A DNA stretch of 64,000 nucleotides from positions 142,376 to 206,375 of the forward strand of contig CAZTCI010000004.1 in assembly GCA_964612665.1 (NCBI GenBank), written 5' to 3'. This document shows, piece by piece, positions 1-64,000 of the stretch. The first letter of the stretch is position 1. Each line of letters opens with the position of its first letter. The position numbers and the translations under genes were made by a program. A model generated the notes under the pieces. That model worked only from the letters and a program-made list of their open reading frames with translations. It did not search any database and was not told the origin of the DNA. The stretch is from an uncultured Planctomycetales bacterium (lineage in GTDB: Bacteria; Omnitrophota; Gorgyraeia; Zapsychrales; JAHFFX01).

Positions 1-377
1 CGCAGTCAGCGGTTAGTCGCGGTCTTAAAGTGATTATCGCCGGTGCCGGCGGAGCCGCTCATCTTCCCGGAATGGTTGCCTCAATCACTACATTACCCGT
101 CGTGGGTGTTCCGGTTAAATCTTCGAATTCTTTAGATGGATGGGATTCGATCCTTTCCATTTTACAAATGCCCGCCGGTGTGCCGGTCGCGACCGTTGCT
201 TTAAACGGCGCCCGTAACGCCGGAATCCTCGCCGCTCAAATCATCGGAACATCCGATCCCACCGTAAGTCAGAATTTAAAAATGTTTAAAGATGTTTTAA
301 GGCAAAAAGTTGAACAGTCCGTCACTGAGGTTGAGACGGAAGAGTTGAAGCGGGTTGTGAAGTCTCGACGGAAGTGA
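1..377 (+). CDS. purE: N5-carboxyaminoimidazole ribonucleotide mutase (PurE), 5'-truncated by the window edge
   Basis: Reading frame is open from position 3. The translation [18 protein letters not shown]...[21 protein letters not shown] matches the conserved PurE core. Confidence 0.8.
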
Positions 378-451
378 TGTTGAGAAAATTTAGACTTTTT
401 CGAAGAGACATTGCCATCTAACTTCCGATCTCCGATTTTTGTTCTCCAAAA

Positions 452-1264
452 ATGTCAATAAATCATGAAAAGGAGTGCGCTATGAGACAAACAATTTTAT
501 TCTTCTTGTTTTTTGCCTTCGCGATTCCCGCGCGTGCGGCGCTTCAAACAGAAACAGTTGAGTATAAAGACGGTGACACTGTTCTCGAAGGTTATTTAGC
601 CTATGATGATTCCATTAAGGCCAAGCGGCCGGGCGTTTTGGTTGTTCATGAATGGAAAGGTTTAAATGATTACGCGAAAAAACGCGCGAACCAATTAGCC
701 GAATTAGGTTATGTCGCATTTGCAGCGGATATTTATGGCAAAGGAATTCGCCCGACGACAAATGAAGACGCCGGCAAGCAAGCCGGAATTTATAAAAGTG
801 ACCGGCCGCTTTTGCGTCAACGGGCGATTGCTGGTTTGAATCAATTAAAAAACAATCCGCTGGTTGATCCCAAGAAGATTGCGGCGATCGGCTATTGTTT
901 TGGCGGAACAACTGTCCTGGAATTAGCAAGAAGCGGCGCTGACCTTAAAGGTGTAGTAAGCTTTCACGGCGGATTAGATTCACTTCATCCTGAAGACGCT
1001 GAAAATATTAAAGCCAAACTCCTTGTCTTGCACGGCGCTGACGATCCATTTGTTCCGGCGAAAGATGTTGCCGCGTTTCAAAAAGAGATCGATGACGCGC
1101 GCGTTCCCATGACATTTGTTAAGTATCCCGGCGCTGTTCATGGTTTCACCAATCCGGATAATGGGACGGATGTTTCCAAAGGTGTTGCTTATAATGCTGA
1201 AGCGGATAAAAAATCATGGGAAGAAATGAAGAATTTTTTTAACGGAATCTTTGGTAAAAGCTAG
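452..1264 (+). CDS. dienelactone hydrolase family protein, secreted; probable start at ATG 482
   Basis: Signal-peptide-like N-terminus MRQTILFFLFFAFAIPARA. Alpha/beta-hydrolase motifs GYCFGG and HGADDPFVP with HGF near the C-terminus are typical of the DLH family. Confidence 0.65.
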   Translation: MSINHEKECAMRQTILFFLFFAFAIPARAALQTETVEYKDGDTVLEGYLAYDDSIKAKRPGVLVVHEWKGLNDYAKKRANQLAELGYVAFAADIYGKGIRPTTNEDAGKQAGIYKSDRPLLRQRAIAGLNQLKNNPLVDPKKIAAIGYCFGGTTVLELARSGADLKGVVSFHGGLDSLHPEDAENIKAKLLVLHGADDPFVPAKDVAAFQKEIDDARVPMTFVKYPGAVHGFTNPDNGTDVSKGVAYNAEADKKSWEEMKNFFNGIFGKS

Positions 1265-1271
1265 ATCTTTT

Positions 1272-1751
1272 ATGCGTAACATTACTGACGAATATTTTAT
1301 GCGTCTGGCCATTGCTAAAGCCCGTCGAGGCATCAAACAAGGTCAGACGCCTTTTGGCGCGTGCATTGTTCAAAACGGAAAGGTCGTCAGTTGTGTTCAT
1401 AATGGCGTTTTTAAAACAACCGATATAACCGCTCACGCCGAAATCCGCGCGATCCGTTTTGCCTGCCGTCGGTTGAAAACGATCAATCTAACAGGATGCG
1501 TCATTTACTCGACATGTGAACCTTGTCCGATGTGTTTTAGCGCCTGCCACTGGGCTAAGATCAGCCAAATTGTTTATGGAACAAATATCGCGGATGCCAA
1601 GCGGCTTGGTTTTAGTGAATTAACGATTTCAAATGCCGTTATGAAAAAATTTGGACGAAGCCCGCTTAAAATCAAAGCAGGTGTTTTAAGAGAGGAGAGT
1701 CTGGAGCTTTTTAAAACTTTTCAAAAAACGTCCAGGAAAAAAGTTTATTAA
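1272..1751 (+). CDS. CMP/dCMP-type zinc deaminase (TadA or guanine deaminase-like)
   Basis: HAE...PCPMC zinc-binding signature (HAEIRAIRFACRR...CEPCPMCFSACHWAKI). Start chosen at the first ATG that clears the upstream gene. Confidence 0.65.
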   Translation: MRNITDEYFMRLAIAKARRGIKQGQTPFGACIVQNGKVVSCVHNGVFKTTDITAHAEIRAIRFACRRLKTINLTGCVIYSTCEPCPMCFSACHWAKISQIVYGTNIADAKRLGFSELTISNAVMKKFGRSPLKIKAGVLREESLELFKTFQKTSRKKVY

Positions 1752-1759
1752 GGAGAGTT

Positions 1760-2176
1760 ATGAGACGAACGATCGGTTTTATTGTTTTAGGATGTGTTAT
1801 CAGCGGATGCGCGACCGTCGTCGGCGGCCCGGGCGAAGGACGGCAACTGGTTAATCCTGCAGCCGCTCATTTAGGGATGTCGCGCCAGGAAGTTCTTGGT
1901 GCTTTGGGTGATCATCTGACGATTGGTTATGAATTTGACAAAGCCGCGCCATCGCAAGCCAAACCGATCACTTTTAAAAATCCTTACCGGCGTGAAACAA
2001 TTGCTGCCGGCGACAAGAGTTATGATGTAGATTATTATTTTACTTCGGTCAAAAAACCAGACGACGCAATTTCCGATGATGAACTTGTTCCTTTTGTTTT
2101 TGAGAATGATAAACTGATCGGGCAGGGCTGGGAATTTTTAAATCAACTTAAAGTAAAATCTCGAACATCTCTTTAG
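1760..2176 (+). CDS. small lipoprotein, hypothetical
   Basis: N-terminal hydrophobic segment with lipobox-like ISGC. No recognisable domain. Confidence 0.35.
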   Translation: MRRTIGFIVLGCVISGCATVVGGPGEGRQLVNPAAAHLGMSRQEVLGALGDHLTIGYEFDKAAPSQAKPITFKNPYRRETIAAGDKSYDVDYYFTSVKKPDDAISDDELVPFVFENDKLIGQGWEFLNQLKVKSRTSL

Positions 2177-3539
2177 CTTTTTCAGCGGCCTCGTTATGGT
2201 TGACGAGCGGGGGGAAGTAACCTCGAATTACCTCTGCAGTGTTAGTTGGTTCGCGGTGAATTAACTCCGAACTCATATTGTTAAGTTCCGGAATCCATTT
2301 CTTAATGTAATGTGCTTGTGGATCAAATTTCTTCTGTTGCCGCCATGGGTCGAAAATACGAAAGTAAGGTTGAGCATCACAGCCCGTCGACGCCGCCCAT
2401 TGCCAATTGCCGTTATTGACACAAGGGTCGTAGTCAACTAGCCGCGTGGCAAAATATTTTTCACCCCACCGCCAATCAATCCGCAAATCTTTCACCAAAA
2501 AAGAAGCCGTGATCATTCGGACACGGTTATGCATGAAACCAGTTTGATGAAGTTCACGCATACCGGCATCAACAATTGGAAAACCGGTTTTACCTTCGCA
2601 CCATGCTTTAAAAGAATCTTCATTATTTTCCCAAGCCAATTTAGCATACTTGTCATGAAACGGCTGGCCGAAGACATAAGGAAAATGATAGCCGATATGT
2701 GTAAAAAAATCCCGCCAGTAAAGCTGACGCAATAAAGGATGTTCAGCGCCGAGCTGCGACTGAATCGTGTAAAAGCTTTCGCGGATGGAACAGGTTCCAA
2801 ATTTATGATGTGCCGAAAGTCTGGTTGTGCCGTCGAGATTTGGAAAATCCCGTTGGTTTGCATAGTCCTCAAATTCCTTCACTGACTTAAAAATTTTGAG
2901 TGCTTGAGAGCGGCCGCCATGAAAAGTTGCCCCTTTAAATGAATGGATTAATGTTGATAGTATTTTTTTATTTTCGAGATGTGATGGGCCGTTGAAGTAG
3001 TTAGTATAAGTATTCTTTTGAGGTTGGGAAACTTTCCGCGCGAAAGCTTTTTGAAAGAAAGGCGTAAAAACCGTGTACGGCCCGCCGGTTTGTTTTTGAA
3101 CTTCGTCAGGTTCATGCAAAAGACAATCCGCGCAGGCGTGAAAGGGAATGCGGTGAGTTTGAGCGATTTTTTTCATGGCTAAGTCGCGGCTTGTACCAAA
3201 CGGCGTGTAATCTTTGTTGCAATAAATTGCGTCGAAAGAATGTTCGCGGATTAAGTCGGCGAGGATTTTTTCTGGTTTGTCTTGGAAGAAAAATAATCTG
3301 GCGCCGCATTTTGATAAATCCGCGGCTAATTCTTCAAGCGATTCCAGCATGAAACAAAAAGCGGGTCTGCTTCGGTAGGGATGGTCATCAATCTGCCGCG
3401 GATCAAAGATAAAGCAAGGCATGACCTCGACGGAATCTTTAAGCGCTTGAATTAACCCCGTATTGTCTTGCAGGCGCAAATCACGACGGAAAATAAATAA
3501 AGTTCTTTTGTATTTTTTCGTTTTGGGCAACATAAACAT
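2148..3539 (-). CDS. phr: deoxyribodipyrimidine photolyase / cryptochrome family
   Basis: N-terminal LFIFRRDLRLQDNTGL photolyase motif. The C-terminal FAD-binding region (WRDFF, TGFPIVDAGMRELHQTGFMHNRVRMI, NNGNWQW) is the classic photolyase signature. Real start probably MLPK..., not the longer ORF-track start. The 3' end overlaps the convergent lipoprotein gene by ~29 bp. Confidence 0.8.
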   Translation of the reverse strand: MFMLPKTKKYKRTLFIFRRDLRLQDNTGLIQALKDSVEVMPCFIFDPRQIDDHPYRSRPAFCFMLESLEELAADLSKCGARLFFFQDKPEKILADLIREHSFDAIYCNKDYTPFGTSRDLAMKKIAQTHRIPFHACADCLLHEPDEVQKQTGGPYTVFTPFFQKAFARKVSQPQKNTYTNYFNGPSHLENKKILSTLIHSFKGATFHGGRSQALKIFKSVKEFEDYANQRDFPNLDGTTRLSAHHKFGTCSIRESFYTIQSQLGAEHPLLRQLYWRDFFTHIGYHFPYVFGQPFHDKYAKLAWENNEDSFKAWCEGKTGFPIVDAGMRELHQTGFMHNRVRMITASFLVKDLRIDWRWGEKYFATRLVDYDPCVNNGNWQWAASTGCDAQPYFRIFDPWRQQKKFDPQAHYIKKWIPELNNMSSELIHREPTNTAEVIRGYFPPLVNHNEAAEKAKEMFEILL

Positions 3540-3596
3540 CTTAGTATATAATTTACGCAGTTTAATTCTATGGTTTTGTGTAATCAAAAAACGAAT

Positions 3597-4541
3597 ATGA
3601 AAAATTTTCAAACCAAATTTTACTCCGCCGCGCTTTTGTTACCTTTTCAAATTGAACGTCCCGTTGATTGGCCGCAGCGTTTCGGCCGCCGGGCACCGTT
3701 GGAAGTGGAAATAGGGGCGGGGCTTGGTGAACATATTGTTCGTTTAGCCGAAAAGGCGAGGGAAACCGATTTTGTCGCCATCGAAAACGATTGGCAGCGC
3801 GCCGCCAAGATTTTAAAAAAAATAGCCCGCCAGAATCTTAAGAATATAAAAGTCCTTCCAACTGATGCGCGCTTGGTTTTTGAAAGATTGATTGTCCCAT
3901 CGAGTGTTCAACGGATTCACTGTCTTTTTCCCTGTCCTTGGCCCAAGAAAAGACACGCCAAGCACCGTTTGTTTACTCAGGAATTCTTTCAGCTCTTAAA
4001 CAGCCGGCTCACATCCGATGGTAACGTTCATATTGTTACAGACCATTTCTCTTATACAGAATGGATCAAAGAAGAATTGGCTCAAACAGGTTTTGAACTA
4101 CAAGAGCAGATTATTGCGCCACAATTTAACACCAAATTTGAACGCAAATGGCTCGAAAGCGGACAAACCGCTTTTTTTGAAATGTTCCTTTATAAAAGAG
4201 AGCATCTTGACCGTCCGATTAAAAGAGATGTTGTATTAAGGGAAGGTATATTGGACTTCTTTAATCCAGATATCTTAAAAAATAAATTAAAGACAAAGTC
4301 GGTAAATAGCGACCAAAATATTCCCGTTATCTTAAAAGAATTTCTGTTTGATCCTCAGCAGGAAAAAGGCAAGGTACGGGCGCTTGTGGTTGAAAAGGAC
4401 ATCGAACAGCATCTGTGGATTGAAATTTCCCGTCGGGAAGAAGGTTGGATGATATTTCCTTCGTCCAGTAGCCCGTTTATTCCCACCCCAGGAATCCAAA
4501 AAGCGATTGATCTCGTACTGGCCCATGCAAAAGATCATTGA
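3597..4541 (+). CDS. trmB: tRNA (guanine-N7)-methyltransferase with ~100-aa C-terminal extension
   Basis: VEIGAGLGEHIVRLAEKARETDFVAIE...NIKVLPTDA...FPCPWPKKRHAKHR is the TrmB signature. Alternative start at 3570. The C-terminal third has no recognisable domain. Confidence 0.7.
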   Translation: MKNFQTKFYSAALLLPFQIERPVDWPQRFGRRAPLEVEIGAGLGEHIVRLAEKARETDFVAIENDWQRAAKILKKIARQNLKNIKVLPTDARLVFERLIVPSSVQRIHCLFPCPWPKKRHAKHRLFTQEFFQLLNSRLTSDGNVHIVTDHFSYTEWIKEELAQTGFELQEQIIAPQFNTKFERKWLESGQTAFFEMFLYKREHLDRPIKRDVVLREGILDFFNPDILKNKLKTKSVNSDQNIPVILKEFLFDPQQEKGKVRALVVEKDIEQHLWIEISRREEGWMIFPSSSSPFIPTPGIQKAIDLVLAHAKDH

Positions 4542-4650
4542 ACCTTAAATCCAAGGAGGATCATTCAATAAAACGTGCAAGATGTTCTTGATTCACTGAA
4601 GAATCTGGTTACAATGAGTCCCATGTTTATTGACTTTTTCTTCACCAATA

Positions 4651-4745
4651 TTACTGGCCTTTTCTCTCCCAAAGATAAGCTTATTCTATCATTGTCAGCG
4701 AGAAAAGGCCTAGTACTAGACTTTTGCAATGCAAAAGTCAGTAAG
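4651..4745. mobile_element. MITE-like palindromic element, family C copy 1 (95 bp)
   Basis: Near-identical reverse-complement copy at 17317..17411. Internal perfect palindrome gacttttgcaatgcaaaagtc. Termini ttactg...cagtaa. Lies in the intergenic region between trmB and the carboxypeptidase gene, where the ORF track over-extends through it. Confidence 0.75.
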
Positions 4746-4835
4746 GTAGTCAATATTTGGCCTTTTTCTAGAAGGGAAAAAGTCTTAATATTGGATTTCC
4801 TTAATATTGGTTTGGAAAAGGCCAATAAAACTCTG

Positions 4836-5687
4836 TTGAAACAGCGCCAAACGCGACGGGTTGTCATTGTATTTCTTTTTTGTTTAAGTTTTAGTTCAAT
4901 TACAATCACGCCGTCCTTTGCCAAGCTAAAAACTCTTCACAAAAAAACGGGTTCTTACGTTGTCTCCGCTAAATCCGCCATTGTATTAAGCGCTCGAGGA
5001 AAACAATTTTATCAGAAAAATATTTTTCGGCCCGTTCAGCCCGCCAGCACGACCAAAGTCATGACGGCCATTTTGGTTTTAGAAAAATTACCTTTAGACC
5101 AAGTGTTAACAGTCAAAGAAACAGCGACGTGGGTTCAGCCGAGCCGGCTTGATTTAAAGCCCGGCGAACACTATCGTGTTTCTGATCTCTTATATGCACT
5201 TTTAATCAACTCAGCTAACGATGCCAGTGTGGTATTGGCGGAAGGTGTAGCTGGATCGGAGGCCAATTTTGTTCAATTGATGAACCGGCGTGCGCGCCAA
5301 CTTGGTGCAACGCGCACCAGGTTCGTGAATGCGCATGGGCTTCCAGTCAAAGGGAAAACTCAATTTACAACCGCTTATGATATGGCGATGATTTTTAAAA
5401 CAGCTCTGAAAAATAGTTTTTTCAGAAACACTATCGCTCAGCGTTACAAAATTATCTATTCACAAGAAGGTCGTCGGATAACATTAAAGAATCATAACCG
5501 AATGCTTTTTACCCCGTGGGGTAAAGATATTAGGGGAAAAACAGGTTATACGCGCGCGGCGCAATCGTGCTTTGTTGGTTATATGCCTCAAGGGAAGGAT
5601 GATTTGCTTGTGGCCGTTTTCGGCTGCAGCCGCCGATGGCATGATATTCATTATTTAATGATGAAGTATGGAGGGTTAAGACGGTAA
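4836..5687 (+). CDS. D-alanyl-D-alanine carboxypeptidase (peptidase S11, PBP5/6-like); start uncertain (TTG or CTG candidate)
   Basis: Signal peptide RRVVIVFLFCLSFSSITITPSFA, then the SxxK motif (PASTTKVMTA) and SAN motif (LINSANDA) of class A low-MW PBPs. No in-frame ATG lies between the MITE and the signal peptide. Confidence 0.65.
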   Translation: MKQRQTRRVVIVFLFCLSFSSITITPSFAKLKTLHKKTGSYVVSAKSAIVLSARGKQFYQKNIFRPVQPASTTKVMTAILVLEKLPLDQVLTVKETATWVQPSRLDLKPGEHYRVSDLLYALLINSANDASVVLAEGVAGSEANFVQLMNRRARQLGATRTRFVNAHGLPVKGKTQFTTAYDMAMIFKTALKNSFFRNTIAQRYKIIYSQEGRRITLKNHNRMLFTPWGKDIRGKTGYTRAAQSCFVGYMPQGKDDLLVAVFGCSRRWHDIHYLMMKYGGLRR

Positions 5688-5692
5688 GTAAT

Positions 5693-5826
5693 TATTTAAT
5701 TTTAAGACTTTCGCGTTTGGCTATGAACGAACTGAGAACCAGCTCTGCCTTCATCGATATTTAGAAAAGGTAGAACAGGTTCTCCGTGAGAGAAAAGCCA
5801 AACGCGAAAGTCTTAAAATTAAATAA
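5693..5826. repeat. 31-bp perfect inverted repeat separated by a 72-bp spacer
   Basis: ttatttaattttaagactttcgcgtttggct (5693..5723) is the exact reverse complement of 5796..5826. The spacer contains a nested gagaacc...ggttctc pair. Confidence 0.8.
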
Positions 5827-5941
5827 AAGTCGTTTATTGGCTTTTTCCTTTTCAAAGAAAGGTTTTTATTTTTAATAAAAACATAAACTTCATTGAAAAC
5901 TGTCTTATTTTGCGTTAAAATTCACAGCAAAATGGAGAAGT

Positions 5942-6130
5942 ATGGACGATAGCGTTAAAAAAGCTATAACTTACTTATTGTTCTCCGTCGGATGTGGCAT
6001 TTTTCTTTGCGTGCTTTTATTAAAAGTTGATGTCATGGCAAAGCAAGTGGATAGCCAAGTGAAAATGGTTTCCTCCGAGTCAGATTGGCAGGCCTTTCAG
6101 GAATTTCATAAAAAACCCGCAGCCAAGTAA
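5942..6130 (+). CDS. small hypothetical membrane protein
   Basis: 62-aa ORF with one hydrophobic helix (LLFSVGCGIFLCVLLL). No homology recognised. Confidence 0.25.
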   Translation: MDDSVKKAITYLLFSVGCGIFLCVLLLKVDVMAKQVDSQVKMVSSESDWQAFQEFHKKPAAK

Positions 6131-6204
6131 ATTAAAAATCTTTAGCAGTTCAGCAAAATTGCGAGGGCATGCTTTAACTAAAATTTTTAACAAAGGATAA
6201 ATTT

Positions 6205-6999
6205 ATGAGAGAGAAAATTTTATCAATGGTTATTTTTGTGTTTGTTGGCATTGTGATTGGCGTTGCCGTCGCCGTTCAGCGCACAACGAATCCGGTTATG
6301 ATAGATCAATTGACTGAAACCGTCCGGTCTTTAAAACAAGTCGAGGCGCATTTAGCGGTCATTGAAAAACACGCTGACACCGTTGCCGCGTTTTTCAAAA
6401 ACGTGGAAGATCAGAACAAGAGAATGCAAGGGCAGCAGCGTCAACAAGGTCCGACGGAAGACTATAGTAAAGTCTATGAAATTGATCCTGGCTCTTCACC
6501 TATTAGAGGTAAGAAGGATGCTCCAGTCACTATCGTTGCTTTTATGGATTTTCAATGTCCCTTTTGCCAACGCTTTCACCCGCCTATCATTGAAACGCTC
6601 AAAGCCTATCCTGACAAAGTTCGATATATTTTAAAGAATTATCCGTTACCTTTTCATCCCCAGGCCCGGCCCGCCGCTAAGGCCGCGCTGGCAGCTGGCG
6701 AACAAGGCAAGTATTACGAGATGGCTGATCTTTTATTGTCCAGCGGTACAAATTTGACCGACGCTCATTTTGAAGAATTGGCCAAACAGCTGGGGTTGGA
6801 TGTTGAGAAATTCAAGAAAGATTATAAAGAAAAAGACGCCAATTGGGAAAAAATCCTCAATGACGATATGGCGTTAGGATCAAAAGTGGATGTCCAAGGA
6901 ACGCCCACCTTTTTCATAAACGGCCGCAAGACAATGGCCCGCGATTTTAATAGTTTCAAAACAGAAATCGACAAGATTCTGAGCGAACAACCTAAATAA
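6205..6999 (+). CDS. DsbA-family thiol:disulfide oxidoreductase with N-terminal membrane anchor and coiled-coil linker
   Basis: Thioredoxin-fold CPFC active site (FMDFQCPFCQRFHP) and DsbA-like C-terminal region. N-terminal TM helix. Confidence 0.65.
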   Translation: MREKILSMVIFVFVGIVIGVAVAVQRTTNPVMIDQLTETVRSLKQVEAHLAVIEKHADTVAAFFKNVEDQNKRMQGQQRQQGPTEDYSKVYEIDPGSSPIRGKKDAPVTIVAFMDFQCPFCQRFHPPIIETLKAYPDKVRYILKNYPLPFHPQARPAAKAALAAGEQGKYYEMADLLLSSGTNLTDAHFEELAKQLGLDVEKFKKDYKEKDANWEKILNDDMALGSKVDVQGTPTFFINGRKTMARDFNSFKTEIDKILSEQPK

Positions 7000-7007
7000 A
7001 TAATAAA

Positions 7008-7037
7008 GCAGGGACGGCCTGCTCTGGCTGTCCCTGC
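7008..7037 (+). terminator. hairpin downstream of the DsbA-like gene
   Basis: gcagggacgg...ctgtccctgc imperfect stem directly after the stop codon. Weak U-tract. Confidence 0.4.
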
Positions 7038-7164
7038 CAATTTCCGTCAAGAACCCCTCCCTAAGGTAAAAAAAAGTTGCATTAAAATCCTTTATAGTAT
7101 ATTATTTTTAAGTCTAAAGACGGCTCGAAAGGCCGTCTGTACAATTTTAATGGAGGTAGCTTTA

Positions 7165-7422
7165 ATGACAAAGATCGGCGGTACGACAAAAAAATATTAT
7201 AAAGAGACCCGCGGCATAAAGGTTAGCGGCGGTCAAACTGTAACAGCCGGAACCATTCTTACCCGCGAAGGCCACCGTTGGCAGCCTGGCATTAATGTCA
7301 TCGGTCGAACTCATCTCACTGCCGCCTGCGCTGGTGAGGTTTATTTCACCCGCAAAAGAGGAAGTTATCGAAGAGCCATTACCATTGTTAACGTAAGACC
7401 CATAGATCCTAAGGCAAATTAA
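7165..7422 (+). CDS. rpmA: 50S ribosomal protein L27
   Basis: GIKVSGGQTVTAGTILTREGHRWQPGINVIGRTHLTAACAGEVYF aligns with the conserved L27 core. No rplU upstream. Confidence 0.65.
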   Translation: MTKIGGTTKKYYKETRGIKVSGGQTVTAGTILTREGHRWQPGINVIGRTHLTAACAGEVYFTRKRGSYRRAITIVNVRPIDPKAN

Positions 7423-7486
7423 AATCAACCCTAAATCTTAAATTCCAAAGCTTTCAATTCTGGAATTTTAAAAATGTTTATAAAAT

Positions 7487-9319
7487 ATGTGCGGCATAAT
7501 TGGTTACGTTGGTCACAAAGAGGCCGTGGGCATTTTGGTCGACGGTCTAAAGAAGCTCGAATATCGCGGTTATGATTCTAGTGGCGTTGGTGTTGTTTCA
7601 GCCCATGATGGAAAAATCGCGGTCCGCAAGAGCGAAGGCAAGATTCAAAATCTAGTCAATCTCATCAAAGCCAATCATTTACCCCAAAGTTCCGTCGGAA
7701 TATCCCACACCCGCTGGGCAACCCACGGTGTTCCGAATCGGATTAATGCCCATCCTCATTTTGATTGTTCCCACAAAATTCTGGTCGTTCATAACGGCAT
7801 TATTGAAAATTATCAAGAACTTAAAAGCAGTTTAGCCAAAAAAGGCCATAAATTTCTTTCCCAAACTGATACTGAAGTCGTTGCCCACCTCATTGAAGAA
7901 TATAATTACGGCGATATTTTAGAAGCGGTCAAACGCGCAATTAGTGAATTAAAAGGCGCTTTTGCGTTAGGGATCATTAATAGTGATCAGCCTGATACAT
8001 TGATCGCCGCCCGAGTCGGTTCTCCGCTCATTGTTGGCGTAGGACAGGGCGAACATTTTATTGCTTCCGATGTGCCAGCCATATTGGATAAAACTCGTCG
8101 GATTATTTATCTTCAAGATGAACAGCTCGCGGTCATTAAGAAAGATGGACTTAAACTCTTAGATTTTCGGGGCACGCTTTTAACACCGAAGGTTGATTCG
8201 GTTTCTTTCAGCATTGGTTCAGCGCAGAAGGAAGGTTATCCGCATTTTATGCTGAAAGAAATTCATGAACAACCGAAGGTCCTGTCCCAAATGATTTCAG
8301 CGCACATTAAAGGCGGCAAAATTATTTTAGAAGGATTGCATCTTAAGGAAAAAGAATTAAAAAATATTGAACAAATGATGATTGTCGCCTGCGGGACCGC
8401 TTATCACGCTGGGATGGTTGGTAAATATATTATTGAACAGCTGGCAGGATTGCCAGTTGCCGTAGATGTGTCGTCGGAATTTCGTTATCGTTCGCCGATT
8501 ATAAGTAAGAAAACATTAATTGTCGCCATCAGTCAGTCTGGTGAAACCGCTGATACGCTTGCGGCTGTTAAGGAAGCTAAAGCCAAAGGCGCTAAAGTTG
8601 TTTCTATATGTAATGTGTTGGGATCGTCTTTGGTGCGTGAGTCCGACGGTGTTTTGTATACACATGCTGGCCCGGAAATCGGAGTCGCCTCGACTAAAGC
8701 ATACACCGCCCAATTAGGCATGCTTTATCTTTTAGCTTTGAAATTAGGCGAAATGCGTAAAGTATTACCTGCACCTGAGCTTAAAAACATTGCTGAAGAT
8801 CTAAAGAAAATTCCGCATCTTTATGAAGAGATTTTAAAGATTAAAACTAGTGTTGGTAAAATTGCGCGGGCCAATTCCCATTTTGGTTCGTTTCTTTTTT
8901 TGGGCAGGAATGTCAATTATCCTTCAGCCCTTGAAGGTGCACTTAAATTAAAAGAAATTTCTTATATTCCCGCTGAAGGCTACGCCGCCGGTGAAATGAA
9001 ACACGGACCTATTGCGCTCATTGATGAATACCGCGCTGTTGTTTGTATCGCGCCACATGCCGACACTTATGAAAAAATGATTTCCAATATGCAAGAAATC
9101 CGCGCGCGTAAAGGAAAGATCATCGCGATTGCGACCGCCGGCGATACCACCATCAAACAACACGCGCACCACGTTATTTACATTCCCAAAACAAATCAAA
9201 TCCTGACACCTCTTTTGGCGGCGCTTCCTTTACAGATGATTGCTTATTATATTGCCACCAAGCGCGGGTGTGATGTCGATCAACCGCGTAATCTGGCTAA
9301 GTCAGTTACGGTCGAATGA
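7487..9319 (+). CDS. glmS: glutamine--fructose-6-phosphate aminotransferase (isomerizing)
   Basis: N-terminal MCGIIGYVG Ntn-amidotransferase start, two SIS domains, C-terminal ...VDQPRNLAKSVTVE. Confidence 0.95.
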   Translation: MCGIIGYVGHKEAVGILVDGLKKLEYRGYDSSGVGVVSAHDGKIAVRKSEGKIQNLVNLIKANHLPQSSVGISHTRWATHGVPNRINAHPHFDCSHKILVVHNGIIENYQELKSSLAKKGHKFLSQTDTEVVAHLIEEYNYGDILEAVKRAISELKGAFALGIINSDQPDTLIAARVGSPLIVGVGQGEHFIASDVPAILDKTRRIIYLQDEQLAVIKKDGLKLLDFRGTLLTPKVDSVSFSIGSAQKEGYPHFMLKEIHEQPKVLSQMISAHIKGGKIILEGLHLKEKELKNIEQMMIVACGTAYHAGMVGKYIIEQLAGLPVAVDVSSEFRYRSPIISKKTLIVAISQSGETADTLAAVKEAKAKGAKVVSICNVLGSSLVRESDGVLYTHAGPEIGVASTKAYTAQLGMLYLLALKLGEMRKVLPAPELKNIAEDLKKIPHLYEEILKIKTSVGKIARANSHFGSFLFLGRNVNYPSALEGALKLKEISYIPAEGYAAGEMKHGPIALIDEYRAVVCIAPHADTYEKMISNMQEIRARKGKIIAIATAGDTTIKQHAHHVIYIPKTNQILTPLLAALPLQMIAYYIATKRGCDVDQPRNLAKSVTVE

Positions 9320-9335
9320 AGTCTTCATTAGAAAT

Positions 9336-9417
9336 AAAGAAGTAGAGAAGTAAAAGGTAGAGAAATACAGAGAAAAATTCTAATCTCTACATCTTTACTT
9401 CTTGCTTCTCTACTTCT
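9336..9417. repeat. family A palindromic repeat (GTAGAGA / TCTCTAC type), copy A1
   Basis: Purine-rich arm aagaagtagagaagtaaaaggtagag pairs with ctctacatctttacttcttgcttctctacttctt. Directly 3' of glmS. Confidence 0.75.
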
Positions 9418-9423
9418 TAAACC

Positions 9424-10089
9424 ATGCTCTACATCGTCTCAACTCCTATCGGCAACTTAAAAGACATTACCCTTCGGGCGATTGAGGTTTTAAAAGGAGT
9501 TGATCTGATCGCCGCGGAAGATACGCGCCATACCAAAATCTTTACCCAGCATTATCAAATCGCAACACCGTTAACCAGCTATTTCGAACATAATCAGATT
9601 AAGAAAGCGGATTATTTGTTGAGCCTTTTAAAAGAAGGCAAGAAGATCGCTTTGGTCACCGACGCCGGGACTCCTGGAATTAGTGACCCGGGTTACCATT
9701 TGATCCGGTTGGTTCAGGAGAATGAGATCCCGATGACGGTCGTTCCGGGCGCGACAGCGTTGATTGCGGCGTTGTCGCTTTCGGGTTTGCCGGCGCACAG
9801 TTTTATTTTTGAAGGATTTTTGCCGGTCAAGTCAGCCGCCCGTCGGAAAAAGCTGGAATCAATGCGGGATGAGACCCGTACGATTATTTTTTATGAATCT
9901 CCGTACCGGTTGATTAAAACATTAAAAGATATTGCGGAAATTTGGAATGATCCGGTTGTTGTCTGCGCGCGGGAGTTGACAAAAAAATTTGAAGAGGTCA
10001 AGAAGGACAAGGCCAGTCAGTTGATGGAATATTTTGAACGGCACCAGCCTCGAGGGGAGTTTGTGTTGCTTTTGAATAGAAGTTCATAA
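9424..10089 (+). CDS. rsmI: 16S rRNA (cytidine1402-2'-O)-methyltransferase
   Basis: MLYIVSTPIGNLKDITLRAIEVLKGVDLIAAEDTRHT is the conserved RsmI tetrapyrrole-methylase-like N-terminus. Confidence 0.85.
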   Translation: MLYIVSTPIGNLKDITLRAIEVLKGVDLIAAEDTRHTKIFTQHYQIATPLTSYFEHNQIKKADYLLSLLKEGKKIALVTDAGTPGISDPGYHLIRLVQENEIPMTVVPGATALIAALSLSGLPAHSFIFEGFLPVKSAARRKKLESMRDETRTIIFYESPYRLIKTLKDIAEIWNDPVVVCARELTKKFEEVKKDKASQLMEYFERHQPRGEFVLLLNRSS

Positions 10090-10094
10090 AACAC

Positions 10095-10138
10095 GACGGG
10101 CGGCCCTGCATTGACGCAGCGATGCAGGGCCGCCCGTC
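10095..10138. terminator. GC-rich 17-bp perfect stem hairpin between convergent genes
   Basis: gacgggcggccctgcat / atgcagggccgcccgtc with a 10-nt loop. Sits between rsmI (+) and the tail-fibre-like gene (-). T-runs on the minus-strand side. Confidence 0.7.
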
Positions 10139-10153
10139 TAGAATTCAGTTAAT

Positions 10154-11734
10154 TTATTTCAATTTTTTTTCTACCTCATCAATCCTACCTTTTAGCTCTT
10201 CCAGTTTTTTAATCAACTCATCATTCCTTTTATTTAATATCTCGTTTTCTGCTTTGAGTTCTTTGATGGCTTCGATGAGAATGGCAGAGAATTTAGCATA
10301 ATCAACCGCCAAGAATTTTTCATCCCCAGAAATCGTATTGACAAGCTCAGGAAAAATCTTTTGGACTTCTTGTGCAACTACACCGATATCCTTTTGACCA
10401 GCTTTATGATGAAATTTTTCTTCTGCCAGCTTATTCCATTCGAACGAAACACCACGCAGTTGACTTATCTTGGAGAGTGAACCAGTTAAAGGTGTTAAAT
10501 TTTCTTTAAGACGTTGATCAGAAACTGGGACCCCGCAGTTTGTGCATCCACCGCTTAGAATGAGATTTGTAGCCTTAATATCCCCGCCGACCTCCAGTGT
10601 TGCTGTCGGATTTGTGACGGTGACGCCAATGCCAACGTTCCCGGTGTTTTTGATGATGAAGGGACGGTTCGGGCCTAACGTCCCACTTTCAAAACCAATG
10701 GCATCATTCCAAACGCCAAATTCCCAAACGTTGGCGCCTTCCTGAATGATCATCGCCGATTCTCCCGCAGGCGCACGCATGGCGATGGGATGATTGTCTG
10801 CGCCATTGAACACATCTAAAGAGTGACTGGGATTTGTGCTTCCAATGCCGACATTTCCAGCCGCATTGATCGTCAGTGGTGTGGTTACACCATTGACAGT
10901 GTCAACCATTCTGAGTTGAAATAACCCGGCAATGCTGCCTAATTGCCAATAATGGGTTACACCTCTTTCATTAAACTTCATGGTGGTGCCTCCGGCGGGG
11001 GCATCAATTGTTATATTCGGAAGCACGACCCCTGAGTTACTCCAAACATGAAGAGGCGACGTAGGGTTTGTCGTTCCAATTCCGACGTTGGACGACCACA
11101 GGGTCAAAGAACTGGAATCGTTGCCGGATAAGCCGATCCATGCCGAATACTGCGGATTGTTGACATCATACAACCCTCCTGCTCCTTCATATTCTTGAAA
11201 TTGAATCCGAGAAGGATTTTTTAGATCACTCATCACCATCAAAGGCGCAGCCTGAGGGCCATATTGTATCCACATCTGACCGCCATCTCCGCCACCAGTA
11301 TTTAAATTCAACCATTTACCGTCCCCTAAAGCATATCCTCCACCAAGGTCGGGCAGCGGTCCTGCGATGTCCAAAACTGCGTTCGGCACGCTCGTCCCAA
11401 TCCCAACATTGGATATCGCAACATCACTCGTACCCCAGCCGCCGCCCACATTGTTCAATTTGCTGGTATACAAAATGCTCCCACTCTGCTTCCATCCTCC
11501 CATCGTATACCAGGCCCCACTAACGCAATTATTTACAGTACCGTCGGAGCTGGCATACATTGTTCCAGACTGACATGCTGGCGGTGTCGTTAAATCAGCA
11601 GCTTGGGGGTAAAGTCGCATGGAATTATAAATGCCCGACGGGGATGGATAGGACGTTGTCAATGTGATGCTGTCGGCGTAGGAGAGCACCACATTAAATA
11701 ACGATAAAAACAATAGGAAAAAGAATTTTTTCAT
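10154..11734 (-). CDS. secreted tail-fibre-domain protein with C-terminal intramolecular chaperone (peptidase S74-like) domain and terminal coiled coil
   Basis: Signal peptide MKKFFFLLFLSLFNVVLSYA. Four NVGIG(T/S)xNP...L(D/E/H)V repeats. C-terminal SDQRLKENLTPL...ISQLRGVSFEWNK matches the autoproteolytic chaperone domain of phage tail spikes/fibres, followed by a K/E-rich heptad coiled coil. Confidence 0.7.
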   Translation of the reverse strand: MKKFFFLLFLSLFNVVLSYADSITLTTSYPSPSGIYNSMRLYPQAADLTTPPACQSGTMYASSDGTVNNCVSGAWYTMGGWKQSGSILYTSKLNNVGGGWGTSDVAISNVGIGTSVPNAVLDIAGPLPDLGGGYALGDGKWLNLNTGGGDGGQMWIQYGPQAAPLMVMSDLKNPSRIQFQEYEGAGGLYDVNNPQYSAWIGLSGNDSSSLTLWSSNVGIGTTNPTSPLHVWSNSGVVLPNITIDAPAGGTTMKFNERGVTHYWQLGSIAGLFQLRMVDTVNGVTTPLTINAAGNVGIGSTNPSHSLDVFNGADNHPIAMRAPAGESAMIIQEGANVWEFGVWNDAIGFESGTLGPNRPFIIKNTGNVGIGVTVTNPTATLEVGGDIKATNLILSGGCTNCGVPVSDQRLKENLTPLTGSLSKISQLRGVSFEWNKLAEEKFHHKAGQKDIGVVAQEVQKIFPELVNTISGDEKFLAVDYAKFSAILIEAIKELKAENEILNKRNDELIKKLEELKGRIDEVEKKLK

Positions 11735-11802
11735 AGTTTTGGTTTCCTGTAAAAAGTTTGCGGGATTTTGTAAGGATTATATATCTGTAGACAAAAACAA
11801 AA

Positions 11803-11838
11803 AACCCTATTCTTGATTATTTTTTCAAGACTAGGGTT
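11803..11838 (-). terminator. intrinsic-terminator-like hairpin in the minus-strand leader of the tail-fibre-like gene
   Basis: aaccctattcttga / tcaagactagggtt 14-bp stem. On the minus strand it is followed by UUUUUUGUUUUUG, about 55 nt upstream of the start codon. Confidence 0.5.
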
Positions 11839-12116
11839 CAGGATAAGTTGAAGAAAATGTATGCTTTTCATAGTCATTGGCAACTGGCTGTCTCTTCCTT
11901 AATATCTTTATGGAAGGACCCTGTAGTTTTGTCAGTGTAAGGATTTATAACACTGCCCTAAATCCGACGAGGGTTTAGGGGTCCCACTTTTGCAAGTGGT
12001 TTACCTTTGTACAATGTTTTATTTATATCCAAAATAAGTATAATATATGACTAAAAGAAAAGGCAAATTTAATTCGAAGGCTGAAGTAAACGCCATTCTT
12101 AAGTTTATAAGCGAAC

Positions 12117-12145
12117 TTGACACTCTTAAAAAGGGATGATATATT
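12117..12145 (+). promoter_or_regulatory. sigma70-like promoter for the pyrR operon (TTGACA-N17-TATATT)
   Basis: Consensus -35 at 12117..12122 and -10 at 12140..12145 with 17-nt spacing, upstream of the PyrR attenuator. Confidence 0.45.
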
Positions 12146-12194
12146 TTTGGCCGAGAAAGATTGTTGGTTAAGTAAAGATTTTCTTTTAAACCCG

Positions 12195-13824
<1,630 letters not shown>

Positions 13825-13904
13825 CTGGAACGTTCAAGCTGCATGCTACAAGTCTCGTGCATTGAAGCCTGAAGTTATTAGCGATTAGAAATAAAGGACT
13901 ATTT

Positions 13905-15203
13905 ATGTCGATTCTGATTAAAAACGCAATCATTGTGAGCGCTGATAAAATCGCTTCCAAGCCGCAAGATATCTTTCTTGAAAAAGGAAAAATTTCCAAG
14001 CTTGCGCCGAAATTGGATTTGTCCGCCGAGGAAACGATTGACGCGCAGGATAAGTTAGTTTTGCCTGGACTCATCGATCTTCATGTTCATCTGCGTGAAC
14101 CTGGCCGCGAAGATAAAGAAACGATTGAAACTGGTTCGCGCTCAGCCGCTAAAGGCGGATTTACTTCCATTTTTTGCATGCCGAATACGAATCCCGTTAT
14201 CGATAATGGGATGATCGTTGAAGCGATTATCAAAGAAGCTAAGCGCGTTGGGCTCGTGAATGTCTATCCGATTGGTGCGATCACGAAAGGCCAAAAGAAT
14301 GAAGAGCTGACGGATATGGCGGAACTTAAAAAATCCGGATGTCTGGTGCTTTCCGACGACGGAAAAGCGGTCGCCAACGGCCAGCTCATGCGCCGTGCTT
14401 TGGAATACGCCAAGATGCTTGGTCTTCTGCTTATTCAACACTGCGAAGACCCATTATTAAGCAATCACGGCTGCATGAATGAAGGCGTTACCTCGACGCT
14501 ATTAGGATTAAAAGGAATTCCAGGTGTTGCCGAAACAATTATTGTCGCCCGTGATATTGAACTCGCCCATTATCTTAAAACCAAAATTCATTTTGCGCAT
14601 ATGAGTTTAAAACGTTCGATTGAGTTAATTCGATTTGCTAAATCTCAAGGCATCTTCGTGACCGCGGAAGTTTGCCCGCATCACTTCACATTGACCGATG
14701 AAATTGTGAAATCATTCGATACCAACACCAAAGTCAATCCGCCGCTGCGCACGCAAGAAGACGTTGACGCTTTAAAAGAAGGCCTTAAAGACGGTACGAT
14801 TGACTGCATCACAACCGACCATGCACCGCACACCGCCGAGGAAAAAGAATCTGAATATGATCACGCGCCGTTCGGCATGATTGGATTAGAAACAGCCGTG
14901 GGTCTCGCCATAACCGAACTCGTCGAAAAAGAATATTTGACCTGGCCTGAACTCGTCAATAAAATGTCGACGATGCCAGCCAAGATCACCGGCTTAACAA
15001 ATAAAGGCGAAATCAAAGAAGGCAAAGACGCCGACATTACAATCATCGACTCCGATTGTGAATGGATTTTTCGTAAAGAAGAAATCACCTCCAAATCCAA
15101 AAACTCGCCTTTTATCGCACGTAAACTTAAAGGCCGGGTTGCCGCAACGATTTGTAATGGAAAGATAGTTTATGAACAGGAGAGAGAAGAGAGTAGAAAG
15201 TAG
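13905..15203 (+). CDS. pyrC: dihydroorotase
   Basis: LPGLIDLHVHLREPG and FTSIFCMPNTNP metal-binding motifs of amidohydrolase-type DHOase. The C-terminal residues are encoded by repeat A2. Confidence 0.85.
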   Translation: MSILIKNAIIVSADKIASKPQDIFLEKGKISKLAPKLDLSAEETIDAQDKLVLPGLIDLHVHLREPGREDKETIETGSRSAAKGGFTSIFCMPNTNPVIDNGMIVEAIIKEAKRVGLVNVYPIGAITKGQKNEELTDMAELKKSGCLVLSDDGKAVANGQLMRRALEYAKMLGLLLIQHCEDPLLSNHGCMNEGVTSTLLGLKGIPGVAETIIVARDIELAHYLKTKIHFAHMSLKRSIELIRFAKSQGIFVTAEVCPHHFTLTDEIVKSFDTNTKVNPPLRTQEDVDALKEGLKDGTIDCITTDHAPHTAEEKESEYDHAPFGMIGLETAVGLAITELVEKEYLTWPELVNKMSTMPAKITGLTNKGEIKEGKDADITIIDSDCEWIFRKEEITSKSKNSPFIARKLKGRVAATICNGKIVYEQEREESRK

Positions 15204-15256
15204 AGAGTCAGCAAATTTCGTATCACTCTCTACTCTCACCTTGCTCCTTTCTACTA
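15183..15256. repeat. family A palindromic repeat, copy A2
   Basis: gagtagaaagtagagagt...actctctactctc with extended arms. Spans the pyrC stop codon, directly before tRNA-Arg. Confidence 0.75.
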
Positions 15257-15276
15257 TATTTGAGTTCATTCGAATA

Positions 15277-15348
15277 GCCCCTGTAGCTCAACGGATAGAG
15301 TACTAGCCTCCGGAGCTAGTGGTACAGGTTCGATTCCTGTCAGGGGCA
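15277..15348 (+). tRNA. tRNA-Arg (anticodon CCG)
   Basis: Manual cloverleaf: acceptor gcccctg/caggggc, D stem gctc/gagt, anticodon stem ctagc/gctag with loop cuCCGga, T arm acagg-ttcgatt-cctgt, discriminator A. No encoded CCA. Confidence 0.85.
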
Positions 15349-15471
15349 CTTCGACTCGACTCTTCTTTGTTTTGTACTTGGCCTCGCTCAGTGTAAACTT
15401 TAGAGGGCCGAGTACGAAGTGCCCTGAGCGAACGACTAGGATTGTTTATCATAAGGGAGTGAGTCGAAGGG

Positions 15472-15717
15472 ATGTGGACGGTTTACATCATTCAAAGAAA
15501 AGATAGCTCGTTATATATAGGTATGACAATCGATATAGAGCGGCGCCTCCAAGAGCATAGGCGGAATATGAATTTTTGTGAGATCGAATCAATATATAAA
15601 GAACAATTTCCTGATAAGTTTAAAGCAGCAGCCAGAGAGAAACAACTTAAAGGTTGGACAAGAAAAAAGAAATTAGCTCTGATGGCTGGTGATTTAGAAT
15701 TGTTAAAGAAGCTGTAA
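15472..15717 (+). CDS. GIY-YIG nuclease family protein (UPF0213 / YhbQ-like)
   Basis: VYIIQRKDSSLYIGMTIDIERRLQEH is the GIY-YIG signature. Small 81-aa protein. Confidence 0.7.
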   Translation: MWTVYIIQRKDSSLYIGMTIDIERRLQEHRRNMNFCEIESIYKEQFPDKFKAAAREKQLKGWTRKKKLALMAGDLELLKKL

Positions 15718-15823
15718 TGAATTCTTGATCGTCGATAAATTCATTTTATCTGAATCTAAAAACATTGAAACAGCATCAATTAAGTAGTTAATGTCCATTT
15801 TCCATATCTACAACTCTTAGGAG

Positions 15824-15855
15824 TTATCCACAATCTGTATACAACATGTGGATAA
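15824..15855. promoter_or_regulatory. pair of perfect DnaA-box 9-mers in inverted orientation
   Basis: TTATCCACA at 15824..15832 and TGTGGATAA at 15847..15855, 14 bp apart. An AT-rich tract lies upstream. Confidence 0.4.
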
Positions 15856-15906
15856 CTTTTCTACTTCGCCTTCATACTTTTGTGTGGAGGCTTCGTAGGA
15901 ATTACG

Positions 15907-16380
15907 ATGGGTAAAAAACAAAAACAGAAAATCACAATTTCAGTTATCGGCCGTCGGGAAATTAATGCGCAAGAAGAGAAGCTTGCGTTTGCCGTCGGAA
16001 GAATTGTCGCCCGTTGCGGTGCAGTTTTAGTTTGCGGCGGATTAACCGGCGCAATGGCGGCGTCTGCCGCCGGCGCTAAATCCGCAGGCGGTTTAACGAT
16101 TGGATTATTGCCGGGGATTCTTAAAGCCGATGCAAATCCTTTTATTGACATCGCACTTCCAACAACAATCGGCTTCGCTCGGAACGCGATGGTTGCCTGC
16201 AGTGGCGATGCCGTCATTGCGCTTCCTGGAACTCATGGAACATCCTGTGAAATTTCCTACAGCTTCGTTTATAAACGTCCGGTATTCGATTTGGGAAATT
16301 GGAACGTGCCGGGGATGATTAAAGTCAAAAATCTGCGTGACCTGGAACTTAAGCTGAAAAGTTTAATTCGATCTTTATAA
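15907..16380 (+). CDS. LOG/TIGR00725-family Rossmann-fold protein (lysine-decarboxylase-like)
   Basis: GGLTGAMAASAAGAKSAGGLTIGLLP and PGTHGTSCE resemble the LOG-family nucleotide-binding and PGGxGTxxE motifs. Confidence 0.55.
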   Translation: MGKKQKQKITISVIGRREINAQEEKLAFAVGRIVARCGAVLVCGGLTGAMAASAAGAKSAGGLTIGLLPGILKADANPFIDIALPTTIGFARNAMVACSGDAVIALPGTHGTSCEISYSFVYKRPVFDLGNWNVPGMIKVKNLRDLELKLKSLIRSL

Positions 16381-16382
16381 AA

Positions 16383-16465
16383 AAGAGAAGTAGAGAGGCA
16401 AGAAGCAAAGAAGCAGAGAAAAAGCGTTTATCTCTACTTCGCTGCCTCTTGCTTTTCTATTTCTT
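16383..16465. repeat. family A palindromic repeat, copy A3
   Basis: gaagtagagaggcaagaagcaaagaagcagagaaaa...tctctacttcgctgcctcttgcttttctatttctt. Confidence 0.7.
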
Positions 16466-16495
16466 AACCTCAGTCTTCCCCATACATAAAAACTC

Positions 16496-17308
16496 ATGCC
16501 CGAACTCCCTGAAGTTGAGACAATCAAACGCTCGCTTGCTGTTAAAATAACCGGTCAAAGAATTCTAAAAGTCACCGTGCACGATGACCGTGTTTTGCGC
16601 AATTGTTCTGCCAGCGTTTTTATGAAGACTTTAACCGGACGGACGTTTAAGGACATTTCCCGCCGGGGCAAGGCGCTCATTTTTAGTTTTAATGAACCTG
16701 GATTCATGGTGGTTCAACCGATGATGACCGGCCAGCTCATTTTTTCTCAAACACCTTCGCAACCCCAGATAAAAATCGTTTTCCACCTTTCCAACGGAAA
16801 TTATTTACTTTATAATGACCAACGGCTTTTTGGCCGGATTAATTTTTATCAGGACTTAAAAGAGATGGATTTTTTGAAAACGTTAGGTCCTGAACCGTTC
16901 GGCCCGGAATTTAATAGCGATTGGTTGCAAGAAAAATTAGCCAAACGGAAGGTCCCGATCAAATCATTGCTTTTGAATCAACAAATTGTCGCCGGGATTG
17001 GTAATATTTACGCGTGCGAGATTTTATTCGATTGCGGCATCAATCCCAAACGGCCGGCGCAGCGATTGAAAAAGCAAGAGATTAAAGCGCTCATTGACGC
17101 CACAACGGCGATTCTTCAAAAAGCTATCCACGAACGCGGAACATCGATGCATACTTACGTGGATGGCGAAGGGCAAAAAGGAAATTTTATAAAACGTATT
17201 AAAGTTTACGGCCGAGAGAACGAACCTTGTGTGAAATGCCGGCGGCCTATCGAACGGATTGTTCAGTCCGGCCGCAGTACTTTTTATTGCCGTCGGTGTC
17301 AGCGGTAG
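16496..17308 (+). CDS. mutM: formamidopyrimidine-DNA glycosylase
   Basis: MPELPEVETIKRSL N-terminus with catalytic Pro2/Glu3. C-terminal CxxC...CxxC zinc finger (CVKCRRP...YCRRCQR). Confidence 0.9.
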   Translation: MPELPEVETIKRSLAVKITGQRILKVTVHDDRVLRNCSASVFMKTLTGRTFKDISRRGKALIFSFNEPGFMVVQPMMTGQLIFSQTPSQPQIKIVFHLSNGNYLLYNDQRLFGRINFYQDLKEMDFLKTLGPEPFGPEFNSDWLQEKLAKRKVPIKSLLLNQQIVAGIGNIYACEILFDCGINPKRPAQRLKKQEIKALIDATTAILQKAIHERGTSMHTYVDGEGQKGNFIKRIKVYGRENEPCVKCRRPIERIVQSGRSTFYCRRCQR

Positions 17309-17316
17309 ATGAATAA

Positions 17317-17411
17317 CCTTACTGACTTTTGCATTGCAAAAGTCTAGTACTAGGCCTTTTCTCCCTGAGAATGATAGGACAACTTATCTTTGGGAGAGAA
17401 AAGGCCAGTAA
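17317..17411. mobile_element. MITE-like palindromic element, family C copy 2 (inverted relative to copy 1)
   Basis: Reverse complement of 4651..4745 with a handful of substitutions. Intergenic between mutM and the ICMT-family gene. Confidence 0.75.
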
Positions 17412-17472
17412 ACCATGTTGATAAGGAAATTCGCTCGGTCCCCGCAAAAGACGCGGGGTTAATTCGCGCTTC

Positions 17473-17503
17473 TTGTTACGTTACAAAAAGCGTAACGTAA
17501 CAA
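17473..17503. promoter_or_regulatory. perfect 12-bp-arm palindrome abutting a start codon
   Basis: ttgttacgttac-aaaaagc-gtaacgtaacaa ends one nucleotide before ATG 17504. Confidence 0.4.
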
Positions 17504-18214
17504 ATGCGCTCATTAATAATGAAACCCCGAATTAAAACTGATAGCACCATTCTTGTTGCATTAGTCGTTTTGACTATCCTTTTACTTTATAAATTCCCAC
17601 ATCTTTATACGCGTAACATTCTCGTCGATGATATTCAAGATTTCATCGGTCTATGCGTTGCTTTGATCGGCAATTTTTTAAGAATGACCGCCCGCGGCCA
17701 TAAGAAAAAGCATTCGCAAAGTGGAGAAGACCTTGTTACAACTGGCCCTTACGCCTTAGTCCGTAATCCAATGTACCTCGGAACCTTCCTCATCGGCTGC
17801 GGATTTGCTTTTATCGTCTGGCCGCTGTGGAGCCTGCCTTTGTTCGCCTTTCTTTTTCACTGGCGGTTTAATATTCAAATCAAGATTGAGGAAGAGCATC
17901 TGTCGAAAATTTTCGGTAAAAAATACCAAGCGTACTGTGAACGCGTGCCGCGTTTATTTCCAAGATTAAATGAACTCGTTCAAATAAACTTTAAAAAGAC
18001 CTTTCCGCTCGATGAGATTTGGAGTACAAAAGAGAAGCGGGGGCTGATTTTGTGGCCCGTCGCTGCTATTTTTCTAGACGTGATTCAGGAACAATTCATT
18101 TATCACACCAGTTGTTTGGAAAAAACCGTGTTAATTTTTTTAGTAAGCATGCTTTTGATGGGCGCGATTGGTTGGGTTCTTTATAGACCCGAAAAAGGGT
18201 TAAAGATTGTTTAA
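17504..18214 (+). CDS. isoprenylcysteine carboxyl methyltransferase (ICMT/PEMT) family membrane protein
   Basis: GPYALVRNPMYLGTF...EEEHLSKIFGKKYQAYCERVPRLFP is the ICMT-family C-terminal signature. Multiple TM helices. Confidence 0.65.
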   Translation: MRSLIMKPRIKTDSTILVALVVLTILLLYKFPHLYTRNILVDDIQDFIGLCVALIGNFLRMTARGHKKKHSQSGEDLVTTGPYALVRNPMYLGTFLIGCGFAFIVWPLWSLPLFAFLFHWRFNIQIKIEEEHLSKIFGKKYQAYCERVPRLFPRLNELVQINFKKTFPLDEIWSTKEKRGLILWPVAAIFLDVIQEQFIYHTSCLEKTVLIFLVSMLLMGAIGWVLYRPEKGLKIV

Positions 18215-18219
18215 TCGTT

Positions 18220-18993
18220 ATGGATAAAATCCAACACACCGTTAAAGTTGTTTCCAATAAAAAACTTTGCCCGCAGTTTCATTGCCTGGCGTTAGAAGCG
18301 AAAGGCATTCTTCATAAAATCCTTCCCGGGCAGTTTATTCACATCAAAACTTCGGATGGACTTGAACCGTTTTTCCGACGACCTTTCAGCGTTTACCGCG
18401 CTAAGAAGTATGTGGAAATTTTTTTTGAAGTCGTCGGGCTGGGTACGCGGTTACTCTCCGAGAAAAAGCCGGGCGATCTCTTGGATATCCTGGGCCCGCT
18501 CGGAAACCGTTTTACCCCGCCGCCTAAAGGTACGAAACAAGTCGTCATGATCGCCGGCGGCATCGGCATCGCGCCGTTTTTGATTCTCTCCGATGAGCTA
18601 CGAGCTACGAACTACGAGCTCATCTTGTTTTACGGCGCCAGAACCAAGAATCACGTTTATCCCATGAAGGAATTCAAGCAAAACGGCTGTAAAATTTTTG
18701 TATCAACCGATGATGGCAGCGTCGGTGTTAAAGGACGCGTCAGTCAATTGTTTAACAAAATTAAAATCGACCCGGCCTCAACCATGCTTTATACGTGCGG
18801 TCCACATGCGATGATGCACGCAGTCCAAGAATTTGCCGTTAAAAATAATTTGCACTGCGAAGCGTCATGCGAAGAAATCATGGCCTGCGCGCTTGGCGCG
18901 TGTTTGGGCTGTTCGATTCAAACCACGTCGGGGTATAAGACGGTTTGTTATGACGGGCCGGTGTTTGATATAAAAGAAATTGTATTTGCGTGA
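18220..18993 (+). CDS. pyrK: dihydroorotate dehydrogenase electron-transfer subunit
   Basis: FAD/NAD-binding ferredoxin-reductase fold (RRPFSV, GGIGIAPF) and C-terminal Cys cluster CxxxxCxxC...C for the 2Fe-2S centre. Directly precedes pyrD. Confidence 0.8.
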   Translation: MDKIQHTVKVVSNKKLCPQFHCLALEAKGILHKILPGQFIHIKTSDGLEPFFRRPFSVYRAKKYVEIFFEVVGLGTRLLSEKKPGDLLDILGPLGNRFTPPPKGTKQVVMIAGGIGIAPFLILSDELRATNYELILFYGARTKNHVYPMKEFKQNGCKIFVSTDDGSVGVKGRVSQLFNKIKIDPASTMLYTCGPHAMMHAVQEFAVKNNLHCEASCEEIMACALGACLGCSIQTTSGYKTVCYDGPVFDIKEIVFA

Positions 18994-19077
18994 TTCGTGG
19001 TTCGTCGTTCGAGGAAACCGTTTTTTTATATGCAAATAAAAGAACGAATGCCACGAACAACGAAAGCACGAACGACC
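18994..19077. repeat. family B palindromic repeat (CGTTCG-type), copy B1
   Basis: Shares ...ttcgtcgttcgaggaaa.cg...aaataaaagaacgaat.cc.cgaacaacgaaagca with 36112..36192. Lies between pyrK and pyrD. The ORF-track pyrD start is extended through it. Confidence 0.75.
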
Positions 19078-19080
19078 ATA

Positions 19081-19992
19081 ATGAACATTTCAGTCAAAAT
19101 CGCCAATATAGAATTCAAGAATCCCGTGACCGTTGCCTCCGGTACTTTCGGTCACGCCGAGAAATTCTATAATTTGGAAGAAGTCAAAAAACTCGGCGCG
19201 CTTGTTCCCAAGACCGTGACGCTCAATCAGCGCATCGGCAATCCGCCGCCGCGGATTTTGGAAACGCCTTCGGGAATGTTAAACGCGATTGGGATTGAGA
19301 ATCCCGGAGTGGATGGGTTCATTGAAAACAAACTGCCCGCTTTAAGGAAAATTGGGATTCCACTCATCATAAGTATTCTTGAGAATACCGATGAGGATTT
19401 TGCCACGCTAACTAACAAATTTAATGAAGCACAAGGCGTTAGCGCGTTAGAATTAAATTTGTCGTGTCCAAATCTCAAACACAAAGTTTTAGTCGCGCAA
19501 GATCCGCAAGCGACGCATCGTGTGGTTAAATTGGTTAAAAGTATTTCGCGTTATCCAGTGATTGCGAAATTATCGCCGAATGTTACTGATATCGGCGTTA
19601 TGGCCAGAGCCGCGCAGGACGCCGGTGCTGATGCGGTAAGTTTAATCAACACTTTTTCGGCGATGGCAATTAACATTAAAACCCGGCGGTCGATTTTGGG
19701 AAATTTTACCGGAGGCTTAAGCGGCCCGGCGATCAAACCGATTGCCCTGCGCATGGTTTACGAAGCAACCAAAGCGGTTTCAGTTCCAGTCATCGCGATG
19801 GGCGGCATTATGAAAGCTGAGGATGCGCTGGAATTTATCATCGCAGGCGCGACCATGGTTGCCGTCGGGACAGCTAACTTCGTCAATCCTCGCGCGCCGC
19901 TTGAAGTTTTAGAAGGCATCAAACTTTATATGAAGCAAAATAAGATTAGTGATATTCGAGAACTTATTGGGAGTCTCAAAACGCATAGTTAA
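19081..19992 (+). CDS. pyrD: dihydroorotate dehydrogenase catalytic subunit (class 1B)
   Basis: NPVTVASGTFG...LSCPN...GGI core of PyrD. Start set at MNISV after repeat B1. Confidence 0.85.
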   Translation: MNISVKIANIEFKNPVTVASGTFGHAEKFYNLEEVKKLGALVPKTVTLNQRIGNPPPRILETPSGMLNAIGIENPGVDGFIENKLPALRKIGIPLIISILENTDEDFATLTNKFNEAQGVSALELNLSCPNLKHKVLVAQDPQATHRVVKLVKSISRYPVIAKLSPNVTDIGVMARAAQDAGADAVSLINTFSAMAINIKTRRSILGNFTGGLSGPAIKPIALRMVYEATKAVSVPVIAMGGIMKAEDALEFIIAGATMVAVGTANFVNPRAPLEVLEGIKLYMKQNKISDIRELIGSLKTHS

Positions 19993-20125
19993 ATTTTTTC
20001 CGTCCCCGCAGAGCGTAAGGCGGCCGGACGCGATATGATCGCCGAAGCCCCATCTACACCTCCGGGGTGCGGATGGGTTCTGCGAAGAGATTTAAAACAG
20101 ACGAAAAAACAAAAAAGGAGTCCGT

Positions 20126-22531
20126 ATGACAAAGTGGAAAAGATCGACGGGAAAAGGGTGGGCATGTACTCTGGCGGCTTTCATGATGCTTTTGATGGGG
20201 AGGGCCGCGTTTGCCGGCGAGGCGGATTTGGTTATCCCTGATTTATCTTCAGTTCACTTCTTAGGCGTTGACGGCCGTTCACTCCTCTTGTATGGCATGC
20301 TGATTTGTGTTTTTGGATTCGTCTTCGGGTTGATCCAATTTTTCAGTATTAAAAATATGCCGGTCCATTCCAGCATGCGCGACATCTCGGAATTGATTTA
20401 TGAAACCTGTAAAACTTATTTAATCACTCAGGGGAAATTTATTTTGATCCTGGAAGTTCTCGTCGGATGTATCATCGTCGCTTACTTCGGATGGCTTCGG
20501 CATTTTGAAGCGAACAAAGTTCTTTTGATTCTGATGGCGAGTTTGGTTGGGATTTCCGGGAGTTATATGGTCGCGTGGTTTGGGATGCGGATTAACACAT
20601 TTGCGAATTCGCGCAGTGCTTTTGCCAGTTTAAAAGGAAACCCCGCGCCGGTGTGTGAAATCCCGCTGCAAGCCGGAATGAGCATCGGCATGCTTTTGAT
20701 CAGCACGGAATTATTTGTCATGTTATGCATTTTGCTTTTTGTGAATCCAGCGAACGCTGGGCCGTGTTTTATTGGCTTTGCGATCGGCGAGTCCTTGGGC
20801 GCTTCTGTTTTACGTATCGCCGGCGGGATTTTCACAAAGATCGCGGATATCGGTTCGGATTTAATGAAGATTGATTTTAAAATTAAAGAAGACGACGCCC
20901 GTAATCCTGGTGTTATTGCGGATTGTACGGGTGATAACGCCGGCGATTCTGTCGGCCCGACGGCAGATGGGTTTGAAACTTACGGTGTCACCGGAGTCGC
21001 GCTCATTTCTTTTATTTTGCTTGCGGTTAAACAACCGCTTGTTCAAGTCCAGCTGCTGGTTTGGATTTTTGTAATCCGTCTCGTCATGATTATCGCGAGC
21101 GGGCTTTCGTATACGATCAATGGTTTTTTTGTGCAAAGCTCGTTGGCCAATAAAACTAAAGTGAATTTTGAAGTGCCCTTAACTTCGCTTGTATGGATCA
21201 CGTCGATTGTCTCGGTCGCGTTGACTTTTCTGGCGTCAGCGCTTTTAATTCCGACGCTGGGTGATGGAACGTTGTGGTGGAAACTGGCTTCAATTATTAC
21301 CTGCGGTACGCTCGCCGGTGCGATCATTCCTGAATTAGTGAAAATTTTTACCTCAACGGAATCACAGCATGTTCAAAACATCCGTCATTCATCGAACAAA
21401 GGTGGTGCGTCTTTAAATATTCTTGCAGGTTTGACGACGGGAAATTTCAGCGCCTATTGGATGGGCTTGACGATTATTTTAATCATGGCGATTGTGTATT
21501 TTATTAGTGGCATGGGTTTGAGTCAACTCATGATCGCGCCGGCGGTTTTTGCATTTGGTTTGGTAGCCTTTGGATTCTTAGGCATGGGGCCGGTCACACT
21601 CGCCGTCGATTCCTACGGTCCCGTCGCTGATAACGCCCAGTCCATTTATGAGCTTTCTTTGATTGAATCCATTCCCAATATTAAAAATGATTTAAAAACC
21701 AATTTCGGGTTTGAACCTAATTTTGAAAAAGCCAAATATTATTTGGAAACGAACGACGGCGCCGGAAATACTTTTAAGGCAACCGCCAAGCCAGTTTTAA
21801 TCGGAACAGCGGTCGTCGGCGCGACCACCATGATTTTTTCCATCATTGTTATCCTGACACAAGGTTTGACGGTCAATATCGATAAACTTTCCATTCTTTA
21901 TCCGCCGTTTTTCTTTGGGTTAATTACCGGCGGTGCGGTCATTTATTGGTTTACCGGCGCCTCCACCCATGCAGTCACCTCCGGCGCGTATCACGCGGTT
22001 GAATATATCAAAGACAATATTAAACTTGAAGGCGTTCAGAAAGCTTCAACCGAAGACAGTAAAAAGGTCGTTGAGATCTGCACGCAGTTCGCGCAGAAGG
22101 GGATGATCAATTTGTTTCTCGCGATTTTCTTTACGACGCTGGCCTTCGCTTGCTTTAATCCGTATTATTTTATCGGATACTTAATTTCGATTGCGATCTT
22201 TGGACTTTTTCAAGCGATCTTTATGGCGAATGCCGGCGGCGCCTGGGACAATGCCAAAAAGTTCGTCGAAGTTGATTTAAAAGAAAAAGGAACACAGCTT
22301 CATGCCGCGACCGTCATTGGTGACACCGTTGGAGATCCGTTCAAAGATACTTCCGCGGTTGCGATTAATCCGATTATCAAATTTACAACACTTTTCGGAT
22401 TACTCGCGATTGAAATCGCGATTGAATTAAGCCGCAATTTGTCGCTGGGGCTGGCGGTTGTCTTTTTTGCGGTGGCGTTGGTTTTTGTGGTGAAGTCGTT
22501 TAATGACATGACTATTAAGGTCAAAGAATAA
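20126..22531 (+). CDS. hppA: membrane-bound proton/sodium-translocating pyrophosphatase
   Basis: About 16 TM helices. GDNVGDxAG-type motifs (DCTGDNAGDSVGPTADGFE, GDTVGDPFKDT) are diagnostic of V-type H+-PPase. Confidence 0.9.
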   Translation: MTKWKRSTGKGWACTLAAFMMLLMGRAAFAGEADLVIPDLSSVHFLGVDGRSLLLYGMLICVFGFVFGLIQFFSIKNMPVHSSMRDISELIYETCKTYLITQGKFILILEVLVGCIIVAYFGWLRHFEANKVLLILMASLVGISGSYMVAWFGMRINTFANSRSAFASLKGNPAPVCEIPLQAGMSIGMLLISTELFVMLCILLFVNPANAGPCFIGFAIGESLGASVLRIAGGIFTKIADIGSDLMKIDFKIKEDDARNPGVIADCTGDNAGDSVGPTADGFETYGVTGVALISFILLAVKQPLVQVQLLVWIFVIRLVMIIASGLSYTINGFFVQSSLANKTKVNFEVPLTSLVWITSIVSVALTFLASALLIPTLGDGTLWWKLASIITCGTLAGAIIPELVKIFTSTESQHVQNIRHSSNKGGASLNILAGLTTGNFSAYWMGLTIILIMAIVYFISGMGLSQLMIAPAVFAFGLVAFGFLGMGPVTLAVDSYGPVADNAQSIYELSLIESIPNIKNDLKTNFGFEPNFEKAKYYLETNDGAGNTFKATAKPVLIGTAVVGATTMIFSIIVILTQGLTVNIDKLSILYPPFFFGLITGGAVIYWFTGASTHAVTSGAYHAVEYIKDNIKLEGVQKASTEDSKKVVEICTQFAQKGMINLFLAIFFTTLAFACFNPYYFIGYLISIAIFGLFQAIFMANAGGAWDNAKKFVEVDLKEKGTQLHAATVIGDTVGDPFKDTSAVAINPIIKFTTLFGLLAIEIAIELSRNLSLGLAVVFFAVALVFVVKSFNDMTIKVKE

Positions 22532-22540
22532 AAACTAAGA

Positions 22541-22622
22541 TAAGGAGAAAGGAGCGAGTAGAAAGTAGAGAGTCTGTGCAAGTTTGCATCTCTCTACTCT
22601 CTCCTTGTTACTCTCTACTCTT
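22541..22622. repeat. family A palindromic repeat, copy A4
   Basis: aaggagaaaggagcgagtagaaagtagagagt...actctctactctctccttgttactctctactctt. Fills the gap between hppA stop and pyrF start. Confidence 0.75.
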
Positions 22623-22624
22623 GA

Positions 22625-23353
22625 ATGCGCAAGCCTCAACTCATCGTAGCGCTCGATGTCGAAACCTTCGAAGAAGCCCGACGGCTGATAGATCAGCTCG
22701 CCGATACGGTTGATGTTTTCAAAATCGGCAGCCAGCTTTTCACCAGCTGCGGGCCGGTTGCAGTGCGGTATCTTTTGGCGATGGGAAAAAAAGTTTTTTT
22801 GGATTTGAAGTTTCATGATATTCCCAATACCGTTGGAAATGCCGTCCGTGCGGCGGTCAGCATTAATTCTCAAGGCGTCAATGGTATTTTAATGTACACC
22901 GTACATACGCTGGGCGGCCGCGCGATGCTTGAAGCCGCCGTCGCGGCCGCCCAGGAAAAATCGAAAGAGCTCGGCATTCCAAAACCTTTAACGCTCGGCA
23001 TCACTGTGTTGACAAGCGATGCACCCCAGGCTAACATAGCGCCTCTTGTTTTAGAATGGGCCCGGTTGGCCAAGGAATCAGGATTAGACGGCGTTGTAGC
23101 ATCCGTTGAAGAATCGCCTTTGATCCGACGAGAATTTGGAAAAGATTTTGTGATTGTCACCCCAGGCATTCGTCCGCAAGGCGCGGATAAAGGAGACCAG
23201 GCCCGCGTTGCCACACCGGCTCAAGCGATTTTAAATGGAAGTGATTATTTAGTCGTAGGTCGGCCGATTGTGAAAGCCGAGAATCAACGCGCGGCGGCGT
23301 TAGCTATCTTAGAAGAGATTCAAATAGCGCTAAAAAATGGAGACACGCGATGA
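22625..23353 (+). CDS. pyrF: orotidine 5'-phosphate decarboxylase
   Basis: LIVALDV...DLKFHDIPNTV...VGRPI motifs of type-1 OMP decarboxylase. Confidence 0.85.
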   Translation: MRKPQLIVALDVETFEEARRLIDQLADTVDVFKIGSQLFTSCGPVAVRYLLAMGKKVFLDLKFHDIPNTVGNAVRAAVSINSQGVNGILMYTVHTLGGRAMLEAAVAAAQEKSKELGIPKPLTLGITVLTSDAPQANIAPLVLEWARLAKESGLDGVVASVEESPLIRREFGKDFVIVTPGIRPQGADKGDQARVATPAQAILNGSDYLVVGRPIVKAENQRAAALAILEEIQIALKNGDTR

Positions 23354-24201
23354 GAAAAATGGCAATCATTTTGACCTTATTAAATATTCTAACAATTCAT
23401 GGTTTTGCAGAAGAGGTAGATCCAAACCAGATATTTGAAAAGGTAAGAGACACGTATAAGTCGATGGAGACCTATAAATCAGAAGGAACGGTTACTGTTA
23501 CTATCGATCAGGAAAATAGAAAGGAAACCGCAACTACCGAATTTTCCATCCTTTTAAAGAAGCCAAATTTTTATCGTATTGTTTGGAATGAAAAAAATGA
23601 TTTAACGCCACAACAAGTCCAATCCGGTGCTGTCTGGAATGACGGAACTCAACCATATCTTTATAATACAAACTCTTATCATAAAGTATCTAGCGATTTA
23701 ATGGCTCTCGCTTCAGCAACTGGGATTTCAGGCGGAGCTGCAAATACGGTACCTTCATTTTTCTCCCCATTTTTTTACGATAGACCAGATTTGTTTGCAC
23801 ACCTTAAGAATGTAAAGTTAGAAGGAAGTGAGAAAATTGGTGATGATGAGTGTTATGTGATTAGTGGAAGCTCCAGTTATTCCATAAAGGAAACTTTTTG
23901 GATTTCGAAATCAAAAAAGTTGATTGTCAAGTTCTGGCGTTCTCTTGAGGTGCCCGAGGGAGAAAACAAGAGTTTACAACTTTCTGATGATCAGATTGCA
24001 AAAGCGATTAAGGCAGATGGAAAAGAAGTAAACGAAGAAAATATAAAAGATATGAGAGCAAAGATGGATATGATCAAAGCTTTTATGAATGTTAAAGTAA
24101 AAGGTGAGGCAGAAGAAATTCACACACCAATCCTTTCTCCTAAATTGGAATTATCAAATTTTAAATTTGCTATACCTGAAGGTGCAGTCTTAAAACAATA
24201 A
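23350..24201 (+). CDS. secreted hypothetical protein (LolA-like / DUF2092-like fold suspected)
   Basis: Signal peptide MRKMAIILTLLNILTIHGFA. No confident domain match by eye. Confidence 0.35.
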   Translation: MRKMAIILTLLNILTIHGFAEEVDPNQIFEKVRDTYKSMETYKSEGTVTVTIDQENRKETATTEFSILLKKPNFYRIVWNEKNDLTPQQVQSGAVWNDGTQPYLYNTNSYHKVSSDLMALASATGISGGAANTVPSFFSPFFYDRPDLFAHLKNVKLEGSEKIGDDECYVISGSSSYSIKETFWISKSKKLIVKFWRSLEVPEGENKSLQLSDDQIAKAIKADGKEVNEENIKDMRAKMDMIKAFMNVKVKGEAEEIHTPILSPKLELSNFKFAIPEGAVLKQ

Positions 24202-24215
24202 TTTCCTAGATTATC

Positions 24216-24288
24216 GGGCGGTTAGCTCAGTTGGTAGAGCATCTGACTTACATTCAGAAGGCCGTTGGTTCGAGACCAGCACCGCCCA
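24216..24288 (+). tRNA. tRNA-Val (anticodon TAC)
   Basis: Manual fold: acceptor gggcggt/accgccc, D stem gctc/gagc, anticodon stem tctga/tcaga with loop cuUACau, T loop ttcgaga. Confidence 0.85.
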
Positions 24289-24311
24289 TTTAATAAACGT
24301 ACGATTTATAT

Positions 24312-24340
24312 TTGACAACGTACGCCTCGTAATTTATACT
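24312..24340 (+). promoter_or_regulatory. sigma70-like promoter (TTGACA-N17-TATACT) with flanking ACGTACG repeats, upstream of the TA pair
   Basis: -35 at 24312..24317, -10 at 24335..24340. Direct repeats aacgtacg on both sides of the -35. GGAGG RBS at 24348. Confidence 0.5.
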
Positions 24341-24361
24341 TCGGGTTAGGAGGTAATAATC

Positions 24362-24589
24362 ATGATTAAGCCATCTCAATTTAGAGAAGATATCTATAAT
24401 TTACTCGATCGTGTTATCGAGACAGGAGTTCCTCTGGAAATTAAAAGAAAAGGAAAAGTATTGAAAGTTATGTTGGATAAGAAAGTCAGCAAATTGAGTA
24501 ATCTGAAAAAAAGAAATGTCATGTCAGCCCCGCCTGATTATTATGTTCACTTAGACTGGTCTAAAGAATGGCAATATAAAGATCGATGA
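24362..24589 (+). CDS. type II antitoxin, Phd/YefM-like
   Basis: 75 aa. N-terminal IKPSQFREDIYNLLDRVIETGVPLEIKRKGK resembles the Phd/YefM antitoxin fold. ATGA overlap with the downstream PIN gene. Confidence 0.55.
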   Translation: MIKPSQFREDIYNLLDRVIETGVPLEIKRKGKVLKVMLDKKVSKLSNLKKRNVMSAPPDYYVHLDWSKEWQYKDR

Positions 24590-24960
24590 TTTATTTAGAT
24601 ACTCATATGGTTTTATGGCTTTATTCTGGAGACGTAGATTTGATATCAAAAAAAGTTCTAGATGCGCTTGATAGCGATGAGCTTTATGTTTCTCCCATAG
24701 TAGACTTAGAGTTAGAGTATTTAAAAGAAAGTAAAAAGATTAAAAAATCTCCTTTCGAAATTTTTGAAACCCTCCATAAAGAAATTAATTTAAAAGTCTG
24801 TAGCAAAGATTTTCACAGCATTATAAGAGAAGCCCTCAATATGCATTGGACCAGAGATCCCTTTGATCGTATTATTGTTGCCCATGCTTCTTTAAATAAC
24901 AATCCTTTGATTACCAAAGATGAAAACATTCGAGCTCATTATAAATATGTGATTTGGTGA
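24586..24960 (+). CDS. vapC: PIN-domain toxin (VapC-like)
   Basis: 124 aa. N-terminal acidic Asp (YLDTHMV), central and C-terminal acidic residues (DRIIVAHA) fit the PIN fold. Classic 4-bp overlap with the antitoxin. Confidence 0.65.
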   Translation: MIYLDTHMVLWLYSGDVDLISKKVLDALDSDELYVSPIVDLELEYLKESKKIKKSPFEIFETLHKEINLKVCSKDFHSIIREALNMHWTRDPFDRIIVAHASLNNNPLITKDENIRAHYKYVIW

Positions 24961-25019
24961 TCAAGTTTTCACAATTTAAAGAATCCAGAAAATTTCTAAC
25001 TTACAACGAAAGGTTATCT

Positions 25020-26459
25020 ATGAATCTTTTCGTCAAAAAACCCATCGAAGCAATCATTGCAAACTCCGAGGAGGGTGAGCATAAATTAAAGCGGACGCTG
25101 GGGCCGATGAGTTTGATTGCACTTGGGATTGGTGCAATTATCGGCGCTGGGCTTTTTTCTCTGACGGGAATCGCGGCCGCAGAGAATGCCGGGCCGGCGG
25201 TTGTTCTTTCCTTCGTCGTCGCGGCGATCGGTTGTACCTTTGCCGGGATGTGTTACAGCGAATTGGCCTCCATGATTCCGGTCGCGGGGAGCGCCTACAC
25301 TTATACATACGCGACGATGGGAGAATTGGTTGCATGGATTATCGGCTGGGATTTGGTTTTGGAATACGCGGTTGCGTCGGCGGTTGTGGCGGTCAGCTGG
25401 TCGCGTTATGTGGGTTCACTCTTACATGATTTTGGCATTACAATTCCGGCGCGCTTCGCGGCTTGTCCTTTTGATCTTGTAAAATTACCCGACGGTTCTG
25501 AGGCACACGGTTTCATTAATATTCCCGCTATCATTATCATTGTTTTGATTTCAATTCTCTTAATGTTAGGCATTAAAGAATCAGCGAACGTTAATGGGGT
25601 TATCGTTATCGTTAAGTTGATTGTGGTTTTAACTTTTATTTTCGTCGGAGTGCATTACATCAAAACAGAAAATTATGTGCCGTTTATTCCGCCGAACACG
25701 GGGACGTTTGGGGAGTTTGGGATAAGCGGGATTATGCGGGCCGCCGGAGTTATTTTCTTTGCGTATATTGGGTTTGACACAGTGTCGACGGCGGCCCAGG
25801 AGTCGCGTCAGCCGCAGAAAGATGTGCCGATTGGGATTATCGGGTCGCTTATTATTTGCACGATTTTGTATTTGGCGTTTTCTTCCGTATTAACCGGCAT
25901 GGTCAATTATAAAGCGATGAAAGGAGACGCGGCGCCGGTTGCAACCGCGATTAACTTGACGCCGTACCCATGGCTGCAAATGATGGTGAAGTTTGGAATC
26001 GTCAGTGGTTTTACTTCTGTTATTTTGGTTTTGCTTTTGGGACAATCCCGCGTGTTTTATTCAATGTCCCGCGACGGGCTTTTACCGAAATTATTTTCCC
26101 AAATCCATCCGCAATGGAAAACGCCATGGCTTTCTAATGTTATCTTTATGTTTTTTATTAGTTTCTTCGCCGGGTTTTTTCCCATTTCAAAATTGGGCCA
26201 CATGACGAGCATTGGGACACTGCTGGCTTTTGTTATTGTTTGCGCCGGTGTCATGATTCTCCGGTACACACAACCAAACGTCCCGCGGCCTTACAAGGTT
26301 CCGTTCGTCCCAGTATTTCCTATCCTCGGCATTTTGGTATGTCTGTCAATGATGACATCACTTGATCAAGATACCTGGTGGCGGCTTTTTATCTGGCTCG
26401 CCATTGGGTTGGTTATTTATTTTAGTTACAGCCGGTTTCACAGCCGCTTAAACCGATGA
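25020..26459 (+). CDS. amino acid permease (APC superfamily)
   Basis: 12-TM APC-type sequence with GAGLFSLTG and FAYIGFD motifs. Start set at MNLFVKK. Confidence 0.8.
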   Translation: MNLFVKKPIEAIIANSEEGEHKLKRTLGPMSLIALGIGAIIGAGLFSLTGIAAAENAGPAVVLSFVVAAIGCTFAGMCYSELASMIPVAGSAYTYTYATMGELVAWIIGWDLVLEYAVASAVVAVSWSRYVGSLLHDFGITIPARFAACPFDLVKLPDGSEAHGFINIPAIIIIVLISILLMLGIKESANVNGVIVIVKLIVVLTFIFVGVHYIKTENYVPFIPPNTGTFGEFGISGIMRAAGVIFFAYIGFDTVSTAAQESRQPQKDVPIGIIGSLIICTILYLAFSSVLTGMVNYKAMKGDAAPVATAINLTPYPWLQMMVKFGIVSGFTSVILVLLLGQSRVFYSMSRDGLLPKLFSQIHPQWKTPWLSNVIFMFFISFFAGFFPISKLGHMTSIGTLLAFVIVCAGVMILRYTQPNVPRPYKVPFVPVFPILGILVCLSMMTSLDQDTWWRLFIWLAIGLVIYFSYSRFHSRLNR

Positions 26460-27049
26460 ACAAACTCAAACAATATTTCTTCACCGGGCTGATTATATTC
26501 TTGCCCATAGCGCTTATCGTCCAGCTTTTACATATCACCGTAACTACGGCGGATAGATTTTTTGGTATTTTTCTAAAGCCGTATTTCACTAAAGAGCTCG
26601 GTTTTTATTCTCAGACTTTTAGTTTAATATTTTGTATTCTTTTAATTTTTAGTTTAGGCGTTTTCGTGACGAACTTTGCGGGAAGAAAGATCCATGAAAT
26701 TTTCGAAGCGTTTTTAGTGCGCATTCCTTTTTTTAAACAAGTCTATCCAGCTTCGAAAGAAATTTCTTCATTTCTGTTTTCGAAAGAAAAGTTTAATTTC
26801 CGTCAGAGTGTCTTAATCCCTTATCCACGTCCGGGCATTTATTCGCTCGGATTTTTAACGAATGAAGGTCCGAAAACCATGTCTCAAAAAACAAACACAG
26901 AGTTATGCCATGTGTTTGTTCCGCACACCCCGCAGCTTTTGAGTGGATTTTTTACCGTTGTTCCCAGAAAAGATTTAATTTTTCCTGAGCTGACTATAGA
27001 ACAAGCCGTAAAATTTATTATGACCGGCGGTATTATTAAGATTGAATAA
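26456..27049 (+). CDS. DUF502-family membrane protein
   Basis: Two N-terminal TM helices and conserved C-terminal ...EQAVKFIMTGGI, typical of DUF502. Confidence 0.5.
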   Translation: MNKLKQYFFTGLIIFLPIALIVQLLHITVTTADRFFGIFLKPYFTKELGFYSQTFSLIFCILLIFSLGVFVTNFAGRKIHEIFEAFLVRIPFFKQVYPASKEISSFLFSKEKFNFRQSVLIPYPRPGIYSLGFLTNEGPKTMSQKTNTELCHVFVPHTPQLLSGFFTVVPRKDLIFPELTIEQAVKFIMTGGIIKIE

Positions 27050-27099
27050 ATGCGTTTTATGAAACGGGTAGTTAAAGAAAAATATTGAAATAATTAAAA

Positions 27100-27246
27100 T
27101 TCTTAGTAAACTATTGGCCGATCTCGAATAGAATTTTTACCTGTCTTTATTTCCGGTACTCGCCCTCGAAGCAAGAAGAAGAGAAATTGAAATTAAGAAA
27201 TATATAAAGGCGTAGAGCATTAAGGAACTAGTTGCATTAAAAGTTG
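27100..27246 (+). pseudogene. remnant of a second GIY-YIG gene (3' end only)
   Basis: Translates to ...ALEARRREIEIKKY, matching the C-terminus of the intact GIY-YIG gene at 27351..27611. About 100 bp of nucleotide similarity to 27460..27596. No 5' half. Confidence 0.6.
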
Positions 27247-27313
27247 GGCCCGTGGTGTAGTCTGGTTAACATGTCACCCCGCCTAAGGCGGGGTGAAGAT
27301 CGCCGCGTTCAAA
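27247..27313 (+). pseudogene. degenerate tRNA-Asp-like fragment (5' acceptor and D arm conserved; anticodon arm replaced by a 7-bp hairpin; no 3' acceptor strand)
   Basis: gggcccgtggtgtagtctggttaacatgtca is identical to the 5' 31 nt of tRNA-Asp at 27597. It is followed by ccccgcc-taa-ggcgggg and a T-arm-like cgccgcgttcaaatcgag, then TTTTT. Confidence 0.6.
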
Positions 27314-27350
27314 TCGAGTTTTTAGTAATATTGTTATCGACAACTTTGTT

Positions 27351-27611
27351 ATGTATTTTGTATATATTATTAAAAGTGTTAAAAATGGAAGGTATTATAC
27401 AGGTTTCACGAGTAATCTTGAGCTAAGAATAAAACAGCATAACGATGGTCAAACTAAATCTCTTAAGAACCGTGGACCTTTTGAAATAGTTTTTACACAA
27501 ACGTATAATACCGCATTAGAAGCGCGAAGAAGAGAAATTGAGATTAAGAAATATAAGGGGGGAAGAGCATTTAGGGAATTATTAAATTCAAAAGTTGGGC
27601 CCGTGGTGTAG
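27351..27611 (+). CDS. GIY-YIG nuclease family protein (YhbQ-like)
   Basis: YFVYIIKSVKNGRYYTGFTSNLELRIKQH is the GIY-YIG signature. The 3' end overlaps the first 15 nt of tRNA-Asp. Confidence 0.7.
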   Translation: MYFVYIIKSVKNGRYYTGFTSNLELRIKQHNDGQTKSLKNRGPFEIVFTQTYNTALEARRREIEIKKYKGGRAFRELLNSKVGPVV

Positions 27612-27671
27612 TCTGGTTAACATGTCAGATTGTCGATCTGAAGATCGCGCGTTCAAATCGCGTCGGGCCCG
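27597..27671 (+). tRNA. tRNA-Asp (anticodon GTC)
   Basis: Acceptor gggcccg/cgggccc, anticodon stem tcaga/tctga with loop uuGUCga, T arm gcgcg-ttcaaat-cgcgt, discriminator G. Confidence 0.85.
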
Positions 27672-27733
27672 TTCTTCTACGTTCCAATGTTTACACGTTG
27701 GAGCTTCGAAGAAACAGGTTCCTATGAAGTACG

Positions 27734-27762
27734 AAAGCCATCTTATAAATTAAGATGGCTTT
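27734..27762. terminator. hairpin terminator between convergent tRNA-Asp and a minus-strand gene
   Basis: aaagccatctta-taaat-taagatggcttt followed by TTTATTT. Abuts the stop codon of the minus-strand GT-C gene. Confidence 0.6.
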
Positions 27763-27763
27763 T

Positions 27764-28972
27764 TTATTTGGACCACAATTCAGGAGCCGGGTTTAGGGTT
27801 TTTGTCAATACAAAGGCAGTCAGACCGCTGCTGACAAAAATTAGGAAGGCAATAAAAGTTAAACGTAAAACAAAGTAAGCATATTGATTAATTTGTTTGA
27901 CGGTGGTGATCCCTTTGATAATGAGAACGAGCACAACCGGCGCAAAAAAAAGCGAGGTGCGCGGGACCGTGAAAGGATATTTCTTTAACGCACCCAAGGT
28001 CACCAGTTCGACAAAAATAAAAAAGGCTATCGTTGTTAAATTTTTAGAGCGAAATTGATCTTTACGAATATTTGTTAAGAAACCATAAACCATTTCAAAA
28101 ATTCCAATCACCGCAAAAGGAATCCCAAATTTTTTAAAAGTTTTCGGCTTCTCCACAAACCAGCGGAAAAATAAATTACAGACACCCTCGCCGAATGTTT
28201 TAAAGAATTCGGGAATGGACTTCAGTGAAATAAAATAATCTGCCCAGTAATCCACAATCCTCACCGGTTTAAACCGCATGTCAAAACAGTAAGAGATCGT
28301 CGAGAAGAAGATACTCGCCAGTATAAACGTGAGTAAATATCGGCGTTGTTCAGGATTCTCCCGGCTCGCCAGCACTAAATTGTAAAAAACAATCGGAAGA
28401 AAGAAATAAGCTGGATAAGAAAAAAGCACGAGTGCCGGTAAAAGAGCCAGGATGATTCCATAACGGTTATCTTTGCGTGCCTGCAGAGTTTCTTGATTAT
28501 AAATAAATAAAATAAATAAAGCGGCGCTTAAGACATCCATTGAATATTGTTTAAGTTCTGCCGAGTAATAAATCAAAACCGCTGATGCGTTCCAACATAA
28601 AATAAAGGTTAGAACATCCAGTTTATTTTTGAATTCGTAATGGGCGATTTTAAGCCAAACAAAAAAAGCCGTAATCATGGCCGCAAAAGGAAGAAAGCGT
28701 AAGCTGATTAAATGATATTGGAAGGGCTGGGAAAATTTTTGGATGCAAAAAAGATAAAAGTGCGGGAAGACTTGGACGGCCATTAACATGTCATGAAAGA
28801 TGCGATAAGCGTCGAAGTCGCGAATGCTTTGAAAGACACAAAGCTCATCATTCCATAAAGGCCGCATGCAAAGTAAATGCAAAACGCAAAGCCATAGATA
28901 CCAAGAGGCAGCTGCGATAATGACAAATTTTAGAAAGCGTTCTAAGGGAGATGTTTGGGGTGATTGGTTCAT
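27764..28972 (-). CDS. GT-C superfamily membrane glycosyltransferase (ArnT/PMT-like)
   Basis: Polytopic membrane protein with the N-terminal periplasmic-loop motif RPLWNDE characteristic of GT-C polyprenol-phosphate-sugar-dependent transferases. Confidence 0.5.
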   Translation of the reverse strand: MNQSPQTSPLERFLKFVIIAAASWYLWLCVLHLLCMRPLWNDELCVFQSIRDFDAYRIFHDMLMAVQVFPHFYLFCIQKFSQPFQYHLISLRFLPFAAMITAFFVWLKIAHYEFKNKLDVLTFILCWNASAVLIYYSAELKQYSMDVLSAALFILFIYNQETLQARKDNRYGIILALLPALVLFSYPAYFFLPIVFYNLVLASRENPEQRRYLLTFILASIFFSTISYCFDMRFKPVRIVDYWADYFISLKSIPEFFKTFGEGVCNLFFRWFVEKPKTFKKFGIPFAVIGIFEMVYGFLTNIRKDQFRSKNLTTIAFFIFVELVTLGALKKYPFTVPRTSLFFAPVVLVLIIKGITTVKQINQYAYFVLRLTFIAFLIFVSSGLTAFVLTKTLNPAPELWSK

Positions 28973-28984
28973 TTGAATTTGCGT

Positions 28985-29045
28985 GAATGAGCGAAGGAGC
29001 GGGCGCCCCGCTTCGGCGTAAAGCGCTGCGGCGGGGCGCCCGGCG
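28985..29045 (-). other. GC-rich intercistronic hairpin inside the minus-strand operon
   Basis: gggcgccccgc...gcggggcgccc 11-bp perfect stem in otherwise AT-rich DNA, between two co-directional minus-strand genes. Confidence 0.5.
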
Positions 29046-29058
29046 TCTTTATTTCAGC

Positions 29059-29739
29059 TTACAGCAGCTTCTGCGTCAGAATATAAACCATCGTCGGATG
29101 TTTTAAGCAATACATCATGTGCGTACGTTTCAAAGCGACATAAGGCTCGAACCCAGATTTCATAAAAAATGCCTTGGCCTTTTCCGACATGGTGGCGAGA
29201 TGCACACCGCTGACTTTATGTTCTCTTAAATAGTTCAGATAATATTCAATAAGACGGCCGCCGATTTTTTGATTGCGGTAAGCATTGTCGATATTGATAT
29301 GCAAGACGGCAGGATATTTCTCGGTCAAATCGGGAAAGTGCAGATTGCCCTGCAAAAATGCCTTGGCTGATTCCAAAAGAAAGCGCAAAGATTTCTTATT
29401 GACGAGAAAACCGCGCTGAATGAGTTTCAAAATTAATTTAGGCAGAATTCTTGAATTAAATACCCTCATCATCCCGCGCTCATCCAGCGTCCCGGTCAAA
29501 TAACCAATTGTTTTGCCCCGATGTTCCGCCACAAAACAGGATTCGGGTTCATAATCCGTAAAATAAATGGTTAGAAAATCCGCAAGGACTTCATCATCTT
29601 CGAAGAATTGATAACGCGGAAATCCGGCGAAAGATGTTTCGCAGCTGATCAGACGGACACTTTCCCGGTCAGAAGGTTTAAAAGGGCGGATCACAATATT
29701 AGAAAAAATAAAACTCATTTTAGTTTTAAAGCCCTCCAT
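29059..29739 (-). CDS. GNAT-family N-acetyltransferase
   Basis: Acetyl-CoA binding motif region (RNQKIGGRLIEYYLNYLREHKVSGVHLATMSEKAKAFFMKSGFEP). Confidence 0.55.
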   Translation of the reverse strand: MEGFKTKMSFIFSNIVIRPFKPSDRESVRLISCETSFAGFPRYQFFEDDEVLADFLTIYFTDYEPESCFVAEHRGKTIGYLTGTLDERGMMRVFNSRILPKLILKLIQRGFLVNKKSLRFLLESAKAFLQGNLHFPDLTEKYPAVLHINIDNAYRNQKIGGRLIEYYLNYLREHKVSGVHLATMSEKAKAFFMKSGFEPYVALKRTHMMYCLKHPTMVYILTQKLL

Positions 29740-31103
29740 GCTGTGGCCGACAAAGGCAGATTGCCAGAACGCATTCTAACCGACGTCAGTATATAATCCG
29801 GGTCTTTAAGTTCTTTTAAAGGAAACCGAATAATTAAATCTTGTTTGTTAAATTTAACTTCGACACCCGCAACTTCAATGTCCTTTTGCTTATCATAAAA
29901 CTTAAGCCGTGTCCCCCAATTGCTCATTGAAATGCGGATCTTGGGCATATCGGCGAAAGGGATTTTCTTGTTATAACTAAAAAGGAAAAGATTTGTGCCC
30001 AATAATTTGTCTTTCCAGCGCTGAGATGTAATTTTAATTTCAAGAAAACCTTTAGCCTTAGTGTAAACGACAGACTCAATGAATTTATTCTGGACGTCTT
30101 TTTCTTCTGGAAATTGACCTTCAACACCGGTCAATTTTTCTAAATGACTTTGTCCGATTGGCTGGATTTCTTTTTCTTTTACCTCGACGACTGGATACCG
30201 GCCGAAAAGTTCATTTTTCCGCGCGAATGTAAAAAGATAAGGAGGATTATACTCGATTTGGCTTTTATAAAGATTAATCATGTCGTATTTCTTTTGAATG
30301 ACGGCTTTTTCTAAAGGCAGCGAAAACCAGCTAAGATCATGATTTAATTTGGCTGGCGGAATAATTTCAGAATCTGGATGATAACCCCGGGGCTTCGGCC
30401 AGCCCGATAAATGGATAAGATAAGGATAAATTGCGGGTGCCGGTATTTGATCTTCTATATCCCATAAAGCTACCTGCAAAAAAAGAAAACACGCCCGATG
30501 GTCACCGTTACTGTCTACCGGATTGGTCACAAAAATTTTTGTCGGTTTGAAATCTAAAAGAATTTTATCCAAATCTCTTAAAATGTTGTCGCCGAGATAA
30601 GCGGCGTTAGGTGAAAAGGCGTCTTTGTAAGGGACCTGCTGGACACGTGTGAAAAGACTTTTAAAAGGTTTAACCGCACCCCAGTATGAAATAAATATAT
30701 TGAATGTCCCAAAATCCGGATAACCTAAAAAAATCAACTGATCATCTTTAAGGCCTGCCAATCTCATTGCTTTGACAGCTTCATCGCGGCGGATACGGCC
30801 GTAATTGATAAAGGCATTTTTGCGGATAACAAGATGTTTGGAATAAATGATAAAAGCCAATTCATTATTGTCACCGTTCGTTAAATACACTACTTTAATG
30901 GGAATTCCTTGTTTAACCGCTTGCTGGATAACGCCCGCTGTTCCGATGGCTTCATCGTCGGGATGAGGAGCAAAAATCAGAATCCGGTCATCAGCGGTTA
31001 AGGTCGGAAGAGGTTCCGTCGTTATATTTTCTGCAAATCCGCTCACAGCACAGCAGAGCATGATCGCAATTAGAATAAGAATCTTTTTAATTTTCAATGG
31101 CAT
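29715..31103 (-). CDS. secreted PIG-L/LmbE-family N-acetylglucosaminyl deacetylase with extra C-terminal domain
   Basis: Signal peptide MPLKIKKILILIAIMLCCAVSGFA followed by ILIFAPHPDDEAIGTAG (LmbE/PIG-L zinc-binding motif). About 220 additional C-terminal residues of unknown fold. Confidence 0.6.
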   Translation of the reverse strand: MPLKIKKILILIAIMLCCAVSGFAENITTEPLPTLTADDRILIFAPHPDDEAIGTAGVIQQAVKQGIPIKVVYLTNGDNNELAFIIYSKHLVIRKNAFINYGRIRRDEAVKAMRLAGLKDDQLIFLGYPDFGTFNIFISYWGAVKPFKSLFTRVQQVPYKDAFSPNAAYLGDNILRDLDKILLDFKPTKIFVTNPVDSNGDHRACFLFLQVALWDIEDQIPAPAIYPYLIHLSGWPKPRGYHPDSEIIPPAKLNHDLSWFSLPLEKAVIQKKYDMINLYKSQIEYNPPYLFTFARKNELFGRYPVVEVKEKEIQPIGQSHLEKLTGVEGQFPEEKDVQNKFIESVVYTKAKGFLEIKITSQRWKDKLLGTNLFLFSYNKKIPFADMPKIRISMSNWGTRLKFYDKQKDIEVAGVEVKFNKQDLIIRFPLKELKDPDYILTSVRMRSGNLPLSATAWRALKLK

Positions 31104-32729
31104 TTACAATGCTTTCTTTTTTAATATTAATGTCCCATGATTCCACGCCCAGCCTGGTGGATTCATCCAATCACCAATACGCACCGCGGGTTCATAATTA
31201 TTATTTATGTACTGGGCGATCAATGGACAATACGTCTGGCCTAAAATACCTAACCCTTGTTCTGCCGAACTAAAACGGCTTGATAAAACCACATAAGCAA
31301 CATTCTGATTTTTTAATTCATCAATAATCCGTTTTTCTTGTTCGGTTGGAATTTTAATGTGTTCAAAGAAAATCAACTGCCTGGTTGGGCTTTTTTTACC
31401 TGTTAAATAATAGTAAAGACAGTCATAAGGTAAAGCAAAAAATGTTTCATTATTTTGTAGATGGCTGGTTAGAAATTCGGTCGTTACATCTACGGTTTTA
31501 ATCCAGTTGATATCATTGCCGACATACACTTGGCCTTTAGGATAGGTCAAAAAATGTCCAGGCGTTTTATAATGCTCAATAATTTTAAACTGCGGCCAAA
31601 ACTGTGAAAGTCCCACCAATAAAAAACAACCATACAAAAAGTTTTTCCAAACACGAGAAATTTGAAGTGTGGCGACGGCAATAAAGCTAAACATAAGCAT
31701 CAATTGAAATGGTTTGGCCCAGAACGAACGATACAAAACGCCGCTGCGCAAGAATTCATGCATACTTGTCAGGTAAAAAATAATTAAAATGCCGATGAAC
31801 AAAATGATGTCCATACGTTTGTTTGACTCGATCTTTCCTTTAATTAAAAGAAAGACGCTATAAAAAATTGATAAGTTAAGCACAACGGCAAAGACTTTAT
31901 TGGCTAAAACCAATTTTATGTTGTTCCAGGTAATTTCGAATAGAACCTGTAGAGCCTTCACTGGTGATGTTTCATAAGGCTGATCTCCGCCCCAGTACGG
32001 AAAACATTGACGGATTTCATGAATCGTCAATCCGCGCACCAGCCAAGAATAAATTCCAAGGACAGCCGCCGGAAAAAGCAAAATAGCGGCGGCGTAGAAA
32101 TATTTTTTGGCGGCGCCAAAATTATTTTTCTTGAATTTATCAATTAGGAAAACCGAAATCAGCAAAGCGGCTAAAGAACTAAACGCAAAGTTGATTTTAA
32201 TGAAAGCTAAAAGAAAAAGACTTCCTAACGCCCAGAAAAGATAACGCGGTTGAGCATCTTTTAAATACAGATTGAGCGCATAGAAAGCCAGATTAACCAT
32301 GACAATGCCGCCGACATGGTTGTAGGTAAAGAAAAAATCCGCATTAAATATCCAAAACCACAAAGCGGTTAGAAAACTTAAGAATGGAGAAAAAAACAAG
32401 GCCATCGCCCCATAGATCAAAGTGCCAGCTATAAGATTGAGAAGGAGTTTCCCAATTAAAATGCTATGGATGCTAATACCCAAAAGCAGATTGAAGAGCC
32501 CATAATAAAGGATCATGAGCGGCCCGTAGACCCACCAATAATCTTTGTAAGGCTGGCCGCCAGATAGTATCTGTTCAAAAGCGTACAAATCCCGCCCGTG
32601 ATCACCTTGGGCCAGATAATCCTGGAAGTTGTGATAAGGCGCCAGCAAAACGCAGCCCGCCAGAATTGTTAAAATTAAAAATAGGTGTTGTTGGGGTTTA
32701 TTTTTGGTTAGTTCTGTAAGGAAATTCAT
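31104..32729 (-). CDS. large polytopic membrane protein, putative GT-C-type glycosyltransferase
   Basis: 541 aa with more than 10 predicted TM helices. First gene of the minus-strand operon. No confident family assignment. Confidence 0.4.
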   Translation of the reverse strand: MNFLTELTKNKPQQHLFLILTILAGCVLLAPYHNFQDYLAQGDHGRDLYAFEQILSGGQPYKDYWWVYGPLMILYYGLFNLLLGISIHSILIGKLLLNLIAGTLIYGAMALFFSPFLSFLTALWFWIFNADFFFTYNHVGGIVMVNLAFYALNLYLKDAQPRYLFWALGSLFLLAFIKINFAFSSLAALLISVFLIDKFKKNNFGAAKKYFYAAAILLFPAAVLGIYSWLVRGLTIHEIRQCFPYWGGDQPYETSPVKALQVLFEITWNNIKLVLANKVFAVVLNLSIFYSVFLLIKGKIESNKRMDIILFIGILIIFYLTSMHEFLRSGVLYRSFWAKPFQLMLMFSFIAVATLQISRVWKNFLYGCFLLVGLSQFWPQFKIIEHYKTPGHFLTYPKGQVYVGNDINWIKTVDVTTEFLTSHLQNNETFFALPYDCLYYYLTGKKSPTRQLIFFEHIKIPTEQEKRIIDELKNQNVAYVVLSSRFSSAEQGLGILGQTYCPLIAQYINNNYEPAVRIGDWMNPPGWAWNHGTLILKKKAL

Positions 32730-32949
32730 TTTGACGAGGCGCTGAAATCTTTGAAATAATAAATGTTTGTGAGTCTACTGGAGTCATTCTAGTGATTCGC
32801 TGTATGTGTGCGGCCATTATAGGGAAGAGAGGCTTCCGGCTCAATCATTTAGTTACAAATTTGTCTTTAGATTTGATTATAGTGGGGCTTTGATGTACAA
32901 TGCTGGCGATTTTGAGTAAAAGCCTTCCTTTAAATTTTCCAAAGGACCA

Positions 32950-33840
32950 TTGTTGATGCAAACTCAAACCCAGTTGCCTGAAGTTGAGGTTCCCAAAGAC
33001 ACAGATTACTTGGGCGTTTACTTAACCAACCGTTGTTTCCTTTCCTGCTCCTACTGCATCACCAATTACAACGAACAATTTATAAATCTAAAAAAATTCC
33101 GCGAGCTTGAAGCGTCCGAATGGGTTGAGGCTTTAAACCGTTTGAAACTTCCCCCCGGCGTTCCTTTAACGTTTCAAGGAGGGGAGCCTTTTATTCATAA
33201 AGGGATTTGGGAAATTCTGGAGAATGTTCATCACAAAATTGATATTCTGACAGCCTTACCGCCGCAAGTTACCGTCGAGAGATTTACACAATTAAAGACG
33301 CTCGTATGGAACAAACGCCCCGCCCCCTATCCCACCATTAGGGTCAGTTTCCATAAAGGGCAAAACGATTACAAAAAATTAATTGAGCGCATCAAAAAAC
33401 TGCAAAAGATTGTCAGTATCGGTTTATACCATATTGAACACCCTGCCTATCCCGAATTAATTGAAGAAATCCGCCAATACGCTAGAGCCGAAGGCGTTGA
33501 ATTCCGTACCAAAACTTTTTTGGGCGAGTATAACGGTAAACTTTATAGTGAATACAGATATCCCGATGCCTGCAAGGGAAAAATAGTTCGTCCGTTGGTC
33601 CAATGCAAGAATACGGTTTTTCCGATTGGCCCGGATGGGACCGTTTACCGTTGTCATTCGGATTTGTATTCTATCCGACGAGAATTGAGCATTGGAAATC
33701 TTCTCGATCCTGATTTAAAACTCGAACACAAGTACCGCGACTGCCGCTTTTATGGGACATGCATTCCCTGTGATGTGAAAGTGAAGACCAACCATTTGCA
33801 GCAACAAGGTTATACATCGGTGGACATCCTCTTTCCTTAA
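32950..33840 (+). CDS. radical SAM protein
   Basis: CxxxCxxC motif (NRCFLSCSYC) about 30 aa from the N-terminus. Additional C-terminal cysteines (CHSD, CRFYGTCIPC). Confidence 0.6.
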   Translation: MLMQTQTQLPEVEVPKDTDYLGVYLTNRCFLSCSYCITNYNEQFINLKKFRELEASEWVEALNRLKLPPGVPLTFQGGEPFIHKGIWEILENVHHKIDILTALPPQVTVERFTQLKTLVWNKRPAPYPTIRVSFHKGQNDYKKLIERIKKLQKIVSIGLYHIEHPAYPELIEEIRQYARAEGVEFRTKTFLGEYNGKLYSEYRYPDACKGKIVRPLVQCKNTVFPIGPDGTVYRCHSDLYSIRRELSIGNLLDPDLKLEHKYRDCRFYGTCIPCDVKVKTNHLQQQGYTSVDILFP

Positions 33841-33911
33841 TTAATGATTCGAATATTAATTTTTAGGTTATGGTAACGAAGCCGGTTTCGTTAGGGGTTT
33901 GGGGTTAGGTG

Positions 33912-33943
33912 TTACTGGCCTTTTGCAATGCAAAAGTCAGTAA
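33912..33943. mobile_element. miniature derivative of the family C MITE-like element (32 bp)
   Basis: ttactggccttttgcaatgcaaaagtcagtaa joins the two termini of the 95-bp element. Sits inside a family D inverted repeat (33893..33989). Confidence 0.6.
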
Positions 33944-34031
33944 AAACATTTTATGTTATGATTCTTAGACTTTACCCTAACCTAAAACCGAAATGGGTCT
34001 CCTAACCTTAACCGTTAAGAAAAGTCAATCA

Positions 34032-35018
34032 ATGGGCCGCCCAAGAAAAGTTCTCATTGTTAAAACGGGATTTTCCGAATTTTTAGACCGCGGGATTTCG
34101 ACGACGGTGAGTTTAGGCGATGTGCATATTTGTACGGCGCTTTTGCATATTTATAAGAACGATAGTGTGACTTGGATGACTTCTTGGGACGCGCGGTTGC
34201 TTTTTAAGGATAATCCTTATGTTAAAGAGTTGCTGATCTTCGGGCCTCAAGCCATTCAAAAGATCACACAGGCGTCTTATGATCTTCTGATAAATTTGGA
34301 AAAAGACATCGGCATCTGCACCTTCTTACGTCACGTTAAAGCCAAAAAGCGTTTTGGGTTTTATTTTAGCGACCGTATCCATAATATTGCAACGCATAAT
34401 CGTGCCACTAAATATCTTTTAGCCGGACAGGAGAACCACCGCAACATTGATAAATCTGTTTTTGAAATTCTATATGAGGCCGTTGGGGAAAAGTGGAGCG
34501 GGCAGCTGCCGGTGTTTTCCCGTCAGCATAAAAGCGAAATTCGTTACGATGTTGGGTTTAACTACTCCGTCGGAACCAAATGGCCAACGAAGGCGTGGCC
34601 GGATGATAAATGGACGACGCTAGAAACGCTGCTTACGCCGCAATTCAAGATCAGCTGGCAGCGCGGACATCGGAACATTCTTCAATACGTTGACTGGTTA
34701 GACAGCTGCCGGGTTATTGTCACCTCCGATTCGCTGGCGCAATCGTTGGGTGTGGCGCTTGATAAAAAAGTCATTGTGCTTTATGGTCCAACCAATTCTC
34801 GTCGGGTGGAAGGACTTAAGAATTTGGAGGTCATCACATCATGTTTGGATTGTCCGCACATGCCGTGTTTTTCGCCGGTTTGTAAATTTGACCGTTTTTG
34901 TATGGATTATATTTCGCCCGAGCAGGTCGCGGGGATTTGCAGGTCTTGGCTGTCGTCGTCGGAAAGAAGTAAAGAAGCAGAGAAGCAAGAAATAGAGATG
35001 CAGAGAGTATTAATATAG
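34032..35018 (+). CDS. glycosyltransferase family 9 (LPS heptosyltransferase-like)
   Basis: VLIVKTGFSEFLDRGISTTVSLGDVHICTALLHIYKND matches the GT9 N-terminus (KILIIR.SSLGDV...). The C-terminal approximately 20 residues are encoded by repeat A5. Confidence 0.6.
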   Translation: MGRPRKVLIVKTGFSEFLDRGISTTVSLGDVHICTALLHIYKNDSVTWMTSWDARLLFKDNPYVKELLIFGPQAIQKITQASYDLLINLEKDIGICTFLRHVKAKKRFGFYFSDRIHNIATHNRATKYLLAGQENHRNIDKSVFEILYEAVGEKWSGQLPVFSRQHKSEIRYDVGFNYSVGTKWPTKAWPDDKWTTLETLLTPQFKISWQRGHRNILQYVDWLDSCRVIVTSDSLAQSLGVALDKKVIVLYGPTNSRRVEGLKNLEVITSCLDCPHMPCFSPVCKFDRFCMDYISPEQVAGICRSWLSSSERSKEAEKQEIEMQRVLI

Positions 35019-35090
35019 AAGTAGAGAAGTAAGAGGTAGAGATGTAGAGAAAATCTCTACATCTTTGCTTCTTTACCTCTCTACCTCTCT
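34961..35090. repeat. family A palindromic repeat, copy A5 (extra purine-rich half-arm plus full palindrome)
   Basis: gaaagaagtaaagaagcagagaagcaagaaatagagatgcagagagt then agaagtagagaagtaagaggtagagatgtagagaaaatctctacatctttgcttctttacctctctacctctct. Confidence 0.75.
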
Positions 35091-35118
35091 CGCGGAAAGT
35101 AAACTTAAAAGAACATCA

Positions 35119-36111
35119 ATGCGCAAAATACTCGTAACAGGCGGCGCCGGATACGTCGGCGCTGTTTTAATTCCTAAACTATTAACCAAAGGATACGAGG
35201 TCAAAGTGATCGACCTTTATCTGTACGGCGAAAACGTTTTGGATAAAGTCAAAGATCATCCGGGCTTAACTCAAATTAAAGGCGATATCCGGGATTTAGA
35301 TCTTCTTCGTCGGGAAATGCCGGGAACAGATGCGGTCATTCATCTGGCCTGCATTTCTAACGATCCCAGTTATGAATTAAATCCAGCGCTTGGAAAATCA
35401 ATTAACTATGACGCTTTTCTTCCTCTCGTTGATACAGCCAAGCGTGAAGGCGTTAAGCGTTTTATTTTTGCCTCGAGTTCAAGCGTTTATGGCGTTAAAG
35501 AAGAGCCGGACGTTACTGAAGAACTTTCGCTCGAGCCATTGACGGATTATTCAAAGTACAAAGCGTTGTGCGAAGAATATCTTTTAAAACAGCAGTCTGA
35601 TAACTTTACAGTTTTGATTCTTCGCCCGGCGACAGTTTGCGGTTATTCGCCGCGTTTGCGTCTTGATCTGACAGTCAACATTTTAACGAATCACGCCGTC
35701 AACAAAGGCAAGATCACGGTCTTTGGCGGCGAACAAAAGCGCCCAAACATTCATATTGCAGACATGACCGATCTTTATGTGAAAACATTGAGCTATTCAA
35801 AGGAAAAAATTGCCGGCAAGATCTTTAACGCCGGCTATCAAAATTACAAAGTGATCCAACTGGCCGAAATGGTCAAAAAGGTCGTCGGAAATCCGAACCT
35901 TCAAATGGAAATTGTGGCGTCGGATGATAAGCGTTCGTATTGTGTGTGTTCAGAGAAAATCAAACGTGAACTGGGGTTTGTGCCAAAGCATACTGTTGAA
36001 GACGCCATCCGTGATTTGAAAGAAGCGTTTGAGAATCAGTGGATCAAGGATGCGTCTGGCGATATTCGTTACTACAATATTAAAACAATGCAAGCGGTTC
36101 AGCTGAGTTAG
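35119..36111 (+). CDS. NAD-dependent epimerase/dehydratase (UDP-sugar 4-epimerase-like)
   Basis: KILVTGGAGYVG Rossmann motif. YxxxK catalytic pair (YSKYK). Confidence 0.75.
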   Translation: MRKILVTGGAGYVGAVLIPKLLTKGYEVKVIDLYLYGENVLDKVKDHPGLTQIKGDIRDLDLLRREMPGTDAVIHLACISNDPSYELNPALGKSINYDAFLPLVDTAKREGVKRFIFASSSSVYGVKEEPDVTEELSLEPLTDYSKYKALCEEYLLKQQSDNFTVLILRPATVCGYSPRLRLDLTVNILTNHAVNKGKITVFGGEQKRPNIHIADMTDLYVKTLSYSKEKIAGKIFNAGYQNYKVIQLAEMVKKVVGNPNLQMEIVASDDKRSYCVCSEKIKRELGFVPKHTVEDAIRDLKEAFENQWIKDASGDIRYYNIKTMQAVQLS

Positions 36112-36192
36112 TCGTTCGTTTGTTCGTCGTTCGAGGAAATCGTCCTTTTATTTTGAAATAAAAGAACGAATTCCTCGAACAACGAAAGCAGA
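36112..36192. repeat. family B palindromic repeat, copy B2
   Basis: gtcgttcgtttgttcgtcgttcgaggaaatcg...cgaattcctcgaacaacgaaagca. The arms pair as tcgttcgaggaa / ttcctcgaacaacga. Confidence 0.75.
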
Positions 36193-36336
36193 GACTGTTG
36201 AATAATGAAATTTGAACGCGAATATGCGCGAATTATTCGCGATATTCGTGTGAAATTCGCGAAAATTCGCGTTGACATTCAATCTTTCAATGTCTCAAAG
36301 CACGAACGACGCTTCGCCAAACTAAAACAACCAAAC

Positions 36337-37305
36337 ATGCCGTTAATAACCTCTGAGATTAAGAAACAACTCCTAACCAAGATGCTTAAAATCCGCGCTG
36401 CGGAAGAAAAGATCGTCGATGTTTACACGAAAGAGCAGCAGATCCGCACGCCTACGCATTTGTCGATTGGGCAAGAGGCGGTTGCGGCCGGGCTTTGTCA
36501 GGCGCTTACAAAAGAAGATCAGGTTTTTGCTGGACATCGTTGTCACGCGGTTTACTTGGCCAAGGATGGAGATTTGAACGCGTTTTTCGCGGAACTTTGC
36601 GGACGGATTACCGGCAGCAGCCGCGGGCGCGCCGGGTCGGCTCATTTAACAGACGTTGACAACGGTGTTTACTCTTCGCCGATTTTAGGCGCGATGATTC
36701 CTGTTGCCGTCGGGGCGGCAATGACATTTCAAATGGATCAAAAACCGAATGTCGCGGTTGCCATGTTTGGTGACGGCGCCATTGAAGAAGGGATTCTTGC
36801 GGAAAGTTTGAATTTTGCAATCACCAAAAAACTTCCAATCCTTTTTTTGTGTGAGAACAATTTGTATTCAACGCATTCACCTTTAAAAGTCCGCCAACCT
36901 TCTTCTGCGATTCATGAACGTCTGCGATTGAAAGAACTCAAAACCCAGCAGATCGACGGAAATGACGTCATCTTAGTTTATCAAACTATTTTAAACGCGA
37001 TTGAACAGATCCGCGAAGGCTGGGGCCCGAGCTTTGTTGAATGTTTAACGTACCGGATCCGTGAGCACGTCGGACCTTTGTTCGACTACGACCGCGGTTA
37101 TCGCAGCGAACAAGAAGTCCGTCAGTGGATGGACCGCTGTCCGGTTAAGCGTTACCGCAATCGATTGCTGGCCGAAAGAGTTTTTACGCTAACTGAAATT
37201 GAAGCGGAAGAAAAGAAATGGCAATACCTCGCCGATGAAGCTTATGCTAGTGCGCTTAAAGAGCCGTGGCCGTCGTCGGAAGATTTATTAAAATTTGTAT
37301 ATTAA
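36337..37305 (+). CDS. thiamine-diphosphate-dependent dehydrogenase E1 component, alpha subunit (PDH/acetoin DH E1-alpha-like); alternative upstream start 36205
   Basis: ThDP-binding GDGAIEEG...NN motif (FGDGAIEEGILAESLNFAITKKLPILFLCENNLYS). Followed by an E1-beta gene. The region 36205..36336 is rich in TTCGCGA repeats and may be regulatory rather than coding. Confidence 0.7.
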   Translation: MPLITSEIKKQLLTKMLKIRAAEEKIVDVYTKEQQIRTPTHLSIGQEAVAAGLCQALTKEDQVFAGHRCHAVYLAKDGDLNAFFAELCGRITGSSRGRAGSAHLTDVDNGVYSSPILGAMIPVAVGAAMTFQMDQKPNVAVAMFGDGAIEEGILAESLNFAITKKLPILFLCENNLYSTHSPLKVRQPSSAIHERLRLKELKTQQIDGNDVILVYQTILNAIEQIREGWGPSFVECLTYRIREHVGPLFDYDRGYRSEQEVRQWMDRCPVKRYRNRLLAERVFTLTEIEAEEKKWQYLADEAYASALKEPWPSSEDLLKFVY

Positions 37306-37378
37306 GTTTGCCAGTTTCCAGTTCACAGTTTTGAAAATTATTTAACTGGATAACTTGCCACTGGCTAACTGGAGAACT
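37306..37378. repeat. family F palindromic repeat (CCAGTT / AACTGG type), copy F1
   Basis: gtttgccagtttccagttcacagtt...aactggataacttgccactggctaactggagaact. Same family at 57039..57117. Confidence 0.7.
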
Positions 37379-37383
37379 AAAAA

Positions 37384-38424
37384 ATGCGTCAACTAAGTTA
37401 CGCTGAAGCGATTTCCGAAGCACTGATCCAAGGAATGGAGCGCGACCCGGACGTTTTTATTTTCGGATTAGGCGTTGATGATCACAAAGGCGTTTTTGGA
37501 ACGACCCGACGGGCGTTTGAGAAATTTGGTTCGGCGCGTGTTTTTGATACGCCAGCGAGCGAAGCGGCATTAACCGGAATTGCGATGGGCGCGGCTTTAA
37601 ACGGCAAGCGTCCAATTTTAGTTCACGCGCGTAATGATTTTATGTTTTTGACGCTCGATCAAATGATCAATAACGCTGCTAAATGGAAATACACGTACGG
37701 CGGAAAATCTTCGGTGCCTTTTGTCGTGCGCGGGATTATAGGAAAAGGGTGGGGCCAGGGGCCGACGCATTCGCAAAGTATTCAATCGATCTTCGCGCAT
37801 TTCCCCGGGCTTTTGGTCGCGATGCCGACGACACCGTATGATGTGAAAGGAATTCTCTTAGAAAGTTTTCGCGTCGATACGCCCGTCGTTATCCTTGAGC
37901 ACCGCAGTTTATACAATTTAAAAGGCAATGTGCCCGACGGATATTATACGGTTCCATTCGGTCAAGCGCGTTGTTTGCGTGTGGGACAAGATGTCACGGT
38001 TGTGGCAACATCTTTTATGGCGCAAGAAGCGTTAAAGGCCGCCGAGATTTTGAGTCGAGAAAATATTAGTCTAGAAGTTATTGATCCTATCAGCCTGCAG
38101 CCTTTTGATGAAGCCGCCGTCATTGAATCCGTTAAGAAAACCGGGCGTTTGATTTCGGCGGACACCAGTTGGCTGTCATGCGGCTTTGCCAGCGAAGTCG
38201 CCGCCACCGTCGCGGAAAAAGCTTTTGAATATTTAAAAGCGCCAGTCCGTAGAATTGCCTGGCCAGCATGCCCTTGCCCAGTTTCAAAAAATTTAGAAGA
38301 TGTCTTTTACCGTTCTTATAAAGATATCATCGAAGCGGCTTGTGAATTGACAGGCAAAAAAGAAAAGACTGTTCAGTTCAAACAAGAAGAAGCGGTTGTG
38401 GATGTGTTTATGGGACCTTATTAG
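37384..38424 (+). CDS. E1 component beta subunit (transketolase-like pyrimidine-binding and C-terminal domains)
   Basis: MRQLSYAEAISEALIQGMERDPDVFIFG is the typical E1-beta N-terminus. Pyr-binding and TKC domains. Confidence 0.8.
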   Translation: MRQLSYAEAISEALIQGMERDPDVFIFGLGVDDHKGVFGTTRRAFEKFGSARVFDTPASEAALTGIAMGAALNGKRPILVHARNDFMFLTLDQMINNAAKWKYTYGGKSSVPFVVRGIIGKGWGQGPTHSQSIQSIFAHFPGLLVAMPTTPYDVKGILLESFRVDTPVVILEHRSLYNLKGNVPDGYYTVPFGQARCLRVGQDVTVVATSFMAQEALKAAEILSRENISLEVIDPISLQPFDEAAVIESVKKTGRLISADTSWLSCGFASEVAATVAEKAFEYLKAPVRRIAWPACPCPVSKNLEDVFYRSYKDIIEAACELTGKKEKTVQFKQEEAVVDVFMGPY

Positions 38425-38426
38425 GT

Positions 38427-38486
38427 GATAGGGTTTTAGGTGTCAGGTGTTAGGGACTAAAACTAAAACCTAAGACCCAAACCCTA
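38427..38486. repeat. family D palindromic repeat (GGGTTTAGG-type), copy D2
   Basis: tagggttttaggtgtcagg...cctaagacccaaaccctag inverted arms. Related arms flank the mini-MITE at 33893..33989. Confidence 0.6.
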
Positions 38487-38493
38487 GAAAAAT

Positions 38494-39495
38494 ATGAAAA
38501 GACGAATCATAGTCCTAGGCAGCAACTCATTCTCCGGCGCTGATTTCATTGATCTTCTGCTCGAAGATCCGATGAACGAAGTCATCGGCATCAGCCGCTC
38601 GCCGGAAAAGGATGAAGTTTTCTTACCTTATCATCGTCATGGGACGACGAAACGCTTTCAATTTTATCAGTTTGATTTAAACCAGCCTATCGACCGGGAA
38701 CGGATTTTTAGTTTGCTTGATAAATTCCAGCCCGAATATATTGTGAATTTCGCAGCGCAAAGTGAAGTCGGCCCGAGCTGGTCAACGCCCTGGCATTGGT
38801 TTGAAACCAACGCCGTCGCGCTTTCACATCTCATTGACCGTTTTAAGAATGCCAGTTATCTCAAAAGCTATGTGCATATTTCGAGTCCAGAAATTTACGG
38901 GTCATGCCAAGGCGTTGTGAAAGAAGATTCTTCCTTTAACCCCAGCACGCCCTACGCGGCTTCAAAGGCGGCGGCGGATTTGCTTTTGTTTTCCTATTTT
39001 AAAAATTATAAATTTCCTTTAGTTATTGTCCGCGCAACGAATGTCTATGGCGTGGGCCAGCAGCTTTTTAAAATTGTTCCGCGCACGGTGATTTCCATTA
39101 AATCCCGCCGGCCTTTGGAACTTCACGGGGGTGGCAAAGTCATCAAGTCATATATCCATATCCGCGATGTTTCTCGAGGAGAATTAGCCGCGATGCTTCA
39201 TGGACAACCGGGCGAAGTTTATCATTTCTCACCGCAGCGGGGAATCACAGTGCGGGAAGTTGTTGAAACAATTTGTGCCCGCATGGGCGTTGATTTTTCA
39301 ACTTCCATCAAATCCGTCGAAGAACGTTTGGGCCAGGACAACGCGTATGTCATTGATTCCTCGAAGGCGCAAAAAGAATTTGGCTGGAAGGTTGAAGTCC
39401 CTTTAGAGGAAGGGATTGATCAAGTGATCGAATGGATTAACCGCAACTGGGACCGCATTGAGCAATTGCCGTTTGAGTATATTCATAAAGAGTGA
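38494..39495 (+). CDS. NAD-dependent epimerase/dehydratase family protein (dTDP/UDP-sugar 4,6-dehydratase-like)
   Basis: IIVLGSNSFSGADF Rossmann-like N-terminus. YxxxK (YAASKAAAD). Confidence 0.7.
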   Translation: MKRRIIVLGSNSFSGADFIDLLLEDPMNEVIGISRSPEKDEVFLPYHRHGTTKRFQFYQFDLNQPIDRERIFSLLDKFQPEYIVNFAAQSEVGPSWSTPWHWFETNAVALSHLIDRFKNASYLKSYVHISSPEIYGSCQGVVKEDSSFNPSTPYAASKAAADLLLFSYFKNYKFPLVIVRATNVYGVGQQLFKIVPRTVISIKSRRPLELHGGGKVIKSYIHIRDVSRGELAAMLHGQPGEVYHFSPQRGITVREVVETICARMGVDFSTSIKSVEERLGQDNAYVIDSSKAQKEFGWKVEVPLEEGIDQVIEWINRNWDRIEQLPFEYIHKE

Positions 39496-39505
39496 TTAAT
39501 ATCTT

Positions 39506-40390
39506 ATGATATCGAGAGAAAAACCAACTGTCTTTATTCTTTCAATTAGCAGCGACATTGGACTTTTTCTGGCCAGGAAATATTTGGAGAGGGGCTGCCG
39601 TGTCATCGGAACATATCGTTCTCCAGAAGCTCTTGTCGAATTAAAAGCGTTAAAAGGTTGCGAACTCTTTCAATGCGATATTAGCCGGAAAGATAATGTG
39701 GATGAGTTAGTGCAATCTCTTAAAAGACTGAATGTACAGTGGCATACTTTCATTTCTTGCGTCGGGTATTTGCTCCCGGTTAAACCTTTTTTTAACGCGA
39801 GCTTTGAGGAATGGGAACAATCTGTTTTGATCAATTCCATCGATCAATTGCGTGTCTTACATAAACTTTATCCTTTTTGTGATCAAAGTAAAACAGCGAA
39901 TGTCGTTTTTTTCGCCGGTGGTGGCGCCAACAACGTGACAATCAGCATGTCCGCTTATGCGGCGGCTAAAATTCTATTAATGAAAATGTGTGAACATTTG
40001 GATGTTGAGAATAGTAACATGAAATTCTTTATGGTTGGGCCGGGTTGGACCAAGACAAAACTGCACGAAGTCATTTTAAAGACACCGGGCGTCGATCAAC
40101 ATAAATATCAGCAAACCAAAGAATTCATGGAAACAAAACAAGGGACTGCGCTACAGGAAATTTGTGAATGCATTGACTGGCTTTGTGAACAGGAAAAATC
40201 TGTTGTGAGCGGCCGCAATTTTTCTGTTGTCCATGACCCTTGGCGCATTGAAAGCCGGGAAGATCTCCTTCAAGCATTGAAAGCAGAACCTGAAATGTAT
40301 AAACTCCGTCGGTACAACAACGATTTTCTTCAAAATATTGAAAGTGTTTATGGGGAAGTCCAAAAAATTAAGCCAGCAAGAAGCGTATAG
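39506..40390 (+). CDS. short-chain dehydrogenase/reductase-like protein
   Basis: Rossmann N-terminus ILSISSDIGLFLARKYLERGCRVIGTYR. YAAAK catalytic motif. Confidence 0.55.
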   Translation: MISREKPTVFILSISSDIGLFLARKYLERGCRVIGTYRSPEALVELKALKGCELFQCDISRKDNVDELVQSLKRLNVQWHTFISCVGYLLPVKPFFNASFEEWEQSVLINSIDQLRVLHKLYPFCDQSKTANVVFFAGGGANNVTISMSAYAAAKILLMKMCEHLDVENSNMKFFMVGPGWTKTKLHEVILKTPGVDQHKYQQTKEFMETKQGTALQEICECIDWLCEQEKSVVSGRNFSVVHDPWRIESREDLLQALKAEPEMYKLRRYNNDFLQNIESVYGEVQKIKPARSV

Positions 40391-41042
40391 ACTCGGTACA
40401 GATTATCAGTTTGTCGACTTAATTGAGCTGGGACCGTGGTCGTCTTACAGCCTGCTTAACGACCCTAAGCATATGGGTTTTGTTTTGGCCCGTTATAAAT
40501 TTTGCGCCAAGATGTTGGAAGGAAAAAAGAAGGTCTTGGAAGTTGGTTGCGGTGATGGATTCGGCGCGCCAGTTGTTGCGCAGGCCGTTGGACATTTGGT
40601 TGCGATCGACCCCGAAGCCCGCCATATTGAAGGCAACAAACGGAGGCTGGCTAAAATTAAAAATATTGAATTTAAGCATATGGATATCTGCCACAGTCTG
40701 CCCGACGGAGAATTTGACGGCATTTTTTCAATCGATGTCATTGAACATTTGGACAAACCGCTTAATAAGAAATTTATGGAAAATCAGCGTGACTTGCTTA
40801 ACGACGACGGTGTTTGTATCATCGGTACCCCCAACATTACCGCGAATAAATACGCTTCACCGCGCAGCCGCGTTCAACACATCAATTTAAAAAGCCATAA
40901 AACGTTACGCATGCAGATGGAAAAATATTTTAGGAACGTTTTTATGTTCAGCATGAATGATGAAGTGTTACATACAGGCTATGCGCCGATGGGGCATTAT
41001 ATTTTTGGAATGGGAGTCGGGGTTAAGAAAAGTAGAGAGTAG
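40338..41042 (+). CDS. class I SAM-dependent methyltransferase
   Basis: VLEVGCGDGFGAPVVAQAVGHLVAIDPEA SAM-binding motif I. The C-terminal approximately 7 residues are encoded by repeat A6. Confidence 0.65.
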   Translation: MKVFMGKSKKLSQQEAYRLGTDYQFVDLIELGPWSSYSLLNDPKHMGFVLARYKFCAKMLEGKKKVLEVGCGDGFGAPVVAQAVGHLVAIDPEARHIEGNKRRLAKIKNIEFKHMDICHSLPDGEFDGIFSIDVIEHLDKPLNKKFMENQRDLLNDDGVCIIGTPNITANKYASPRSRVQHINLKSHKTLRMQMEKYFRNVFMFSMNDEVLHTGYAPMGHYIFGMGVGVKKSRE

Positions 41043-41105
41043 CAAGGAGCGAGGAGAGAGTGCCATTAGCTGACTCTCTACTTTCTCCTCTCTACTCGCT
41101 CCTTT
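41028..41105. repeat. family A palindromic repeat, copy A6
   Basis: aaaagtagagagtagcaaggagcgaggagagagt...actctctactttctcctctctactcgctcctt. Confidence 0.75.
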
Positions 41106-41121
41106 AAAAGGAAGTACACAA

Positions 41122-42942
41122 ATGAAGCTTTCTGATTTCATTGCTCAATTTCTCGTCGATCAAGGCATTAAACATGTCTTCATTGTCTCCGGCGGAGCGA
41201 TCATTCATTCGATTGATTCCATCGCGCGGCATCCGGACATTGATTACATTTGTGTCCAGCATGAACAAACCGCCGGCGCGGCTGCTGAGGCTTATTCGCG
41301 GATTTCAGGAAAACTTGGGACCGCCATGGTCACAAGCGGACCGGGTGCGACCAATTTGACGACGAGCATTTGTAACGCTTACTTTGATTCTGTACCCGCG
41401 CTTTTTATTTGCGGGCAAGTGACGACCTTCCGACTTAAGTCCAATGAAGTAAGACAAAAAGGTTTTCAAGAGACAAACATTGTTTCCATTTTTCAATCGA
41501 TTACTAATTATGCCGCTCAAGTTTTGAATCCTTTAGACATCAAGTATGAACTTGAAAAGGCCGTTCATTTAGCGACGATCGGCCGGCCAGGGCCGGTTGT
41601 GCTGGATATTCCTGACGATATTCAAAGAACGGAAATCGATCCCAAATCGTTGCGTTCATTTTTTCCTCATGCTCCTCAGAATGCCCGCAACATTCAAAAA
41701 GAAATTGAAAAAATCGACGCTTGGATTAAAGAGGCCCAGCGTCCGGTTTTAATTTATGGCGCTGGCATCAGAATCGCCAACGCGATCACTGAGGCGCAGG
41801 CGTTCGCGCGGCATTATCATCTGCCGGTACTTTTAACTTGGAGCGCTAAAGATATTATGATCTTCAACGATGATTTGAATTTCGGCGGACTGGGCGTCTG
41901 CGGTCCGCGCGCCGGAAATTTCGCCGCGCAGAATTCGGATTTGGTCATTGCGATGGGAACACGTCTTTCGCAAATGGTCACCGGCGGAAAACAAAGCCTT
42001 TTTGCGCCCAACGCCAAAAAGATTATGATTGATTTAGATAACGGCGAACTTAACAAATTCAACGCCCACGATTTTACATTAGATTTAAAAGTGGCCTGCG
42101 ATCTTAAACGATTTTTTAAATCCTGGTCGGCTCACATCAAAGAAAAAGAACCAGACGCATTTCTTTCTTGGCGCAATCAAATTAAACAATGGCACAAGCA
42201 GTATCCGGTTTGCCCGCCGCCAAAATATAAGAGAACAAAAGACGTCGACGGCCATGTCTTTGTGAAAGAACTGTCTCATCAACTGAAGGAAGGCGATGTT
42301 ATTATTGCCGACACCGGCGCTAACATTGCTTGGACGCTACAGGCCATTGAAATAAAAAAAGGCCAAAGACTTTTCTCGGCGTGGAATCACACGCCGATGG
42401 GTTATTCTCTGCCGGCAGCGGTTGGCGCCGCGTTGGCGGGGCGCAATCAAGAAGTTATCGCCTTGATTGGCGACGGCGGTATGATGATGTGTTTATATGA
42501 ATTAGCCACGATTAAGCGTTATCAATTGCCCGTTAAGGTTTTTATTTTTAATAATCGAGGCCATTCGATCCAAAAACAAACAATCGACACCTGGCTTCAT
42601 TCGAACTATGTGGCTGTTAATGAAGAAACGGGTTTAAGTTTTCCTGACTTTGTTAAGCTCGCTGAATCTTTCGGTTTGCCGGCGACCACAATTAGTAATC
42701 ATTCACATATTAAGGAAGTGATTCGTCAGACGTTATCGATGGCTGGGCCAGTTGTTTGTAATGTTGAAATTGATCCAGACCAGAAGATTGAACCGATGCT
42801 GAAATATGGCGCTGGGCTTGAAGATTTGGATCCTAAAATTGCCGTCGAGGAATTAAAAGCCGTCATGAGTGTCTCTACTGCTCAAGCCAATGCGTCAAAA
42901 GACGAGGCGCTGATTTCCTCTAATAAAATAACAATTCACTAA
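41122..42942 (+). CDS. thiamine-diphosphate enzyme of the acetolactate-synthase large-subunit family
   Basis: N-terminal Pyr domain (AMVTSGPGATNLTTSICNAYFDSVPALFICGQV), central domain, C-terminal PP domain with GDGGMMM...N ThDP/Mg motif. Confidence 0.8.
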   Translation: MKLSDFIAQFLVDQGIKHVFIVSGGAIIHSIDSIARHPDIDYICVQHEQTAGAAAEAYSRISGKLGTAMVTSGPGATNLTTSICNAYFDSVPALFICGQVTTFRLKSNEVRQKGFQETNIVSIFQSITNYAAQVLNPLDIKYELEKAVHLATIGRPGPVVLDIPDDIQRTEIDPKSLRSFFPHAPQNARNIQKEIEKIDAWIKEAQRPVLIYGAGIRIANAITEAQAFARHYHLPVLLTWSAKDIMIFNDDLNFGGLGVCGPRAGNFAAQNSDLVIAMGTRLSQMVTGGKQSLFAPNAKKIMIDLDNGELNKFNAHDFTLDLKVACDLKRFFKSWSAHIKEKEPDAFLSWRNQIKQWHKQYPVCPPPKYKRTKDVDGHVFVKELSHQLKEGDVIIADTGANIAWTLQAIEIKKGQRLFSAWNHTPMGYSLPAAVGAALAGRNQEVIALIGDGGMMMCLYELATIKRYQLPVKVFIFNNRGHSIQKQTIDTWLHSNYVAVNEETGLSFPDFVKLAESFGLPATTISNHSHIKEVIRQTLSMAGPVVCNVEIDPDQKIEPMLKYGAGLEDLDPKIAVEELKAVMSVSTAQANASKDEALISSNKITIH

Positions 42943-44144
42943 TGCTGACCCAAACCGCTTACCGTATTATTCAAACCCGACAGCAGTGCGCTGTTTGTGA
43001 AAGTTCCAATCTGGAAACGGCCATCGACTTGCCTGATCTTCCATTAACCGGAAGATTTTCCAAACAACCGATGGTGGTGAAACCGCAAGGCATTGGGCAG
43101 AAATTATTGTTTTGTGCAAATTGCGGCCATGCGCAGGCAGCTTTCCAAGTCGATCCGTCGGCATTATATGATGAGACGTATAGTTTTCGAACTTCCCAAA
43201 GTACAACCGCAAAAAATGGAACAGCGTTTTTCCTTAATACACTTAACGCGTTGGTCGGAGAAAAACGTTTTCAATGTGTTTTAGATGTCGGCTGTAATGA
43301 TCTTTATCTTTTGAATCAGCTAAAAGACAGAGTTGAGATTTGCGTCGGAGTAGATCCTATTTGGCGGGGCCAAGAAGCTGGAGTTTCAAAAACAAATTTT
43401 ACAGTGATTGGCAAATCGATTGAAGAGATGGATTTTAGAAAAGATTTAAAAGTGCGGCCGGATTTGATTGTTTGCCGGCATACACTTGAACATATTTATA
43501 ATCCTAGCGCTGTTTTGGAAAATTTATTTAACATTGCCGCCGACGGAGCGGTTTTTTTGTTCGAAGTGCCTGGCTTCGACGGGTTGCTTGAGCGTTTACG
43601 CTTCGATCAAATCTTCCATCAGCATCTGCAGTATTTCTCGTTGTATTCGTTTTTACGGATGATTGAAAAATCCGGCGGCTGTTATCTTGGGCACCGGGAA
43701 AATTATCATGACTGGTCAGCGCTTTGTATTGGATTTAAGAAGGAAAAGACCTCCGGCGTTACAAAGACGGTTAAGAAACATACGTTGACCGAGATTAAAA
43801 AACGTTATGGTCTATTCCAGAATCAAATACGCACCGCTGGCGAAACCTTAGATGCGTTAAAAACTGAAGAAGTTTACGGCTACGGCGCTGCTGGAATGCT
43901 ACCAATTTTAAGTTATCATCTCAACAATGACTTGTCTGATTTGGTTTGCGTTCTCGATGATGATTCAGCCAAAGAAGGTTGGTCATATTGGAATCTGCCT
44001 TTGAGTATTCAAAAGCCGGATAAAAATTTTGATTGGGAACACAAAAATATTTTTCTGACAGCCGTTGATAACGCCGGATCGATTTTAAAGAGGCTGCTCT
44101 TGAATCGTCCTCGTCGGATTATTTATCCATTTAATATAATTTAA
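42942..44144 (+). CDS. NDP-hexose C-methyltransferase (TylC3-like) with N-terminal zinc ribbon
   Basis: CAVCESSNLETAIDLPDLPLTGRF...CANCGH zinc-ribbon N-terminus and VLDVGCNDLYLLNQL SAM motif, as in sugar 3-C-methyltransferases. Confidence 0.65.
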   Translation: MLTQTAYRIIQTRQQCAVCESSNLETAIDLPDLPLTGRFSKQPMVVKPQGIGQKLLFCANCGHAQAAFQVDPSALYDETYSFRTSQSTTAKNGTAFFLNTLNALVGEKRFQCVLDVGCNDLYLLNQLKDRVEICVGVDPIWRGQEAGVSKTNFTVIGKSIEEMDFRKDLKVRPDLIVCRHTLEHIYNPSAVLENLFNIAADGAVFLFEVPGFDGLLERLRFDQIFHQHLQYFSLYSFLRMIEKSGGCYLGHRENYHDWSALCIGFKKEKTSGVTKTVKKHTLTEIKKRYGLFQNQIRTAGETLDALKTEEVYGYGAAGMLPILSYHLNNDLSDLVCVLDDDSAKEGWSYWNLPLSIQKPDKNFDWEHKNIFLTAVDNAGSILKRLLLNRPRRIIYPFNII

Positions 44145-44151
44145 TTTTGTT

Positions 44152-44931
44152 ATGGATCTAGGAATTAAAGGAAAAAAGGCATTAGTGACGGGCGCCGGAC
44201 GCGGTATTGGCCGGGCGATTGCCAAAGCGTTGGCAGGCGAAGGCGCCTTGGTGACAGCGGTGTCGCGGACCGAAGATGATCTCAATAAACTTCTTGATGA
44301 AATCGGCGGTCAATCAGTGGGACATCGCACAATCGCGATGGATCTTTTGCCGCCGGGTGCGCCGACAAAACTTCTTAAAGAACTTCAGGAATCTGGTTTT
44401 TATCCACTTGATATTGTTGTACATAATTTGGGCGGCACATTTGATATCCGGGACCCGTTTTGTCCGCTCGATGATTGGCGGAAATTGTATCGTCTGAATT
44501 TTGAAATTGCGGTTGAGTTTAATTTAACCATTTTGCCCGAGATGCAAAAGCGCAAGTGGGGACGGATTGTTCATATCTCCTCGATCTCCGCTTTAGAAAA
44601 CCAAGGACCGGTTCCCTATTGTACTGTTAAAGCGGCGTTGACGGCTTATGTGCGCAGCATGGGCGGTGTGGTTGCGCCCGACGGCGTTGTAATGTCAGCG
44701 GTTTTGCCCGGCGGTGTTTACACGGAGGGCGGCGATTGGGAACGGATGGTTAAAAACCGTCCGGAGCATGTTGAAAAGTTTTTAAAAGAACGCCAGCGCA
44801 TTGGGCGTTTCGGCCGGCCGGAAGAAATTGGAAATTACGTGGCGTTTCTCTGCTCCGAACTCGCCTCATTTAACACCGGAAGCATTGTGCCTGTCGACGG
44901 CGGGCAAGGGAGAGGATATTTTGGACAGTAG
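44152..44931 (+). CDS. SDR-family oxidoreductase
   Basis: KALVTGAGRGIGRAIAKAL TGxxxGxG motif. S...YxxxK (YCTVKAA). Confidence 0.8.
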   Translation: MDLGIKGKKALVTGAGRGIGRAIAKALAGEGALVTAVSRTEDDLNKLLDEIGGQSVGHRTIAMDLLPPGAPTKLLKELQESGFYPLDIVVHNLGGTFDIRDPFCPLDDWRKLYRLNFEIAVEFNLTILPEMQKRKWGRIVHISSISALENQGPVPYCTVKAALTAYVRSMGGVVAPDGVVMSAVLPGGVYTEGGDWERMVKNRPEHVEKFLKERQRIGRFGRPEEIGNYVAFLCSELASFNTGSIVPVDGGQGRGYFGQ

Positions 44932-44954
44932 AAGTTGTTATCAATCAGAATTGT

Positions 44955-45398
44955 TTGGATTTTATAGATCTCGTTATGGCCTTGGATTTAGGAAGTTTTA
45001 AAAAAGCCGTTGGATCGCTTGAAAGAGCCTTGCAGGTGGCGTGTTCTCCACAAAAAATGGCTGGATTAGACAAGGACCAAAAAGAAACAATCCGAGCGGG
45101 CGTTATCCAGAATTTTAAATTTACGTATGAATTGTCCTGGAAGTTTATGAAACGCTGGCTTGAACGCAATCTCGGCTCAACTTATGTCGATGGGCTTTTC
45201 CGTCGGGAATTATTTAGATTATCTATTGAGCATCAATTAATTAACAATATTGAAAATTGGATGGTGTACCATGAAGCGCGCAGCCAAACCGCGCATACCT
45301 ACGATGAGATAAAAGCGCAAGAGGTCTTTGAGACCGCCCAAGGGTTTTTAAATGACGCCCAAATATTGCCCAAAAGTCTTGAGACCAAGAATGATTAA
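44955..45398 (+). CDS. HEPN-domain protein (HI0074 / nucleotidyltransferase substrate-binding family)
   Basis: IQNFKFTYELSWKFMKRWLERN matches the conserved core of the HI0074 family. The 3' end overlaps the next gene as ATGATTAA. Confidence 0.6.
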   Translation: MDFIDLVMALDLGSFKKAVGSLERALQVACSPQKMAGLDKDQKETIRAGVIQNFKFTYELSWKFMKRWLERNLGSTYVDGLFRRELFRLSIEHQLINNIENWMVYHEARSQTAHTYDEIKAQEVFETAQGFLNDAQILPKSLETKND

Positions 45399-45699
45399 CG
45401 TTCACGCTAAAAATTTAACAGCGGTAAAAAAGATTTTAGACCAATATCTTCCTGGGATTGAAGTTTGGGCTTTTGGTTCGCGTGTCGGCGGCCAAGCCAA
45501 ATCATACTCGGATTTGGACTTGGTTATTGTTGGAAAAAGTAAAATTGATCGTGTGGCATGGGTTCGTTTAAAAGAGGCCTTTGAAGAATCCAAACTTCCT
45601 TTTCGAGTTGATCTCATCGATTGGAACAGTATATCGACGGATTTTCAGAAAATTGTTACGCAGAATTACGAAATACTTCAAAGTGGAAAAAAATCATAA
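45391..45699 (+). CDS. minimal nucleotidyltransferase (MNT, Pol-beta superfamily)
   Basis: AFGSRVGGQAKSYSDLDLVIV is the GSx10DxD nucleotidyltransferase motif. Paired with the HEPN gene. Confidence 0.6.
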   Translation: MINVHAKNLTAVKKILDQYLPGIEVWAFGSRVGGQAKSYSDLDLVIVGKSKIDRVAWVRLKEAFEESKLPFRVDLIDWNSISTDFQKIVTQNYEILQSGKKS

Positions 45700-45709
45700 A
45701 ACAACAATA

Positions 45710-46504
45710 GTGGATCAGGAGACCTGGCGCATTCACAATTATTTACGCCGACGGATCGTTGATATGGTCGTTGAAGGACGCGACGGACATATCCCGAGTG
45801 CGTTTTCTATTTTGGATCTCGTTACTCTTTTGTATAAATACTATTTAAAATTTGATCCCACCAAACCGCAATGGCCGGAGCGGGATTATTTTATTTTAAG
45901 CAAAGGCCACGGGTGCTTGGCGTTGTATGTGAATTTGAAAGAGCATGGATTTATTACCGAGGAGGATTTGAAGAAATTCTGTAAGGCTGACGGCATTCTA
46001 GGTGAACATCCGGATTCGACCAAGGTGCCAGGGGTTGAAGCCTGCACAGGTTCTTTGGGCCACGGCATTTGTTTTGCCGTCGGGCTGGCGCTCGGATTGC
46101 GCATTCAAGGACAAAACAATAAGATTTATGTTTTAGTTGGCGACGGCGAATGTCACGAAGGGACCGTGTGGGAAGCGGCGAATATCGCGAACAATTTACA
46201 ATTGGGAAATCTTTGTGTCATCGTTGATTGGAACGGTTCAGCCGCGCAATTGATGCCGCGTGATGACTTGCCGTCGAAATGGCGGGCGTTCGGCTGGCAG
46301 ACGCGCGTGATTGACGGCCATTCTTTGAAAGAAATTCACGGCGCATTTAATGCTACGGAATTCCGCAGTGAAGGCTCTCCGTCGGTAATTCTAGCCAAGA
46401 CAATCAAAGGAAAAGGTGTTCCGATGCTGGAAGGCCACGGCAGCTGGCACCACCGTATTCCAAATGAGCAAGAATATAAAGTGATTATGGAAGCCTTGAC
46501 TTAA
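45710..46504 (+). CDS. transketolase, N-terminal (ThDP-binding) subunit; GTG start tentative
   Basis: Split-transketolase N-section motifs (GHIPSAFSILDL, GSLGHGICFAVGLAL, GDGECHEGTVWEA). Confidence 0.7.
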   Translation: MDQETWRIHNYLRRRIVDMVVEGRDGHIPSAFSILDLVTLLYKYYLKFDPTKPQWPERDYFILSKGHGCLALYVNLKEHGFITEEDLKKFCKADGILGEHPDSTKVPGVEACTGSLGHGICFAVGLALGLRIQGQNNKIYVLVGDGECHEGTVWEAANIANNLQLGNLCVIVDWNGSAAQLMPRDDLPSKWRAFGWQTRVIDGHSLKEIHGAFNATEFRSEGSPSVILAKTIKGKGVPMLEGHGSWHHRIPNEQEYKVIMEALT

Positions 46505-46533
46505 CCACCCCAACCCCGGGGGTTGAGGTGGTT
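46503..46533. repeat. family E palindromic repeat (CCCCAACC / GGTTGGGG type), copy E1
   Basis: aaccaccccaacccc-ggg-ggttgaggtggtt directly after the transketolase-N stop. Confidence 0.6.
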
Positions 46534-46557
46534 TTTGAGTTAATTCGAGAGAAGATT

Positions 46558-47499
46558 ATGTCAAAAGATATCCGGCAACAATTCGCCGACACAATGCTTG
46601 AAGTGGGACAGGAAGATCCGTTGCTCACTGTTCTCGTCTCAGATATAAGTCATTTTAAATTACAGCCGTTTGCCAAAGCTTGTCCGGGACGATTTTATAA
46701 TATCGGAATTTGTGAACCAGCAATCGTCAGCATGGCCGCGGGATTATCCAAAGCCGGATTGCATCCTGTTGCGCACACAATCACGCCTTTTTTAATTGAA
46801 CGCTGTTTTGAGCAGATTAAGCTGGATTTTTGTTATCAAAACCTAGGAGGAAATTTAATTTCGGTTGGCAGCGCTTTTGATTACGCTGGTTTAGGCTGTA
46901 CACATCATTGTTATAATGACTTCGCGATTTTAAAATGTTTGCCAGGTATTAACCTATTTTACCCGTCGAGTGCGCTTGAATTTGACCGCTTGTTTCGTTT
47001 GAATTATAAAAATGGCCACTTGAATTATTATCGTCTCCCTGCCCAAAGCCATGGTCATGCGTTTGATGCAAAAGAGATTACGCATGGTTCTGGAATAAAG
47101 ATCACGCCAGGAAACGATTTGACAGTTGTCGTCACCGGCCCGCAACTAAAAAATGTGCTGGAAGCCTGTACAGTTCTAAAACGAGAGGGCTGGGATCCGG
47201 AGGTGATTTATATTCATACGATCCATCCTCTGGATGAAAATATGATTTTGGAAAGTGTCCGTAAAACGAGGCATGTGCTAGTTATCGAGGAACATATTTT
47301 TCACGGCGGGCTGGCGCACACGATAAAATCTCTGTTGCAAACGCCCAATGACATTCAACTAACCTACCTCTGTATTCCTCCCGAATTTTTGCGCGGTTAT
47401 GGGACTTATGAAGACCAATGCCGGCGCATTAATTTGACGGCCCAGGGTATCGTCGCAAAAATTAGAAAAGATTTTAAAAGAAGAATGGTTTCGGCATGA
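46558..47499 (+). CDS. transketolase, C-terminal (pyrimidine-binding plus C-terminal) subunit
   Basis: Pyr-domain and TKC-domain sequence. Adjacent to the N-subunit gene. Confidence 0.7.
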   Translation: MSKDIRQQFADTMLEVGQEDPLLTVLVSDISHFKLQPFAKACPGRFYNIGICEPAIVSMAAGLSKAGLHPVAHTITPFLIERCFEQIKLDFCYQNLGGNLISVGSAFDYAGLGCTHHCYNDFAILKCLPGINLFYPSSALEFDRLFRLNYKNGHLNYYRLPAQSHGHAFDAKEITHGSGIKITPGNDLTVVVTGPQLKNVLEACTVLKREGWDPEVIYIHTIHPLDENMILESVRKTRHVLVIEEHIFHGGLAHTIKSLLQTPNDIQLTYLCIPPEFLRGYGTYEDQCRRINLTAQGIVAKIRKDFKRRMVSA

Positions 47500-50369
47500 A
47501 GGAATTACGCGCCTACCTGACAAATCAAGAATGGCGAACGTGTGGCTTTGTGTTATTAAGTTGTCTTGTGTCATTTTTGATTATGTGTTTAATGCTTCCC
47601 GAGGTTTATGTTTTTTGTCGGTATAGTTTCATTCGGTTCAGTGATACAGGTTTGAATTATCAAGGCGTTTTTGCATTGTTGACCAACTTTTATCACGGCG
47701 GAATCGAGTTATGGAACAGTTATGATCAGATGCCTTACGCTTTTCAGCATTTGGTCGCCGGCATTTATAATTTTATGAACATTGCGGTGGCGGCCGCTTA
47801 TATTTTATTCCATCGGTTTTTTGAATCGCCGGCGGTTGCTTTTCATGTCATTTACACATTGGCCTATCATCTCTCCGCATTTTTCTTAAGGGCCTTCGGC
47901 GCTTACCTGTTGGCCACGCATTTTACGTCGAGAAAATCGATCCTCTTTACCGGTTGTATATTAATTAATACGATTTTGATTCCGCATTTTCATTTAGGTT
48001 TAAATACAAACGCGTTGTTCAGTTTTTTCCCATTGATGACACATTTTATGCTGAGGTTCTTTGAAAAATTTGAACTGAACGATCTTTTACTTGCCATAAC
48101 AACGTACACGCTGGCTGCAGCGACGACGCCTTTGGTATCAGTCAGTTATTTTTATCTCGGAAATCATTTTGTTCTATTAATGTGCATGAGCTGGGCGTTG
48201 GTTAAAAACTGGAATCAAATTTTGAAAGCTTTACAGAAACCCAAAGTCCCGCTGAAATGGCTCAGAAACCGTTTCAATGGACGGGTTGTATTAAAAATCG
48301 CGCTGGTTCTGTTCCTGTGTTTAGTGATTATCTTGCCAAGCGCTTACATGCTTAAAACAAATTATAAGGACTACGAATGCGATCAAGCACACAGCCGCTT
48401 CAACAATATGCTGAGTATCAAAGCTTATTTCGAACGCAGTCTTTATTTTGCGCCTAAGGAAGAATTTTTGTGGCGATTGGTTGATTATACGCGCAACAAT
48501 TGGACTTTTTCTTGGGTTTACGTCGGGTATTTGATGGTGTTTCTTTTGGGAGCGGGATTAATTTTAAGCGCGGACAGCCGCAAATATATTTTCTTTGGGT
48601 CGATTTTTTCCTTTTGGTTAATCAACAGCCCGAGGATGTCCCATAGCTGGACGGATATTGGACATTGGATTAACGCGCTCACCAATCCTTTTAAATTTGC
48701 GGCCAATACCTTTCATATGGCCGGGGCGCTGCAGATGTGTTTTGTCATGTACCCTTTGTTGATCATCGGCCTTGAGGCTTTTTATAATTTGGTTCAAAAA
48801 AACTACACGGCAGATTATAGGCGCCGGGTTCATTTGTTAATTATTTTTTTGGCTGTTTTTTGTTTGTGGATCTGGAACGATGTCGATTTAGAAATCAAAA
48901 CTTATGTGTTCCGGGCGACATTGGGATTTGCGTTGCTTTTATTATTTTTAAAGGTTGAGAAATATTCTGTCCGACGGAGGGCGCTGGCGGCGCTGTTTGT
49001 TGTCGGGTTGGTCTTTGTGGGCGATTGGCATGGGATGCGGGTTTATTTAAAAGATACAATGAACCAAGTTTTTATGAAGACACATCGTATCCGTAATTTA
49101 GAGAAAGCAGGCTATGTGGATTTGGATTACCGGAACCCGGAAGTTTTTCCGCGGCGTCTTTATTTTTCGAATTCGTTCATCGGACAGGTGGATAATTTTT
49201 TGCAAGCGGATGCGATCGGAATGCAGGGGATCTATTATGAATACACAGATTTTTACAAATATTTTATGCCGGTCAACAATTACAAACCCCGGCACAAAGC
49301 TTACGCACATTGGCCAGGTAATAGTAAGTCGAATGTTTATTATCCTTTTGAATTGTGGCCGGGCGATAAAGATATGCTTAATTACGTGGCCCGGGACACG
49401 CGGCTGATTTTTGAGGCGCGGTCGGGCGTGCCTTTTCATGAAAATCTGTTTCATGACATTCTAAATCACCGGTGGGACCGTCAAGTCATCATGGTTCACG
49501 ATGTTCTTCCCGGCGAGATTCCGGCGGAAGTTTTTAAAAATAATTTGCCGGAGAAAGTTGACCCGCCCATTGCGGATGATTTTAAATGGCATATTGCCAA
49601 CATCGCATTGAACTCAGCGCAGAAATCGGAAGAACATTATGACGCTGTTGAATACACGTTTCCTTTGCCAAAAAGTTTTCCAGACCATTTAACCAGCACA
49701 ATTTTTACTAATGACCGGGGATTGCTCAGGGTTTTTGTATTTCAAAAAGATCAGAAAGATCAGCAGATTGAGTTAACGATTGCGCAAGGAAGGCTCGTGG
49801 CGCCTTTTACCTTTGATGTACGTAACATGTATCCAGATAAGTTGAGCGTTATGCTTCCGCGCGATTTTCAACCATCGGATGGATTGGTGCATTTTCTTTT
49901 CTGGTCGGGAGCGAAGGCAGGTTTGGATGAAATCTGGCGTAATGAAAATGACAACTTTGGTTTTAATTATATAGCTTCGGAAAACGGGTGGTTGGTTTTG
50001 CATTATCCGTATGATGATAAATGGAAAATCACGATGGACGACAAACCCGTCAAATTCTACCGCGTTAATAAAAGTTTTATGGGCTTTCCAATAACTCAGG
50101 GAGAACACCGCATTTTATTGCGATATTGGCCCAACACGATTTTGCGGCCTTTGATTTTTGTCTCAATTGTTTTTTATTTGTTGGCGCTGCCAGCAGTTAT
50201 CGGTATTGGGATGCGTCGAGAAAGAAGGATAGAAGTTATGGTGAGGGAAGGGCGGCCTTCGGAAATTTACGATCCGGGGCCGCCCAACTCGTCGCCATTT
50301 AAGCCCATCATGACAAACCTAAAAGCACCTGAAGGAGATTTCTCATGGTCCAGCCGCAAGTTGATTTAG
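47496..50369 (+). CDS. YfhO-like GT-C membrane glycosyltransferase (957 aa), paralog 1
   Basis: About 500-aa polytopic N-domain (YHGGIELWNSYDQMP) and a soluble C-domain ending in the YfhO-type motif LHYPYDDKWKITMDDKPVKFYRVNKSFMGFPI..GEHRILLRYWP. 40-50% identical to 53671..56394. Confidence 0.55.
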   Translation: MKELRAYLTNQEWRTCGFVLLSCLVSFLIMCLMLPEVYVFCRYSFIRFSDTGLNYQGVFALLTNFYHGGIELWNSYDQMPYAFQHLVAGIYNFMNIAVAAAYILFHRFFESPAVAFHVIYTLAYHLSAFFLRAFGAYLLATHFTSRKSILFTGCILINTILIPHFHLGLNTNALFSFFPLMTHFMLRFFEKFELNDLLLAITTYTLAAATTPLVSVSYFYLGNHFVLLMCMSWALVKNWNQILKALQKPKVPLKWLRNRFNGRVVLKIALVLFLCLVIILPSAYMLKTNYKDYECDQAHSRFNNMLSIKAYFERSLYFAPKEEFLWRLVDYTRNNWTFSWVYVGYLMVFLLGAGLILSADSRKYIFFGSIFSFWLINSPRMSHSWTDIGHWINALTNPFKFAANTFHMAGALQMCFVMYPLLIIGLEAFYNLVQKNYTADYRRRVHLLIIFLAVFCLWIWNDVDLEIKTYVFRATLGFALLLLFLKVEKYSVRRRALAALFVVGLVFVGDWHGMRVYLKDTMNQVFMKTHRIRNLEKAGYVDLDYRNPEVFPRRLYFSNSFIGQVDNFLQADAIGMQGIYYEYTDFYKYFMPVNNYKPRHKAYAHWPGNSKSNVYYPFELWPGDKDMLNYVARDTRLIFEARSGVPFHENLFHDILNHRWDRQVIMVHDVLPGEIPAEVFKNNLPEKVDPPIADDFKWHIANIALNSAQKSEEHYDAVEYTFPLPKSFPDHLTSTIFTNDRGLLRVFVFQKDQKDQQIELTIAQGRLVAPFTFDVRNMYPDKLSVMLPRDFQPSDGLVHFLFWSGAKAGLDEIWRNENDNFGFNYIASENGWLVLHYPYDDKWKITMDDKPVKFYRVNKSFMGFPITQGEHRILLRYWPNTILRPLIFVSIVFYLLALPAVIGIGMRRERRIEVMVREGRPSEIYDPGPPNSSPFKPIMTNLKAPEGDFSWSSRKLI

Positions 50370-51097
50370 ATCACGACGTTTTAGAAAAATACAAAAAAGA
50401 CGGTTTTGCTATTATCAAACTTTATAACGACAATGAAGTGGCTGTACTTGAAAAGTTTACTTCACAGTGGCTCTACCGTCTTCTGGCGCCTTGGGTCAAA
50501 GGCCGCGAAGCCGAATTCCCTTTAGACAAATATCACGTTTGGTCAAAAACACTCCAAGTGGACCATGGCCAGCTTTTCCGTGCGCAAAATCGTTATATGT
50601 CTCCCGAACTGATAATTGAAAAAACGGTTTTGAATTCTAAGGTCGATGAATTTATGCGTTTGATCGGCTGGCCCGATTATAAAGTGCGTGATGAAGGGTT
50701 AGGCTGGATAGGTTTTCGTTTTATCCGTCCAGGTGTTAATGATGGTTATCCTTTTTCGCGCAAAGCCTGGGGCTACGCCAAAAATTGTGTGTCCTGCTGG
50801 ATCCCAATCATTGGCCATAACCCCAGCGAAACCTTGCGTCTTATACCGGGTTCGCACTTAAAGGAATACGAAAGTTTCTTACCGACGGACCAAAAATTCA
50901 CGCGCGGCGAATACCGCCTGGCCCAAAAACCAGAAGACCATGAAATCTACAGCCCGGCCTTAAAAAAAGGCGAGGCCATATTTTATGATCATATGACATT
51001 GCACAGCGAAGATGTCATTAAAAGTTCTGTAACTCGACTCAGTCTAGAATTTCGGGTCGTTCAAACCTCCCCAACCCCGGAGGTTGGGGAGGTTTAA
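50345..51097 (+). CDS. phytanoyl-CoA dioxygenase (PhyH)-family Fe(II)/2-oxoglutarate oxygenase
   Basis: WIPIIGHNPSETLRLIPGSHLKEY with downstream His (FYDHMTLHSE) fits the PhyH facial triad. The last approximately 10 residues are encoded by repeat E2. Confidence 0.55.
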   Translation: MVQPQVDLDHDVLEKYKKDGFAIIKLYNDNEVAVLEKFTSQWLYRLLAPWVKGREAEFPLDKYHVWSKTLQVDHGQLFRAQNRYMSPELIIEKTVLNSKVDEFMRLIGWPDYKVRDEGLGWIGFRFIRPGVNDGYPFSRKAWGYAKNCVSCWIPIIGHNPSETLRLIPGSHLKEYESFLPTDQKFTRGEYRLAQKPEDHEIYSPALKKGEAIFYDHMTLHSEDVIKSSVTRLSLEFRVVQTSPTPEVGEV

Positions 51098-51127
51098 CCA
51101 TCCCAACCTCCGGGGTTGGGGAGGTCA
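51064..51127. repeat. family E palindromic repeat, copy E2 (two tandem hairpins)
   Basis: aacctccccaacc-ccgg-aggttggggaggtt followed by cccaacc-tccgg-ggttgggg. Confidence 0.65.
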
Positions 51128-51130
51128 GCC

Positions 51131-52135
51131 ATGCATTACAGGTTATTAGGGAAGTCATCCTTAAAAAGTTCGGTCGTCGGCATTGGCGCTTTGCATTTCG
51201 GTGTCTTTGTTAATGCTCTGGGCGTTGAACAAATTATCCACCGGGCGATTGATTTAGGAATTAATTTAATCGACTCGGCGCCTCAATACGGCCAAGGACA
51301 GGCGGAAAATTTTATTAATAAAGCGATCTGCGGCCGTCGGAGTAAAGTTTTTCTAACCAGCAAGGTTGGATTAAGACCCATTAAAGACGCCCAAGGCCGT
51401 TTTGGTGTTGAAACGGTTCCGTTAACCGCTCAAATCATCCGTCAAACAATCGAAAATAGTTTGCGTGCTTTAGGAACGGATTACATTGATCTTTTTCAAA
51501 TTCACGCGTTTGATGAGGAGACATCGTTTGAAGAAACGTTAAAGACGCTCGATGATCTTGTAAAAGAAGGAAAGGCCCGCACCGTCGGGTGCTGCAATTT
51601 GGAACATTCTGAACTTTTAGCGGCCTTTCAAGTGAACCGTTCGCACGGATGGCCAGGATTTGTTTCCTGTCAGATGCATTACAACTTGATCGAACGGCGC
51701 GCCGAAGACCAGATTATTCCTGTCTGCCAAGAATTAGAAATAACACCGATCGCCTACCGGGCATTGTGCCGCGGCATTTTGACCGGACAATATAAAGTTA
51801 ACGAACCTGTTCCGCAAGAAAGCCGCGCCGCGACGAGTTATCGTGTGGCGCGCTGGCTTGAACCGCAAACATTATCAGTCATCGAAGCTTTAGAAAATTT
51901 TGCCGCCGCCCGCGGGTACTCGATGGTGCAGTTATCTTTGGCCTGGTTATTATCACGGATCCCGAAAGCCATGGCTGTTGTCGGCGTGCGCAATCTTGAG
52001 CAACTCGAATCCTGCGTCAAAGCAACACAGTGGTTGTTAGACGACCAGGACCTAAAAGAAGTTGATGCGATCATTGACGAATTTGGCCTGACCGCTCAAG
52101 TGCGTCAAAGGCCTGAGACATTTCTGGAAAAATGA
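51131..52135 (+). CDS. aldo/keto reductase
   Basis: AKR fold motifs (IDLFQIHAFD..., active-site region). Start set at MHYRLLGKSSLKSS. Confidence 0.75.
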   Translation: MHYRLLGKSSLKSSVVGIGALHFGVFVNALGVEQIIHRAIDLGINLIDSAPQYGQGQAENFINKAICGRRSKVFLTSKVGLRPIKDAQGRFGVETVPLTAQIIRQTIENSLRALGTDYIDLFQIHAFDEETSFEETLKTLDDLVKEGKARTVGCCNLEHSELLAAFQVNRSHGWPGFVSCQMHYNLIERRAEDQIIPVCQELEITPIAYRALCRGILTGQYKVNEPVPQESRAATSYRVARWLEPQTLSVIEALENFAAARGYSMVQLSLAWLLSRIPKAMAVVGVRNLEQLESCVKATQWLLDDQDLKEVDAIIDEFGLTAQVRQRPETFLEK

Positions 52136-52953
52136 ATTCTTATCCTGAATTAAAGGGGAAAGTTGTTGTGATAACCGGCGCTGCGCACGGGATTGGCAAA
52201 GCGTTGGCCATTGCTTTCGCCGAGGCGCACGCGAAGGTCGTGATTGTTGACATTGACCGTCGGGCAGGCGAGGCGTTGTCACAGAAATTGCAAAGAAGCG
52301 GTTTCGAATCGCTTTTCATTTATACGGATTTGAGAAAAGAAGAGCAGATCAAAAAGGCCGTTCAGTTAACTAAAAAGCATTTTAAAAGAATCGATGTCAT
52401 CATTAACAACGCCCGGCCAAGATTGACTAAATTAACTCTGGGCGCTGGTTTAAAAGAATGGGACGCCGCGATGGATGTTTTATTGAAAGCTCCCGCCATG
52501 CTTGTCCATTATGCTCTTTCAGAATTAATCAAGAATAAAGGCCAGATTATTAATATGACATCGACGAATTCCTTTTCTGTTTCTCAACAGCCGTTAGTCT
52601 ATCATGTGGCCAAAGCCGGGATTGTGCAAATGACACGGTATTTGGCTTATGAATTTGGGCCGCAGGGTTTACGGGTCAACGCCATTTGCCCAGCGCTCGT
52701 CGATGTTCCCGATGAAGCTAAACCCTCTTTGACGGCTGATCGAGAAAATGAAGAAGTCATCAAATCAATCGTTCCGCTGCAAAGAGCCGCCAAAGTTAAA
52801 GAGATCGCTCAAAGTGCGCTTTTTTTATGCAGTGAACAGTCTTCGTATTTGACCGGACAAGTGCTTTTGCTTGACGGCGGATTGATGCTGGGCGAGCCTT
52901 TCCGTCTGGCGCGAAAAACATTTCTTAAAGGTAAACACCCAAATCATGTCTAA
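52132..52953 (+). CDS. SDR-family oxidoreductase
   Basis: VVVITGAAHGIGKALAIAF motif. YHVAKAG YxxxK. Confidence 0.8.
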   Translation: MNSYPELKGKVVVITGAAHGIGKALAIAFAEAHAKVVIVDIDRRAGEALSQKLQRSGFESLFIYTDLRKEEQIKKAVQLTKKHFKRIDVIINNARPRLTKLTLGAGLKEWDAAMDVLLKAPAMLVHYALSELIKNKGQIINMTSTNSFSVSQQPLVYHVAKAGIVQMTRYLAYEFGPQGLRVNAICPALVDVPDEAKPSLTADRENEEVIKSIVPLQRAAKVKEIAQSALFLCSEQSSYLTGQVLLLDGGLMLGEPFRLARKTFLKGKHPNHV

Positions 52954-53680
52954 CGACATCTCTATTATCGTTCTAGCTTTCAACGAAGAAAAGAATATTG
53001 AATCCGCCATCGACAATGTCATCCAAGCGATTAAACCTTGCGTGTCTGATTATGAAATTCTCGTCGTTAACGACGGCAGCCGGGACACCACAGGGACTTT
53101 GACGGAAGCAAAAGCCAAAGAGAATCCCAAAGTAAAAGTCATTCACAATGAAGTCAACCGCGGCTATGGTTACAGTTACCGTCGGGCGCTAGCCTTGGCT
53201 TCCAAAACTTATGCCACAACTTTTTCGGGCGATAACGACATGACGGCGGAATCGTTGCAAAATCTTTTGGCGGCAATGGGAACCGCTGATGTGATTTGTA
53301 ATTATTATGATCCAAAGACAAACCAGAGAGGCCTTTTAAGAAAAATGTTATCCAAGTCGTTTGCGTTTTTTATTAATACACTTTTTGGTTTGCATTTGAA
53401 ATATACAAACGGCTCTTGCCTGTGCCTAGTTGAGACGCTGCGCCAATTAGCCTTAAAGTCCGACGGGCTTGCGATCAATACGGAAATTCTTGTGAAGCTA
53501 TTAAAGTCAGGCTGCAGTTACAAAGAAGTCCCTTTAGATCATATTGGACGCCATTCAGGAAAATCAACAGCATTGACCTTGCGTAGTTTAAAGATGGTAT
53601 TGAGGACGATCAGCATTTTAATCAAAGATGTTTATTTGTCACCGTCCGTTAAACAAGAGAGTGCTGTTTCTTGCCTATGA
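52946..53680 (+). CDS. GT2 polyprenol-phosphate sugar synthase (Dpm1/GtrB/CsbB-like)
   Basis: ISIIVLAFNEEKNIESAID...YEILVVNDGSRD GT2 DxD region. About 240 aa, typical of the Dpm1/GtrB family. Immediately followed by a YfhO-like GT-C gene. Confidence 0.75.
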   Translation: MSNDISIIVLAFNEEKNIESAIDNVIQAIKPCVSDYEILVVNDGSRDTTGTLTEAKAKENPKVKVIHNEVNRGYGYSYRRALALASKTYATTFSGDNDMTAESLQNLLAAMGTADVICNYYDPKTNQRGLLRKMLSKSFAFFINTLFGLHLKYTNGSCLCLVETLRQLALKSDGLAINTEILVKLLKSGCSYKEVPLDHIGRHSGKSTALTLRSLKMVLRTISILIKDVYLSPSVKQESAVSCL

Positions 53681-56394
53681 GTATCAAGAAGCCCGACATA
53701 AATAATTGGCTGGTCATGATCGTCGGTCCTATTATCTGCTCGGCATTTTTGATGCTTTTTATTTTCCCCGACCGGCTTTGGTTCCACCATGTGAGTTTTA
53801 TCCGCAATTTGGATTTGGAATTTTGTTACGAAGGTGTTTTTACGCTTTTGTATAATTTTTATCACGGCGGGATCCAGCTTTGGGATGTTTATGACCAGAT
53901 GCCGCTGGCGTATCATCATTTGGGCGGCGGACTTTATACGTTTACTAATGTCGCCCCGGCGTTTGTTTATGTTGTTCTTTCCCCGCTCTTTCAATCCTCC
54001 GCTGATGCTTTTCAGGTGATTTATTCGGTTGCTTTTGTTTTGTTGCCTTTTTTTTTGAGAACGGCAGGAGCGTTTTTGATCGCGCGGCATTTTAGCCGCA
54101 GTATACCGGTTGTGTTTGCGGTGTGTGTTTTATTTAACACAACTCTTGTGCCTCAATTGCATATGGGATTGTCGGCGGGAGATTGTTACAGTTATTTTCC
54201 ATTGGTTATGTTTTTTATTTTACGGTTCTTTGAAAATTTTAAGCTGAATGATTTTCTTGGCGGGCTTTTGATTTTTGTGATAGCGATTGCTTCTAATCCG
54301 CTTGTAGGGCCGGGATATTTTTATCAAGGGTTACATTTTTTGATTTTATCGTGCGCGGTGTGGGCCTTAATTTTTAACCGGGAAGTTTTTTTCATTTTTG
54401 TTAAGAAAATTCCAACGCACCTTAAGGCCTTAGCGCAGGGAAAAGAAAATAATACTTTGTTTAAGATTGGGCTTGTTGGATTGCTGGCATTTATTATTCT
54501 GGCGCCGTCGCTGCACATGACTCTGTTTAATTGGCATGATTATGAGTTTGATGTCGAACATAGCCGATTTAATAGTGTTTTTAATATAGGCGCTTATTTT
54601 GACCGGCCTGTTTTTTTTGCCAAGCAAAGTGAGTTTTTGAAAAGATGGCTTGATTATAATCATAATGATTGGGGCAACACCTGGCTTTTTTTTGGATATG
54701 TTCCTTTATTCTTGGTTGTGGCTGGCATTTTGATGAGCAGAGATGACCGGAGATTTATTTTTCTATTAACGTTATTTTTTTTCTGGCTGATCAACAGTCC
54801 GCGACATTCATCGGGCTTAAGTGGGCTGGCGCATTGGTTGAACGCTCTGACGAATCCTTTGAAATTCTTGCCGCGGTCGTTTCATATGGTAGGCGCTTTT
54901 ATGAGTTCTTTTATTTTATTACCGCTGACCACGATCGGCCTGCAGTCCGTCGAGGATACGATAAAAGACGCAGTAAATCCGCGCAGCCGTCTTAATATAG
55001 TGTTGACCGCCGGCGTGTTGGGTTTAATTGTGATTATGCTTTTAGGAAAGTTTGAACTGGAGATTAAACAATATCTGCTGCGGGCATTTTTGATTTCGAT
55101 CGTCATTTTATATTTCTTGTGGCAAAAGCCGTGGGGCAGAATTGTTTCGGGAAGTGCGGCTGCTTTTTTGTTAGGCGTTATTTTTTTGATGGATTGTTAT
55201 GGAAGCTATCGATACATTAAACAATTTGCCGACGCTGTTGTCATGACGCAGTACCAATTGAAAGGTTTGGAATCTAGCGGTTCGGTTAATTTAGATTACC
55301 GTAATCCCAAAATTTTACCCAGACGTTTTTATTTTACGATCCGGCCGTTAGGCTCGGTGCCGTATTATTTATCTCTGGACCCGGCGGGGATGCAGGGATT
55401 GTATTTTCAGTTCACGGATTTTCTAAAATATTTTCTGCCCATTGATAATTATAAACCCAGGCACATCGCTTACGCGAAATGGCCTGGGACCAGTCGAAAA
55501 AATACCGCCTATACATACGATCAATGGCCCGTTGACCAAGATATGTTGAATTATTTATTGAAGGACCAGAACCTTTTATTCTTCGCCGAAACTGCGGTCA
55601 GTCCTCGCAAAGACATTTATCGTGAGATTCTGGATCATCATATGGAAAGACAGGTCGCTGTTATTGAACCCCTAGCAAGCGATTCCGACGCCGTCATATC
55701 AGATCATCTTCCCGAAAATGTAGAGCCGCCCAAGCCCAAGAATATAATTATGAAATGGCAGCAGATCCCTTTAGCCGGAGCTGCCAGCACAAAGGAAGAT
55801 TATAATTTTATAGAATATATTTTTCCTTTACCTAAAGATTTTCCCAATTATTTGGCTAGCACTGTATTCTCCGACGACCGGATCTTGACCCGCGTTTTAT
55901 TAGGCCCGAAAAGATCTATTGAATTAACGCCAGCTCAAGGCAAATTAATCCGGCCTTTTACTTTTGATGTGCAGAACATGCAGAAGGGAAAGTTTTCGAT
56001 CTTGCTTCCGAAGGGTTTTGCTGCCGATACAGAACCGGTGACACTTGTGTATATGGTGGACAATACTGGCGGGATTGGGAAAGTCTGGAAAAATGAGCCG
56101 GACAATTTCGGTTTTGATTATACAGCTTCTAAAAATGGTTGGCTTGTTATTCATTATCCTTATGATTCCAAATGGCGGATGACAGTGGATGACCGGCCGG
56201 TCCAGATATATCGTGCTAATAAAAGTTTTATGGGTGTTCCTTTAGAACGAGGGAAACACCGAATCTTATTACGCTATTGGCCGTCGACGATTTTAAGGCC
56301 TTTGATTGTTTTTTCTTTTGGGACCATGATTTTAACTTTGCTGGGTGTTATTGCGATAGGTATCCATGAGGAAAATTTGTATGCCCGAAATTGA
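53671..56394 (+). CDS. YfhO-like GT-C membrane glycosyltransferase (907 aa), paralog 2
   Basis: Same architecture as 47496..50369 (YHGGIQLWDVYDQMP...; C-terminal IHYPYDSKWRMTVDDRPVQIYRANKSFMGVPL..GKHRILLRYWP). Confidence 0.55.
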   Translation: MPMSIKKPDINNWLVMIVGPIICSAFLMLFIFPDRLWFHHVSFIRNLDLEFCYEGVFTLLYNFYHGGIQLWDVYDQMPLAYHHLGGGLYTFTNVAPAFVYVVLSPLFQSSADAFQVIYSVAFVLLPFFLRTAGAFLIARHFSRSIPVVFAVCVLFNTTLVPQLHMGLSAGDCYSYFPLVMFFILRFFENFKLNDFLGGLLIFVIAIASNPLVGPGYFYQGLHFLILSCAVWALIFNREVFFIFVKKIPTHLKALAQGKENNTLFKIGLVGLLAFIILAPSLHMTLFNWHDYEFDVEHSRFNSVFNIGAYFDRPVFFAKQSEFLKRWLDYNHNDWGNTWLFFGYVPLFLVVAGILMSRDDRRFIFLLTLFFFWLINSPRHSSGLSGLAHWLNALTNPLKFLPRSFHMVGAFMSSFILLPLTTIGLQSVEDTIKDAVNPRSRLNIVLTAGVLGLIVIMLLGKFELEIKQYLLRAFLISIVILYFLWQKPWGRIVSGSAAAFLLGVIFLMDCYGSYRYIKQFADAVVMTQYQLKGLESSGSVNLDYRNPKILPRRFYFTIRPLGSVPYYLSLDPAGMQGLYFQFTDFLKYFLPIDNYKPRHIAYAKWPGTSRKNTAYTYDQWPVDQDMLNYLLKDQNLLFFAETAVSPRKDIYREILDHHMERQVAVIEPLASDSDAVISDHLPENVEPPKPKNIIMKWQQIPLAGAASTKEDYNFIEYIFPLPKDFPNYLASTVFSDDRILTRVLLGPKRSIELTPAQGKLIRPFTFDVQNMQKGKFSILLPKGFAADTEPVTLVYMVDNTGGIGKVWKNEPDNFGFDYTASKNGWLVIHYPYDSKWRMTVDDRPVQIYRANKSFMGVPLERGKHRILLRYWPSTILRPLIVFSFGTMILTLLGVIAIGIHEENLYARN

Positions 56395-57037
56395 TTTACT
56401 GCAGAATTATCCAAGGACAAAAAGAAATTTAGAAGAAAGGGCTCAGCTTAAAAGTGAAGAAGACCGCGCGATTGCCCGGCGTTTTGGCAAAGAATTCTTC
56501 GACGGAGACAGGCGTTTCGGCTACGGCGGATTTACCTATCAAAGCCGGTTTTGGCAGCCGGTTGTGCCCGATTTTCAAAAGCATTATGGATTAACAAACA
56601 AGAGCTCAGTTTTGGATGTAGGATGTGCCAAGGGTTTTATGCTGCACGATTTTATGACGCTTATTCCAGGAATAAAAGTGGTTGGCGTTGATGTTTCGCC
56701 ATACGCGATTGCAAATGCGATGGATGATGTCAAACCTTTTGTGCAGATTGCCGACGCCAAGCAGTTGCCCTTTCCGGACAAATCTTTTGATTTAGTAATT
56801 TCAATCAACACAATCCATAATCTTCCCTTGGAAGAATGCAAACAAGCGCTGCGTGAAATCACCCGCGTTTCGCGGAAACATGCCTTTATCACCGTCGATG
56901 CGTACCGCACGCCGGAAGAAAAGCGGCGGATGGACATGTGGAACCTGACCGCGCTGACGTATATGCATGTTGATGAGTGGATATCTTTATTTAGGGAAGT
57001 GGGATATCACGGAGATTATTTTTGGTTCATTCCATAG
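56381..57037 (+). CDS. class I SAM-dependent methyltransferase
   Basis: VLDVGCAKGFMLHDF motif I and DLVISINTIHNL motif. Alternative start 56366. Confidence 0.65.
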   Translation: MPEIDLLQNYPRTKRNLEERAQLKSEEDRAIARRFGKEFFDGDRRFGYGGFTYQSRFWQPVVPDFQKHYGLTNKSSVLDVGCAKGFMLHDFMTLIPGIKVVGVDVSPYAIANAMDDVKPFVQIADAKQLPFPDKSFDLVISINTIHNLPLEECKQALREITRVSRKHAFITVDAYRTPEEKRRMDMWNLTALTYMHVDEWISLFREVGYHGDYFWFIP

Positions 57038-57038
57038 A

Positions 57039-57117
57039 GTTTGCCAGTTCTCCAGTTACCAGTTCTCCAGTTTTAATTTTCAAACTGGTTAACTGGCAAC
57101 TGGAAAACTCGAGAACT
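57039..57117. repeat. family F palindromic repeat, copy F2
   Basis: gtttgccagttctccagttaccagttctccagtt...aactggttaactggcaactggaaaactcgagaact. Confidence 0.7.
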
Positions 57118-57121
57118 GATT

Positions 57122-58156
57122 ATGAAAACAAAAGCCGCCATTTTATACGAATTAAATAAACCGCTGATTATCGACGAGGTTGAAATCCCACCGCTTAAAC
57201 GCGGGCAGGTATTGGTCAAGATTTTATTCAGTGGTATTTGCGGCGCGCAATATAACGAGATCATTGGATTGAAAGGGCCGGACCGCTTTCTGCCGCACTT
57301 GCTGGGTCATGAAGCTTCCGCGATCGTCGATAAAATTGGTCCTGGCGTGACAAAGGTTAAGAAAGGTGATTACATTGCCCTATCGTGGATTAAAGGCAAA
57401 GGGTTGGACGGTTTAAATACTCAGTATCAAAAAAACGGCCGCGTCATTAATGCTGGAGCGGTGACAACTTTTAGTGAATATTCGGTTGTTTCCGAAAACC
57501 GGGTGACTAAAATATCAAAACAGATGCCGCCGGATGTAGCTGCGATTATCGGCTGCGCGATTGTGACGGGATCAGGGATTGTTCATAACACTCTTCAGGT
57601 TAAACCTAAGACAAGTATTGCTATTTTTGGCGTTGGGGGAATTGGTTCGAGTGTGCTTTTGGCCGCGCGGAAAGCTGGCTGCCAGATCATTATTGCTGTC
57701 GATCTTTCTTCGACAAAACTTGAAGCAGCAAAAGAATTAGGTGCAACCCACACTATCTCAGCGGATGATCCAGAACTCGTTCAACGCATTAAAGAGATTC
57801 TTCCGTCGGGTGCAGATTATTCGGTTGATGCCTCTGGCGCCCGTAGAGCTATGGAAACGGCCTTTGAAATTTTAAACACCAAAGGCATCTGCGTTATTGC
57901 TGGGAATCTAAGTAAGGATGAAAAAATTTCCTTGCATCCTTTTGAATTGATCAAAGGCAAGCGTATCGTCGGGACTTGGGGCGGTGAAACCAATCCGGAT
58001 AAAGATATTCCGAAATATGTCAGGCAGTATCTGGACGGCGGACTGCCGATCAAGAAAATGATCACTCACCGCTTCAAGCTGGATCAAATCAACGCGGCCT
58101 TTGAAACGTTAAAGAAAAAAGAAGCCGGCCGTATTGTCCTGGATATGACGCCGTAA
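57122..58156 (+). CDS. zinc-dependent medium-chain alcohol dehydrogenase
   Basis: GICGAQYNEIIG...GHEASA zinc-binding region and GVGGIGSSVLLAA Rossmann motif. Confidence 0.8.
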   Translation: MKTKAAILYELNKPLIIDEVEIPPLKRGQVLVKILFSGICGAQYNEIIGLKGPDRFLPHLLGHEASAIVDKIGPGVTKVKKGDYIALSWIKGKGLDGLNTQYQKNGRVINAGAVTTFSEYSVVSENRVTKISKQMPPDVAAIIGCAIVTGSGIVHNTLQVKPKTSIAIFGVGGIGSSVLLAARKAGCQIIIAVDLSSTKLEAAKELGATHTISADDPELVQRIKEILPSGADYSVDASGARRAMETAFEILNTKGICVIAGNLSKDEKISLHPFELIKGKRIVGTWGGETNPDKDIPKYVRQYLDGGLPIKKMITHRFKLDQINAAFETLKKKEAGRIVLDMTP

Positions 58157-58163
58157 GGAGGCC

Positions 58164-59651
58164 ATGTTGGTTGAAAGTCTTTCAATTCTGATTCCGGCAT
58201 TTAACGAGCAGGACAATATTGAAAAGGCGATCGAAAGTGTGTTGTACGCCGTCCAAGGGTTGGTCAAAGATTTTGAAATCGTTGTTATTGACGACGGAAG
58301 TACCGATCAAACAAAAAAGCTTGTCATTGAGAAGGCCCAAAAAAATCCTGCCATTCGTTTGGTTTCTTATCCGCATAATCAAGGCTACGGCATTGCTTTC
58401 CGACGGGGAATGGAAGCCGCTACAAAAATGTGTTTGACGACATTTCCCGGCGACAATGATATGTCCAGGGAATCTCTGCGCGACATTATTAAAGCGGGAG
58501 GCCAGGCAGATTTGATTCTCTCTTATATGCTGGCCAACCAAAAGCGCAGTCTTTCTCGACGGATGATTTCAAAATCCTTTGTGCTGGTGTCGAACACCTT
58601 GTTTGGATTAAAACTCCGTTATTATAATGGCGCGTTTTTGTGTCGTACTGACCTTCTGCAAAGAATTCCTATCAAATCAACTGGAATGACACTGCACGCC
58701 GAGTGTATTGTTCGCTTGATCAAAGCAGGTTGCAGTTATAAGGAAATTGCTTTTGAGCACACCGGACGAATGGCGCATGCTTCTAAAGCGTTGAAGCTCA
58801 AACATTGCTGGTCGGTGGTTAGAGCGATGGGCGTGTTATTTAAAGATATTCATTGGCTTTCCAAAAGAGGAAATAATTCTGGAGCTGGAAATAAATCCAA
58901 TAAGCTGGATATCTCTGTCATTGTTCCTGCTTTTAATGAAGAAGGAAATATTAAGGATGCTATTAACAGCGTTCTTGGCGCGCTTGAGGGAATTACAGAG
59001 GATTATGAAATCATCGTAATTGACGACGGGAGCCGTGATCAAACCTTAAAGTTTGCTCAAGAATGCGCTGAATCAAATCAGCGTGTCCGCGTTTTTACCA
59101 ATGGAACAAACAAAGGCTACGGTATTGTTTTTCAGTGGGGTGTTGCCTTGGCCACCAAGACTTATTTTACCTTATTTCCCGGTGATAATGATCTAGCGGC
59201 TTCATCGCTGCATAATGCCATGAAACAAATCGGCCAGGCCGAGATTATTACCTCGTATCCCGTCGCTAATCACCGCCGGTCATTATTCCGAAAGACCGTT
59301 TCCAAAACGTATGTGCTTTTGATTAACGGACTATTCGGTCTTGATCTTCGCTACTATAACGGCCCGTTTGTGTATAAAACCTCGGTGCTGCGTAACATTC
59401 CGATCCGGTCGACCGGTCTCGGCGTTTTATCTGAATGTTTAATTAAACTTTTGAAAAAAGGCTATAGCTACAAAGCCATTCCTTTTGAACATGTAGGGCG
59501 CAAATCGGATAAATCCAAGGCGTTTAGTTTGAAAGGGATCGTTTCGGTCGTCCAAACACTGTGTATTCTAATCAAAGATCTTCGTGACCAGAAAATAAAC
59601 GGCAAGACTGTTTATGTGGATCGATCTTTTGATTCGTCGTCGATAAAATGA
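58164..59651 (+). CDS. tandem double GT2 (two Dpm1/GtrB-like modules fused)
   Basis: Two internal repeats, each with (L/V)IPAFNE...YEI(V/I)VIDDGS(T/R)DQT and the downstream (Y/N)NG(A/P)F... motif. Followed by a third YfhO-like gene. Confidence 0.7.
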   Translation: MLVESLSILIPAFNEQDNIEKAIESVLYAVQGLVKDFEIVVIDDGSTDQTKKLVIEKAQKNPAIRLVSYPHNQGYGIAFRRGMEAATKMCLTTFPGDNDMSRESLRDIIKAGGQADLILSYMLANQKRSLSRRMISKSFVLVSNTLFGLKLRYYNGAFLCRTDLLQRIPIKSTGMTLHAECIVRLIKAGCSYKEIAFEHTGRMAHASKALKLKHCWSVVRAMGVLFKDIHWLSKRGNNSGAGNKSNKLDISVIVPAFNEEGNIKDAINSVLGALEGITEDYEIIVIDDGSRDQTLKFAQECAESNQRVRVFTNGTNKGYGIVFQWGVALATKTYFTLFPGDNDLAASSLHNAMKQIGQAEIITSYPVANHRRSLFRKTVSKTYVLLINGLFGLDLRYYNGPFVYKTSVLRNIPIRSTGLGVLSECLIKLLKKGYSYKAIPFEHVGRKSDKSKAFSLKGIVSVVQTLCILIKDLRDQKINGKTVYVDRSFDSSSIK

Positions 59652-61885
59652 ATGTATTCTTCAATATAATCCGCCGTCCTTGGAAATTACTGTTCCCGGT
59701 TTTATTGTGGCTTGTTGTTTTTCTCGATTTTTTGACCGGTAAAAACGTTATTAATCTGGACACCGTTCTAAGTTACGGGGTCGCTAAGTTTTTTGTTAAT
59801 AATATTCTTAACGGTGTTTTTCCGCTATGGGATCCTTTTGTATATTTGGGTACACCTTTTTATAGCCTGGTTTTTTTGGGGCTTTTTAGTCCGCTTATTT
59901 ATGTCATGGCTTTTCTGGTTTTGCTCGGGGTCAATTATTATGAATCTTACCTGATCTATTTATTATTAAATTTTTTTATAGGCTGTTTAGGGTATTACTT
60001 TTTGGCGAAGGAAATCATCGACGATGAAGACTTGGCCTTTTTCGCTTATACGGCGCTATTGTTTTCCGGAATGAGTCACATTGTTTTTTCTCAATTAAAT
60101 ATGCTGTTATTGTTTGTGCCCAGCGGCTGGTTCTTTTATTTTCTTCTGCGTTTTGCCAAGCATTTTCGTCATGGCGATTTTTTGGGCCTGACATTCAGCG
60201 TCATGATGATTTGTAATCATTATCTGCCGTTTCATTTCATAACGTTATTTTTGGTTTTTGGAATTGTTTTTATCCTCTTGTATTTTGAAAATTTTTTGAG
60301 ATTTCTGAACAAGTTTATGCTTTTTTGCCGTGACAATACGGCCTTTGTTGTTCTTTGCATTTTAGGAATCACGGTGGCTTTAGGACCGGCGGCTCTGTAC
60401 AAACTTGCTAACCGTCCGGACCAAATAGTTACTCCCGCCCGTCAGTGTATTAATAAAACACCGGAGGAATGCTATGCTTCGACGATGTATAACCAATCTT
60501 TATTAAGCTATAAAGAAACATCTGGAACAGGATCGCTGGGGGAACGGACGGATTTTGGGGATTTGTTTTTCCATTTAGACAAGATTAGCTATAGCAACGA
60601 CAGTTTTTTTTATGTCTCGGTGTTTTGTTATCTGCTGATCATTATAGGAGCCATCGCCCGTTTTGACCGCAAAGTCCTTTTATTATTTTTAGTCGGCGCA
60701 GGGGTCTTTATCATTTCTCTGGGCCAATCCACGCCCGTACATCCATTTTTATGGGAACATGTTTTTTATTTTAAATCGTTCCGCAATTTCTTTTTCTTTA
60801 TGGGATTTCTAATGCCGCTCGTTATTTTATTTAGTTTTGCGCAATTTAAACTGCTTATGGATGAGCTTAAAACATTGACTGGCCCGAGGAGAAAAGTCAT
60901 TTTTGGTGGCATTGTCATCTTGCATATTCTTTTCCTGGCCTTTCTTTGGAGTCCTGACCAGAAGCTCAAAACGACTTTTTTAACGGTGTTAGGAAGCCTG
61001 CTGCTTTTTATCGGCTATTTTTATGAAATAAAAATATTAAAAACGGAATTAAATAAATTTCTATTGTTCGTTTTAATTGTCTTACAGCCGGTTGAGGTTT
61101 TTTATTTTTTTAATCAAAATGCCCGGCAATATTCCTGTGAACTTCCTCGTGAACATGTAAAACCGCAATTTTCTTTTAACCGCCCGGCTAATAATGTTGA
61201 TCTGCCCTGCTTTGCCAAACTTTTCAACCGATTTGTTAAAGATTTTTGGTATGACATGCTTTTAAGTGATTCTACCGGCGCCATTGATATGCCAGGACAA
61301 ATCACGCGCGGCGTTTTTCATCTGTCCATGTATTTACCTCATCCGAATTGGCAAGAATACGTGCGTTACAAATTTTTGGCTTATGACCGGGTCAAGCCTT
61401 TGGACAAAAGTCAGAAAGAATTGGCCGTTCTTCTCGATACGTTGAAAAATAAAGAAAACCTTATATTTATTGATCAGCCGGATACAAAAGTGCTAAACGC
61501 TTTTTCACCAGACCATTCGGTGATGGGAGCGCATTTCATAGCCGTTACCGAGCCCAATATGGGTTTTAATATTGAACATTATGATGCTAATTCTTTGAGA
61601 TTTAAAACCAATGTCACAAGCGATATTATGCTGGTTTATACGCAAAGTTTTCATACCGGCTGGAAACTTTGGATCAATGGAAAATCTAGCAGGCTTTATA
61701 AAATTGATTATGCCTTTCAAGGCTTTTGGCTGCCCGCCGGAATGAATACGGTTGATTTGAAATATGAACCGCTGGGCGGAAGCAAAGTATATGTTTTAAT
61801 AACGTTGTTTATTCAAGCTTTTTTTCTGGGCACAGTCATTCAACTTTATCGAGAAAAATTTAAATTAAACGCCATCGAAACATGA
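59648..61885 (+). CDS. YfhO-like GT-C membrane protein (745 aa)
   Basis: Polytopic N-domain. C-terminal QSFHTGWKLWINGKSSRLYKIDYAFQGFWLPAGMNTVDLKYEP resembles the YfhO C-terminal motif. Confidence 0.45.
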   Translation: MNVFFNIIRRPWKLLFPVLLWLVVFLDFLTGKNVINLDTVLSYGVAKFFVNNILNGVFPLWDPFVYLGTPFYSLVFLGLFSPLIYVMAFLVLLGVNYYESYLIYLLLNFFIGCLGYYFLAKEIIDDEDLAFFAYTALLFSGMSHIVFSQLNMLLLFVPSGWFFYFLLRFAKHFRHGDFLGLTFSVMMICNHYLPFHFITLFLVFGIVFILLYFENFLRFLNKFMLFCRDNTAFVVLCILGITVALGPAALYKLANRPDQIVTPARQCINKTPEECYASTMYNQSLLSYKETSGTGSLGERTDFGDLFFHLDKISYSNDSFFYVSVFCYLLIIIGAIARFDRKVLLLFLVGAGVFIISLGQSTPVHPFLWEHVFYFKSFRNFFFFMGFLMPLVILFSFAQFKLLMDELKTLTGPRRKVIFGGIVILHILFLAFLWSPDQKLKTTFLTVLGSLLLFIGYFYEIKILKTELNKFLLFVLIVLQPVEVFYFFNQNARQYSCELPREHVKPQFSFNRPANNVDLPCFAKLFNRFVKDFWYDMLLSDSTGAIDMPGQITRGVFHLSMYLPHPNWQEYVRYKFLAYDRVKPLDKSQKELAVLLDTLKNKENLIFIDQPDTKVLNAFSPDHSVMGAHFIAVTEPNMGFNIEHYDANSLRFKTNVTSDIMLVYTQSFHTGWKLWINGKSSRLYKIDYAFQGFWLPAGMNTVDLKYEPLGGSKVYVLITLFIQAFFLGTVIQLYREKFKLNAIET

Positions 61886-62265
61886 ACGGTAAATCCATTT
61901 TTAAAAAAGTGCAAAGCCTAGGGCAAAGAGGCATCTTGTTATATGTCATTCTTTTTATGACGGCTTCAAGGTTTAACTGGCCGTTGGCCGCCAAACATCG
62001 TCTGGGTTATTTATGGGGAATTTTTTTGCAGAGCGACATGGCGAACTGGAACGATGGATTTCTTTTTTTCGAGAAAAAGATTGCAAAGAATCCCGACGAA
62101 GCGAGCGCTTATGCCGGGTTGGGCGTATCTTGTCTTTACTTAGGAAGATATGATGAGGCCGAAACGCTTCTTAAAAAAGCTTTGGATATGTCTCCGCAAT
62201 TATATCCTTCCGTAAAAGAATTCTTAGCCGAGCTTAAACAAAAAAAACAAGGGTCTAATCAATGA
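61882..62265 (+). CDS. TPR-repeat protein with N-terminal membrane anchor
   Basis: TPR-like helices (AYAGLGVSCLYLGRYDEAETLLKKALDMSP). Confidence 0.45.
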   Translation: MNGKSIFKKVQSLGQRGILLYVILFMTASRFNWPLAAKHRLGYLWGIFLQSDMANWNDGFLFFEKKIAKNPDEASAYAGLGVSCLYLGRYDEAETLLKKALDMSPQLYPSVKEFLAELKQKKQGSNQ

Positions 62266-63935
62266 TGTCTTTGAATTTAAAAAAGTCTGGGTTCGCGGCC
62301 GCGGTTTTATTGGGCCTCATTGTGATCGGTTATGCCAACAGCCTGCATAATGCGTTTATGCTGGATGATTACATCATTCTTTTTGGCGAAAAAGGCGTAA
62401 GCAACAAGAATATCATTTCCTTGTTTGCGGCCCATCAAGGTAATTTCTACCGTCCCGTCGGGCATTTGTATATGATGCTTCTGTATGCTTTATTTGAAAA
62501 CAACGTTTTGCCTTATCATGTGGCTAATTTATTTTTGTTTTTTATCGTGGTCTTTTTATTTTACTATCTGATTGAAAAAATTTCCGGCCATCAAGACCTT
62601 GCCTTGCTAACCAGCGCTTTGTATGCGGTTCATCCTATTAATAGTATGCTGATCAATTATGTGACCGCGACTGTTATAACGACTTTTGTTCTCATGAATG
62701 AACTTTGCATTTTAAGTTTTTGGTTATTTTTAGAACGCCGACAAAAAATCTTTTATGTGGTGAGCGTGCTGTTTTTTATCCTGGCTTTGTTGTCGCACGA
62801 AATGAGTCTAGCGATGCCATTATACTTGGCGGGAATGCTTTATTTTTTAAAGAGAGCTCCTCTCAAACGGATTGTTTTTTTGATCTTACCGTTTTTCTTA
62901 TTGGCCGTCGTTTACGCTTGTTTGCGCATGAAATTCTTTAGTTTTAGCCGGGTGATTTTGGGAACCGATAAGGCGATCGAGGTTGGTGGGAGCTTTATTC
63001 CCTCGATTGCAACGCTGATCGCGTGGTATGTTACAAAATTGGTCTGGCCGTTTAAATTTCTTTTTCTCTGGACGGGGACGCTTGTTAAAACACAGCTTTT
63101 GTTAAAGACCTTCTTGTTTATCATCGCTGTGGGCGGGTTTTTATATGTTGTCTTGCTCCGATGGCGCGCGGGTCTGAAAGCTTTTTTGTTGTGGATCTTT
63201 GGCGCAGGATTTATTCCGGTTGCATTTTCCAGCTTTACTTATCTTCCTTTTCTTGGGCCGATCATCGAACCGCATTGGTTTTATTTTTCATCTATTGGAT
63301 TTTTTGCGCTGGCCGCGTACTTATTTTTATCCTGGAAGGAAAAATTAGGTTTGAGAATTTGGATGACTGTGATTGCCAGTTTAATTGTTCTTAATATTTT
63401 CTTGCTGCGGGAGAATAATAAACTTTGGAAAGATCAAAAAACCTATTGTGAGTATTGGCTTAAATTAAATCCCCGACGCAATCTAACGCCTTACTATGGT
63501 CTGGGCAAAGCTTATATGAATAAAAAAGACTACGCGAAGGCCGCTTATTATTTTCAAAAAGGGATTGATGAGGTCAACTACAGCAATATTTTTGTTTTGT
63601 CTGATTTAGGTTATTGTTATTTGGCCCTAGGGAATGAGACCAGCGCCCAAAAAATGCTTGAGGCGGCGTTAAATGAAGATATCAATTATTCGTATACCTA
63701 CCACTATATAGGATTGCTGGCGTTAGAAAAAAATAATCCCAGCGGTGTTGTTCAGGCTTTTTCAAAAGCTGTGCAACTCTATCCTAAACTATTTGGTTCT
63801 CTAGGAGAGTTGGCGCTCACTAACGAGGTACCGGGTATGACTGATCAAGTATGGGACCTTTATCGTCAGATAATCACACATGAAAAAAGTGAAGCGAAAC
63901 GTTTGATTTATGATCCCATTCAATCGAGACAATGA
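62262..63935 (+). CDS. TMTC-like GT-C membrane domain (DUF1736-like) fused to C-terminal TPR repeats
   Basis: NAFMLDDYIILF...GNFYRPVGHLYMMLLYALFENNVLPYHVANL is the N-terminal signature of bacterial TMTC/DUF1736 proteins. C-terminal TPR repeats. Confidence 0.5.
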   Translation: MMSLNLKKSGFAAAVLLGLIVIGYANSLHNAFMLDDYIILFGEKGVSNKNIISLFAAHQGNFYRPVGHLYMMLLYALFENNVLPYHVANLFLFFIVVFLFYYLIEKISGHQDLALLTSALYAVHPINSMLINYVTATVITTFVLMNELCILSFWLFLERRQKIFYVVSVLFFILALLSHEMSLAMPLYLAGMLYFLKRAPLKRIVFLILPFFLLAVVYACLRMKFFSFSRVILGTDKAIEVGGSFIPSIATLIAWYVTKLVWPFKFLFLWTGTLVKTQLLLKTFLFIIAVGGFLYVVLLRWRAGLKAFLLWIFGAGFIPVAFSSFTYLPFLGPIIEPHWFYFSSIGFFALAAYLFLSWKEKLGLRIWMTVIASLIVLNIFLLRENNKLWKDQKTYCEYWLKLNPRRNLTPYYGLGKAYMNKKDYAKAAYYFQKGIDEVNYSNIFVLSDLGYCYLALGNETSAQKMLEAALNEDINYSYTYHYIGLLALEKNNPSGVVQAFSKAVQLYPKLFGSLGELALTNEVPGMTDQVWDLYRQIITHEKSEAKRLIYDPIQSRQ

Positions 63936-63948
63936 AAGAGGCTACATT

Positions 63949-64000
63949 ATGGAAAAAGTTAGTATCGATGATTTTAAAAAGTTTGAACTGATTGTCGCCC
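63949..64000 (+). CDS. start of a tRNA-binding-domain protein (CsaA / MetRS C-terminal-like), truncated by the window end
   Basis: MEKVSIDDFKKFELIVA resembles the ISIDDFKKVDLRVA start of Trbp111-type tRNA-binding domains. Confidence 0.4.
   Translation, partial: MEKVSIDDFKKFELIVA

Follow-up and report, generated by a model that had tools for sequence, protein, structure and literature searches.

Bacterial MITEs are shorter than 200 bp, carry terminal inverted repeats (TIRs) and TA termini, and lie both between and within genes, with in-frame fusion of the open frames that they carry (PMC2229807; PMC10969869). Family C, the repeat family described here, was found in a 64-kb window (the whole stretch of DNA that was analysed) and shows several of the features by which MITEs are recognised (PMC2229807), being short and without a gene, bounded by TIRs and present as several dispersed copies with both filled and empty sites. 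It is probably a non-autonomous DNA transposon, a 94-bp bacterial MITE with TA ends that is mobilised in trans. An initial annotation of the window had proposed a MITE-like mobile element, and this reading is strengthened here by more near-identical copies, a clean 30-codon insertion in the protein P0124, TA ends and empty syntenic sites. No published MITE family for Omnitrophota was found in a literature search.

Results

Full-length copies and internal architecture

Two full-length copies are present in the window, copy 1 at 4651..4744 on the plus strand (94 nt) and copy 2 at 17319..17411 on the minus strand (93 nt, its H1 loop lacking one base), with the element proper running TTACTG...CAGTAA in each. 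The initial annotation had described 4651-4745 and 17317-17411 as reverse complements, and they differ by four substitutions and one 1-nt indel (95% identity). The copies lie 12.6 kb apart in opposite orientation, in surrounding DNA that is otherwise unrelated, and their 95% identity over 94 nt, inverted, argues for recent common descent. All five differences fall within the 33-nt H1 loop (p about 0.004), with ends and stems conserved, and a 26-mer from the H2 end has three matches against 0.00 expected from shuffles.

The body of the element consists of two back-to-back hairpin units, each bounded by TACT(G/A)G...C(T/C)AGTA, with the central TA common to both. In copy 1, hairpin H1 has its stem at 4653-4666/4700-4715 around the 33-nt loop and hairpin H2 occupies 4715-4742. 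Both full copies contain the palindrome GACTTTTGCA(A/T)TGCAAAAGTC (4719-4739 in copy 1, 17324-17344 in copy 2) and the second inverted pair GGCCTTTTCTC / GAGAAAAGGCC (4656-4666/4700-4710 and 17353-17363/17396-17406, respectively) that had been noted earlier, together with a central perfect palindrome, CTAGTACTAG, at 4710-4719 and 17344-17353. The TIRs are imperfect: the left end is TTACTGGCCTTTT and the right end, read inward, is TTACTGACTTTT, and alignment of TTACTGGCCTTTT with TTACTG-ACTTTT gives 11 of 12 aligned positions identical and one extra base. RNA folds are predicted at -35.4 kcal/mol (z = -6.7) for copy 1 and -42.8 kcal/mol (z = -7.5) for copy 2 on the plus strand. The element is below 100 bp with TA at both ends and has no gene of its own, its open frames being only 31-codon read-throughs. 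Promoter and terminator scans of the element returned nothing, and Rfam gave no family match at the gathering threshold, with generic hairpin matches only at permissive thresholds.

Gene context and a nested older copy

Copy 1 lies between the plus-strand genes trmB-like and dacA, copy 2 between the plus-strand genes fpg and PEMT-like, beginning 10 nt past the fpg stop codon, and a 32-bp miniature between the plus-strand genes radical-SAM and GT9. The earlier statement that all copies are intergenic thus stands for the three window copies; it fails for the family, which has copies inside genes on other contigs. Copy 1 was rightly blamed for the over-extension of the carboxypeptidase ORF: from GTG 4575 this dacA ORF reads through copy 1, its Pfam match begins at residue 129, and the signal peptide MKQRQTRRVVIVFLF begins at TTG 4836. 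The over-extension amounts to 87 codons, and public protein databases list the over-extended form as P0123.

A fourth, degenerate copy (copy 0), absent from the initial annotation, surrounds copy 1, which is therefore nested in an older element. Its left part (4627..4650, minus strand) contains the H2-type end TTATTGACTTTT and its right part (4745..4828, minus strand) carries AGTCAATA, GGCCTTTTTCT ... GGAAAAGGCCAATAA. Copy 1 lies in the H2 loop of copy 0. With copy 1 excised, copy 0 can be aligned to the inverted element from one end to the other, with 67 of 94 element positions identical; the alignment score of 49, against 21 +/- 4 for shuffles, is the highest among 1,572 windows. The pattern GGCCTTTT-N25-55-AAAAGGCC occurs three times against zero expected. 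The right arm of copy 0 overlaps what is probably the ribosome-binding region of dacA (start TTG 4836).

The 32-bp miniature

The miniature (33912..33943, plus strand) is exactly the two element ends, positions 1-13 and 71-94, joined at a 5-nt CTTTT overlap, and is unchanged in the independent Logan contig L024. It had been read either as a deletion derivative or as the minimal transposed unit, and of these we favour the former on the basis of its microhomology junction and mismatched hairpin. An H1-type left arm (GGCC) is joined to an H2-type right arm (GTC) at the 5-nt microhomology, and the fused arms leave a mismatched hairpin, the expected product of slippage between the direct repeats ACTGGCCTTTT and ACTAGACTTTT. 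Judged by its sequence, the miniature would be an internal-deletion derivative that arose by slippage between two directly repeated left arms. As the initial annotation indicated, it sits within a 'family D' palindrome, at the apex of a longer imperfect hairpin (33883..33990, GGGGTTTGGGGTTAGG / CCCTAACCTAAAACC).

Copies inside coding genes

Hidden copies were sought by translating the element in six frames as a pseudo-protein and searching it against 5.8 billion database proteins. Only three proteins matched, namely the window's own over-extended dacA ORF, P0124 and P0125, the genes of the last two lying on NCBI contigs of 243,210 bp and 401,062 bp, respectively; the reverse open frame of the element (TLLTFALQKSSTRPFL...) had no match in the protein database. 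The inserted peptides matching the element are TGLFSPKDKVVLSFPGRKGLVLDFCNAKVSK in P0124 and TGLFSSKDKVVLSFPGRKDLVLDFCNAKVSK in P0125, and the P0124 insert is encoded exactly by a 94-nt sequence equal to copy 2 with one inserted G and one T-to-C change. P0124 is an acyltransferase in which all seven aligned homologues lack exactly 30 in-frame residues at the insert, and of the 150 best library representatives, most align to it in two stretches, skipping roughly residues 79-109. Its flanks, EDF...KSKIRL, restore the family spacing, and the reconstructed empty site is TTT-AAG, that is T-TTAA-G. P0125 has about 24-30 extra residues at the insert, which falls in a linker of variable length, and the order Ser-Thr rules out TTACTG as its left terminus. 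This brings the near-identical full copies to four, two in the window and those in P0124 and P0125, the last two seen at the protein level only. Both proteins probably belong to the genome that contains the window, given their near-identical inserts and equally isolated homologues.

Target site

Every copy with known termini reads T-TA-CTG...CAG-TA-A, with TTA...TAA ends at all four sites read at DNA or codon level (copies 1 and 2, the miniature and P0124), and at P0124 the reconstructed target is TTAA, the insertion adding a net 90 nt. We infer a TA duplication within TTAA, although a 90-nt element entering TT^AA with no duplication would account for the sites just as well; because every site ends TTA.../...TAA, a TA duplication is inseparable from the terminal repeat. 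Two candidate flanking duplications, GGT to either side of copy 2 and CAATAT close to copy 1, were rejected as inconsistent across copies.

Empty sites, relatives and copy number

The relatives L003 and L004 share the gene order pyrR-pyrB-pyrC-SLOG-fpg-PEMT-pyrK-pyrD-PPase with the window, where pyrB (12859-13824) was identified only through synteny with L003. The fpg-PEMT gap that holds copy 2 measures 195 nt in the window against 34 nt in L003 and L004 and 71 nt in L005, and the element is absent from this gap in all three syntenic relatives. Within the 64-kb window there are two full copies, one miniature and one relic, and about 13.5 kb of extra same-organism sequence in Logan contigs held no further copy, so copy number could be small. 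The core 21-mer CTTTTGCAWTGCAAAAGTCAG had zero matches in GTDB species representatives, which is uninformative on copy number in the source genome because that genome is not in the set (a protein 6.5 kb past the window end, on Logan contig L020, found no match there). In JGI metagenomes the 21-mer matched only one unrelated hairpin, L002, and matches in viral contigs were confined to chance 16-20-mers that did not extend.

Logan contigs around each copy (L001, L020-L025) are identical to the window, and no empty-site allele was found among them. L022 and L023 both end 28 nt into copy 1, at a point where copies 1 and 2 are identical for no more than 29 nt, below k = 31, and these ends give a weak hint of another copy or allele. 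Several other Logan contig ends are also unexplained by window repeats.

Alternative explanations

The initial annotation had reported no transposase in the window, and Pfam and NCBIfam scans of almost every ORF of 70 aa or more agree. Family C might instead be a REP/REPIN-like palindromic element, in which a RAYT (Y1, IS200-like) spreads single-stranded hairpins with no target duplication. The dimer of two similar-armed hairpin units resembles a REP doublet, REP/BIME and REPIN units being likewise palindromic and clustered or nested between genes, and here copy 1 occupies the H2 loop of an older copy and another hairpin has the miniature at its tip; copies 1 and 2 and the miniature show no unambiguous target duplication, and intergenic hairpins abound in the source genome. 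However, family C lacks the GTAG/CTAC tetranucleotide that REPs conserve, its ends are symmetric (TTAC.../...GTAA, with TA termini), REPs are extragenic whereas this family lies in frame inside two ORFs, no RAYT gene or other Y1 transposase is present in the window, and the exact 90-nt net gain at TTAA better fits TA-duplicating cut-and-paste. We regard this origin as unlikely.

IS608 targets the tetranucleotide TTAC. A PATE derived by deletion from an IS200/IS605-family element, inserting 3' of TTAC like IS608 and bearing subterminal hairpins, would account for the TTAC start of all four copies with known termini (1, 2, the miniature and P0124), the hairpins close to both ends and the lack of a clear target duplication. 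Against this, IS200/IS605 ends are asymmetric whereas those of family C are symmetric inverted repeats, and the window contains no TnpA or TnpB gene. GC skew climbs steadily across the window, which suggests that it lies on a single replichore, and strand-specific insertion predicts one orientation there whereas copies 1 and 2 are inverted. A PATE origin is, in our judgement, very unlikely.

An immobile structured RNA or regulatory hairpin (terminator, RNA-stability element or protein-binding site) duplicated by ordinary recombination would suit the very stable predicted folds (z from -5.7 to -7.5), the position of every window copy just downstream of a plus-strand gene, the kept stems and variable loop, and the long hairpins that most other intergenic gaps of the source genome also hold, but is highly improbable given that the RNAs of the two copies differ because they are transcribed in opposite orientations, that U-tract terminator, promoter consensus and Rfam family are all lacking, that other contigs have copies within coding sequences and that syntenic relatives are without the element.

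Discussion

Under the preferred reading of family C as a MITE, a transposase encoded elsewhere would move the element, inserting it at the TA inside TTAA-like sites with duplication of the TA, so that the net gain of 90 bp would be made up of 88 bp plus 2 bp. By analogy, the leading candidate enzyme would be a TA-duplicating DDE transposase of the IS630/Tc1-mariner type. Since 90 bases are 30 codons and one frame is stop-free, insertions that place this frame in a coding region could survive as 30-residue in-frame additions, and intergenic copies would add strong hairpins to transcripts.

The element produces annotation errors, namely the over-extended dacA ORF and 30-residue inserts in at least one conserved membrane enzyme, and its intergenic copies can mislead gene callers. 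It also breaks short-read assemblies, with Logan contigs ending inside the element. Six-frame translation of a repeat, followed by a search of protein databases, revealed hidden copies here, where no nucleotide database contained the genome. Family C leaves the understanding of how MITEs work unchanged, and provides a compact case of RPE-like, in-frame insertion beyond the Rickettsiales.

Long low-complexity hairpins fill almost every intergenic gap in the source genome and in relatives. It is conceivable, at quite long odds, that family C is one young, visible layer of a lineage-wide process in which small TTAA/TA-targeting palindromes repeatedly colonise Omnitrophota genomes, favour sites in or next to existing hairpins and decay into long low-complexity intergenic hairpins, with in-frame copies kept as 30-residue loop modules of membrane proteins and a transposase type possibly new to bacterial MITEs. 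If true, the element would be a main source of the unusual intergenic architecture in the lineage and of some protein novelty.

Amongst known systems, family C most resembles in its behaviour the RUP or Correia elements together with the in-frame Rickettsia palindromic elements (RPEs). With RUP and other IS630-Tc1-mariner MITEs it shares a length of about 100 bp, TIRs, a TA site, a non-coding hairpin body and mobilisation in trans (PMC2229807), but has no sequence similarity to RUP and a host that is an uncultivated Omnitrophota bacterium; moreover, its TA duplication is deduced, and scans of the window revealed no IS630-type element sharing its ends. Correia elements (NEMIS) of Neisseria are similarly short, with TA ends, size variants arising by internal deletion and ORF variants fused inside genes (PMC2229807), but carry 26 bp TIRs, IHF sites and promoter elements, none of which is evident in family C. 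RPEs are palindromic and occur both between genes and in frame inside conserved genes (PMC10969869, PMC2229807), to which the 30 residues in P0124 and a likely insert in P0125 correspond. RPEs, at about 100-150 bp, are confined to Rickettsia and probably have no sequence relationship to family C, which is likened to them by behaviour only, through two intragenic cases whose modified proteins are known from sequence.

Structure and copies of the element

Family C, a 94-nt hairpin-forming repeat, folds into two back-to-back hairpins: H1, with a 14-bp stem (ACTGGCCTTTTCTC / GAGAAAAGGCCTAGT) and a 33-nt loop, and H2, a near-perfect palindrome, ACT(A)GACTTTTGCA-A-TGCAAAAGTCAGT. All four hairpin arms follow the pattern TACT(G/A)G(C/A)CTTTT, which makes the element resemble a dimer of two units meeting at the central palindrome CTAGTACTAG, and its outer ends are inverted repeats (TTACTG...CAGTAA). 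For either strand a strong fold is predicted, at -35 to -43 kcal/mol with z from -5.7 to -7.5. Direct reading and alignment of the sites bear out the description in the initial annotation of copy 1 (4651-4744, plus strand, 94 nt) and copy 2 (17319-17411, minus strand, 93 nt) as an inverted, near-identical pair, separated by four substitutions and a 1-nt indel. As all five changes map to the H1 loop (p about 0.004), it is the stems and termini that are conserved. A 26-mer of the H2 end has three matches in the window, where 0.00 would be expected. The 32-bp miniature (33912-33943) does consist of fused termini: positions 1-13 of the element meet positions 71-94, the two segments sharing 5 nt (CTTTT), and folding places it, as proposed, inside another palindrome, a long hairpin whose apex it occupies. 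It had been read as either a deletion derivative or the minimal unit, and the former is favoured: it joins an H1-type left arm to an H2-type right arm in a bulged, mismatched hairpin, whereas an original minimal unit ought to form a clean palindrome, and the mismatch fits a slippage deletion, which would have occurred between the directly repeated left arms.

The pattern GGCCTTTT-N25-55-AAAAGGCC has three instances in the window against none expected, the third of which (4759-4823) adjoins copy 1. With copy 1 excised, its flanks (4627-4650 joined to 4745-4828) align over the whole length of the element in reverse orientation. Of the 94 positions 67 are identical, among them TTATTGACTTTT and GGAAAAGGCCAATAA at either end, and the alignment score of 49 (21 +/- 4 in shuffles) was the top of 1,572 windows. 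Copy 1 thus interrupts the H2 loop of an older copy, now decayed (copy 0). Copy 1 is also, as had been suggested, behind the over-extension of the dacA carboxypeptidase ORF, whose run from GTG 4575 through the element is an artefact: the peptidase domain begins only at residue 129 of this version, and the signal peptide (MKQRQTRRVVIVFLF...) starts at TTG 4836, likely the true start, giving 283 aa with the signal peptide. The public record P0123 (370 aa; window 4575-5687) is this over-extended form. Directly downstream of dacA lies a 60-nt inverted repeat (5692-5826; 83% complementary, 15-nt spacer), within which the Logan contig L025 begins.

Copies within protein-coding genes

As gene callers read through the element, hidden copies were sought at the protein level, by joining its six-frame translations as a pseudo-protein and searching a 5.8-billion-protein collection. 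Three proteins matched: the window's own P0123; P0124, an Acyl_transf_3 protein of 403 aa encoded on a 243,210-bp NCBI contig, which contains TGLFSPKDKVVLSFPGRKGLVLDFCNAKVSK; and P0125, a membrane-plus-TPR protein of 643 aa from a 401,062-bp contig, which contains TGLFSSKDKVVLSFPGRKDLVLDFCNAKVSK. The P0124 insert is encoded exactly by a 94-nt sequence equal to copy 2 save for an additional G and a single T-to-C substitution, so that the copies in P0124 and P0125 are about as close to copy 2 as copy 1 is, and we infer that both come from the genome of the window. Within the window the element is intergenic, as noted, copy 1, copy 2 and the miniature each lying between plus-strand genes, but the family as a whole is not, since these two copies beyond the window lie in frame inside ORFs.

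In an exhaustive search, most of the best 150 homologues of P0124 match in two stretches, skipping roughly residues 79-109, and alignment with seven of them shows a clean 30-residue insertion between a conserved SGFLITG...ED(F/L)x motif and xxIR(L/V)(K/R)RFY. Without the insert P0124 reads EDF-K-SKIRLRRFY, with spacing normal for the family, and the empty site reconstructed at the DNA level is TTT-AAG, that is T-TTAA-G. Against this site the 94-nt TTACTG...CAGTAA represents a net gain of 90 nt, which fits either an 88-nt element with a duplicated TA or a 90-nt element in TT^AA without duplication. These 90 bases make 30 codons and the reading frame used has no stop codon, which together explain how such insertions can persist within genes. 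The P0125 insert occupies a variable-length linker and accounts for about 24-30 extra residues relative to eight homologues.

Empty sites and searches at the DNA level

The gap between fpg and PEMT, the genes on either side of copy 2, measures 195 nt in the window against 34 nt in L003 and L004 and 71 nt in L005, relatives' contigs of the same gene order, and these three carry no element there. The best homologues of Fpg are just 60% identical, the named relatives being Omnitrophota, and the window's Fpg protein is recorded for a 340,394-bp NCBI contig and for Logan assemblies of runs SRR12313477-79. A 21-mer core of the element had no match among the GTDB species representatives, which shows only other species representatives to be without it, as the source genome is missing from that collection: a protein encoded 6.5 kb past the window end (Logan contig L020) has no relative there. 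The core was likewise absent from viral contigs and, bar one unrelated hairpin, from JGI metagenomes, and no further copy occurred in about 13.5 kb of same-organism Logan sequence outside the window. Two Logan contigs from different runs (L022 and L023) both end 28 nt into copy 1, at window position 4678, where the window's own repeats share just 29 exact nt, fewer than k = 31, and do not explain the breaks. These ends may reflect another copy or allele sharing TATTACTGGCC...GATAA, a weak hint, since other contig ends are unexplained too.

Other repeats and neighbouring genes

Long hairpins with 25-45-bp stems occupy almost every gap between co-directional window genes (9333-9430, 10095-10138, 15171-15255, 16385-16465, 22536-22619, 28990-29050, 34968-35064, 36114-36195, 37306-37380, 38429-38486, 41044-41105 and 57038-57117). 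They carry low-complexity motifs (GTAGAGA/TCTCTAC, CCAGTT/AACTGG, GGGTTTAGG, GTTCGTCG), two are perfect GC-rich palindromes, and hairpins of like style occur in L003 and L005; they might form a terminator or REP-like system common to the lineage, or be mobile elements in decay. Small repeats of two further families also occur: a 69-nt palindromic element in two copies of 88% identity (19000-19068 and 36122-36190), and a 32-nt palindrome, AACC(N)CCCAACCCCGG(R)GGTTG(R)GG(N)GGTT, in three intergenic copies (46503-46534, 51064-51127).

Two small GIY-YIG ORFs (81 and 86 aa, 26% identical), in the regions 15277-15717 and 27161-27672, each adjoin a tRNA gene, Arg-CCG and Asp-GTC, and a 351-nt tandem duplication (segments 27161-27276 and 27512-27627) that includes the GIY-YIG gene 3' end and the tRNA-Asp 5' half leaves a pseudo-tRNA at about 27246-27320, which suggests a mobile GIY-YIG cassette targeting tRNA genes. 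At 46528-57037 a paralogous module of about 6.15 kb, arranged in tandem, encodes two YfhO-like membrane proteins of 957 and 907 aa that share 44% identity, with a third such gene downstream at 59648-61885 in a glycan-synthesis cluster. Adjoining the pyr operon, a 526-aa protein (10154-11734, minus strand) bears Peptidase_S74, the chaperone domain of endosialidases that typifies phage tail fibres, and the syntenic relative L003 has a counterpart in the corresponding place (3049-4797). A PyrR-binding leader lies upstream of pyrR-pyrB-pyrC (12178-12287; Rfam RF00515, 54.5 bits, barely over the gathering score).

Nature of the element

The MITE-like reading of the initial annotation is upheld and extended by the nested relic and the two intragenic, in-frame copies, and we consider the element probably a bacterial MITE. 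Its features match the published description of such elements, which are <200 bp, have TIRs and TA termini, and lie between and within genes with open frames fused in frame (PMC2229807; PMC10969869), and the reconstructed site points to a putative TTAA/TA target. A REP/RAYT origin is unlikely and an IS200/IS605 origin less likely still, both being weakened by the symmetric TA ends, by the intragenic copies and by the opposite orientations of copies on apparently one replichore. That the element is purely an RNA structure is very improbable, as copies 1 and 2 are transcribed in opposite senses and others are embedded in coding sequence; Rfam has no family that matches the element.

Nearly all window ORFs were scanned and, as first reported, none is a transposase. 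The putative MITE is a new member of a well-known type of element, here in a little-studied phylum. In mechanism its closest analogues would be the TA-duplicating MITEs, for instance RUP, whose presumed mobiliser is IS630-Spn1, and Correia elements, whilst in behaviour the closest is the Rickettsia palindromic element.

Follow-up and report, generated by a model that had tools for sequence, protein, structure and literature searches.

The closest described counterpart of the hairpins reported here is the set of inverted GGGAATC heptamer repeats of Xanthomonas. These genomes hold 70-75 inverted heptamer pairs each, which are able to form a stem-loop (Rehm et al. 2015, PMC4692102). The repeats are intergenic in 89-93% of cases, occur between co-directional and rarely between divergent genes, are separated by about 28 nt from the ORF before them, consist mostly of four units and are mostly transcribed, and their length and sequence differ at the same junction among related species (PMC4692102). 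The same article relays a polymerase-slippage hypothesis for heptamers and cites three different heptanucleotides for the STRR of Calothrix. A further heptamer, TAACTGA, forms direct repeats in Beggiatoaceae, cyanobacteria and Bacteroidetes, which are distant phyla with no known vector between them (MacGregor 2015, PMC4679880). Its arrays comprise 2-6 units, each with stop codons, and are located just upstream of starts; no structure is predicted for them, and only one of 170 sets is inverted (PMC4679880). The function of the heptamer tandem repeats of cyanobacteria, Xanthomonas and Beggiatoaceae is still described as unknown (PMC4692102, PMC4679880).

Another class of extragenic repeats is formed by the REP and BIME elements, which are high-copy palindromes often found in operons after stop codons, with a presumed role in stabilising mRNA 3' ends or in attenuation and with possible mobility (Di Nocera et al. 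2013, PMC3733652). REPs are 20-40 nt long, with a single GTAG tag, a GC-rich stem and no internal tandem units (PMC3733652).

The sequence analysed here, referred to as the window, is a stretch of 64,000 nt from the MAG of an uncultivated Candidatus Omnitrophota bacterium, of whose genome 71 kb were read (the window plus 7 kb). The original prediction held that at least six palindrome families crowd the intergenic space of the window and share one construction principle, a short unit repeated and then followed by its reverse complement. The crowding is largely real. An ungapped stem scan finds 14 long stem-loops, compared to about 0.6 in shuffled sequence (0-1 per shuffle, five shuffles), and 8 loci contain a 6-mer present two or more times within 36 nt and followed, within 140 nt, by two or more copies of its reverse complement, compared to 0.05 in shuffles, so that both counts are far above those of shuffled sequence. 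Ten of the 14 long stems lie inside called non-coding DNA, which makes up 8.6% of the window, and with the stems at 36215 and 51065, which are also intergenic after correction of gene starts, this becomes 12 of 14. The claim that nearly every gap longer than 40 bp holds a hairpin is roughly right as well: 15 of 24 such gaps fold at z <= -3 relative to dinucleotide shuffles, and the gaps of F1, D2, A6 and D1 contain recognisable inverted arrays with weaker z-scores when the flanks are included. No such hairpin is present in the gaps 378-451, 13825-13904 and 19993-20125, nor in the divergent gap 32730-32949. For the hairpins, no Rfam family reaches its gathering threshold; at E <= 5 the sole matches are spurious ones to eukaryotic miRNA-precursor models (21-31 bits compared to gathering scores of 47-184). 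The features are listed in Table 1.

Table 1. Palindromic features of the window, with two canonical terminators as comparators.
Feature	Position	Strand	Description
Composite	4626..4829		nested palindrome; contains C1 (96-nt element, 4651-4746)
P1	5692..5826		single-copy 135-nt hairpin, 60-nt arms 83% complementary, non-periodic; dG -69
A1	9334..9420		family A, GAAGTAGA-type units, period 8; dG -37
P2	10095..10138		perfect 17-bp GC-rich hairpin between convergent genes; non-periodic, no U-tract
Comparator	12255..12285	+	PyrR attenuator terminator, canonical U-tract
A2	15174..15258		family A, period 7; arm-shuffle p=0.0005
A3	16384..16466		family A, period 8 subfamily; dG -41
C2	17319..17411		same 96-nt two-hairpin element as C1, opposite orientation, ~90% identity
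P3	17473..17503		small hairpin, (GTTAC)x2 then (GTAAC)x2; abuts ATG 17504
B2	18993..19075		second family B copy, missed by the original prediction; dG -37
A4	22543..22621		family A, between H+-PPase gene and pyrF
Comparator	27734..27769		canonical hairpin plus T-run, after tRNA-Asp and convergent gene
P4	28993..29050		GC-rich hairpin between two minus-strand genes, non-periodic
D1	33861..33988		degenerate family D, GTTAGGG x3.6; ends 4 nt before ATG
A5	34965..35090		family A; dG -42
B1	36112..36192		family B; outer units (T)CGTTCG repeats, inner part non-periodic
I2	36197..36292		cluster of TTCGCGAA-type palindromes, period 10-11, with TTGACA hexamer
F1	37305..37379		family F; NCCAGTT units then TAACTGG units
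D2	38425..38489		family D, GGTNTNA units, period 7; between E1-beta and epimerase gene
A6	41029..41106		family A, period 7; methyltransferase-gene TAG stop in 5' arm
E2	46503..46534		single family E palindrome, missed by the original prediction
E1	51059..51127		two tandem copies of GC-rich 32-nt palindrome (AACCNCCCCAACCCCGGNGGTTGGGGAGGTT); dG -61
F2	57038..57118		family F; dG -36

The proposed common construction is found in families A, F and D and in the outer part of B; family E, element C and the isolated palindromes belong to different types of element. Tandem Repeats Finder reports a period of 7-8 and about 3.6-5 copies in both arms of families A, D and F. Shuffling of the arms gives significant periodicity (p <= 0.02) for one or both arms in each of the six A copies, in each F copy and in D2, and none for the inner part of B, E, C, P1, P2, P4 and I2; in the outer part of family B, periodicity was judged by eye alone. 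Elements of the periodic families are 65-100 nt long and AT-rich, with a purine/pyrimidine skew and imperfect arms of 25-40 nt, and every periodic array in the window belongs to an inverted pair. The periodic hairpins (A, F, D and outer B) are dispersed palindromic repeats, or 'palindromic microsatellites', with 2-5 units of 7-8 nt per arm.

Family A, with six copies, carries GTAG two to four times inside the 5' arm instead of as a terminal tag. A1 begins 17 nt past the stop of a glmS-like gene. The TAG stop of pyrC lies inside the 5' arm of A2, with a tRNA-Arg 18 nt downstream. A4 is a sister copy of A2, with both arms 85-87% identical and a similar loop. A5 has an additional tandem copy of the 5' arm (period 8, 11.5 units), which extends into the final ~54 nt of the glycosyltransferase ORF that precedes it. 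RNAalifold covariation analysis of 18 family A copies was uninformative, since the periodic arms align in several registers. A literature search with literal family A sequence strings returned no relevant match. The two family B copies are 88% identical over 69 nt, and GTAG is absent from families B, D, E and F. A 'three-frame stop-codon cassette' was considered as a general rule and rejected: A and D do have such stops in the 5' arm, but those of F are in the 3' arm.

Family E, consisting of GC-rich palindromes of 32 nt, has the size and GC content of REPs and is REP-like rather than heptamer-periodic. Element C has terminal inverted repeats (TTACTGRC...GYCAGTAA), a defined length, two 96-nt copies of about 90% identity and a 32-nt derivative, the latter nested in the loop of D1 at 33912-33943. 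It is a MITE-like family and, like family E, shares the niche of the periodic hairpins. No clear target-site duplication is seen when the flanks of the two full copies are compared, and there is no IS within the window. The composite palindrome around C1 is intergenic, because the true start of the S11 peptidase gene lies near 4836. The isolated palindromes are ordinary hairpins; P1 begins 4 nt past a stop, and P3 was flagged solely by a looser 5-mer version of the construct test. I2 precedes what is probably the true E1-alpha start, at about 36337, and resembles an operator/promoter region more than it does an SSR hairpin.

Long hairpins take up most of the gaps that separate co-directional genes, and their position relative to the flanking genes is narrowly defined. 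Their starts range from -39 to +20 nt relative to the stop codon, with F2 and D2 directly 3' of the stop, and the distance between hairpin end and the following ATG is 5 nt for A1, A4 and B2, 4 nt for F1, D1, D2 and E1, and 3 nt for F2. F1 fills the junction between E1-alpha and E1-beta from the stop onward, and B2 separates the pyrK stop from the true start of pyrD (ATG 19081). Together with E2, located between the genes for the N and C subunits of transketolase, they split three pairs of subunit genes, and hairpins are also present inside the pyr cluster. Neither of the two divergent gaps of the window contains a periodic hairpin. The hairpins are additions to formerly tight stop-to-start junctions, of which the old spacer of 3-5 nt has been kept. 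Loss of the Shine-Dalgarno sequence as a mark of hairpin-adjacent genes was rejected as not distinctive, since just 13 of the 32 other genes in the window have a Shine-Dalgarno-like 4-mer.

In ten or more loci of other Omnitrophota, the start of E1-beta is no more than a few nucleotides away from the E1-alpha stop. As most other Omnitrophota have no spacer at the corresponding junctions, the hairpins look like derived insertions. Four syntenic junctions, occupied in the window by families A, B, F and D, were compared to those of two close relatives, designated L007 and L043. Three of the four hold hairpins of two other families in L007, the fourth being a 20-nt spacer, and all four hold hairpins of three families in L043. 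Which family occupies a junction differs from genome to genome. The density of long stems in L007 and L043, which were picked via a protein, is 2.2-2.9 per 10 kb. Repeat copies of three genomes can be aligned over ~100 nt and keep their heptamers in one order, and the copies of L043 have the loop in both orientations. Family members at unrelated loci have arms that are 85-88% identical, and in family B the loop is alike too.

Furthermore, GTAGAGA-type hairpins occur in contigs of Omnitrophota, Acidimicrobiia and Anaerolineae and in a 'Planctomycetota' MAG, and the unit is retained in genomes that span a GC content of 0.40 to 0.63. Its presence in Omnitrophota, Acidimicrobiia and Anaerolineae points to a small DNA element that has either spread horizontally or been selected convergently. 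Two Acidimicrobiia contigs of 99.5% identity, which carry related arrays, differ by a single indel: an 8-nt unit of a (GATCTACT)n array, which is direct and not inverted. This sign of slippage thus comes from a phylum other than that of the window. The Logan contigs of the source organism represent one strain (all 99.99-100% identical) and are therefore uninformative on unit-number variation. A search of the genome contig collection with exact E1-alpha peptides matched no relative.

The periodic hairpins of the window are a multi-family version of the heptamer repeats of Xanthomonas and cyanobacteria. As with the GGGAATC repeats, the periodic families consist of tandem units of 7-8 nt in an array followed by its reverse complement, are intergenic near the 3' end of the upstream gene and are lacking in divergent gaps; E, C, P1, P2 and P4 have no such tandem units. 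In contrast to Xanthomonas, where one G-rich family is read as G-quadruplexes and many arrays are single and direct, the window has several unrelated and mostly non-G-rich units, all periodic arrays are inverted pairs, and the hairpin fills the entire stop-to-start junction. The cyanobacterial heptamers (Calothrix STRR, Nostoc GGGGA(C/T)T) share the presence of several dispersed intergenic families per genome, but belong to another phylum and are nearly always direct arrays, with few inverted pairs in Nostoc. STRR1 has the unit CCCCAGT, which would be similar to CCAGTT, the family F unit, and to the CCCAGT units in L018. The 3'-arm unit of family F, TAACTGG, is one base off the TAACTGA of Beggiatoaceae, although the arrays in the window are paired into hairpins just downstream of stops. 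A REP-like trait is the GC-rich palindrome of about 32 nt of family E; family A contains GTAG, though repeated inside the arm, and the periodic families are too long and too AT-rich for REPs and contain tandem units. Element C resembles MITEs such as Correia, ERIC and RUP in being non-coding, with inverted termini, both orientations and one nested insertion, but lacks a visible target-site duplication or parent IS, and the periodic families have no defined termini.

The resemblance to intrinsic terminators, in which a U-tract immediately follows a GC-rich stem of about 5-14 bp, is limited to a stem-loop downstream of a stop. That the hairpins are the transcription terminators of the host, of a U-tract-less or factor-dependent type, would fit their stable stems, their scarcity in divergent promoter gaps and the location of family A hairpins in other phyla exactly between convergent genes; in addition, E2 is directly followed by TTTTT and may be a genuine terminator. 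However, no T-run or U-tract follows A1-A6, B1-B2, F1-F2 or D1-D2, although genuine U-tract terminators exist at 12255 and 27734, which are also the sites selected by a terminator consensus scan. Since hairpins split E1-alpha/E1-beta, PyrK/PyrD and transketolase N/C and sit in the pyr cluster, efficient termination is unlikely. Most relatives have an overlapping stop and start at the E1 junction, and with the next ATG after 3-5 nt there is no space for a promoter. Host terminators are therefore a highly improbable explanation, and the earlier claim that the hairpins are beyond what ordinary Rho-independent terminators explain is supported, given their periodic, imperfect, AT-rich arms of 25-40 nt and, further, the location of F1, B2 and E2 between the genes of heteromeric enzymes. 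Chance low-complexity sequence or an assembly artefact is effectively refuted. Short-read contigs do end at some hairpins, and four periodic hairpins have a modest z once flanks are included, but 8-14 loci were observed against about 0.05-0.6 in shuffles and the architecture recurs in independent MAGs and metagenomes. The window sequence is matched at 99.99-100% by six Logan contigs from three separate sequencing runs, so the hairpins are not an assembly artefact.

An alternative that is unlikely yet still credible is that the hairpins are miniature non-autonomous transposons of the REP or MITE type, essentially selfish and moved by a dedicated enzyme, for example an IS200/IS605-type tyrosine transposase (RAYT) recognising the GTAG in family A, in which case repeated enzyme-recognition motifs would account for the heptamer periodicity. 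Copies at unrelated sites share arms and partly loops, the L043 loops occur in both orientations, the ancestral junction is empty while its present family differs among genomes, and the GTAGAGA hairpin is found in Omnitrophota, Acidimicrobiia, Anaerolineae and the 'Planctomycetota' MAG. GTAG is the hallmark tag of RAYT-cleaved REPs (PMC3733652), classical GTAG-tagged GC-rich hairpins are present in two relatives (L016 and L066), and inverted termini as well as a nested short copy are features of element C. Against such an origin, no transposase, Y1 (Y1_Tnp) domain or RAYT gene was seen among the scanned window proteins, a scan of viral contigs for the family A hairpin pattern found no copies, and F and D have no GTAG. 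Moreover, the periodic families have no recognisable target-site duplication or sharp conserved ends, differ in unit number and order among copies and, at 65-100 nt, are two to three times as long as REPs. It is improbable, finally, that the hairpins are post-transcriptional control elements in which the 7-8-nt unit is the binding register of a single-strand-binding protein (cold-shock/OB-fold, S1-like or CsrA-like), whose occupancy would decide on hairpin formation and tune expression of the downstream cistron. The unit length fits the roughly heptamer footprint of CspB as cited in PMC4679880, the GTAGAGA unit is conserved across the GC range given above, and the base of the hairpin, at 3-5 nt from the start codon, covers the ribosome-binding region, with the GGAGG ahead of ATG 51131 located within the E1 stem. 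Nevertheless, each genome has many unrelated units, families are swapped at a junction without apparent cost, either orientation occurs, the gene functions are miscellaneous, a candidate binding protein was not identified, and the elements are absent from most Omnitrophota.

The preferred reading, which is given about an even chance of being correct, is that of dispersed heptamer-repeat hairpins at stop/start junctions that arise by copying and slippage and have a REP-like, non-terminator effect. Whole elements would be copied into new junctions, replication slippage would then shift the number of units, and fold-back or template-switch synthesis could create or repair the inverted arrays. The hairpins would be transcribed within operons, folding as long stem-loops without a U-tract. 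Such folding would return the stop codon to the vicinity of the start codon, which may be why the hairpins are tolerated. Their probable effect would be REP-like, in that they would protect the 3' end of the upstream gene or act as mild attenuators. The active generating mechanism hinted at in the original prediction is supported indirectly, by members of 85-88% identity at unrelated loci, loops in both orientations in L043, family swaps at one junction and the 8-nt unit difference in the strain pair of 99.5% identity. With conserved loops and GTAGAGA in several phyla, enzyme-driven mobility would fit at least as well as slippage.

Several further properties of the hairpins were considered. 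Folding energy favours the sense strand in 7 of 11 hairpins; this gives no signal of RNA-level selection and no consistent sense/antisense asymmetry, so the structure may act at the DNA level or not at all. According to duplex energies, a 5' arm pairs about equally well with any 3' arm of its family, and as own arms are no better matched than those of other copies, this provides no evidence of copy-specific compensation. An orientation bias in which the purine-rich arm always comes first was rejected on logic, because X-loop-rc(X) reads identically on both strands and the loop alone shows orientation. Intrastrand triplex motifs (PMC4666352) were considered for the purine/pyrimidine arms and set aside, as no third segment is visible by eye.

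A bolder possibility, considered unlikely, is that the GTAGAGA-type hairpins and their sister families are undescribed cross-phylum, non-autonomous palindromic elements made of heptamer units, which insert specifically on the stop side of tight stop/start junctions and are mobilised by a sequence-specific enzyme (possibly RAYT-related and reading GTAG). If true, they would persist because folding of the stem removes the insertion structurally from the mRNA and so preserves the translational coupling of subunit genes.

At a practical level, the hairpins lead to wrong start-codon calls, as for pyrD, E1-alpha, the S11 peptidase gene and an epimerase gene, and they break short-read assemblies of Omnitrophota genomes. 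For the study of heptamer repeats, the window offers a cleaner natural system, with unrelated unit families adjacent to one another, all periodic arrays in hairpins, and precisely defined stop-to-start junctions whose occupancy differs among related genomes. The locus makes it testable whether the repeats originate by slippage and fold-back synthesis or by an enzyme, and whether a hairpin between the genes of a two-subunit enzyme may be neutral through folding that restores the proximity of stop and start.

Most gene junctions of this window are filled by dispersed hairpins that lack U-tracts, many of them with heptamer- or octamer-periodic arms. An ungapped stem-loop scan detected 14 long stems versus 0–1 per shuffle, 12 of the 14 being intergenic after correction of gene starts. 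A construct test, which required a 6-mer two or more times within 36 nt and then its reverse complement two or more times within 140 nt, returned 8 loci compared to 0.05 in shuffles. Among 24 gaps, 15 reach a folding z ≤ −3 relative to dinucleotide shuffles and 4 more contain recognisable inverted arrays with weaker z; no hairpin was found in three gaps between co-directional genes or in the divergent gap 32730–32949.

The original prediction had attributed one construction principle, a repeated short unit followed by its reverse complement, to six families (A–F). Tandem Repeats Finder independently resolves each arm of A, D and F into about 4–5 copies of period 7–8, and arm shuffling shows significant periodicity, in one arm or both, for each of the six A copies, the two F copies and D2. 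By the same shuffling, periodicity is not significant in inner B, E, C and the isolated palindromes P1, P2 and P4. The principle thus applies to A, F, D and outer B, but not to E, a GC-rich, REP-like palindrome of 32 nt, to C, a MITE-like element of 96 nt with two hairpins, or to the isolated palindromes. Overall, the analysis largely confirms the observation and extends it, with partial support for its interpretation.

Family A comprises a period-8 (A1, A3, A5) and a period-7 subfamily (A2, A4, A6). The latter three align over about 100 nt, with the heptamer order fixed, to copies from a metagenome contig and from L043, the locus of a close relative; the L043 loops are homologous among themselves and found in both orientations. 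The families are real repeats. There is no evidence for copy-specific compensation, since arms pair no better with their own partner than with arms of other copies and RNAalifold gave no useful result.

Coordinates of repeat copies, gene starts and neighbouring features (window positions unless a contig is named)
Feature	Position	Remark
C1	4651–4746	
C2	17319–17411	inverted
C derivative		32 nt, nested in D1 loop
B1	36112–36192	
B2	18993–19075	absent from the original prediction; 88% identity with B1 across 69 nt
E2	46503–46534	absent from the original prediction
Further E copy	L002 15285–15317	7 kb beyond window
pyrD start	ATG 19081	not 18997 or 19030
E1-alpha start	~36337 (probable)	called 36205
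S11 peptidase gene start	~4836	called 4575
Further mis-called start	~35120	called 35065
Canonical U-tract terminators	12255; 27734	12255, PyrR attenuator
A5 period-8 array	34965–35018	
Palindrome cluster	36197–36292	
Tandem duplication	27160–27680	~351 nt
First tRNA-Asp copy	~27245–27320	altered
Second tRNA-Asp copy	27596–27672	intact
GIY-YIG-like ORFs	15440–15700; 27330–27590	
Toxin-antitoxin-like pairs	24290–24960; 44955–45700	
Peptidase_S74 protein gene	10154–11734	minus strand
REP-like hairpins	L016 1645–1673; L066 16563–16596, 19843–19870	
CTAAAGT element	L045 9415–9559; 10499–10643	~145 nt
TTGGAGT hairpin	L045 12285–12364	
Adjoining direct arrays	L095 3180–3310; L098 ~9040–9170	

The window, part of a Candidatus Omnitrophota MAG, has a GC content of 0.43, is about 91% coding with nearly all genes on the plus strand, and carries ordinary housekeeping and sugar-biosynthesis genes, including glmS-like, PyrR/pyrB/pyrC, pyrK/pyrD, H+-PPase, pyrF, E1-alpha/E1-beta, a split transketolase, epimerases and glycosyltransferases. 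The palindromes are no assembly artefact, because the window is matched at 99.99–100% identity by six Logan contigs that stem from three sequencing runs. Same-strain short-read Logan contigs (L001, L004–L006) stop inside or beside palindromic elements, at ~17383 (C2) and ~36205 (B1 and the adjoining palindrome cluster), consistent with elements that are repeated elsewhere in the genome or hard to assemble. Gene callers are misled by the hairpins: ORF finders and public gene calls push start codons into the palindromes, where Pfam domain positions and homologue lengths point to later starts.

Several neighbouring features were also observed. A tandem duplication spans a short GIY-YIG-like ORF and tRNA-Asp; the first tRNA copy carries the GC-rich hairpin CACCCCGCCTAAGGCGGGGTG in place of the anticodon arm and is not called as a tRNA by ARAGORN. 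Two small ORFs that by eye resemble GIY-YIG (UPF0213-type) nuclease domains adjoin tRNA-Arg and tRNA-Asp. Two apparent toxin-antitoxin pairs lie among metabolic genes: one, after tRNA-Val, combines a small ORF with a PIN-domain protein, the other a nucleotidyltransferase substrate-binding protein with an NTP_transf_2 protein. The gene of a 526-aa protein with a C-terminal Peptidase_S74 (endosialidase chaperone) domain, a domain of phage tail-fibre-like proteins, adjoins the perfect GC-rich hairpin P2.

Hairpins start between −39 and +20 nt relative to the upstream stop codon, with the TAG stop inside the first arm in A2, A5 and A6. Only 3–5 nt separate the hairpin end from the next ATG in A1, A4, F1, F2, D1, D2 and E1, and 5 nt in B2 (to the pyrD ATG); the isolated palindrome P3 abuts the next ATG. 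No T-run follows the periodic hairpins. Genes of heteromeric enzymes are parted by F1 (E1-alpha/E1-beta), B2 (PyrK/PyrD) and E2 (transketolase N/C), and these three are probably read through by transcription, because there is no room for a promoter and efficient termination there would be harmful. An orientation bias with the purine arm first is ruled out, as X-loop-rc(X) is identical on both strands; two-strand folding energies show no consistent asymmetry. An overlap of about 54 nt between the A5 array and the 3' end of a glycosyltransferase ORF would mean that repeat units encode the tail of the protein. Upstream of the probable E1-alpha start, TTCGCGAA-type palindromes about 10–11 nt apart and a TTGACA hexamer look like an operator/promoter array rather than a simple sequence repeat hairpin.

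A profile scan of species-representative genomes yielded 80 E1-alpha homologue loci, some 27 being Omnitrophota-like. After a 100% match, the next relatives of the E1-alpha protein reach at most 75% identity, and the labels of those that have a name begin with Candidatus Omni. Construct matches per 10 kb amount to 1.25 in the window, 1.05 in the close set, which combines L007 and L043 (71–72% E1-alpha identity) with the source-organism contig L002, 0.03 in other Omnitrophota and 0.22 in outgroups, where they are mostly GC-rich coding sequence and genuine on L045 (Anammoxibacter) and L066 (Planctomycetota). Long stems per 10 kb number 2.2 in the window, 2.2 in L007 and 2.9 in L043. At four syntenic junctions the site is re-used between relatives, but the family is not conserved: glycosyltransferase–epimerase carries A in the window, CTCGTCG in L007 and GTTGCC in L043; epimerase–E1-alpha carries B, none (20 nt) and ACAAATT, respectively; E1-alpha–E1-beta F, CTCGTnn and A; and E1-beta–epimerase D, CAAATCA and A. 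Since the E1-alpha stop and E1-beta start are adjacent or overlapping in at least 10 other Omnitrophota loci, the hairpins were added secondarily to junctions that had been tight.

In one metagenome scan, 12 contigs (GC 0.40–0.63) matched a 28-base pattern of family A. By their encoded proteins, L090, L095 and L098 belong to Actinomycetota/Acidimicrobiia, L089 and L092 to Anaerolineae and L091 to a 'Planctomycetota' MAG; L093 is from the same organism as L043. These contigs contain further periodic-arm hairpins, with family A often placed right between two convergent stop codons. The hairpins are derived insertions, turn over between relatives and occur in more than one phylum. No copies were found on the viral contigs scanned, and no family matched in Rfam. 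Candidatus Anammoxibacter (L045) carries two copies of an element with CTAAAGT-repeat inverted ends and a periodic-arm hairpin of TTGGAGT units; the construction principle is therefore also present in anammox Planctomycetota. GTAG-tagged, GC-rich REP-like hairpins (GTAGGGGCGGG...CCCGCCCCTAC) and a palindrome family of the GTCATCCC...GGGATGAC type were seen on other Omnitrophota/Planctomycetota contigs (L016, L066, L013, L021, L080), the L016 hairpin lying at the E1-alpha/E1-beta junction.

No description of such repeats in Omnitrophota, or of a GTAGAGA hairpin, was found in the literature. The GGGAATC heptamers of Xanthomonas are 89–93% intergenic, follow the upstream ORF at a distance of about 28 nt, usually form arrays of four units and are scarce between divergent genes; 70–75 sites per genome are two convergent arrays, potential stem-loops. 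Their function is unknown according to Rehm et al. (2015, PMC4692102), who cite a polymerase-slippage hypothesis for heptamers, cover the GGGGA(C/T)T repeats of Nostoc and note that Calothrix has three distinct tandem heptanucleotides. Compared with TAACTGA, a direct repeat common to distant phyla (MacGregor 2015, PMC4679880), the family F unit TAACTGG differs by one base. REPs, which are associated with RAYT transposases, are shorter than the periodic hairpins and bear a single GTAG tag (PMC3733652).

The main rival explanation, spread by enzyme-driven transposition, would account for the conserved loops and the occurrence across phyla. However, no transposase domain was found among the window proteins scanned, and the periodic families show neither recognisable target-site duplications nor defined ends. 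Direct evidence of slippage in this repeat class, from a direct array in another phylum, comes from an Acidimicrobiia contig pair with 99.5% identity across 2.2 kb, whose sole indel is a single 8-nt unit in a (GATCTACT)n array; in L095 and L098, (AGCTGCA)x8 is followed by an adjoining (GATCTACT)x5 or x3. In the preferred reading, whole elements would spread to new sites and subsequently drift via slippage and fold-back synthesis. The hairpins would be transcribed as part of operons and may be tolerated because the folded stem brings stop and start codons close again; any effect would be REP-like. The repeats of this window represent a new form, multi-family and hairpin-only, of a repeat class already known though not explained.

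Follow-up and report, generated by a model that had tools for sequence, protein, structure and literature searches.

Heptamers are in excess among long SSRs, according to the papers that cite Mrazek (2007). A paired case is that of Xanthomonas campestris and X. axonopodis, in which convergent arrays of the heptamer GGGAATC (70-75 pairs per genome) lie in intergenic positions, by preference between aligned ORFs and no more than ~50 bp from a stop codon (Rehm et al., 2015; PMC4692102). The number of units differs between related Xanthomonas genomes, while the repeat type is usually kept (PMC4692102). TAACTGA heptamers, known from Beggiatoaceae, Cyanobacteria and Bacteroidetes, are direct repeats (MacGregor, 2015; PMC4679880); the Guaymas genome holds 169 direct sets versus 1 inverted (PMC4679880). 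REP elements are defined by an unpaired GTAG tag (GYAG or GTRG) at one end of a GC-rich stem-loop with a 6-13-bp stem and a small loop (Di Nocera et al., 2013; PMC3733652). RAYT transposases accompany REP, BIME and REPIN elements (Bertels and Rainey, 2011).

We analysed a 64,000-nucleotide stretch of DNA (the window) in which an initial annotation had reported six palindromes built on GTAGAGA, here called family A. Judged by architecture, the closest published counterpart is the convergent GGGAATC arrays of Xanthomonas. In both systems, tandem heptamer arrays face each other on opposite strands, convergently, with the G-rich or purine-rich array first, and are intergenic, by preference between aligned ORFs and near a stop codon. 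The Xanthomonas unit, however, contains a G-tract, has been read as a G-quadruplex and shows a preference for four units, whereas GTAGAGA has no GG(G) tract and occurs in 2-11 units; the G-quadruplex feature is absent from family A. Furthermore, a genome with family A has several unrelated units, and one gap can hold different units across relatives. The taxa also differ, as family A is found in Omnitrophota/PVC and others and the GGGAATC arrays in Gammaproteobacteria.

TAACTGA and the cyanobacterial STRR heptamers share with family A a 7-nt unit, an intergenic location and a patchy spread across phyla. Like family A, TAACTGA arrays carry stops in three frames, so that they overlap ORFs only at the end, they often abut a start codon without a Shine-Dalgarno sequence, and slippage has been proposed for them; they are, however, direct arrays that run toward the downstream start codon and form no hairpins. 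The MITE-like ORF extenders (RPE of Rickettsia, Correia elements of Neisseria and the MITEs of Coxiella) resemble family A as small non-autonomous elements with presence/absence differences, long hairpins and codons contributed to proteins, but their termini are defined, they have target-site duplications and their internal sequence is unique, whereas the arms of family A are simple-sequence arrays.

Family A in the window

An unbiased inverted-repeat scan recovered all six palindromes at the coordinates first reported (I5-I8, I12, I15). All lie in gaps between plus-strand genes, and the upstream gene names agreed with those given initially: glmS, pyrC, an SLOG/LOG-like gene, the H+-PPase gene hppA, GT9 and a methyltransferase. 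The palindromes measure 80-130 bases, carry no strand assignment and occupy small gaps 3' of genes. GTAGAGA occurs 20 times on the two strands of the window, where 2.36 ± 1.4 would be expected, and the six elements contain 19 of these occurrences. The arms consist of 7-8-nt units in tandem (TRF period 7-8, 2-11.5 copies per arm), with the unit variants GTAGAAA, GTAGCAA, GCAGAGA and GGAGAGA. The grouping of the six into one family holds in a loose sense, since the mean column identity is 65% and the common trait is the tandem arms of 7-8-nt period. Rfam gave no match for family A.

Copy 1 (9334..9420) lies between glmS and an rsmI-like gene and ends 5 nt before the next ATG. Its purine arm consists of 8-nt-period units (AGAAGTAG, 4.5 copies), followed by a 12-nt loop and the pyrimidine arm (TRF period 8); the arms are 35 nt long and 80% complementary (I5), and the RNA dG is -37.4 for the sense and -31.5 for the antisense strand. 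Copy 2 (15176..15258; I6) separates pyrC from a tRNA-Arg at 15277 and has a TRF period of 7. Copy 3 (16381..16467), between the SLOG/LOG-like gene and fpg/mutM, is composed of GTAGAGA, GCAAGAA, GCAAAGA and GCAGAGA units (dG -41.1). Copy 4 (22541..22622; I7) lies between hppA and pyrF and also ends 5 nt before the next ATG. Copy 5 (34961..35092; I8, I15, I17, I18), between GT9 and an epimerase, is composite, with a purine array of 11.5 units of AGAAGTAG (34965-35051), a pyrimidine array (35053-35090) and an inner palindrome at 35019-35088. Copy 6 (41028..41106; I12, I23), between the methyltransferase and a TPP-enzyme gene, contains GTAGAGA, GTAGCAA, GGAGCGA and GGAGAGA units. The loop-side motif CAGAGAAAAA...ATCTCTAC is common to copies 1, 3 and 5.

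Copies 1 and 3 have exact matches in Logan assemblies, the former in an independent assembly and the latter in contig L182, and Logan contig L001 ends within copy 2, at 15228. Contig breaks inside family A palindromes were observed in short-read assemblies. The window contains at least four further elements with other units, and at least two further families, with the units CCAGTTY and GGTTAGG, have the same architecture. An integron attC site was rejected, as neither GTTRRRY nor RYYYAAC stands at the ends and the genes on either side are housekeeping genes in synteny (glmS, pyrBC, hppA, fpg).

Three upstream ORFs had been proposed to run into the purine arm, and the translations bear this out: pyrC (...EQEREESRK*), GT9 (...QRVLI*) and the methyltransferase (...GVKKSRE*) all end at a TAG of the repeat. 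The pyrC ORF has 8 codons within the purine arm of copy 2, where the TAG of the second GTAG unit (15201-15203) is its stop codon, and in copy 6 the second unit supplies the TAG that ends the methyltransferase ORF (41040-41042). The GT9 tail, ...ERSKEAEKQEIEMQRVLI*, is the translated first part of the copy 5 purine array; the GT9 domain itself extends to residue 300 of 341. The suggestion that such K/E-rich tails are lineage-specific holds for pyrC, whose orthologs end ...GGKVVY(K/Q)xx*. The K/E/R tail of pyrC is derived from the element.

Folding and orientation of the paired arrays

The arms of family A are 20-39 nt long and AT/purine-rich, with 74-90% complementarity; the loops measure 3-20 nt and reach ~30 nt in the relative L065. 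The predicted inter-arm hairpin has 25-35 bp and a dG of -25 to -47 kcal/mol (z = -5 to -10). Sense and antisense RNAs show no significant difference in folding (n = 43, mean -0.97 kcal/mol, Wilcoxon p = 0.20), with 104 versus 86 G.U pairs, and this lack of asymmetry fits a symmetric element at the DNA level. The two arms of an element can differ in length, with 4 units against 1 in L030 and 3 against 7-12 in L039 and L072, and the unit variants of one arm are not mirrored in the other, which together fits slippage.

The purine arm had been described as always upstream, in strict orientation to the genes. This order is a geometric tautology of the palindrome type and not a matter of placement, because the reverse complement of purine arm, loop and pyrimidine arm has the same order; the order therefore carries no information on gene orientation. 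The opposite palindrome type (TCTCTAC...GTAGAGA) was looked for, with zero occurrences. The asymmetric loops and the core do reveal orientation, and they occur both ways round in the window and in the relative L065. A tight core had been attributed to three copies: the exact 17-mer AGTAGAAAGTAGAGAGT is present in copies 2 and 4 (at 15192 and 22557), while copy 6 has it with one mismatch and on the minus strand. Copies 2 and 4 are oriented alike (alignment score 50 forward, 34 reverse), and the centre of copy 6 matches that of copy 2 better as the reverse complement (45) than forward (30). Copy 6 is thus inverted relative to copies 2 and 4, and both orientations are present in the window. Unique internal sequence in either orientation, a feature of MITEs, is seen in the L065 loop and in window copies 2 and 4 versus 6, which have the core and loop edge in common; the window evidence is weaker because the window loops are short.

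The units might also be true GTAG-tagged REP/REPIN members moved by a GTAG-recognising RAYT, the heptamer being GTAG plus three spacer bases. Like REP, BIME and REPIN elements, family A consists of high-copy intergenic palindromes behind genes, in several families per genome, with long hairpins as in the dimers, occasional ORF extension and GTAG alongside GYAG/GTRG forms (PMC3733652). Six extragenic copies in 64 kb lie downstream of genes in the unidirectional or convergent setting of REPs, and every unit has GTAG or a degenerate form reported for REP tags (GYAG, GTRG, GTGG; PMC3733652). The REPs known from PVC bacteria, Chloroflexi and Cyanobacteria carry the GTAG tag, and REP dimers fold into larger hairpins, are located downstream of genes and can extend ORFs by additional codons. 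In family A, however, GTAG lies inside the stem, paired with CTAC 2-5 times per arm at 7-8-nt spacing, and is not an unpaired tag. A purine-only arm cannot pair with itself, so that the tandem, AT/purine-rich units form no 6-13-bp stem each and only the long inter-arm hairpin results. The sister families CCAGTTY, GGTTAGG and CGTCGCT have the same architecture without GTAG. A phmmer search of 1.5 Mb of DNA with E. coli RayT found one Y1_Tnp ORF, in another Omnitrophota MAG (L006); the presence of this gene speaks for the reading, but its neighbours are classical GC-rich GTAG REP hairpins and not heptamer arrays, and a RAYT linkage of family A is only hypothetical. Classical GTAG-REP membership was rejected on structure, as both the unpaired tag and the short self-complementary stem are absent, and we regard true membership as very improbable.

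Occupancy of the same gaps in related genomes

Orthologous gaps in syntenic relatives were compared with those of the window. In the closest relative, L120 (80% aa identity), the gap between pyrC and the tRNA has no element; the pyrC product has the C-terminus ...KSI*, and only ~10 nt separate the gene from the tRNA. The glmS-rsmI gap measures 3 nt in L123, and the LOG-fpg gap is empty in both L120 and L123. In L121, the gaps after glmS, LOG and hppA hold palindromes of CGTCGCT/CGTGACT units: a CGTCGCT-unit palindrome after glmS, a GTGACTCGTCGCTCGTG... palindrome between LOG and fpg, and a palindrome with 37-nt arms of GTCGCTC-type heptamers after hppA. The gap after pyrC contains ACTGNNG or GTCCACG units in L122 and L124. 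Sites filled in the window and empty in L120 and L123 show the presence/absence pattern of MITEs, although these relatives share only 65-80% aa identity with the window and none is closer than ~60-80%, so that the sites are not alignable base by base and gain and loss are inseparable.

L065 carries three family A copies with a common non-repetitive loop of ~30 nt, one of which is flipped although the genes are codirectional. This combination points to copy-and-paste dispersal. Two of the three occupy gaps in which the window carries family B and family C. Among 45 classifiable multi-unit family A elements, 39 lie in codirectional, 4 in convergent and 2 in divergent gaps, with one more inside a gene; they start mostly within ~30 nt of the upstream stop. 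Genomes with family A contain ~29 unascertained paired arrays of other units in 816 kb, and no paired arrays were found in 433 kb of viral DNA.

Placement of this kind could also reflect selection by the host for non-canonical, perhaps bidirectional, transcription terminators or for stabilisers of mRNA 3' ends that arose and persisted in situ where transcription units end, which we consider unlikely. As in bidirectional Rho-independent terminators, the hairpins follow directly after genes, and on either strand their 5' side is A-rich and their 3' side rich in pyrimidines; the purine-first order would ensure that transcripts of both strands have a pyrimidine/U-rich 3' arm. Elements follow the last gene of units (pyrC of pyrR-pyrB-pyrC; glmS; hppA), the hairpins are very stable by z-score, divergent gaps are rare, A5/T5 runs flank some relatives' copies (L065), and L121 has another hairpin family in the same gaps, as if a hairpin were needed. 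Nevertheless, a T4 run occurs within 15 nt downstream in 7 of 42 multi-unit elements and an A4 run upstream in 9 of 42, with no directional bias, and the sense strand has no folding advantage. In the closest relatives the genes abut at these sites and no hairpin is present, so that it is dispensable there, and evolution in place leaves the same unit and the common unique loops at unlinked sites unexplained. Ordinary GC-rich/T-tract hairpins are found elsewhere in the window (10095-10138, 27727-27769, 29000-29042), and a consensus terminator scan called no family A element. A canonical Rho-independent terminator was rejected: few elements have the U-tract, and the stems are long, AT/purine-rich and GC-poor with loops of up to 20-30 nt, in contrast to GC-rich stems of 5-15 bp with 3-8-nt loops. 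Of the initial description as REP/terminator-like, the REP likeness stands as a functional analogy, while the canonical terminator does not.

It is more improbable that the arrays are binding sites for a protein that reads ~7 nt per module and controls translation or transcription of the adjacent downstream gene. On RNA it could belong to the cold-shock-domain, S1 or CsrA type, which has been suggested for the TAACTGA repeats, and on DNA it could be a heptad-binding repressor. The unit and its period are conserved rather than exact arm complementarity, and a GTAGAGA-like unit is retained across genomes of 35-66% GC. Several copies stop 0-8 nt short of the next start codon with no intervening Shine-Dalgarno sequence, and intergenic TAACTGA repeats offer a parallel (PMC4679880). 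This proximity is not specific, however, because the elements fill the whole gap. The inverted arrangement would hide the sites in double-stranded stems, the genes that follow the elements have no function in common (rsmI, a tRNA, fpg, pyrF, an epimerase and a TPP enzyme), the orthologous genes of close relatives have no element or another unit, and no candidate protein was found.

Dispersal and possible consequences for the host

We favour, with about even confidence, the interpretation that family A is one of several REP-like, dispersed families of inverted heptamer-array repeats that spread by copy-and-paste in a PVC/Omnitrophota-like genome. The term REP-like is a fair functional analogy, as the elements are dispersed, palindromic, intergenic and behind genes, vary in occupancy and sometimes donate codons and a stop. 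Copy-and-paste acting on the DNA palindrome would spread the copies, and the leading candidate enzyme would be a hairpin/ssDNA-specific Y1-HUH (RAYT-like) protein. No transposase, target-site duplication or defined termini and no related IS were found for family A; the comparison of filled with empty sites revealed no recognisable target-site duplication, with flanks too diverged for a clear comparison.

Copies survive almost only in small gaps behind genes, where they can replace the last codons and stop of the upstream gene. Purifying selection may remove all insertions except those that fall after one gene's stop codon and before the start of the next gene. Since each unit contains TAG and the period is not a multiple of 3, stops would arise in three frames within three units, and with the purine arm 5' on either strand this would hold for both strands, so that an insertion at a gene end may cost few K/E/R codons. 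The arrays would subsequently lengthen or shorten through replication slippage. Further points weigh against this interpretation. For a small genome to carry several unit families, either several specific enzymes or one structure-specific enzyme would be needed, and different families at one gap across species could equally mean a required hairpin that turns over.

With mobilisation and function hypothetical, family A can be placed among REP-like or heptamer-SSR intergenic repeats, a little-studied class that varies between related genomes. When transcribed together with the upstream gene, the modelled hairpin probably blocks 3' exonucleases or insulates neighbouring cistrons from each other, an effect that would be a by-product rather than a demonstrated selected function.

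Architecture of the palindromes in the window

When the whole window was scanned for inverted repeats without prior bias, the scan recovered the six family A elements, which are GTAGAGA-type purine/pyrimidine palindromes, at the positions claimed in the initial annotation. All six occupied gaps between plus-strand genes, and the flanking gene names given at that stage were right. GTAGAGA occurred 20 times across both strands of the window, compared with 2.36 expected from dinucleotide shuffles, and 19 of these occurrences fell within the six elements. A 20-base derivative pattern (AAGTAGAGAGT-N8-38-ACTCTCTAC) matched three of the six copies against a chance expectation of zero, and the mirror arrangement, with the pyrimidine arm first, was never found in the window. 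Elements 1 and 3, which follow glmS and the SLOG/LOG-like gene, were reproduced base for base by independent Logan assemblies that break within other palindromes of the window; the elements are therefore no artefact of a single assembly.

Analysis with Tandem Repeats Finder (TRF) revealed that each family A arm is a tandem array with a period of 7–8 and 2 to 11.5 units, including GTAGAGA, GTAGAAA, GTAGCAA, GCAGAGA, GGAGAGA and similar heptamers. The arrays of the arms were unequal in length, and unit variants in one arm were not mirrored in the other. As column-by-column identity among the copies was only 65%, the property they have in common is their architecture. A core had been described in three copies: the 17-mer AGTAGAAAGTAGAGAGT was exact in copies 2 and 4 (pyrC–tRNA-Arg and hppA–pyrF gaps), but copy 6 (methyltransferase–TPP-enzyme gap) carried it with one mismatch and on the minus strand. 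The centre of copy 6 also aligned better with copy 2 when reversed (45) than forward (30); together with the minus-strand core, this shows that copy 6 runs opposite to copies 2 and 4. The observation that the upstream arm is always the purine-rich strand fails as evidence of gene orientation, because the reverse strand again reads purine arm, loop, pyrimidine arm; orientation can be read only from the asymmetric parts of an element. The description of upstream ORFs running into the purine arm was accurate, with three ORFs receiving their tail codons and a TAG stop from the elements. The gap holding copy 2 is the 3′ end of a pyrR-pyrB-pyrC operon, upstream of which lies a PyrR-binding leader (Rfam RF00515, 54.5 bits, barely over the gathering score; 12178–12287).

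By our own count, array palindromes were present in approximately 10 of 16 codirectional window gaps of 60–160 nt. Family B occupied two such codirectional gaps (37305–37375 and 57038–57118), each with an arm of tandem CCAGTT(Y)(C) 7–8-mers paired with an AACTGG(N) arm; its second arm includes TAACTGG, one base off the TAACTGA heptamer of Beggiatoaceae and Cyanobacteria. Family C (33885–33990 and 38424–38490) opposed GGTTAGG, GGTGTTA and GGGTTTTAGG units to CCTAACC-type units. These units are G/T-rich and telomere-like in appearance, and a TTTAGGG array in the syntenic relative L124 (17319–17398) is related to them.

Palindromes of other kinds were also observed. Ordinary GC-rich or T-tract hairpins were located at 10095–10138, 27727–27769 and 29000–29042. 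A long palindrome directly after ORF 4575–5687 (5692–5826; 60-nt arms, 83% complementary) lacked a heptamer period, and both Logan contigs begin within it, at 5797. Another, with 31-nt arms that are 90% complementary, lay in the gap that follows the epimerase gene (36123–36186), followed by a tandem/palindromic region of five CGCGAATATT units (36198–36290) overlapping the start of ORF 36205–37305. GC-rich nested palindromes on CCCCAACC/GGTTGGGG (51054–51125) spanned the junction of the overlapping or adjacent ORFs 50345–51097 and 51116–52135; a CCCCCCCCAACGGGACGTTGGGGGGGG hairpin at 6470–6500 of L065, a metagenome-assembled genome (MAG) locus, resembles them. Two perfect inverted DnaA-box nonamers (TTATCCACA; 15822–15857) were found within the 530-nt non-coding stretch from tRNA-Arg to the SLOG/LOG-like gene, and they could mark an origin-related or DnaA-regulated site.

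Gap contents in related genomes

Relatives of the window were identified by a metagenome scan with pyrC. They were syntenic, with 65–80% amino-acid identity, and their gaps were inspected directly. In the closest relative, L120, the pyrC–tRNA-Arg gap carried no element: pyrC ended in ...GGKVVYKSI* and the tRNA followed after approximately 10 nt. The same gap held an ACTGNNG-heptamer palindrome in L122 and a palindrome of GTCCACG/GACCATG heptamers in L124. The pyrC ORF extended into a non-conserved tail in L122 and L121 too, the insert in L121 being different. Between glmS and rsmI, L123 had a 3-nt gap and L121 a CGTCGCT/CGTGTCT palindrome, a family that L121 also carried after hppA and between the LOG-like gene and fpg, the latter gap being empty in L120 and L123. 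The obtained results showed that the architecture is clade-wide, the unit genome-specific and the occupancy variable. For pyrC, the orthologs bore out the expectation that the K/E-rich tail is lineage-specific; EQEREESRK derives from the element. A near-isogenic pair of filled and empty sites was not found, the fpg protein search returning no relative above 60% identity. A GC-rich structured leader precedes hppA in the window (19992–20126) and in L121 (16105–16340, where it reads GGGGCGCCCCG...CGGGGCGCCCCGG); L120 and L124 lack the hppA gene itself at this place.

Taxonomic placement is tentative; the closest named homologs were from Omnitrophica WOR_2 (54%) and the L065 MAG, which is labelled Planctomycetales and showed 58–73% identity to the window in four proteins. 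Of the three family A copies in L065, two sat where the window has families B and C in the gap. A unique loop of approximately 30 nt was common to all three, and the third copy was flipped although all genes there are codirectional. The presence of the same unique sequence in both orientations points to copying and not to independent local evolution. With both orientations present in the window and in L065, the strict orientation claimed initially is wrong. L065 also carries a nested palindrome of approximately 240 nt (7320–7560) between two transketolase-like genes, orthologs of window 45581–47499, whose outer arms consist of approximately 9-nt units (ATGTTGCCG / CGGCAACAT type) and whose inner arms consist of AATGTCA/TGACATT units.

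Wider distribution and comparison with known repeats

Scanning genome collections with the 20-base pattern gave more than 117 loci among the matches listed. Approximately half were plain hairpins whose stem matched by accident, such as a hairpin conserved in Chloroflexota and a tRNA terminator of acI Actinobacteria. In the remaining half, extra GTAG/GTGG heptamers lay to the sides, just as they do in the window; the sources of these loci were Omnitrophota, Planctomycetota, Acidobacteriota, Anaerolineae, Edwardsbacteria, Actinomycetota, Gemmatimonadales and others, at 35–66% GC. Control scans of viral contigs returned 9 matches to the real pattern, 6 to the pyrimidine-first mirror, and 29 and 6 to two scrambles, with no multi-unit array among them. 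Single-unit matches therefore represent a generic hairpin background, and only multi-unit arrays, with tandem heptamers in the arms, are specific. Surveyed by TRF without regard to unit, the bacterial loci above (816 kb) contained 64 paired inverted arrays, approximately 29 of them with unrelated units, whereas 433 kb of viral DNA contained none. As approximately 2,340 heptamer necklaces are possible and the search covered 596 Gb, the recurrence of GTAGAGA across phyla may be due to chance, and we do not claim a universal motif.

The Omnitrophota MAG JBDRHE01 carried a high-copy, ~90% identical family A version (TAAGTAGCGAGTAGCAAGTAGAGAGTAGAGAGAG-loop-CTYGCTACTTGCTACTCTCTACTCGCTACTTA) in at least 10 copies (L013, L017, L021, L031, L038, L040, L066, L070, L091 and L097), often inside an outer inverted repeat of CAGATNAGCRCAGA-type units. 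The Chloroflexota single hairpin AAGTAGAGAGTAG-loop-CTACTCTCTACTT (L045, L046, L051, L057 and L099; reversed in L041, L059, L100 and L111) preceded a conserved gene start (ATGGACTTTCTGGATAAAC..., MDFLDKL...) by a few bases in many MAGs of Anaerolineae/Chloroflexota. It resembles a 5′ leader specific to the lineage, or the end of a mobile gene, and has no relation to the arrays.

Among published architectures, the nearest is that of the convergent GGGAATC heptamer-array pairs of Xanthomonas, which number 70–75 per genome and lie between aligned ORFs near stop codons (PMC4692102). Those arrays were interpreted as G-quadruplex formers (PMC4692102), of which GTAGAGA is incapable; G-quadruplexes were rejected for family A for lack of G-tracts. 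Family A has its period, its stops in all frames and its patchy phylogeny in common with the intergenic TAACTGA direct repeats, which are almost never inverted (PMC4679880). The excess of heptamer repeats among bacteria, on record since 2007, is not known to have been explained. Among the papers searched, none contained an exact match to GTAGAGAGTAGAGAG and none connected Omnitrophota with REP or MITE elements.

A true GTAG-REP/RAYT system is one rival reading; family A does behave like a REP, as was initially proposed. Classical GTAG REPs, however, consist of an unpaired GTAG tag beside a 6–13-bp stem-loop (PMC3733652); family A does not have this anatomy and is therefore not classed as REP. 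Probing 1.5 Mb with E. coli RayT identified one Y1_Tnp (IS200-like/RAYT-like) gene, encoded by the minus strand of the Omnitrophota MAG locus L006 (JADHWG010000017.1, 3641–4330) with purA on one side and an OmpA-family gene on the other. Classical GC-rich hairpins with GTAG tags come after it (3480–3620), so that the sole transposase found adjoins classical REPs and not arrays, and we regard such a system as very unlikely. Elsewhere in L006 (2370–2492), (CAGGTTA)2(CACGTTT)4 arrays and their complements flank both sides of a GC-rich core hairpin, a layout indicating that arrays are able to lengthen a terminator-like stem.

Function, spread and significance

Folded as RNA, the elements reached −25 to −47 kcal/mol (z = −5 to −10). 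Among 45 classifiable multi-unit elements, 39 lay in codirectional, 4 in convergent and 2 in divergent gaps, with one further element inside a gene, and most started no more than approximately 30 nt past the upstream stop. A selected non-canonical terminator or stabiliser would suit stable hairpins placed behind genes. Sense and antisense folding showed no asymmetry across 43 elements (mean −0.97 kcal/mol; 22 sense, 19 antisense; Wilcoxon p = 0.20; G·U pairs 104 vs 86) or in the six window copies alone, and RNA-level selection was rejected on this equality. A downstream T4 run was present in only 7 of 42 elements, with an upstream A4 run in 9 of 42, and a consensus terminator scan called none; the terminator label of the initial annotation is thus unsupported and a canonical terminator was rejected. 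We therefore consider the selected terminator or stabiliser unlikely. Rfam gathering and E-value scans returned only sub-threshold matches to eukaryotic miRNA-precursor hairpins and no family. Integron attC sites were rejected because core sites are absent, DNA-uptake sequences because only 1 of 20 motif copies stood isolated in coding DNA, and H-DNA/triplex because the arms are not mirror repeats. A platform for a heptamer-reading protein would make use of the regular period; we judge it distinctly improbable.

Family A is a real feature, a variant of REP-like or heptamer-SSR intergenic repeats, whose mobilising mechanism, and host function if any, are putative. In our preferred account, the DNA palindrome would spread by copy-and-paste via an enzyme that is probably hairpin- or ssDNA-specific, insertions would be filtered afterwards by selection, and slippage would alter unit number. 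With TAG once per 7-nt unit, all three frames would be stopped within three units, and since both strands have the purine arm at their 5′ side, this would hold for either direction of insertion; landing at the very 3′ end of a gene would therefore be cheap. As a by-product, the transcript hairpin would probably obstruct exonucleases or insulate cistrons from one another. We give this account, taken as a whole, an even chance of being correct.

A broader reading, which we hold to be improbable, is that inverted heptamer arrays are the product of one structure-directed process, in which hairpin cassettes are built, copied and exchanged at gene 3′ ends irrespective of unit, and that the recurrence of GTAGAGA/GTGGAGA at 35–66% GC reflects a conserved recognition code and not chance. 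Such a process may be common to particular lineages within Omnitrophota, Planctomycetota, Acidobacteriota, Anaerolineae, Gemmatimonadota, Actinomycetota and Xanthomonas, and the code may consist, for instance, of GTAG recognised by Y1-HUH enzymes, or be that of an RNA/ssDNA-binding protein taking 7 nt per module.

If the overall picture of family A and its sister families holds, fast-turning-over heptamer hairpin cassettes take up a sizeable share of the short gaps in these compact genomes of uncultured lineages. In practice, array palindromes break short-read assemblies, lead annotation to spurious C-terminal tails rich in K/E/R and to shifted stop codons, and could be confused with terminators or sRNAs. 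Their several unit families, variable orthologous occupancy and common unique loops provide a comparative handle on the origin and spread of arrays, which bears equally on whether REP/RAYT-type mobilisation reaches simple-sequence hairpins.
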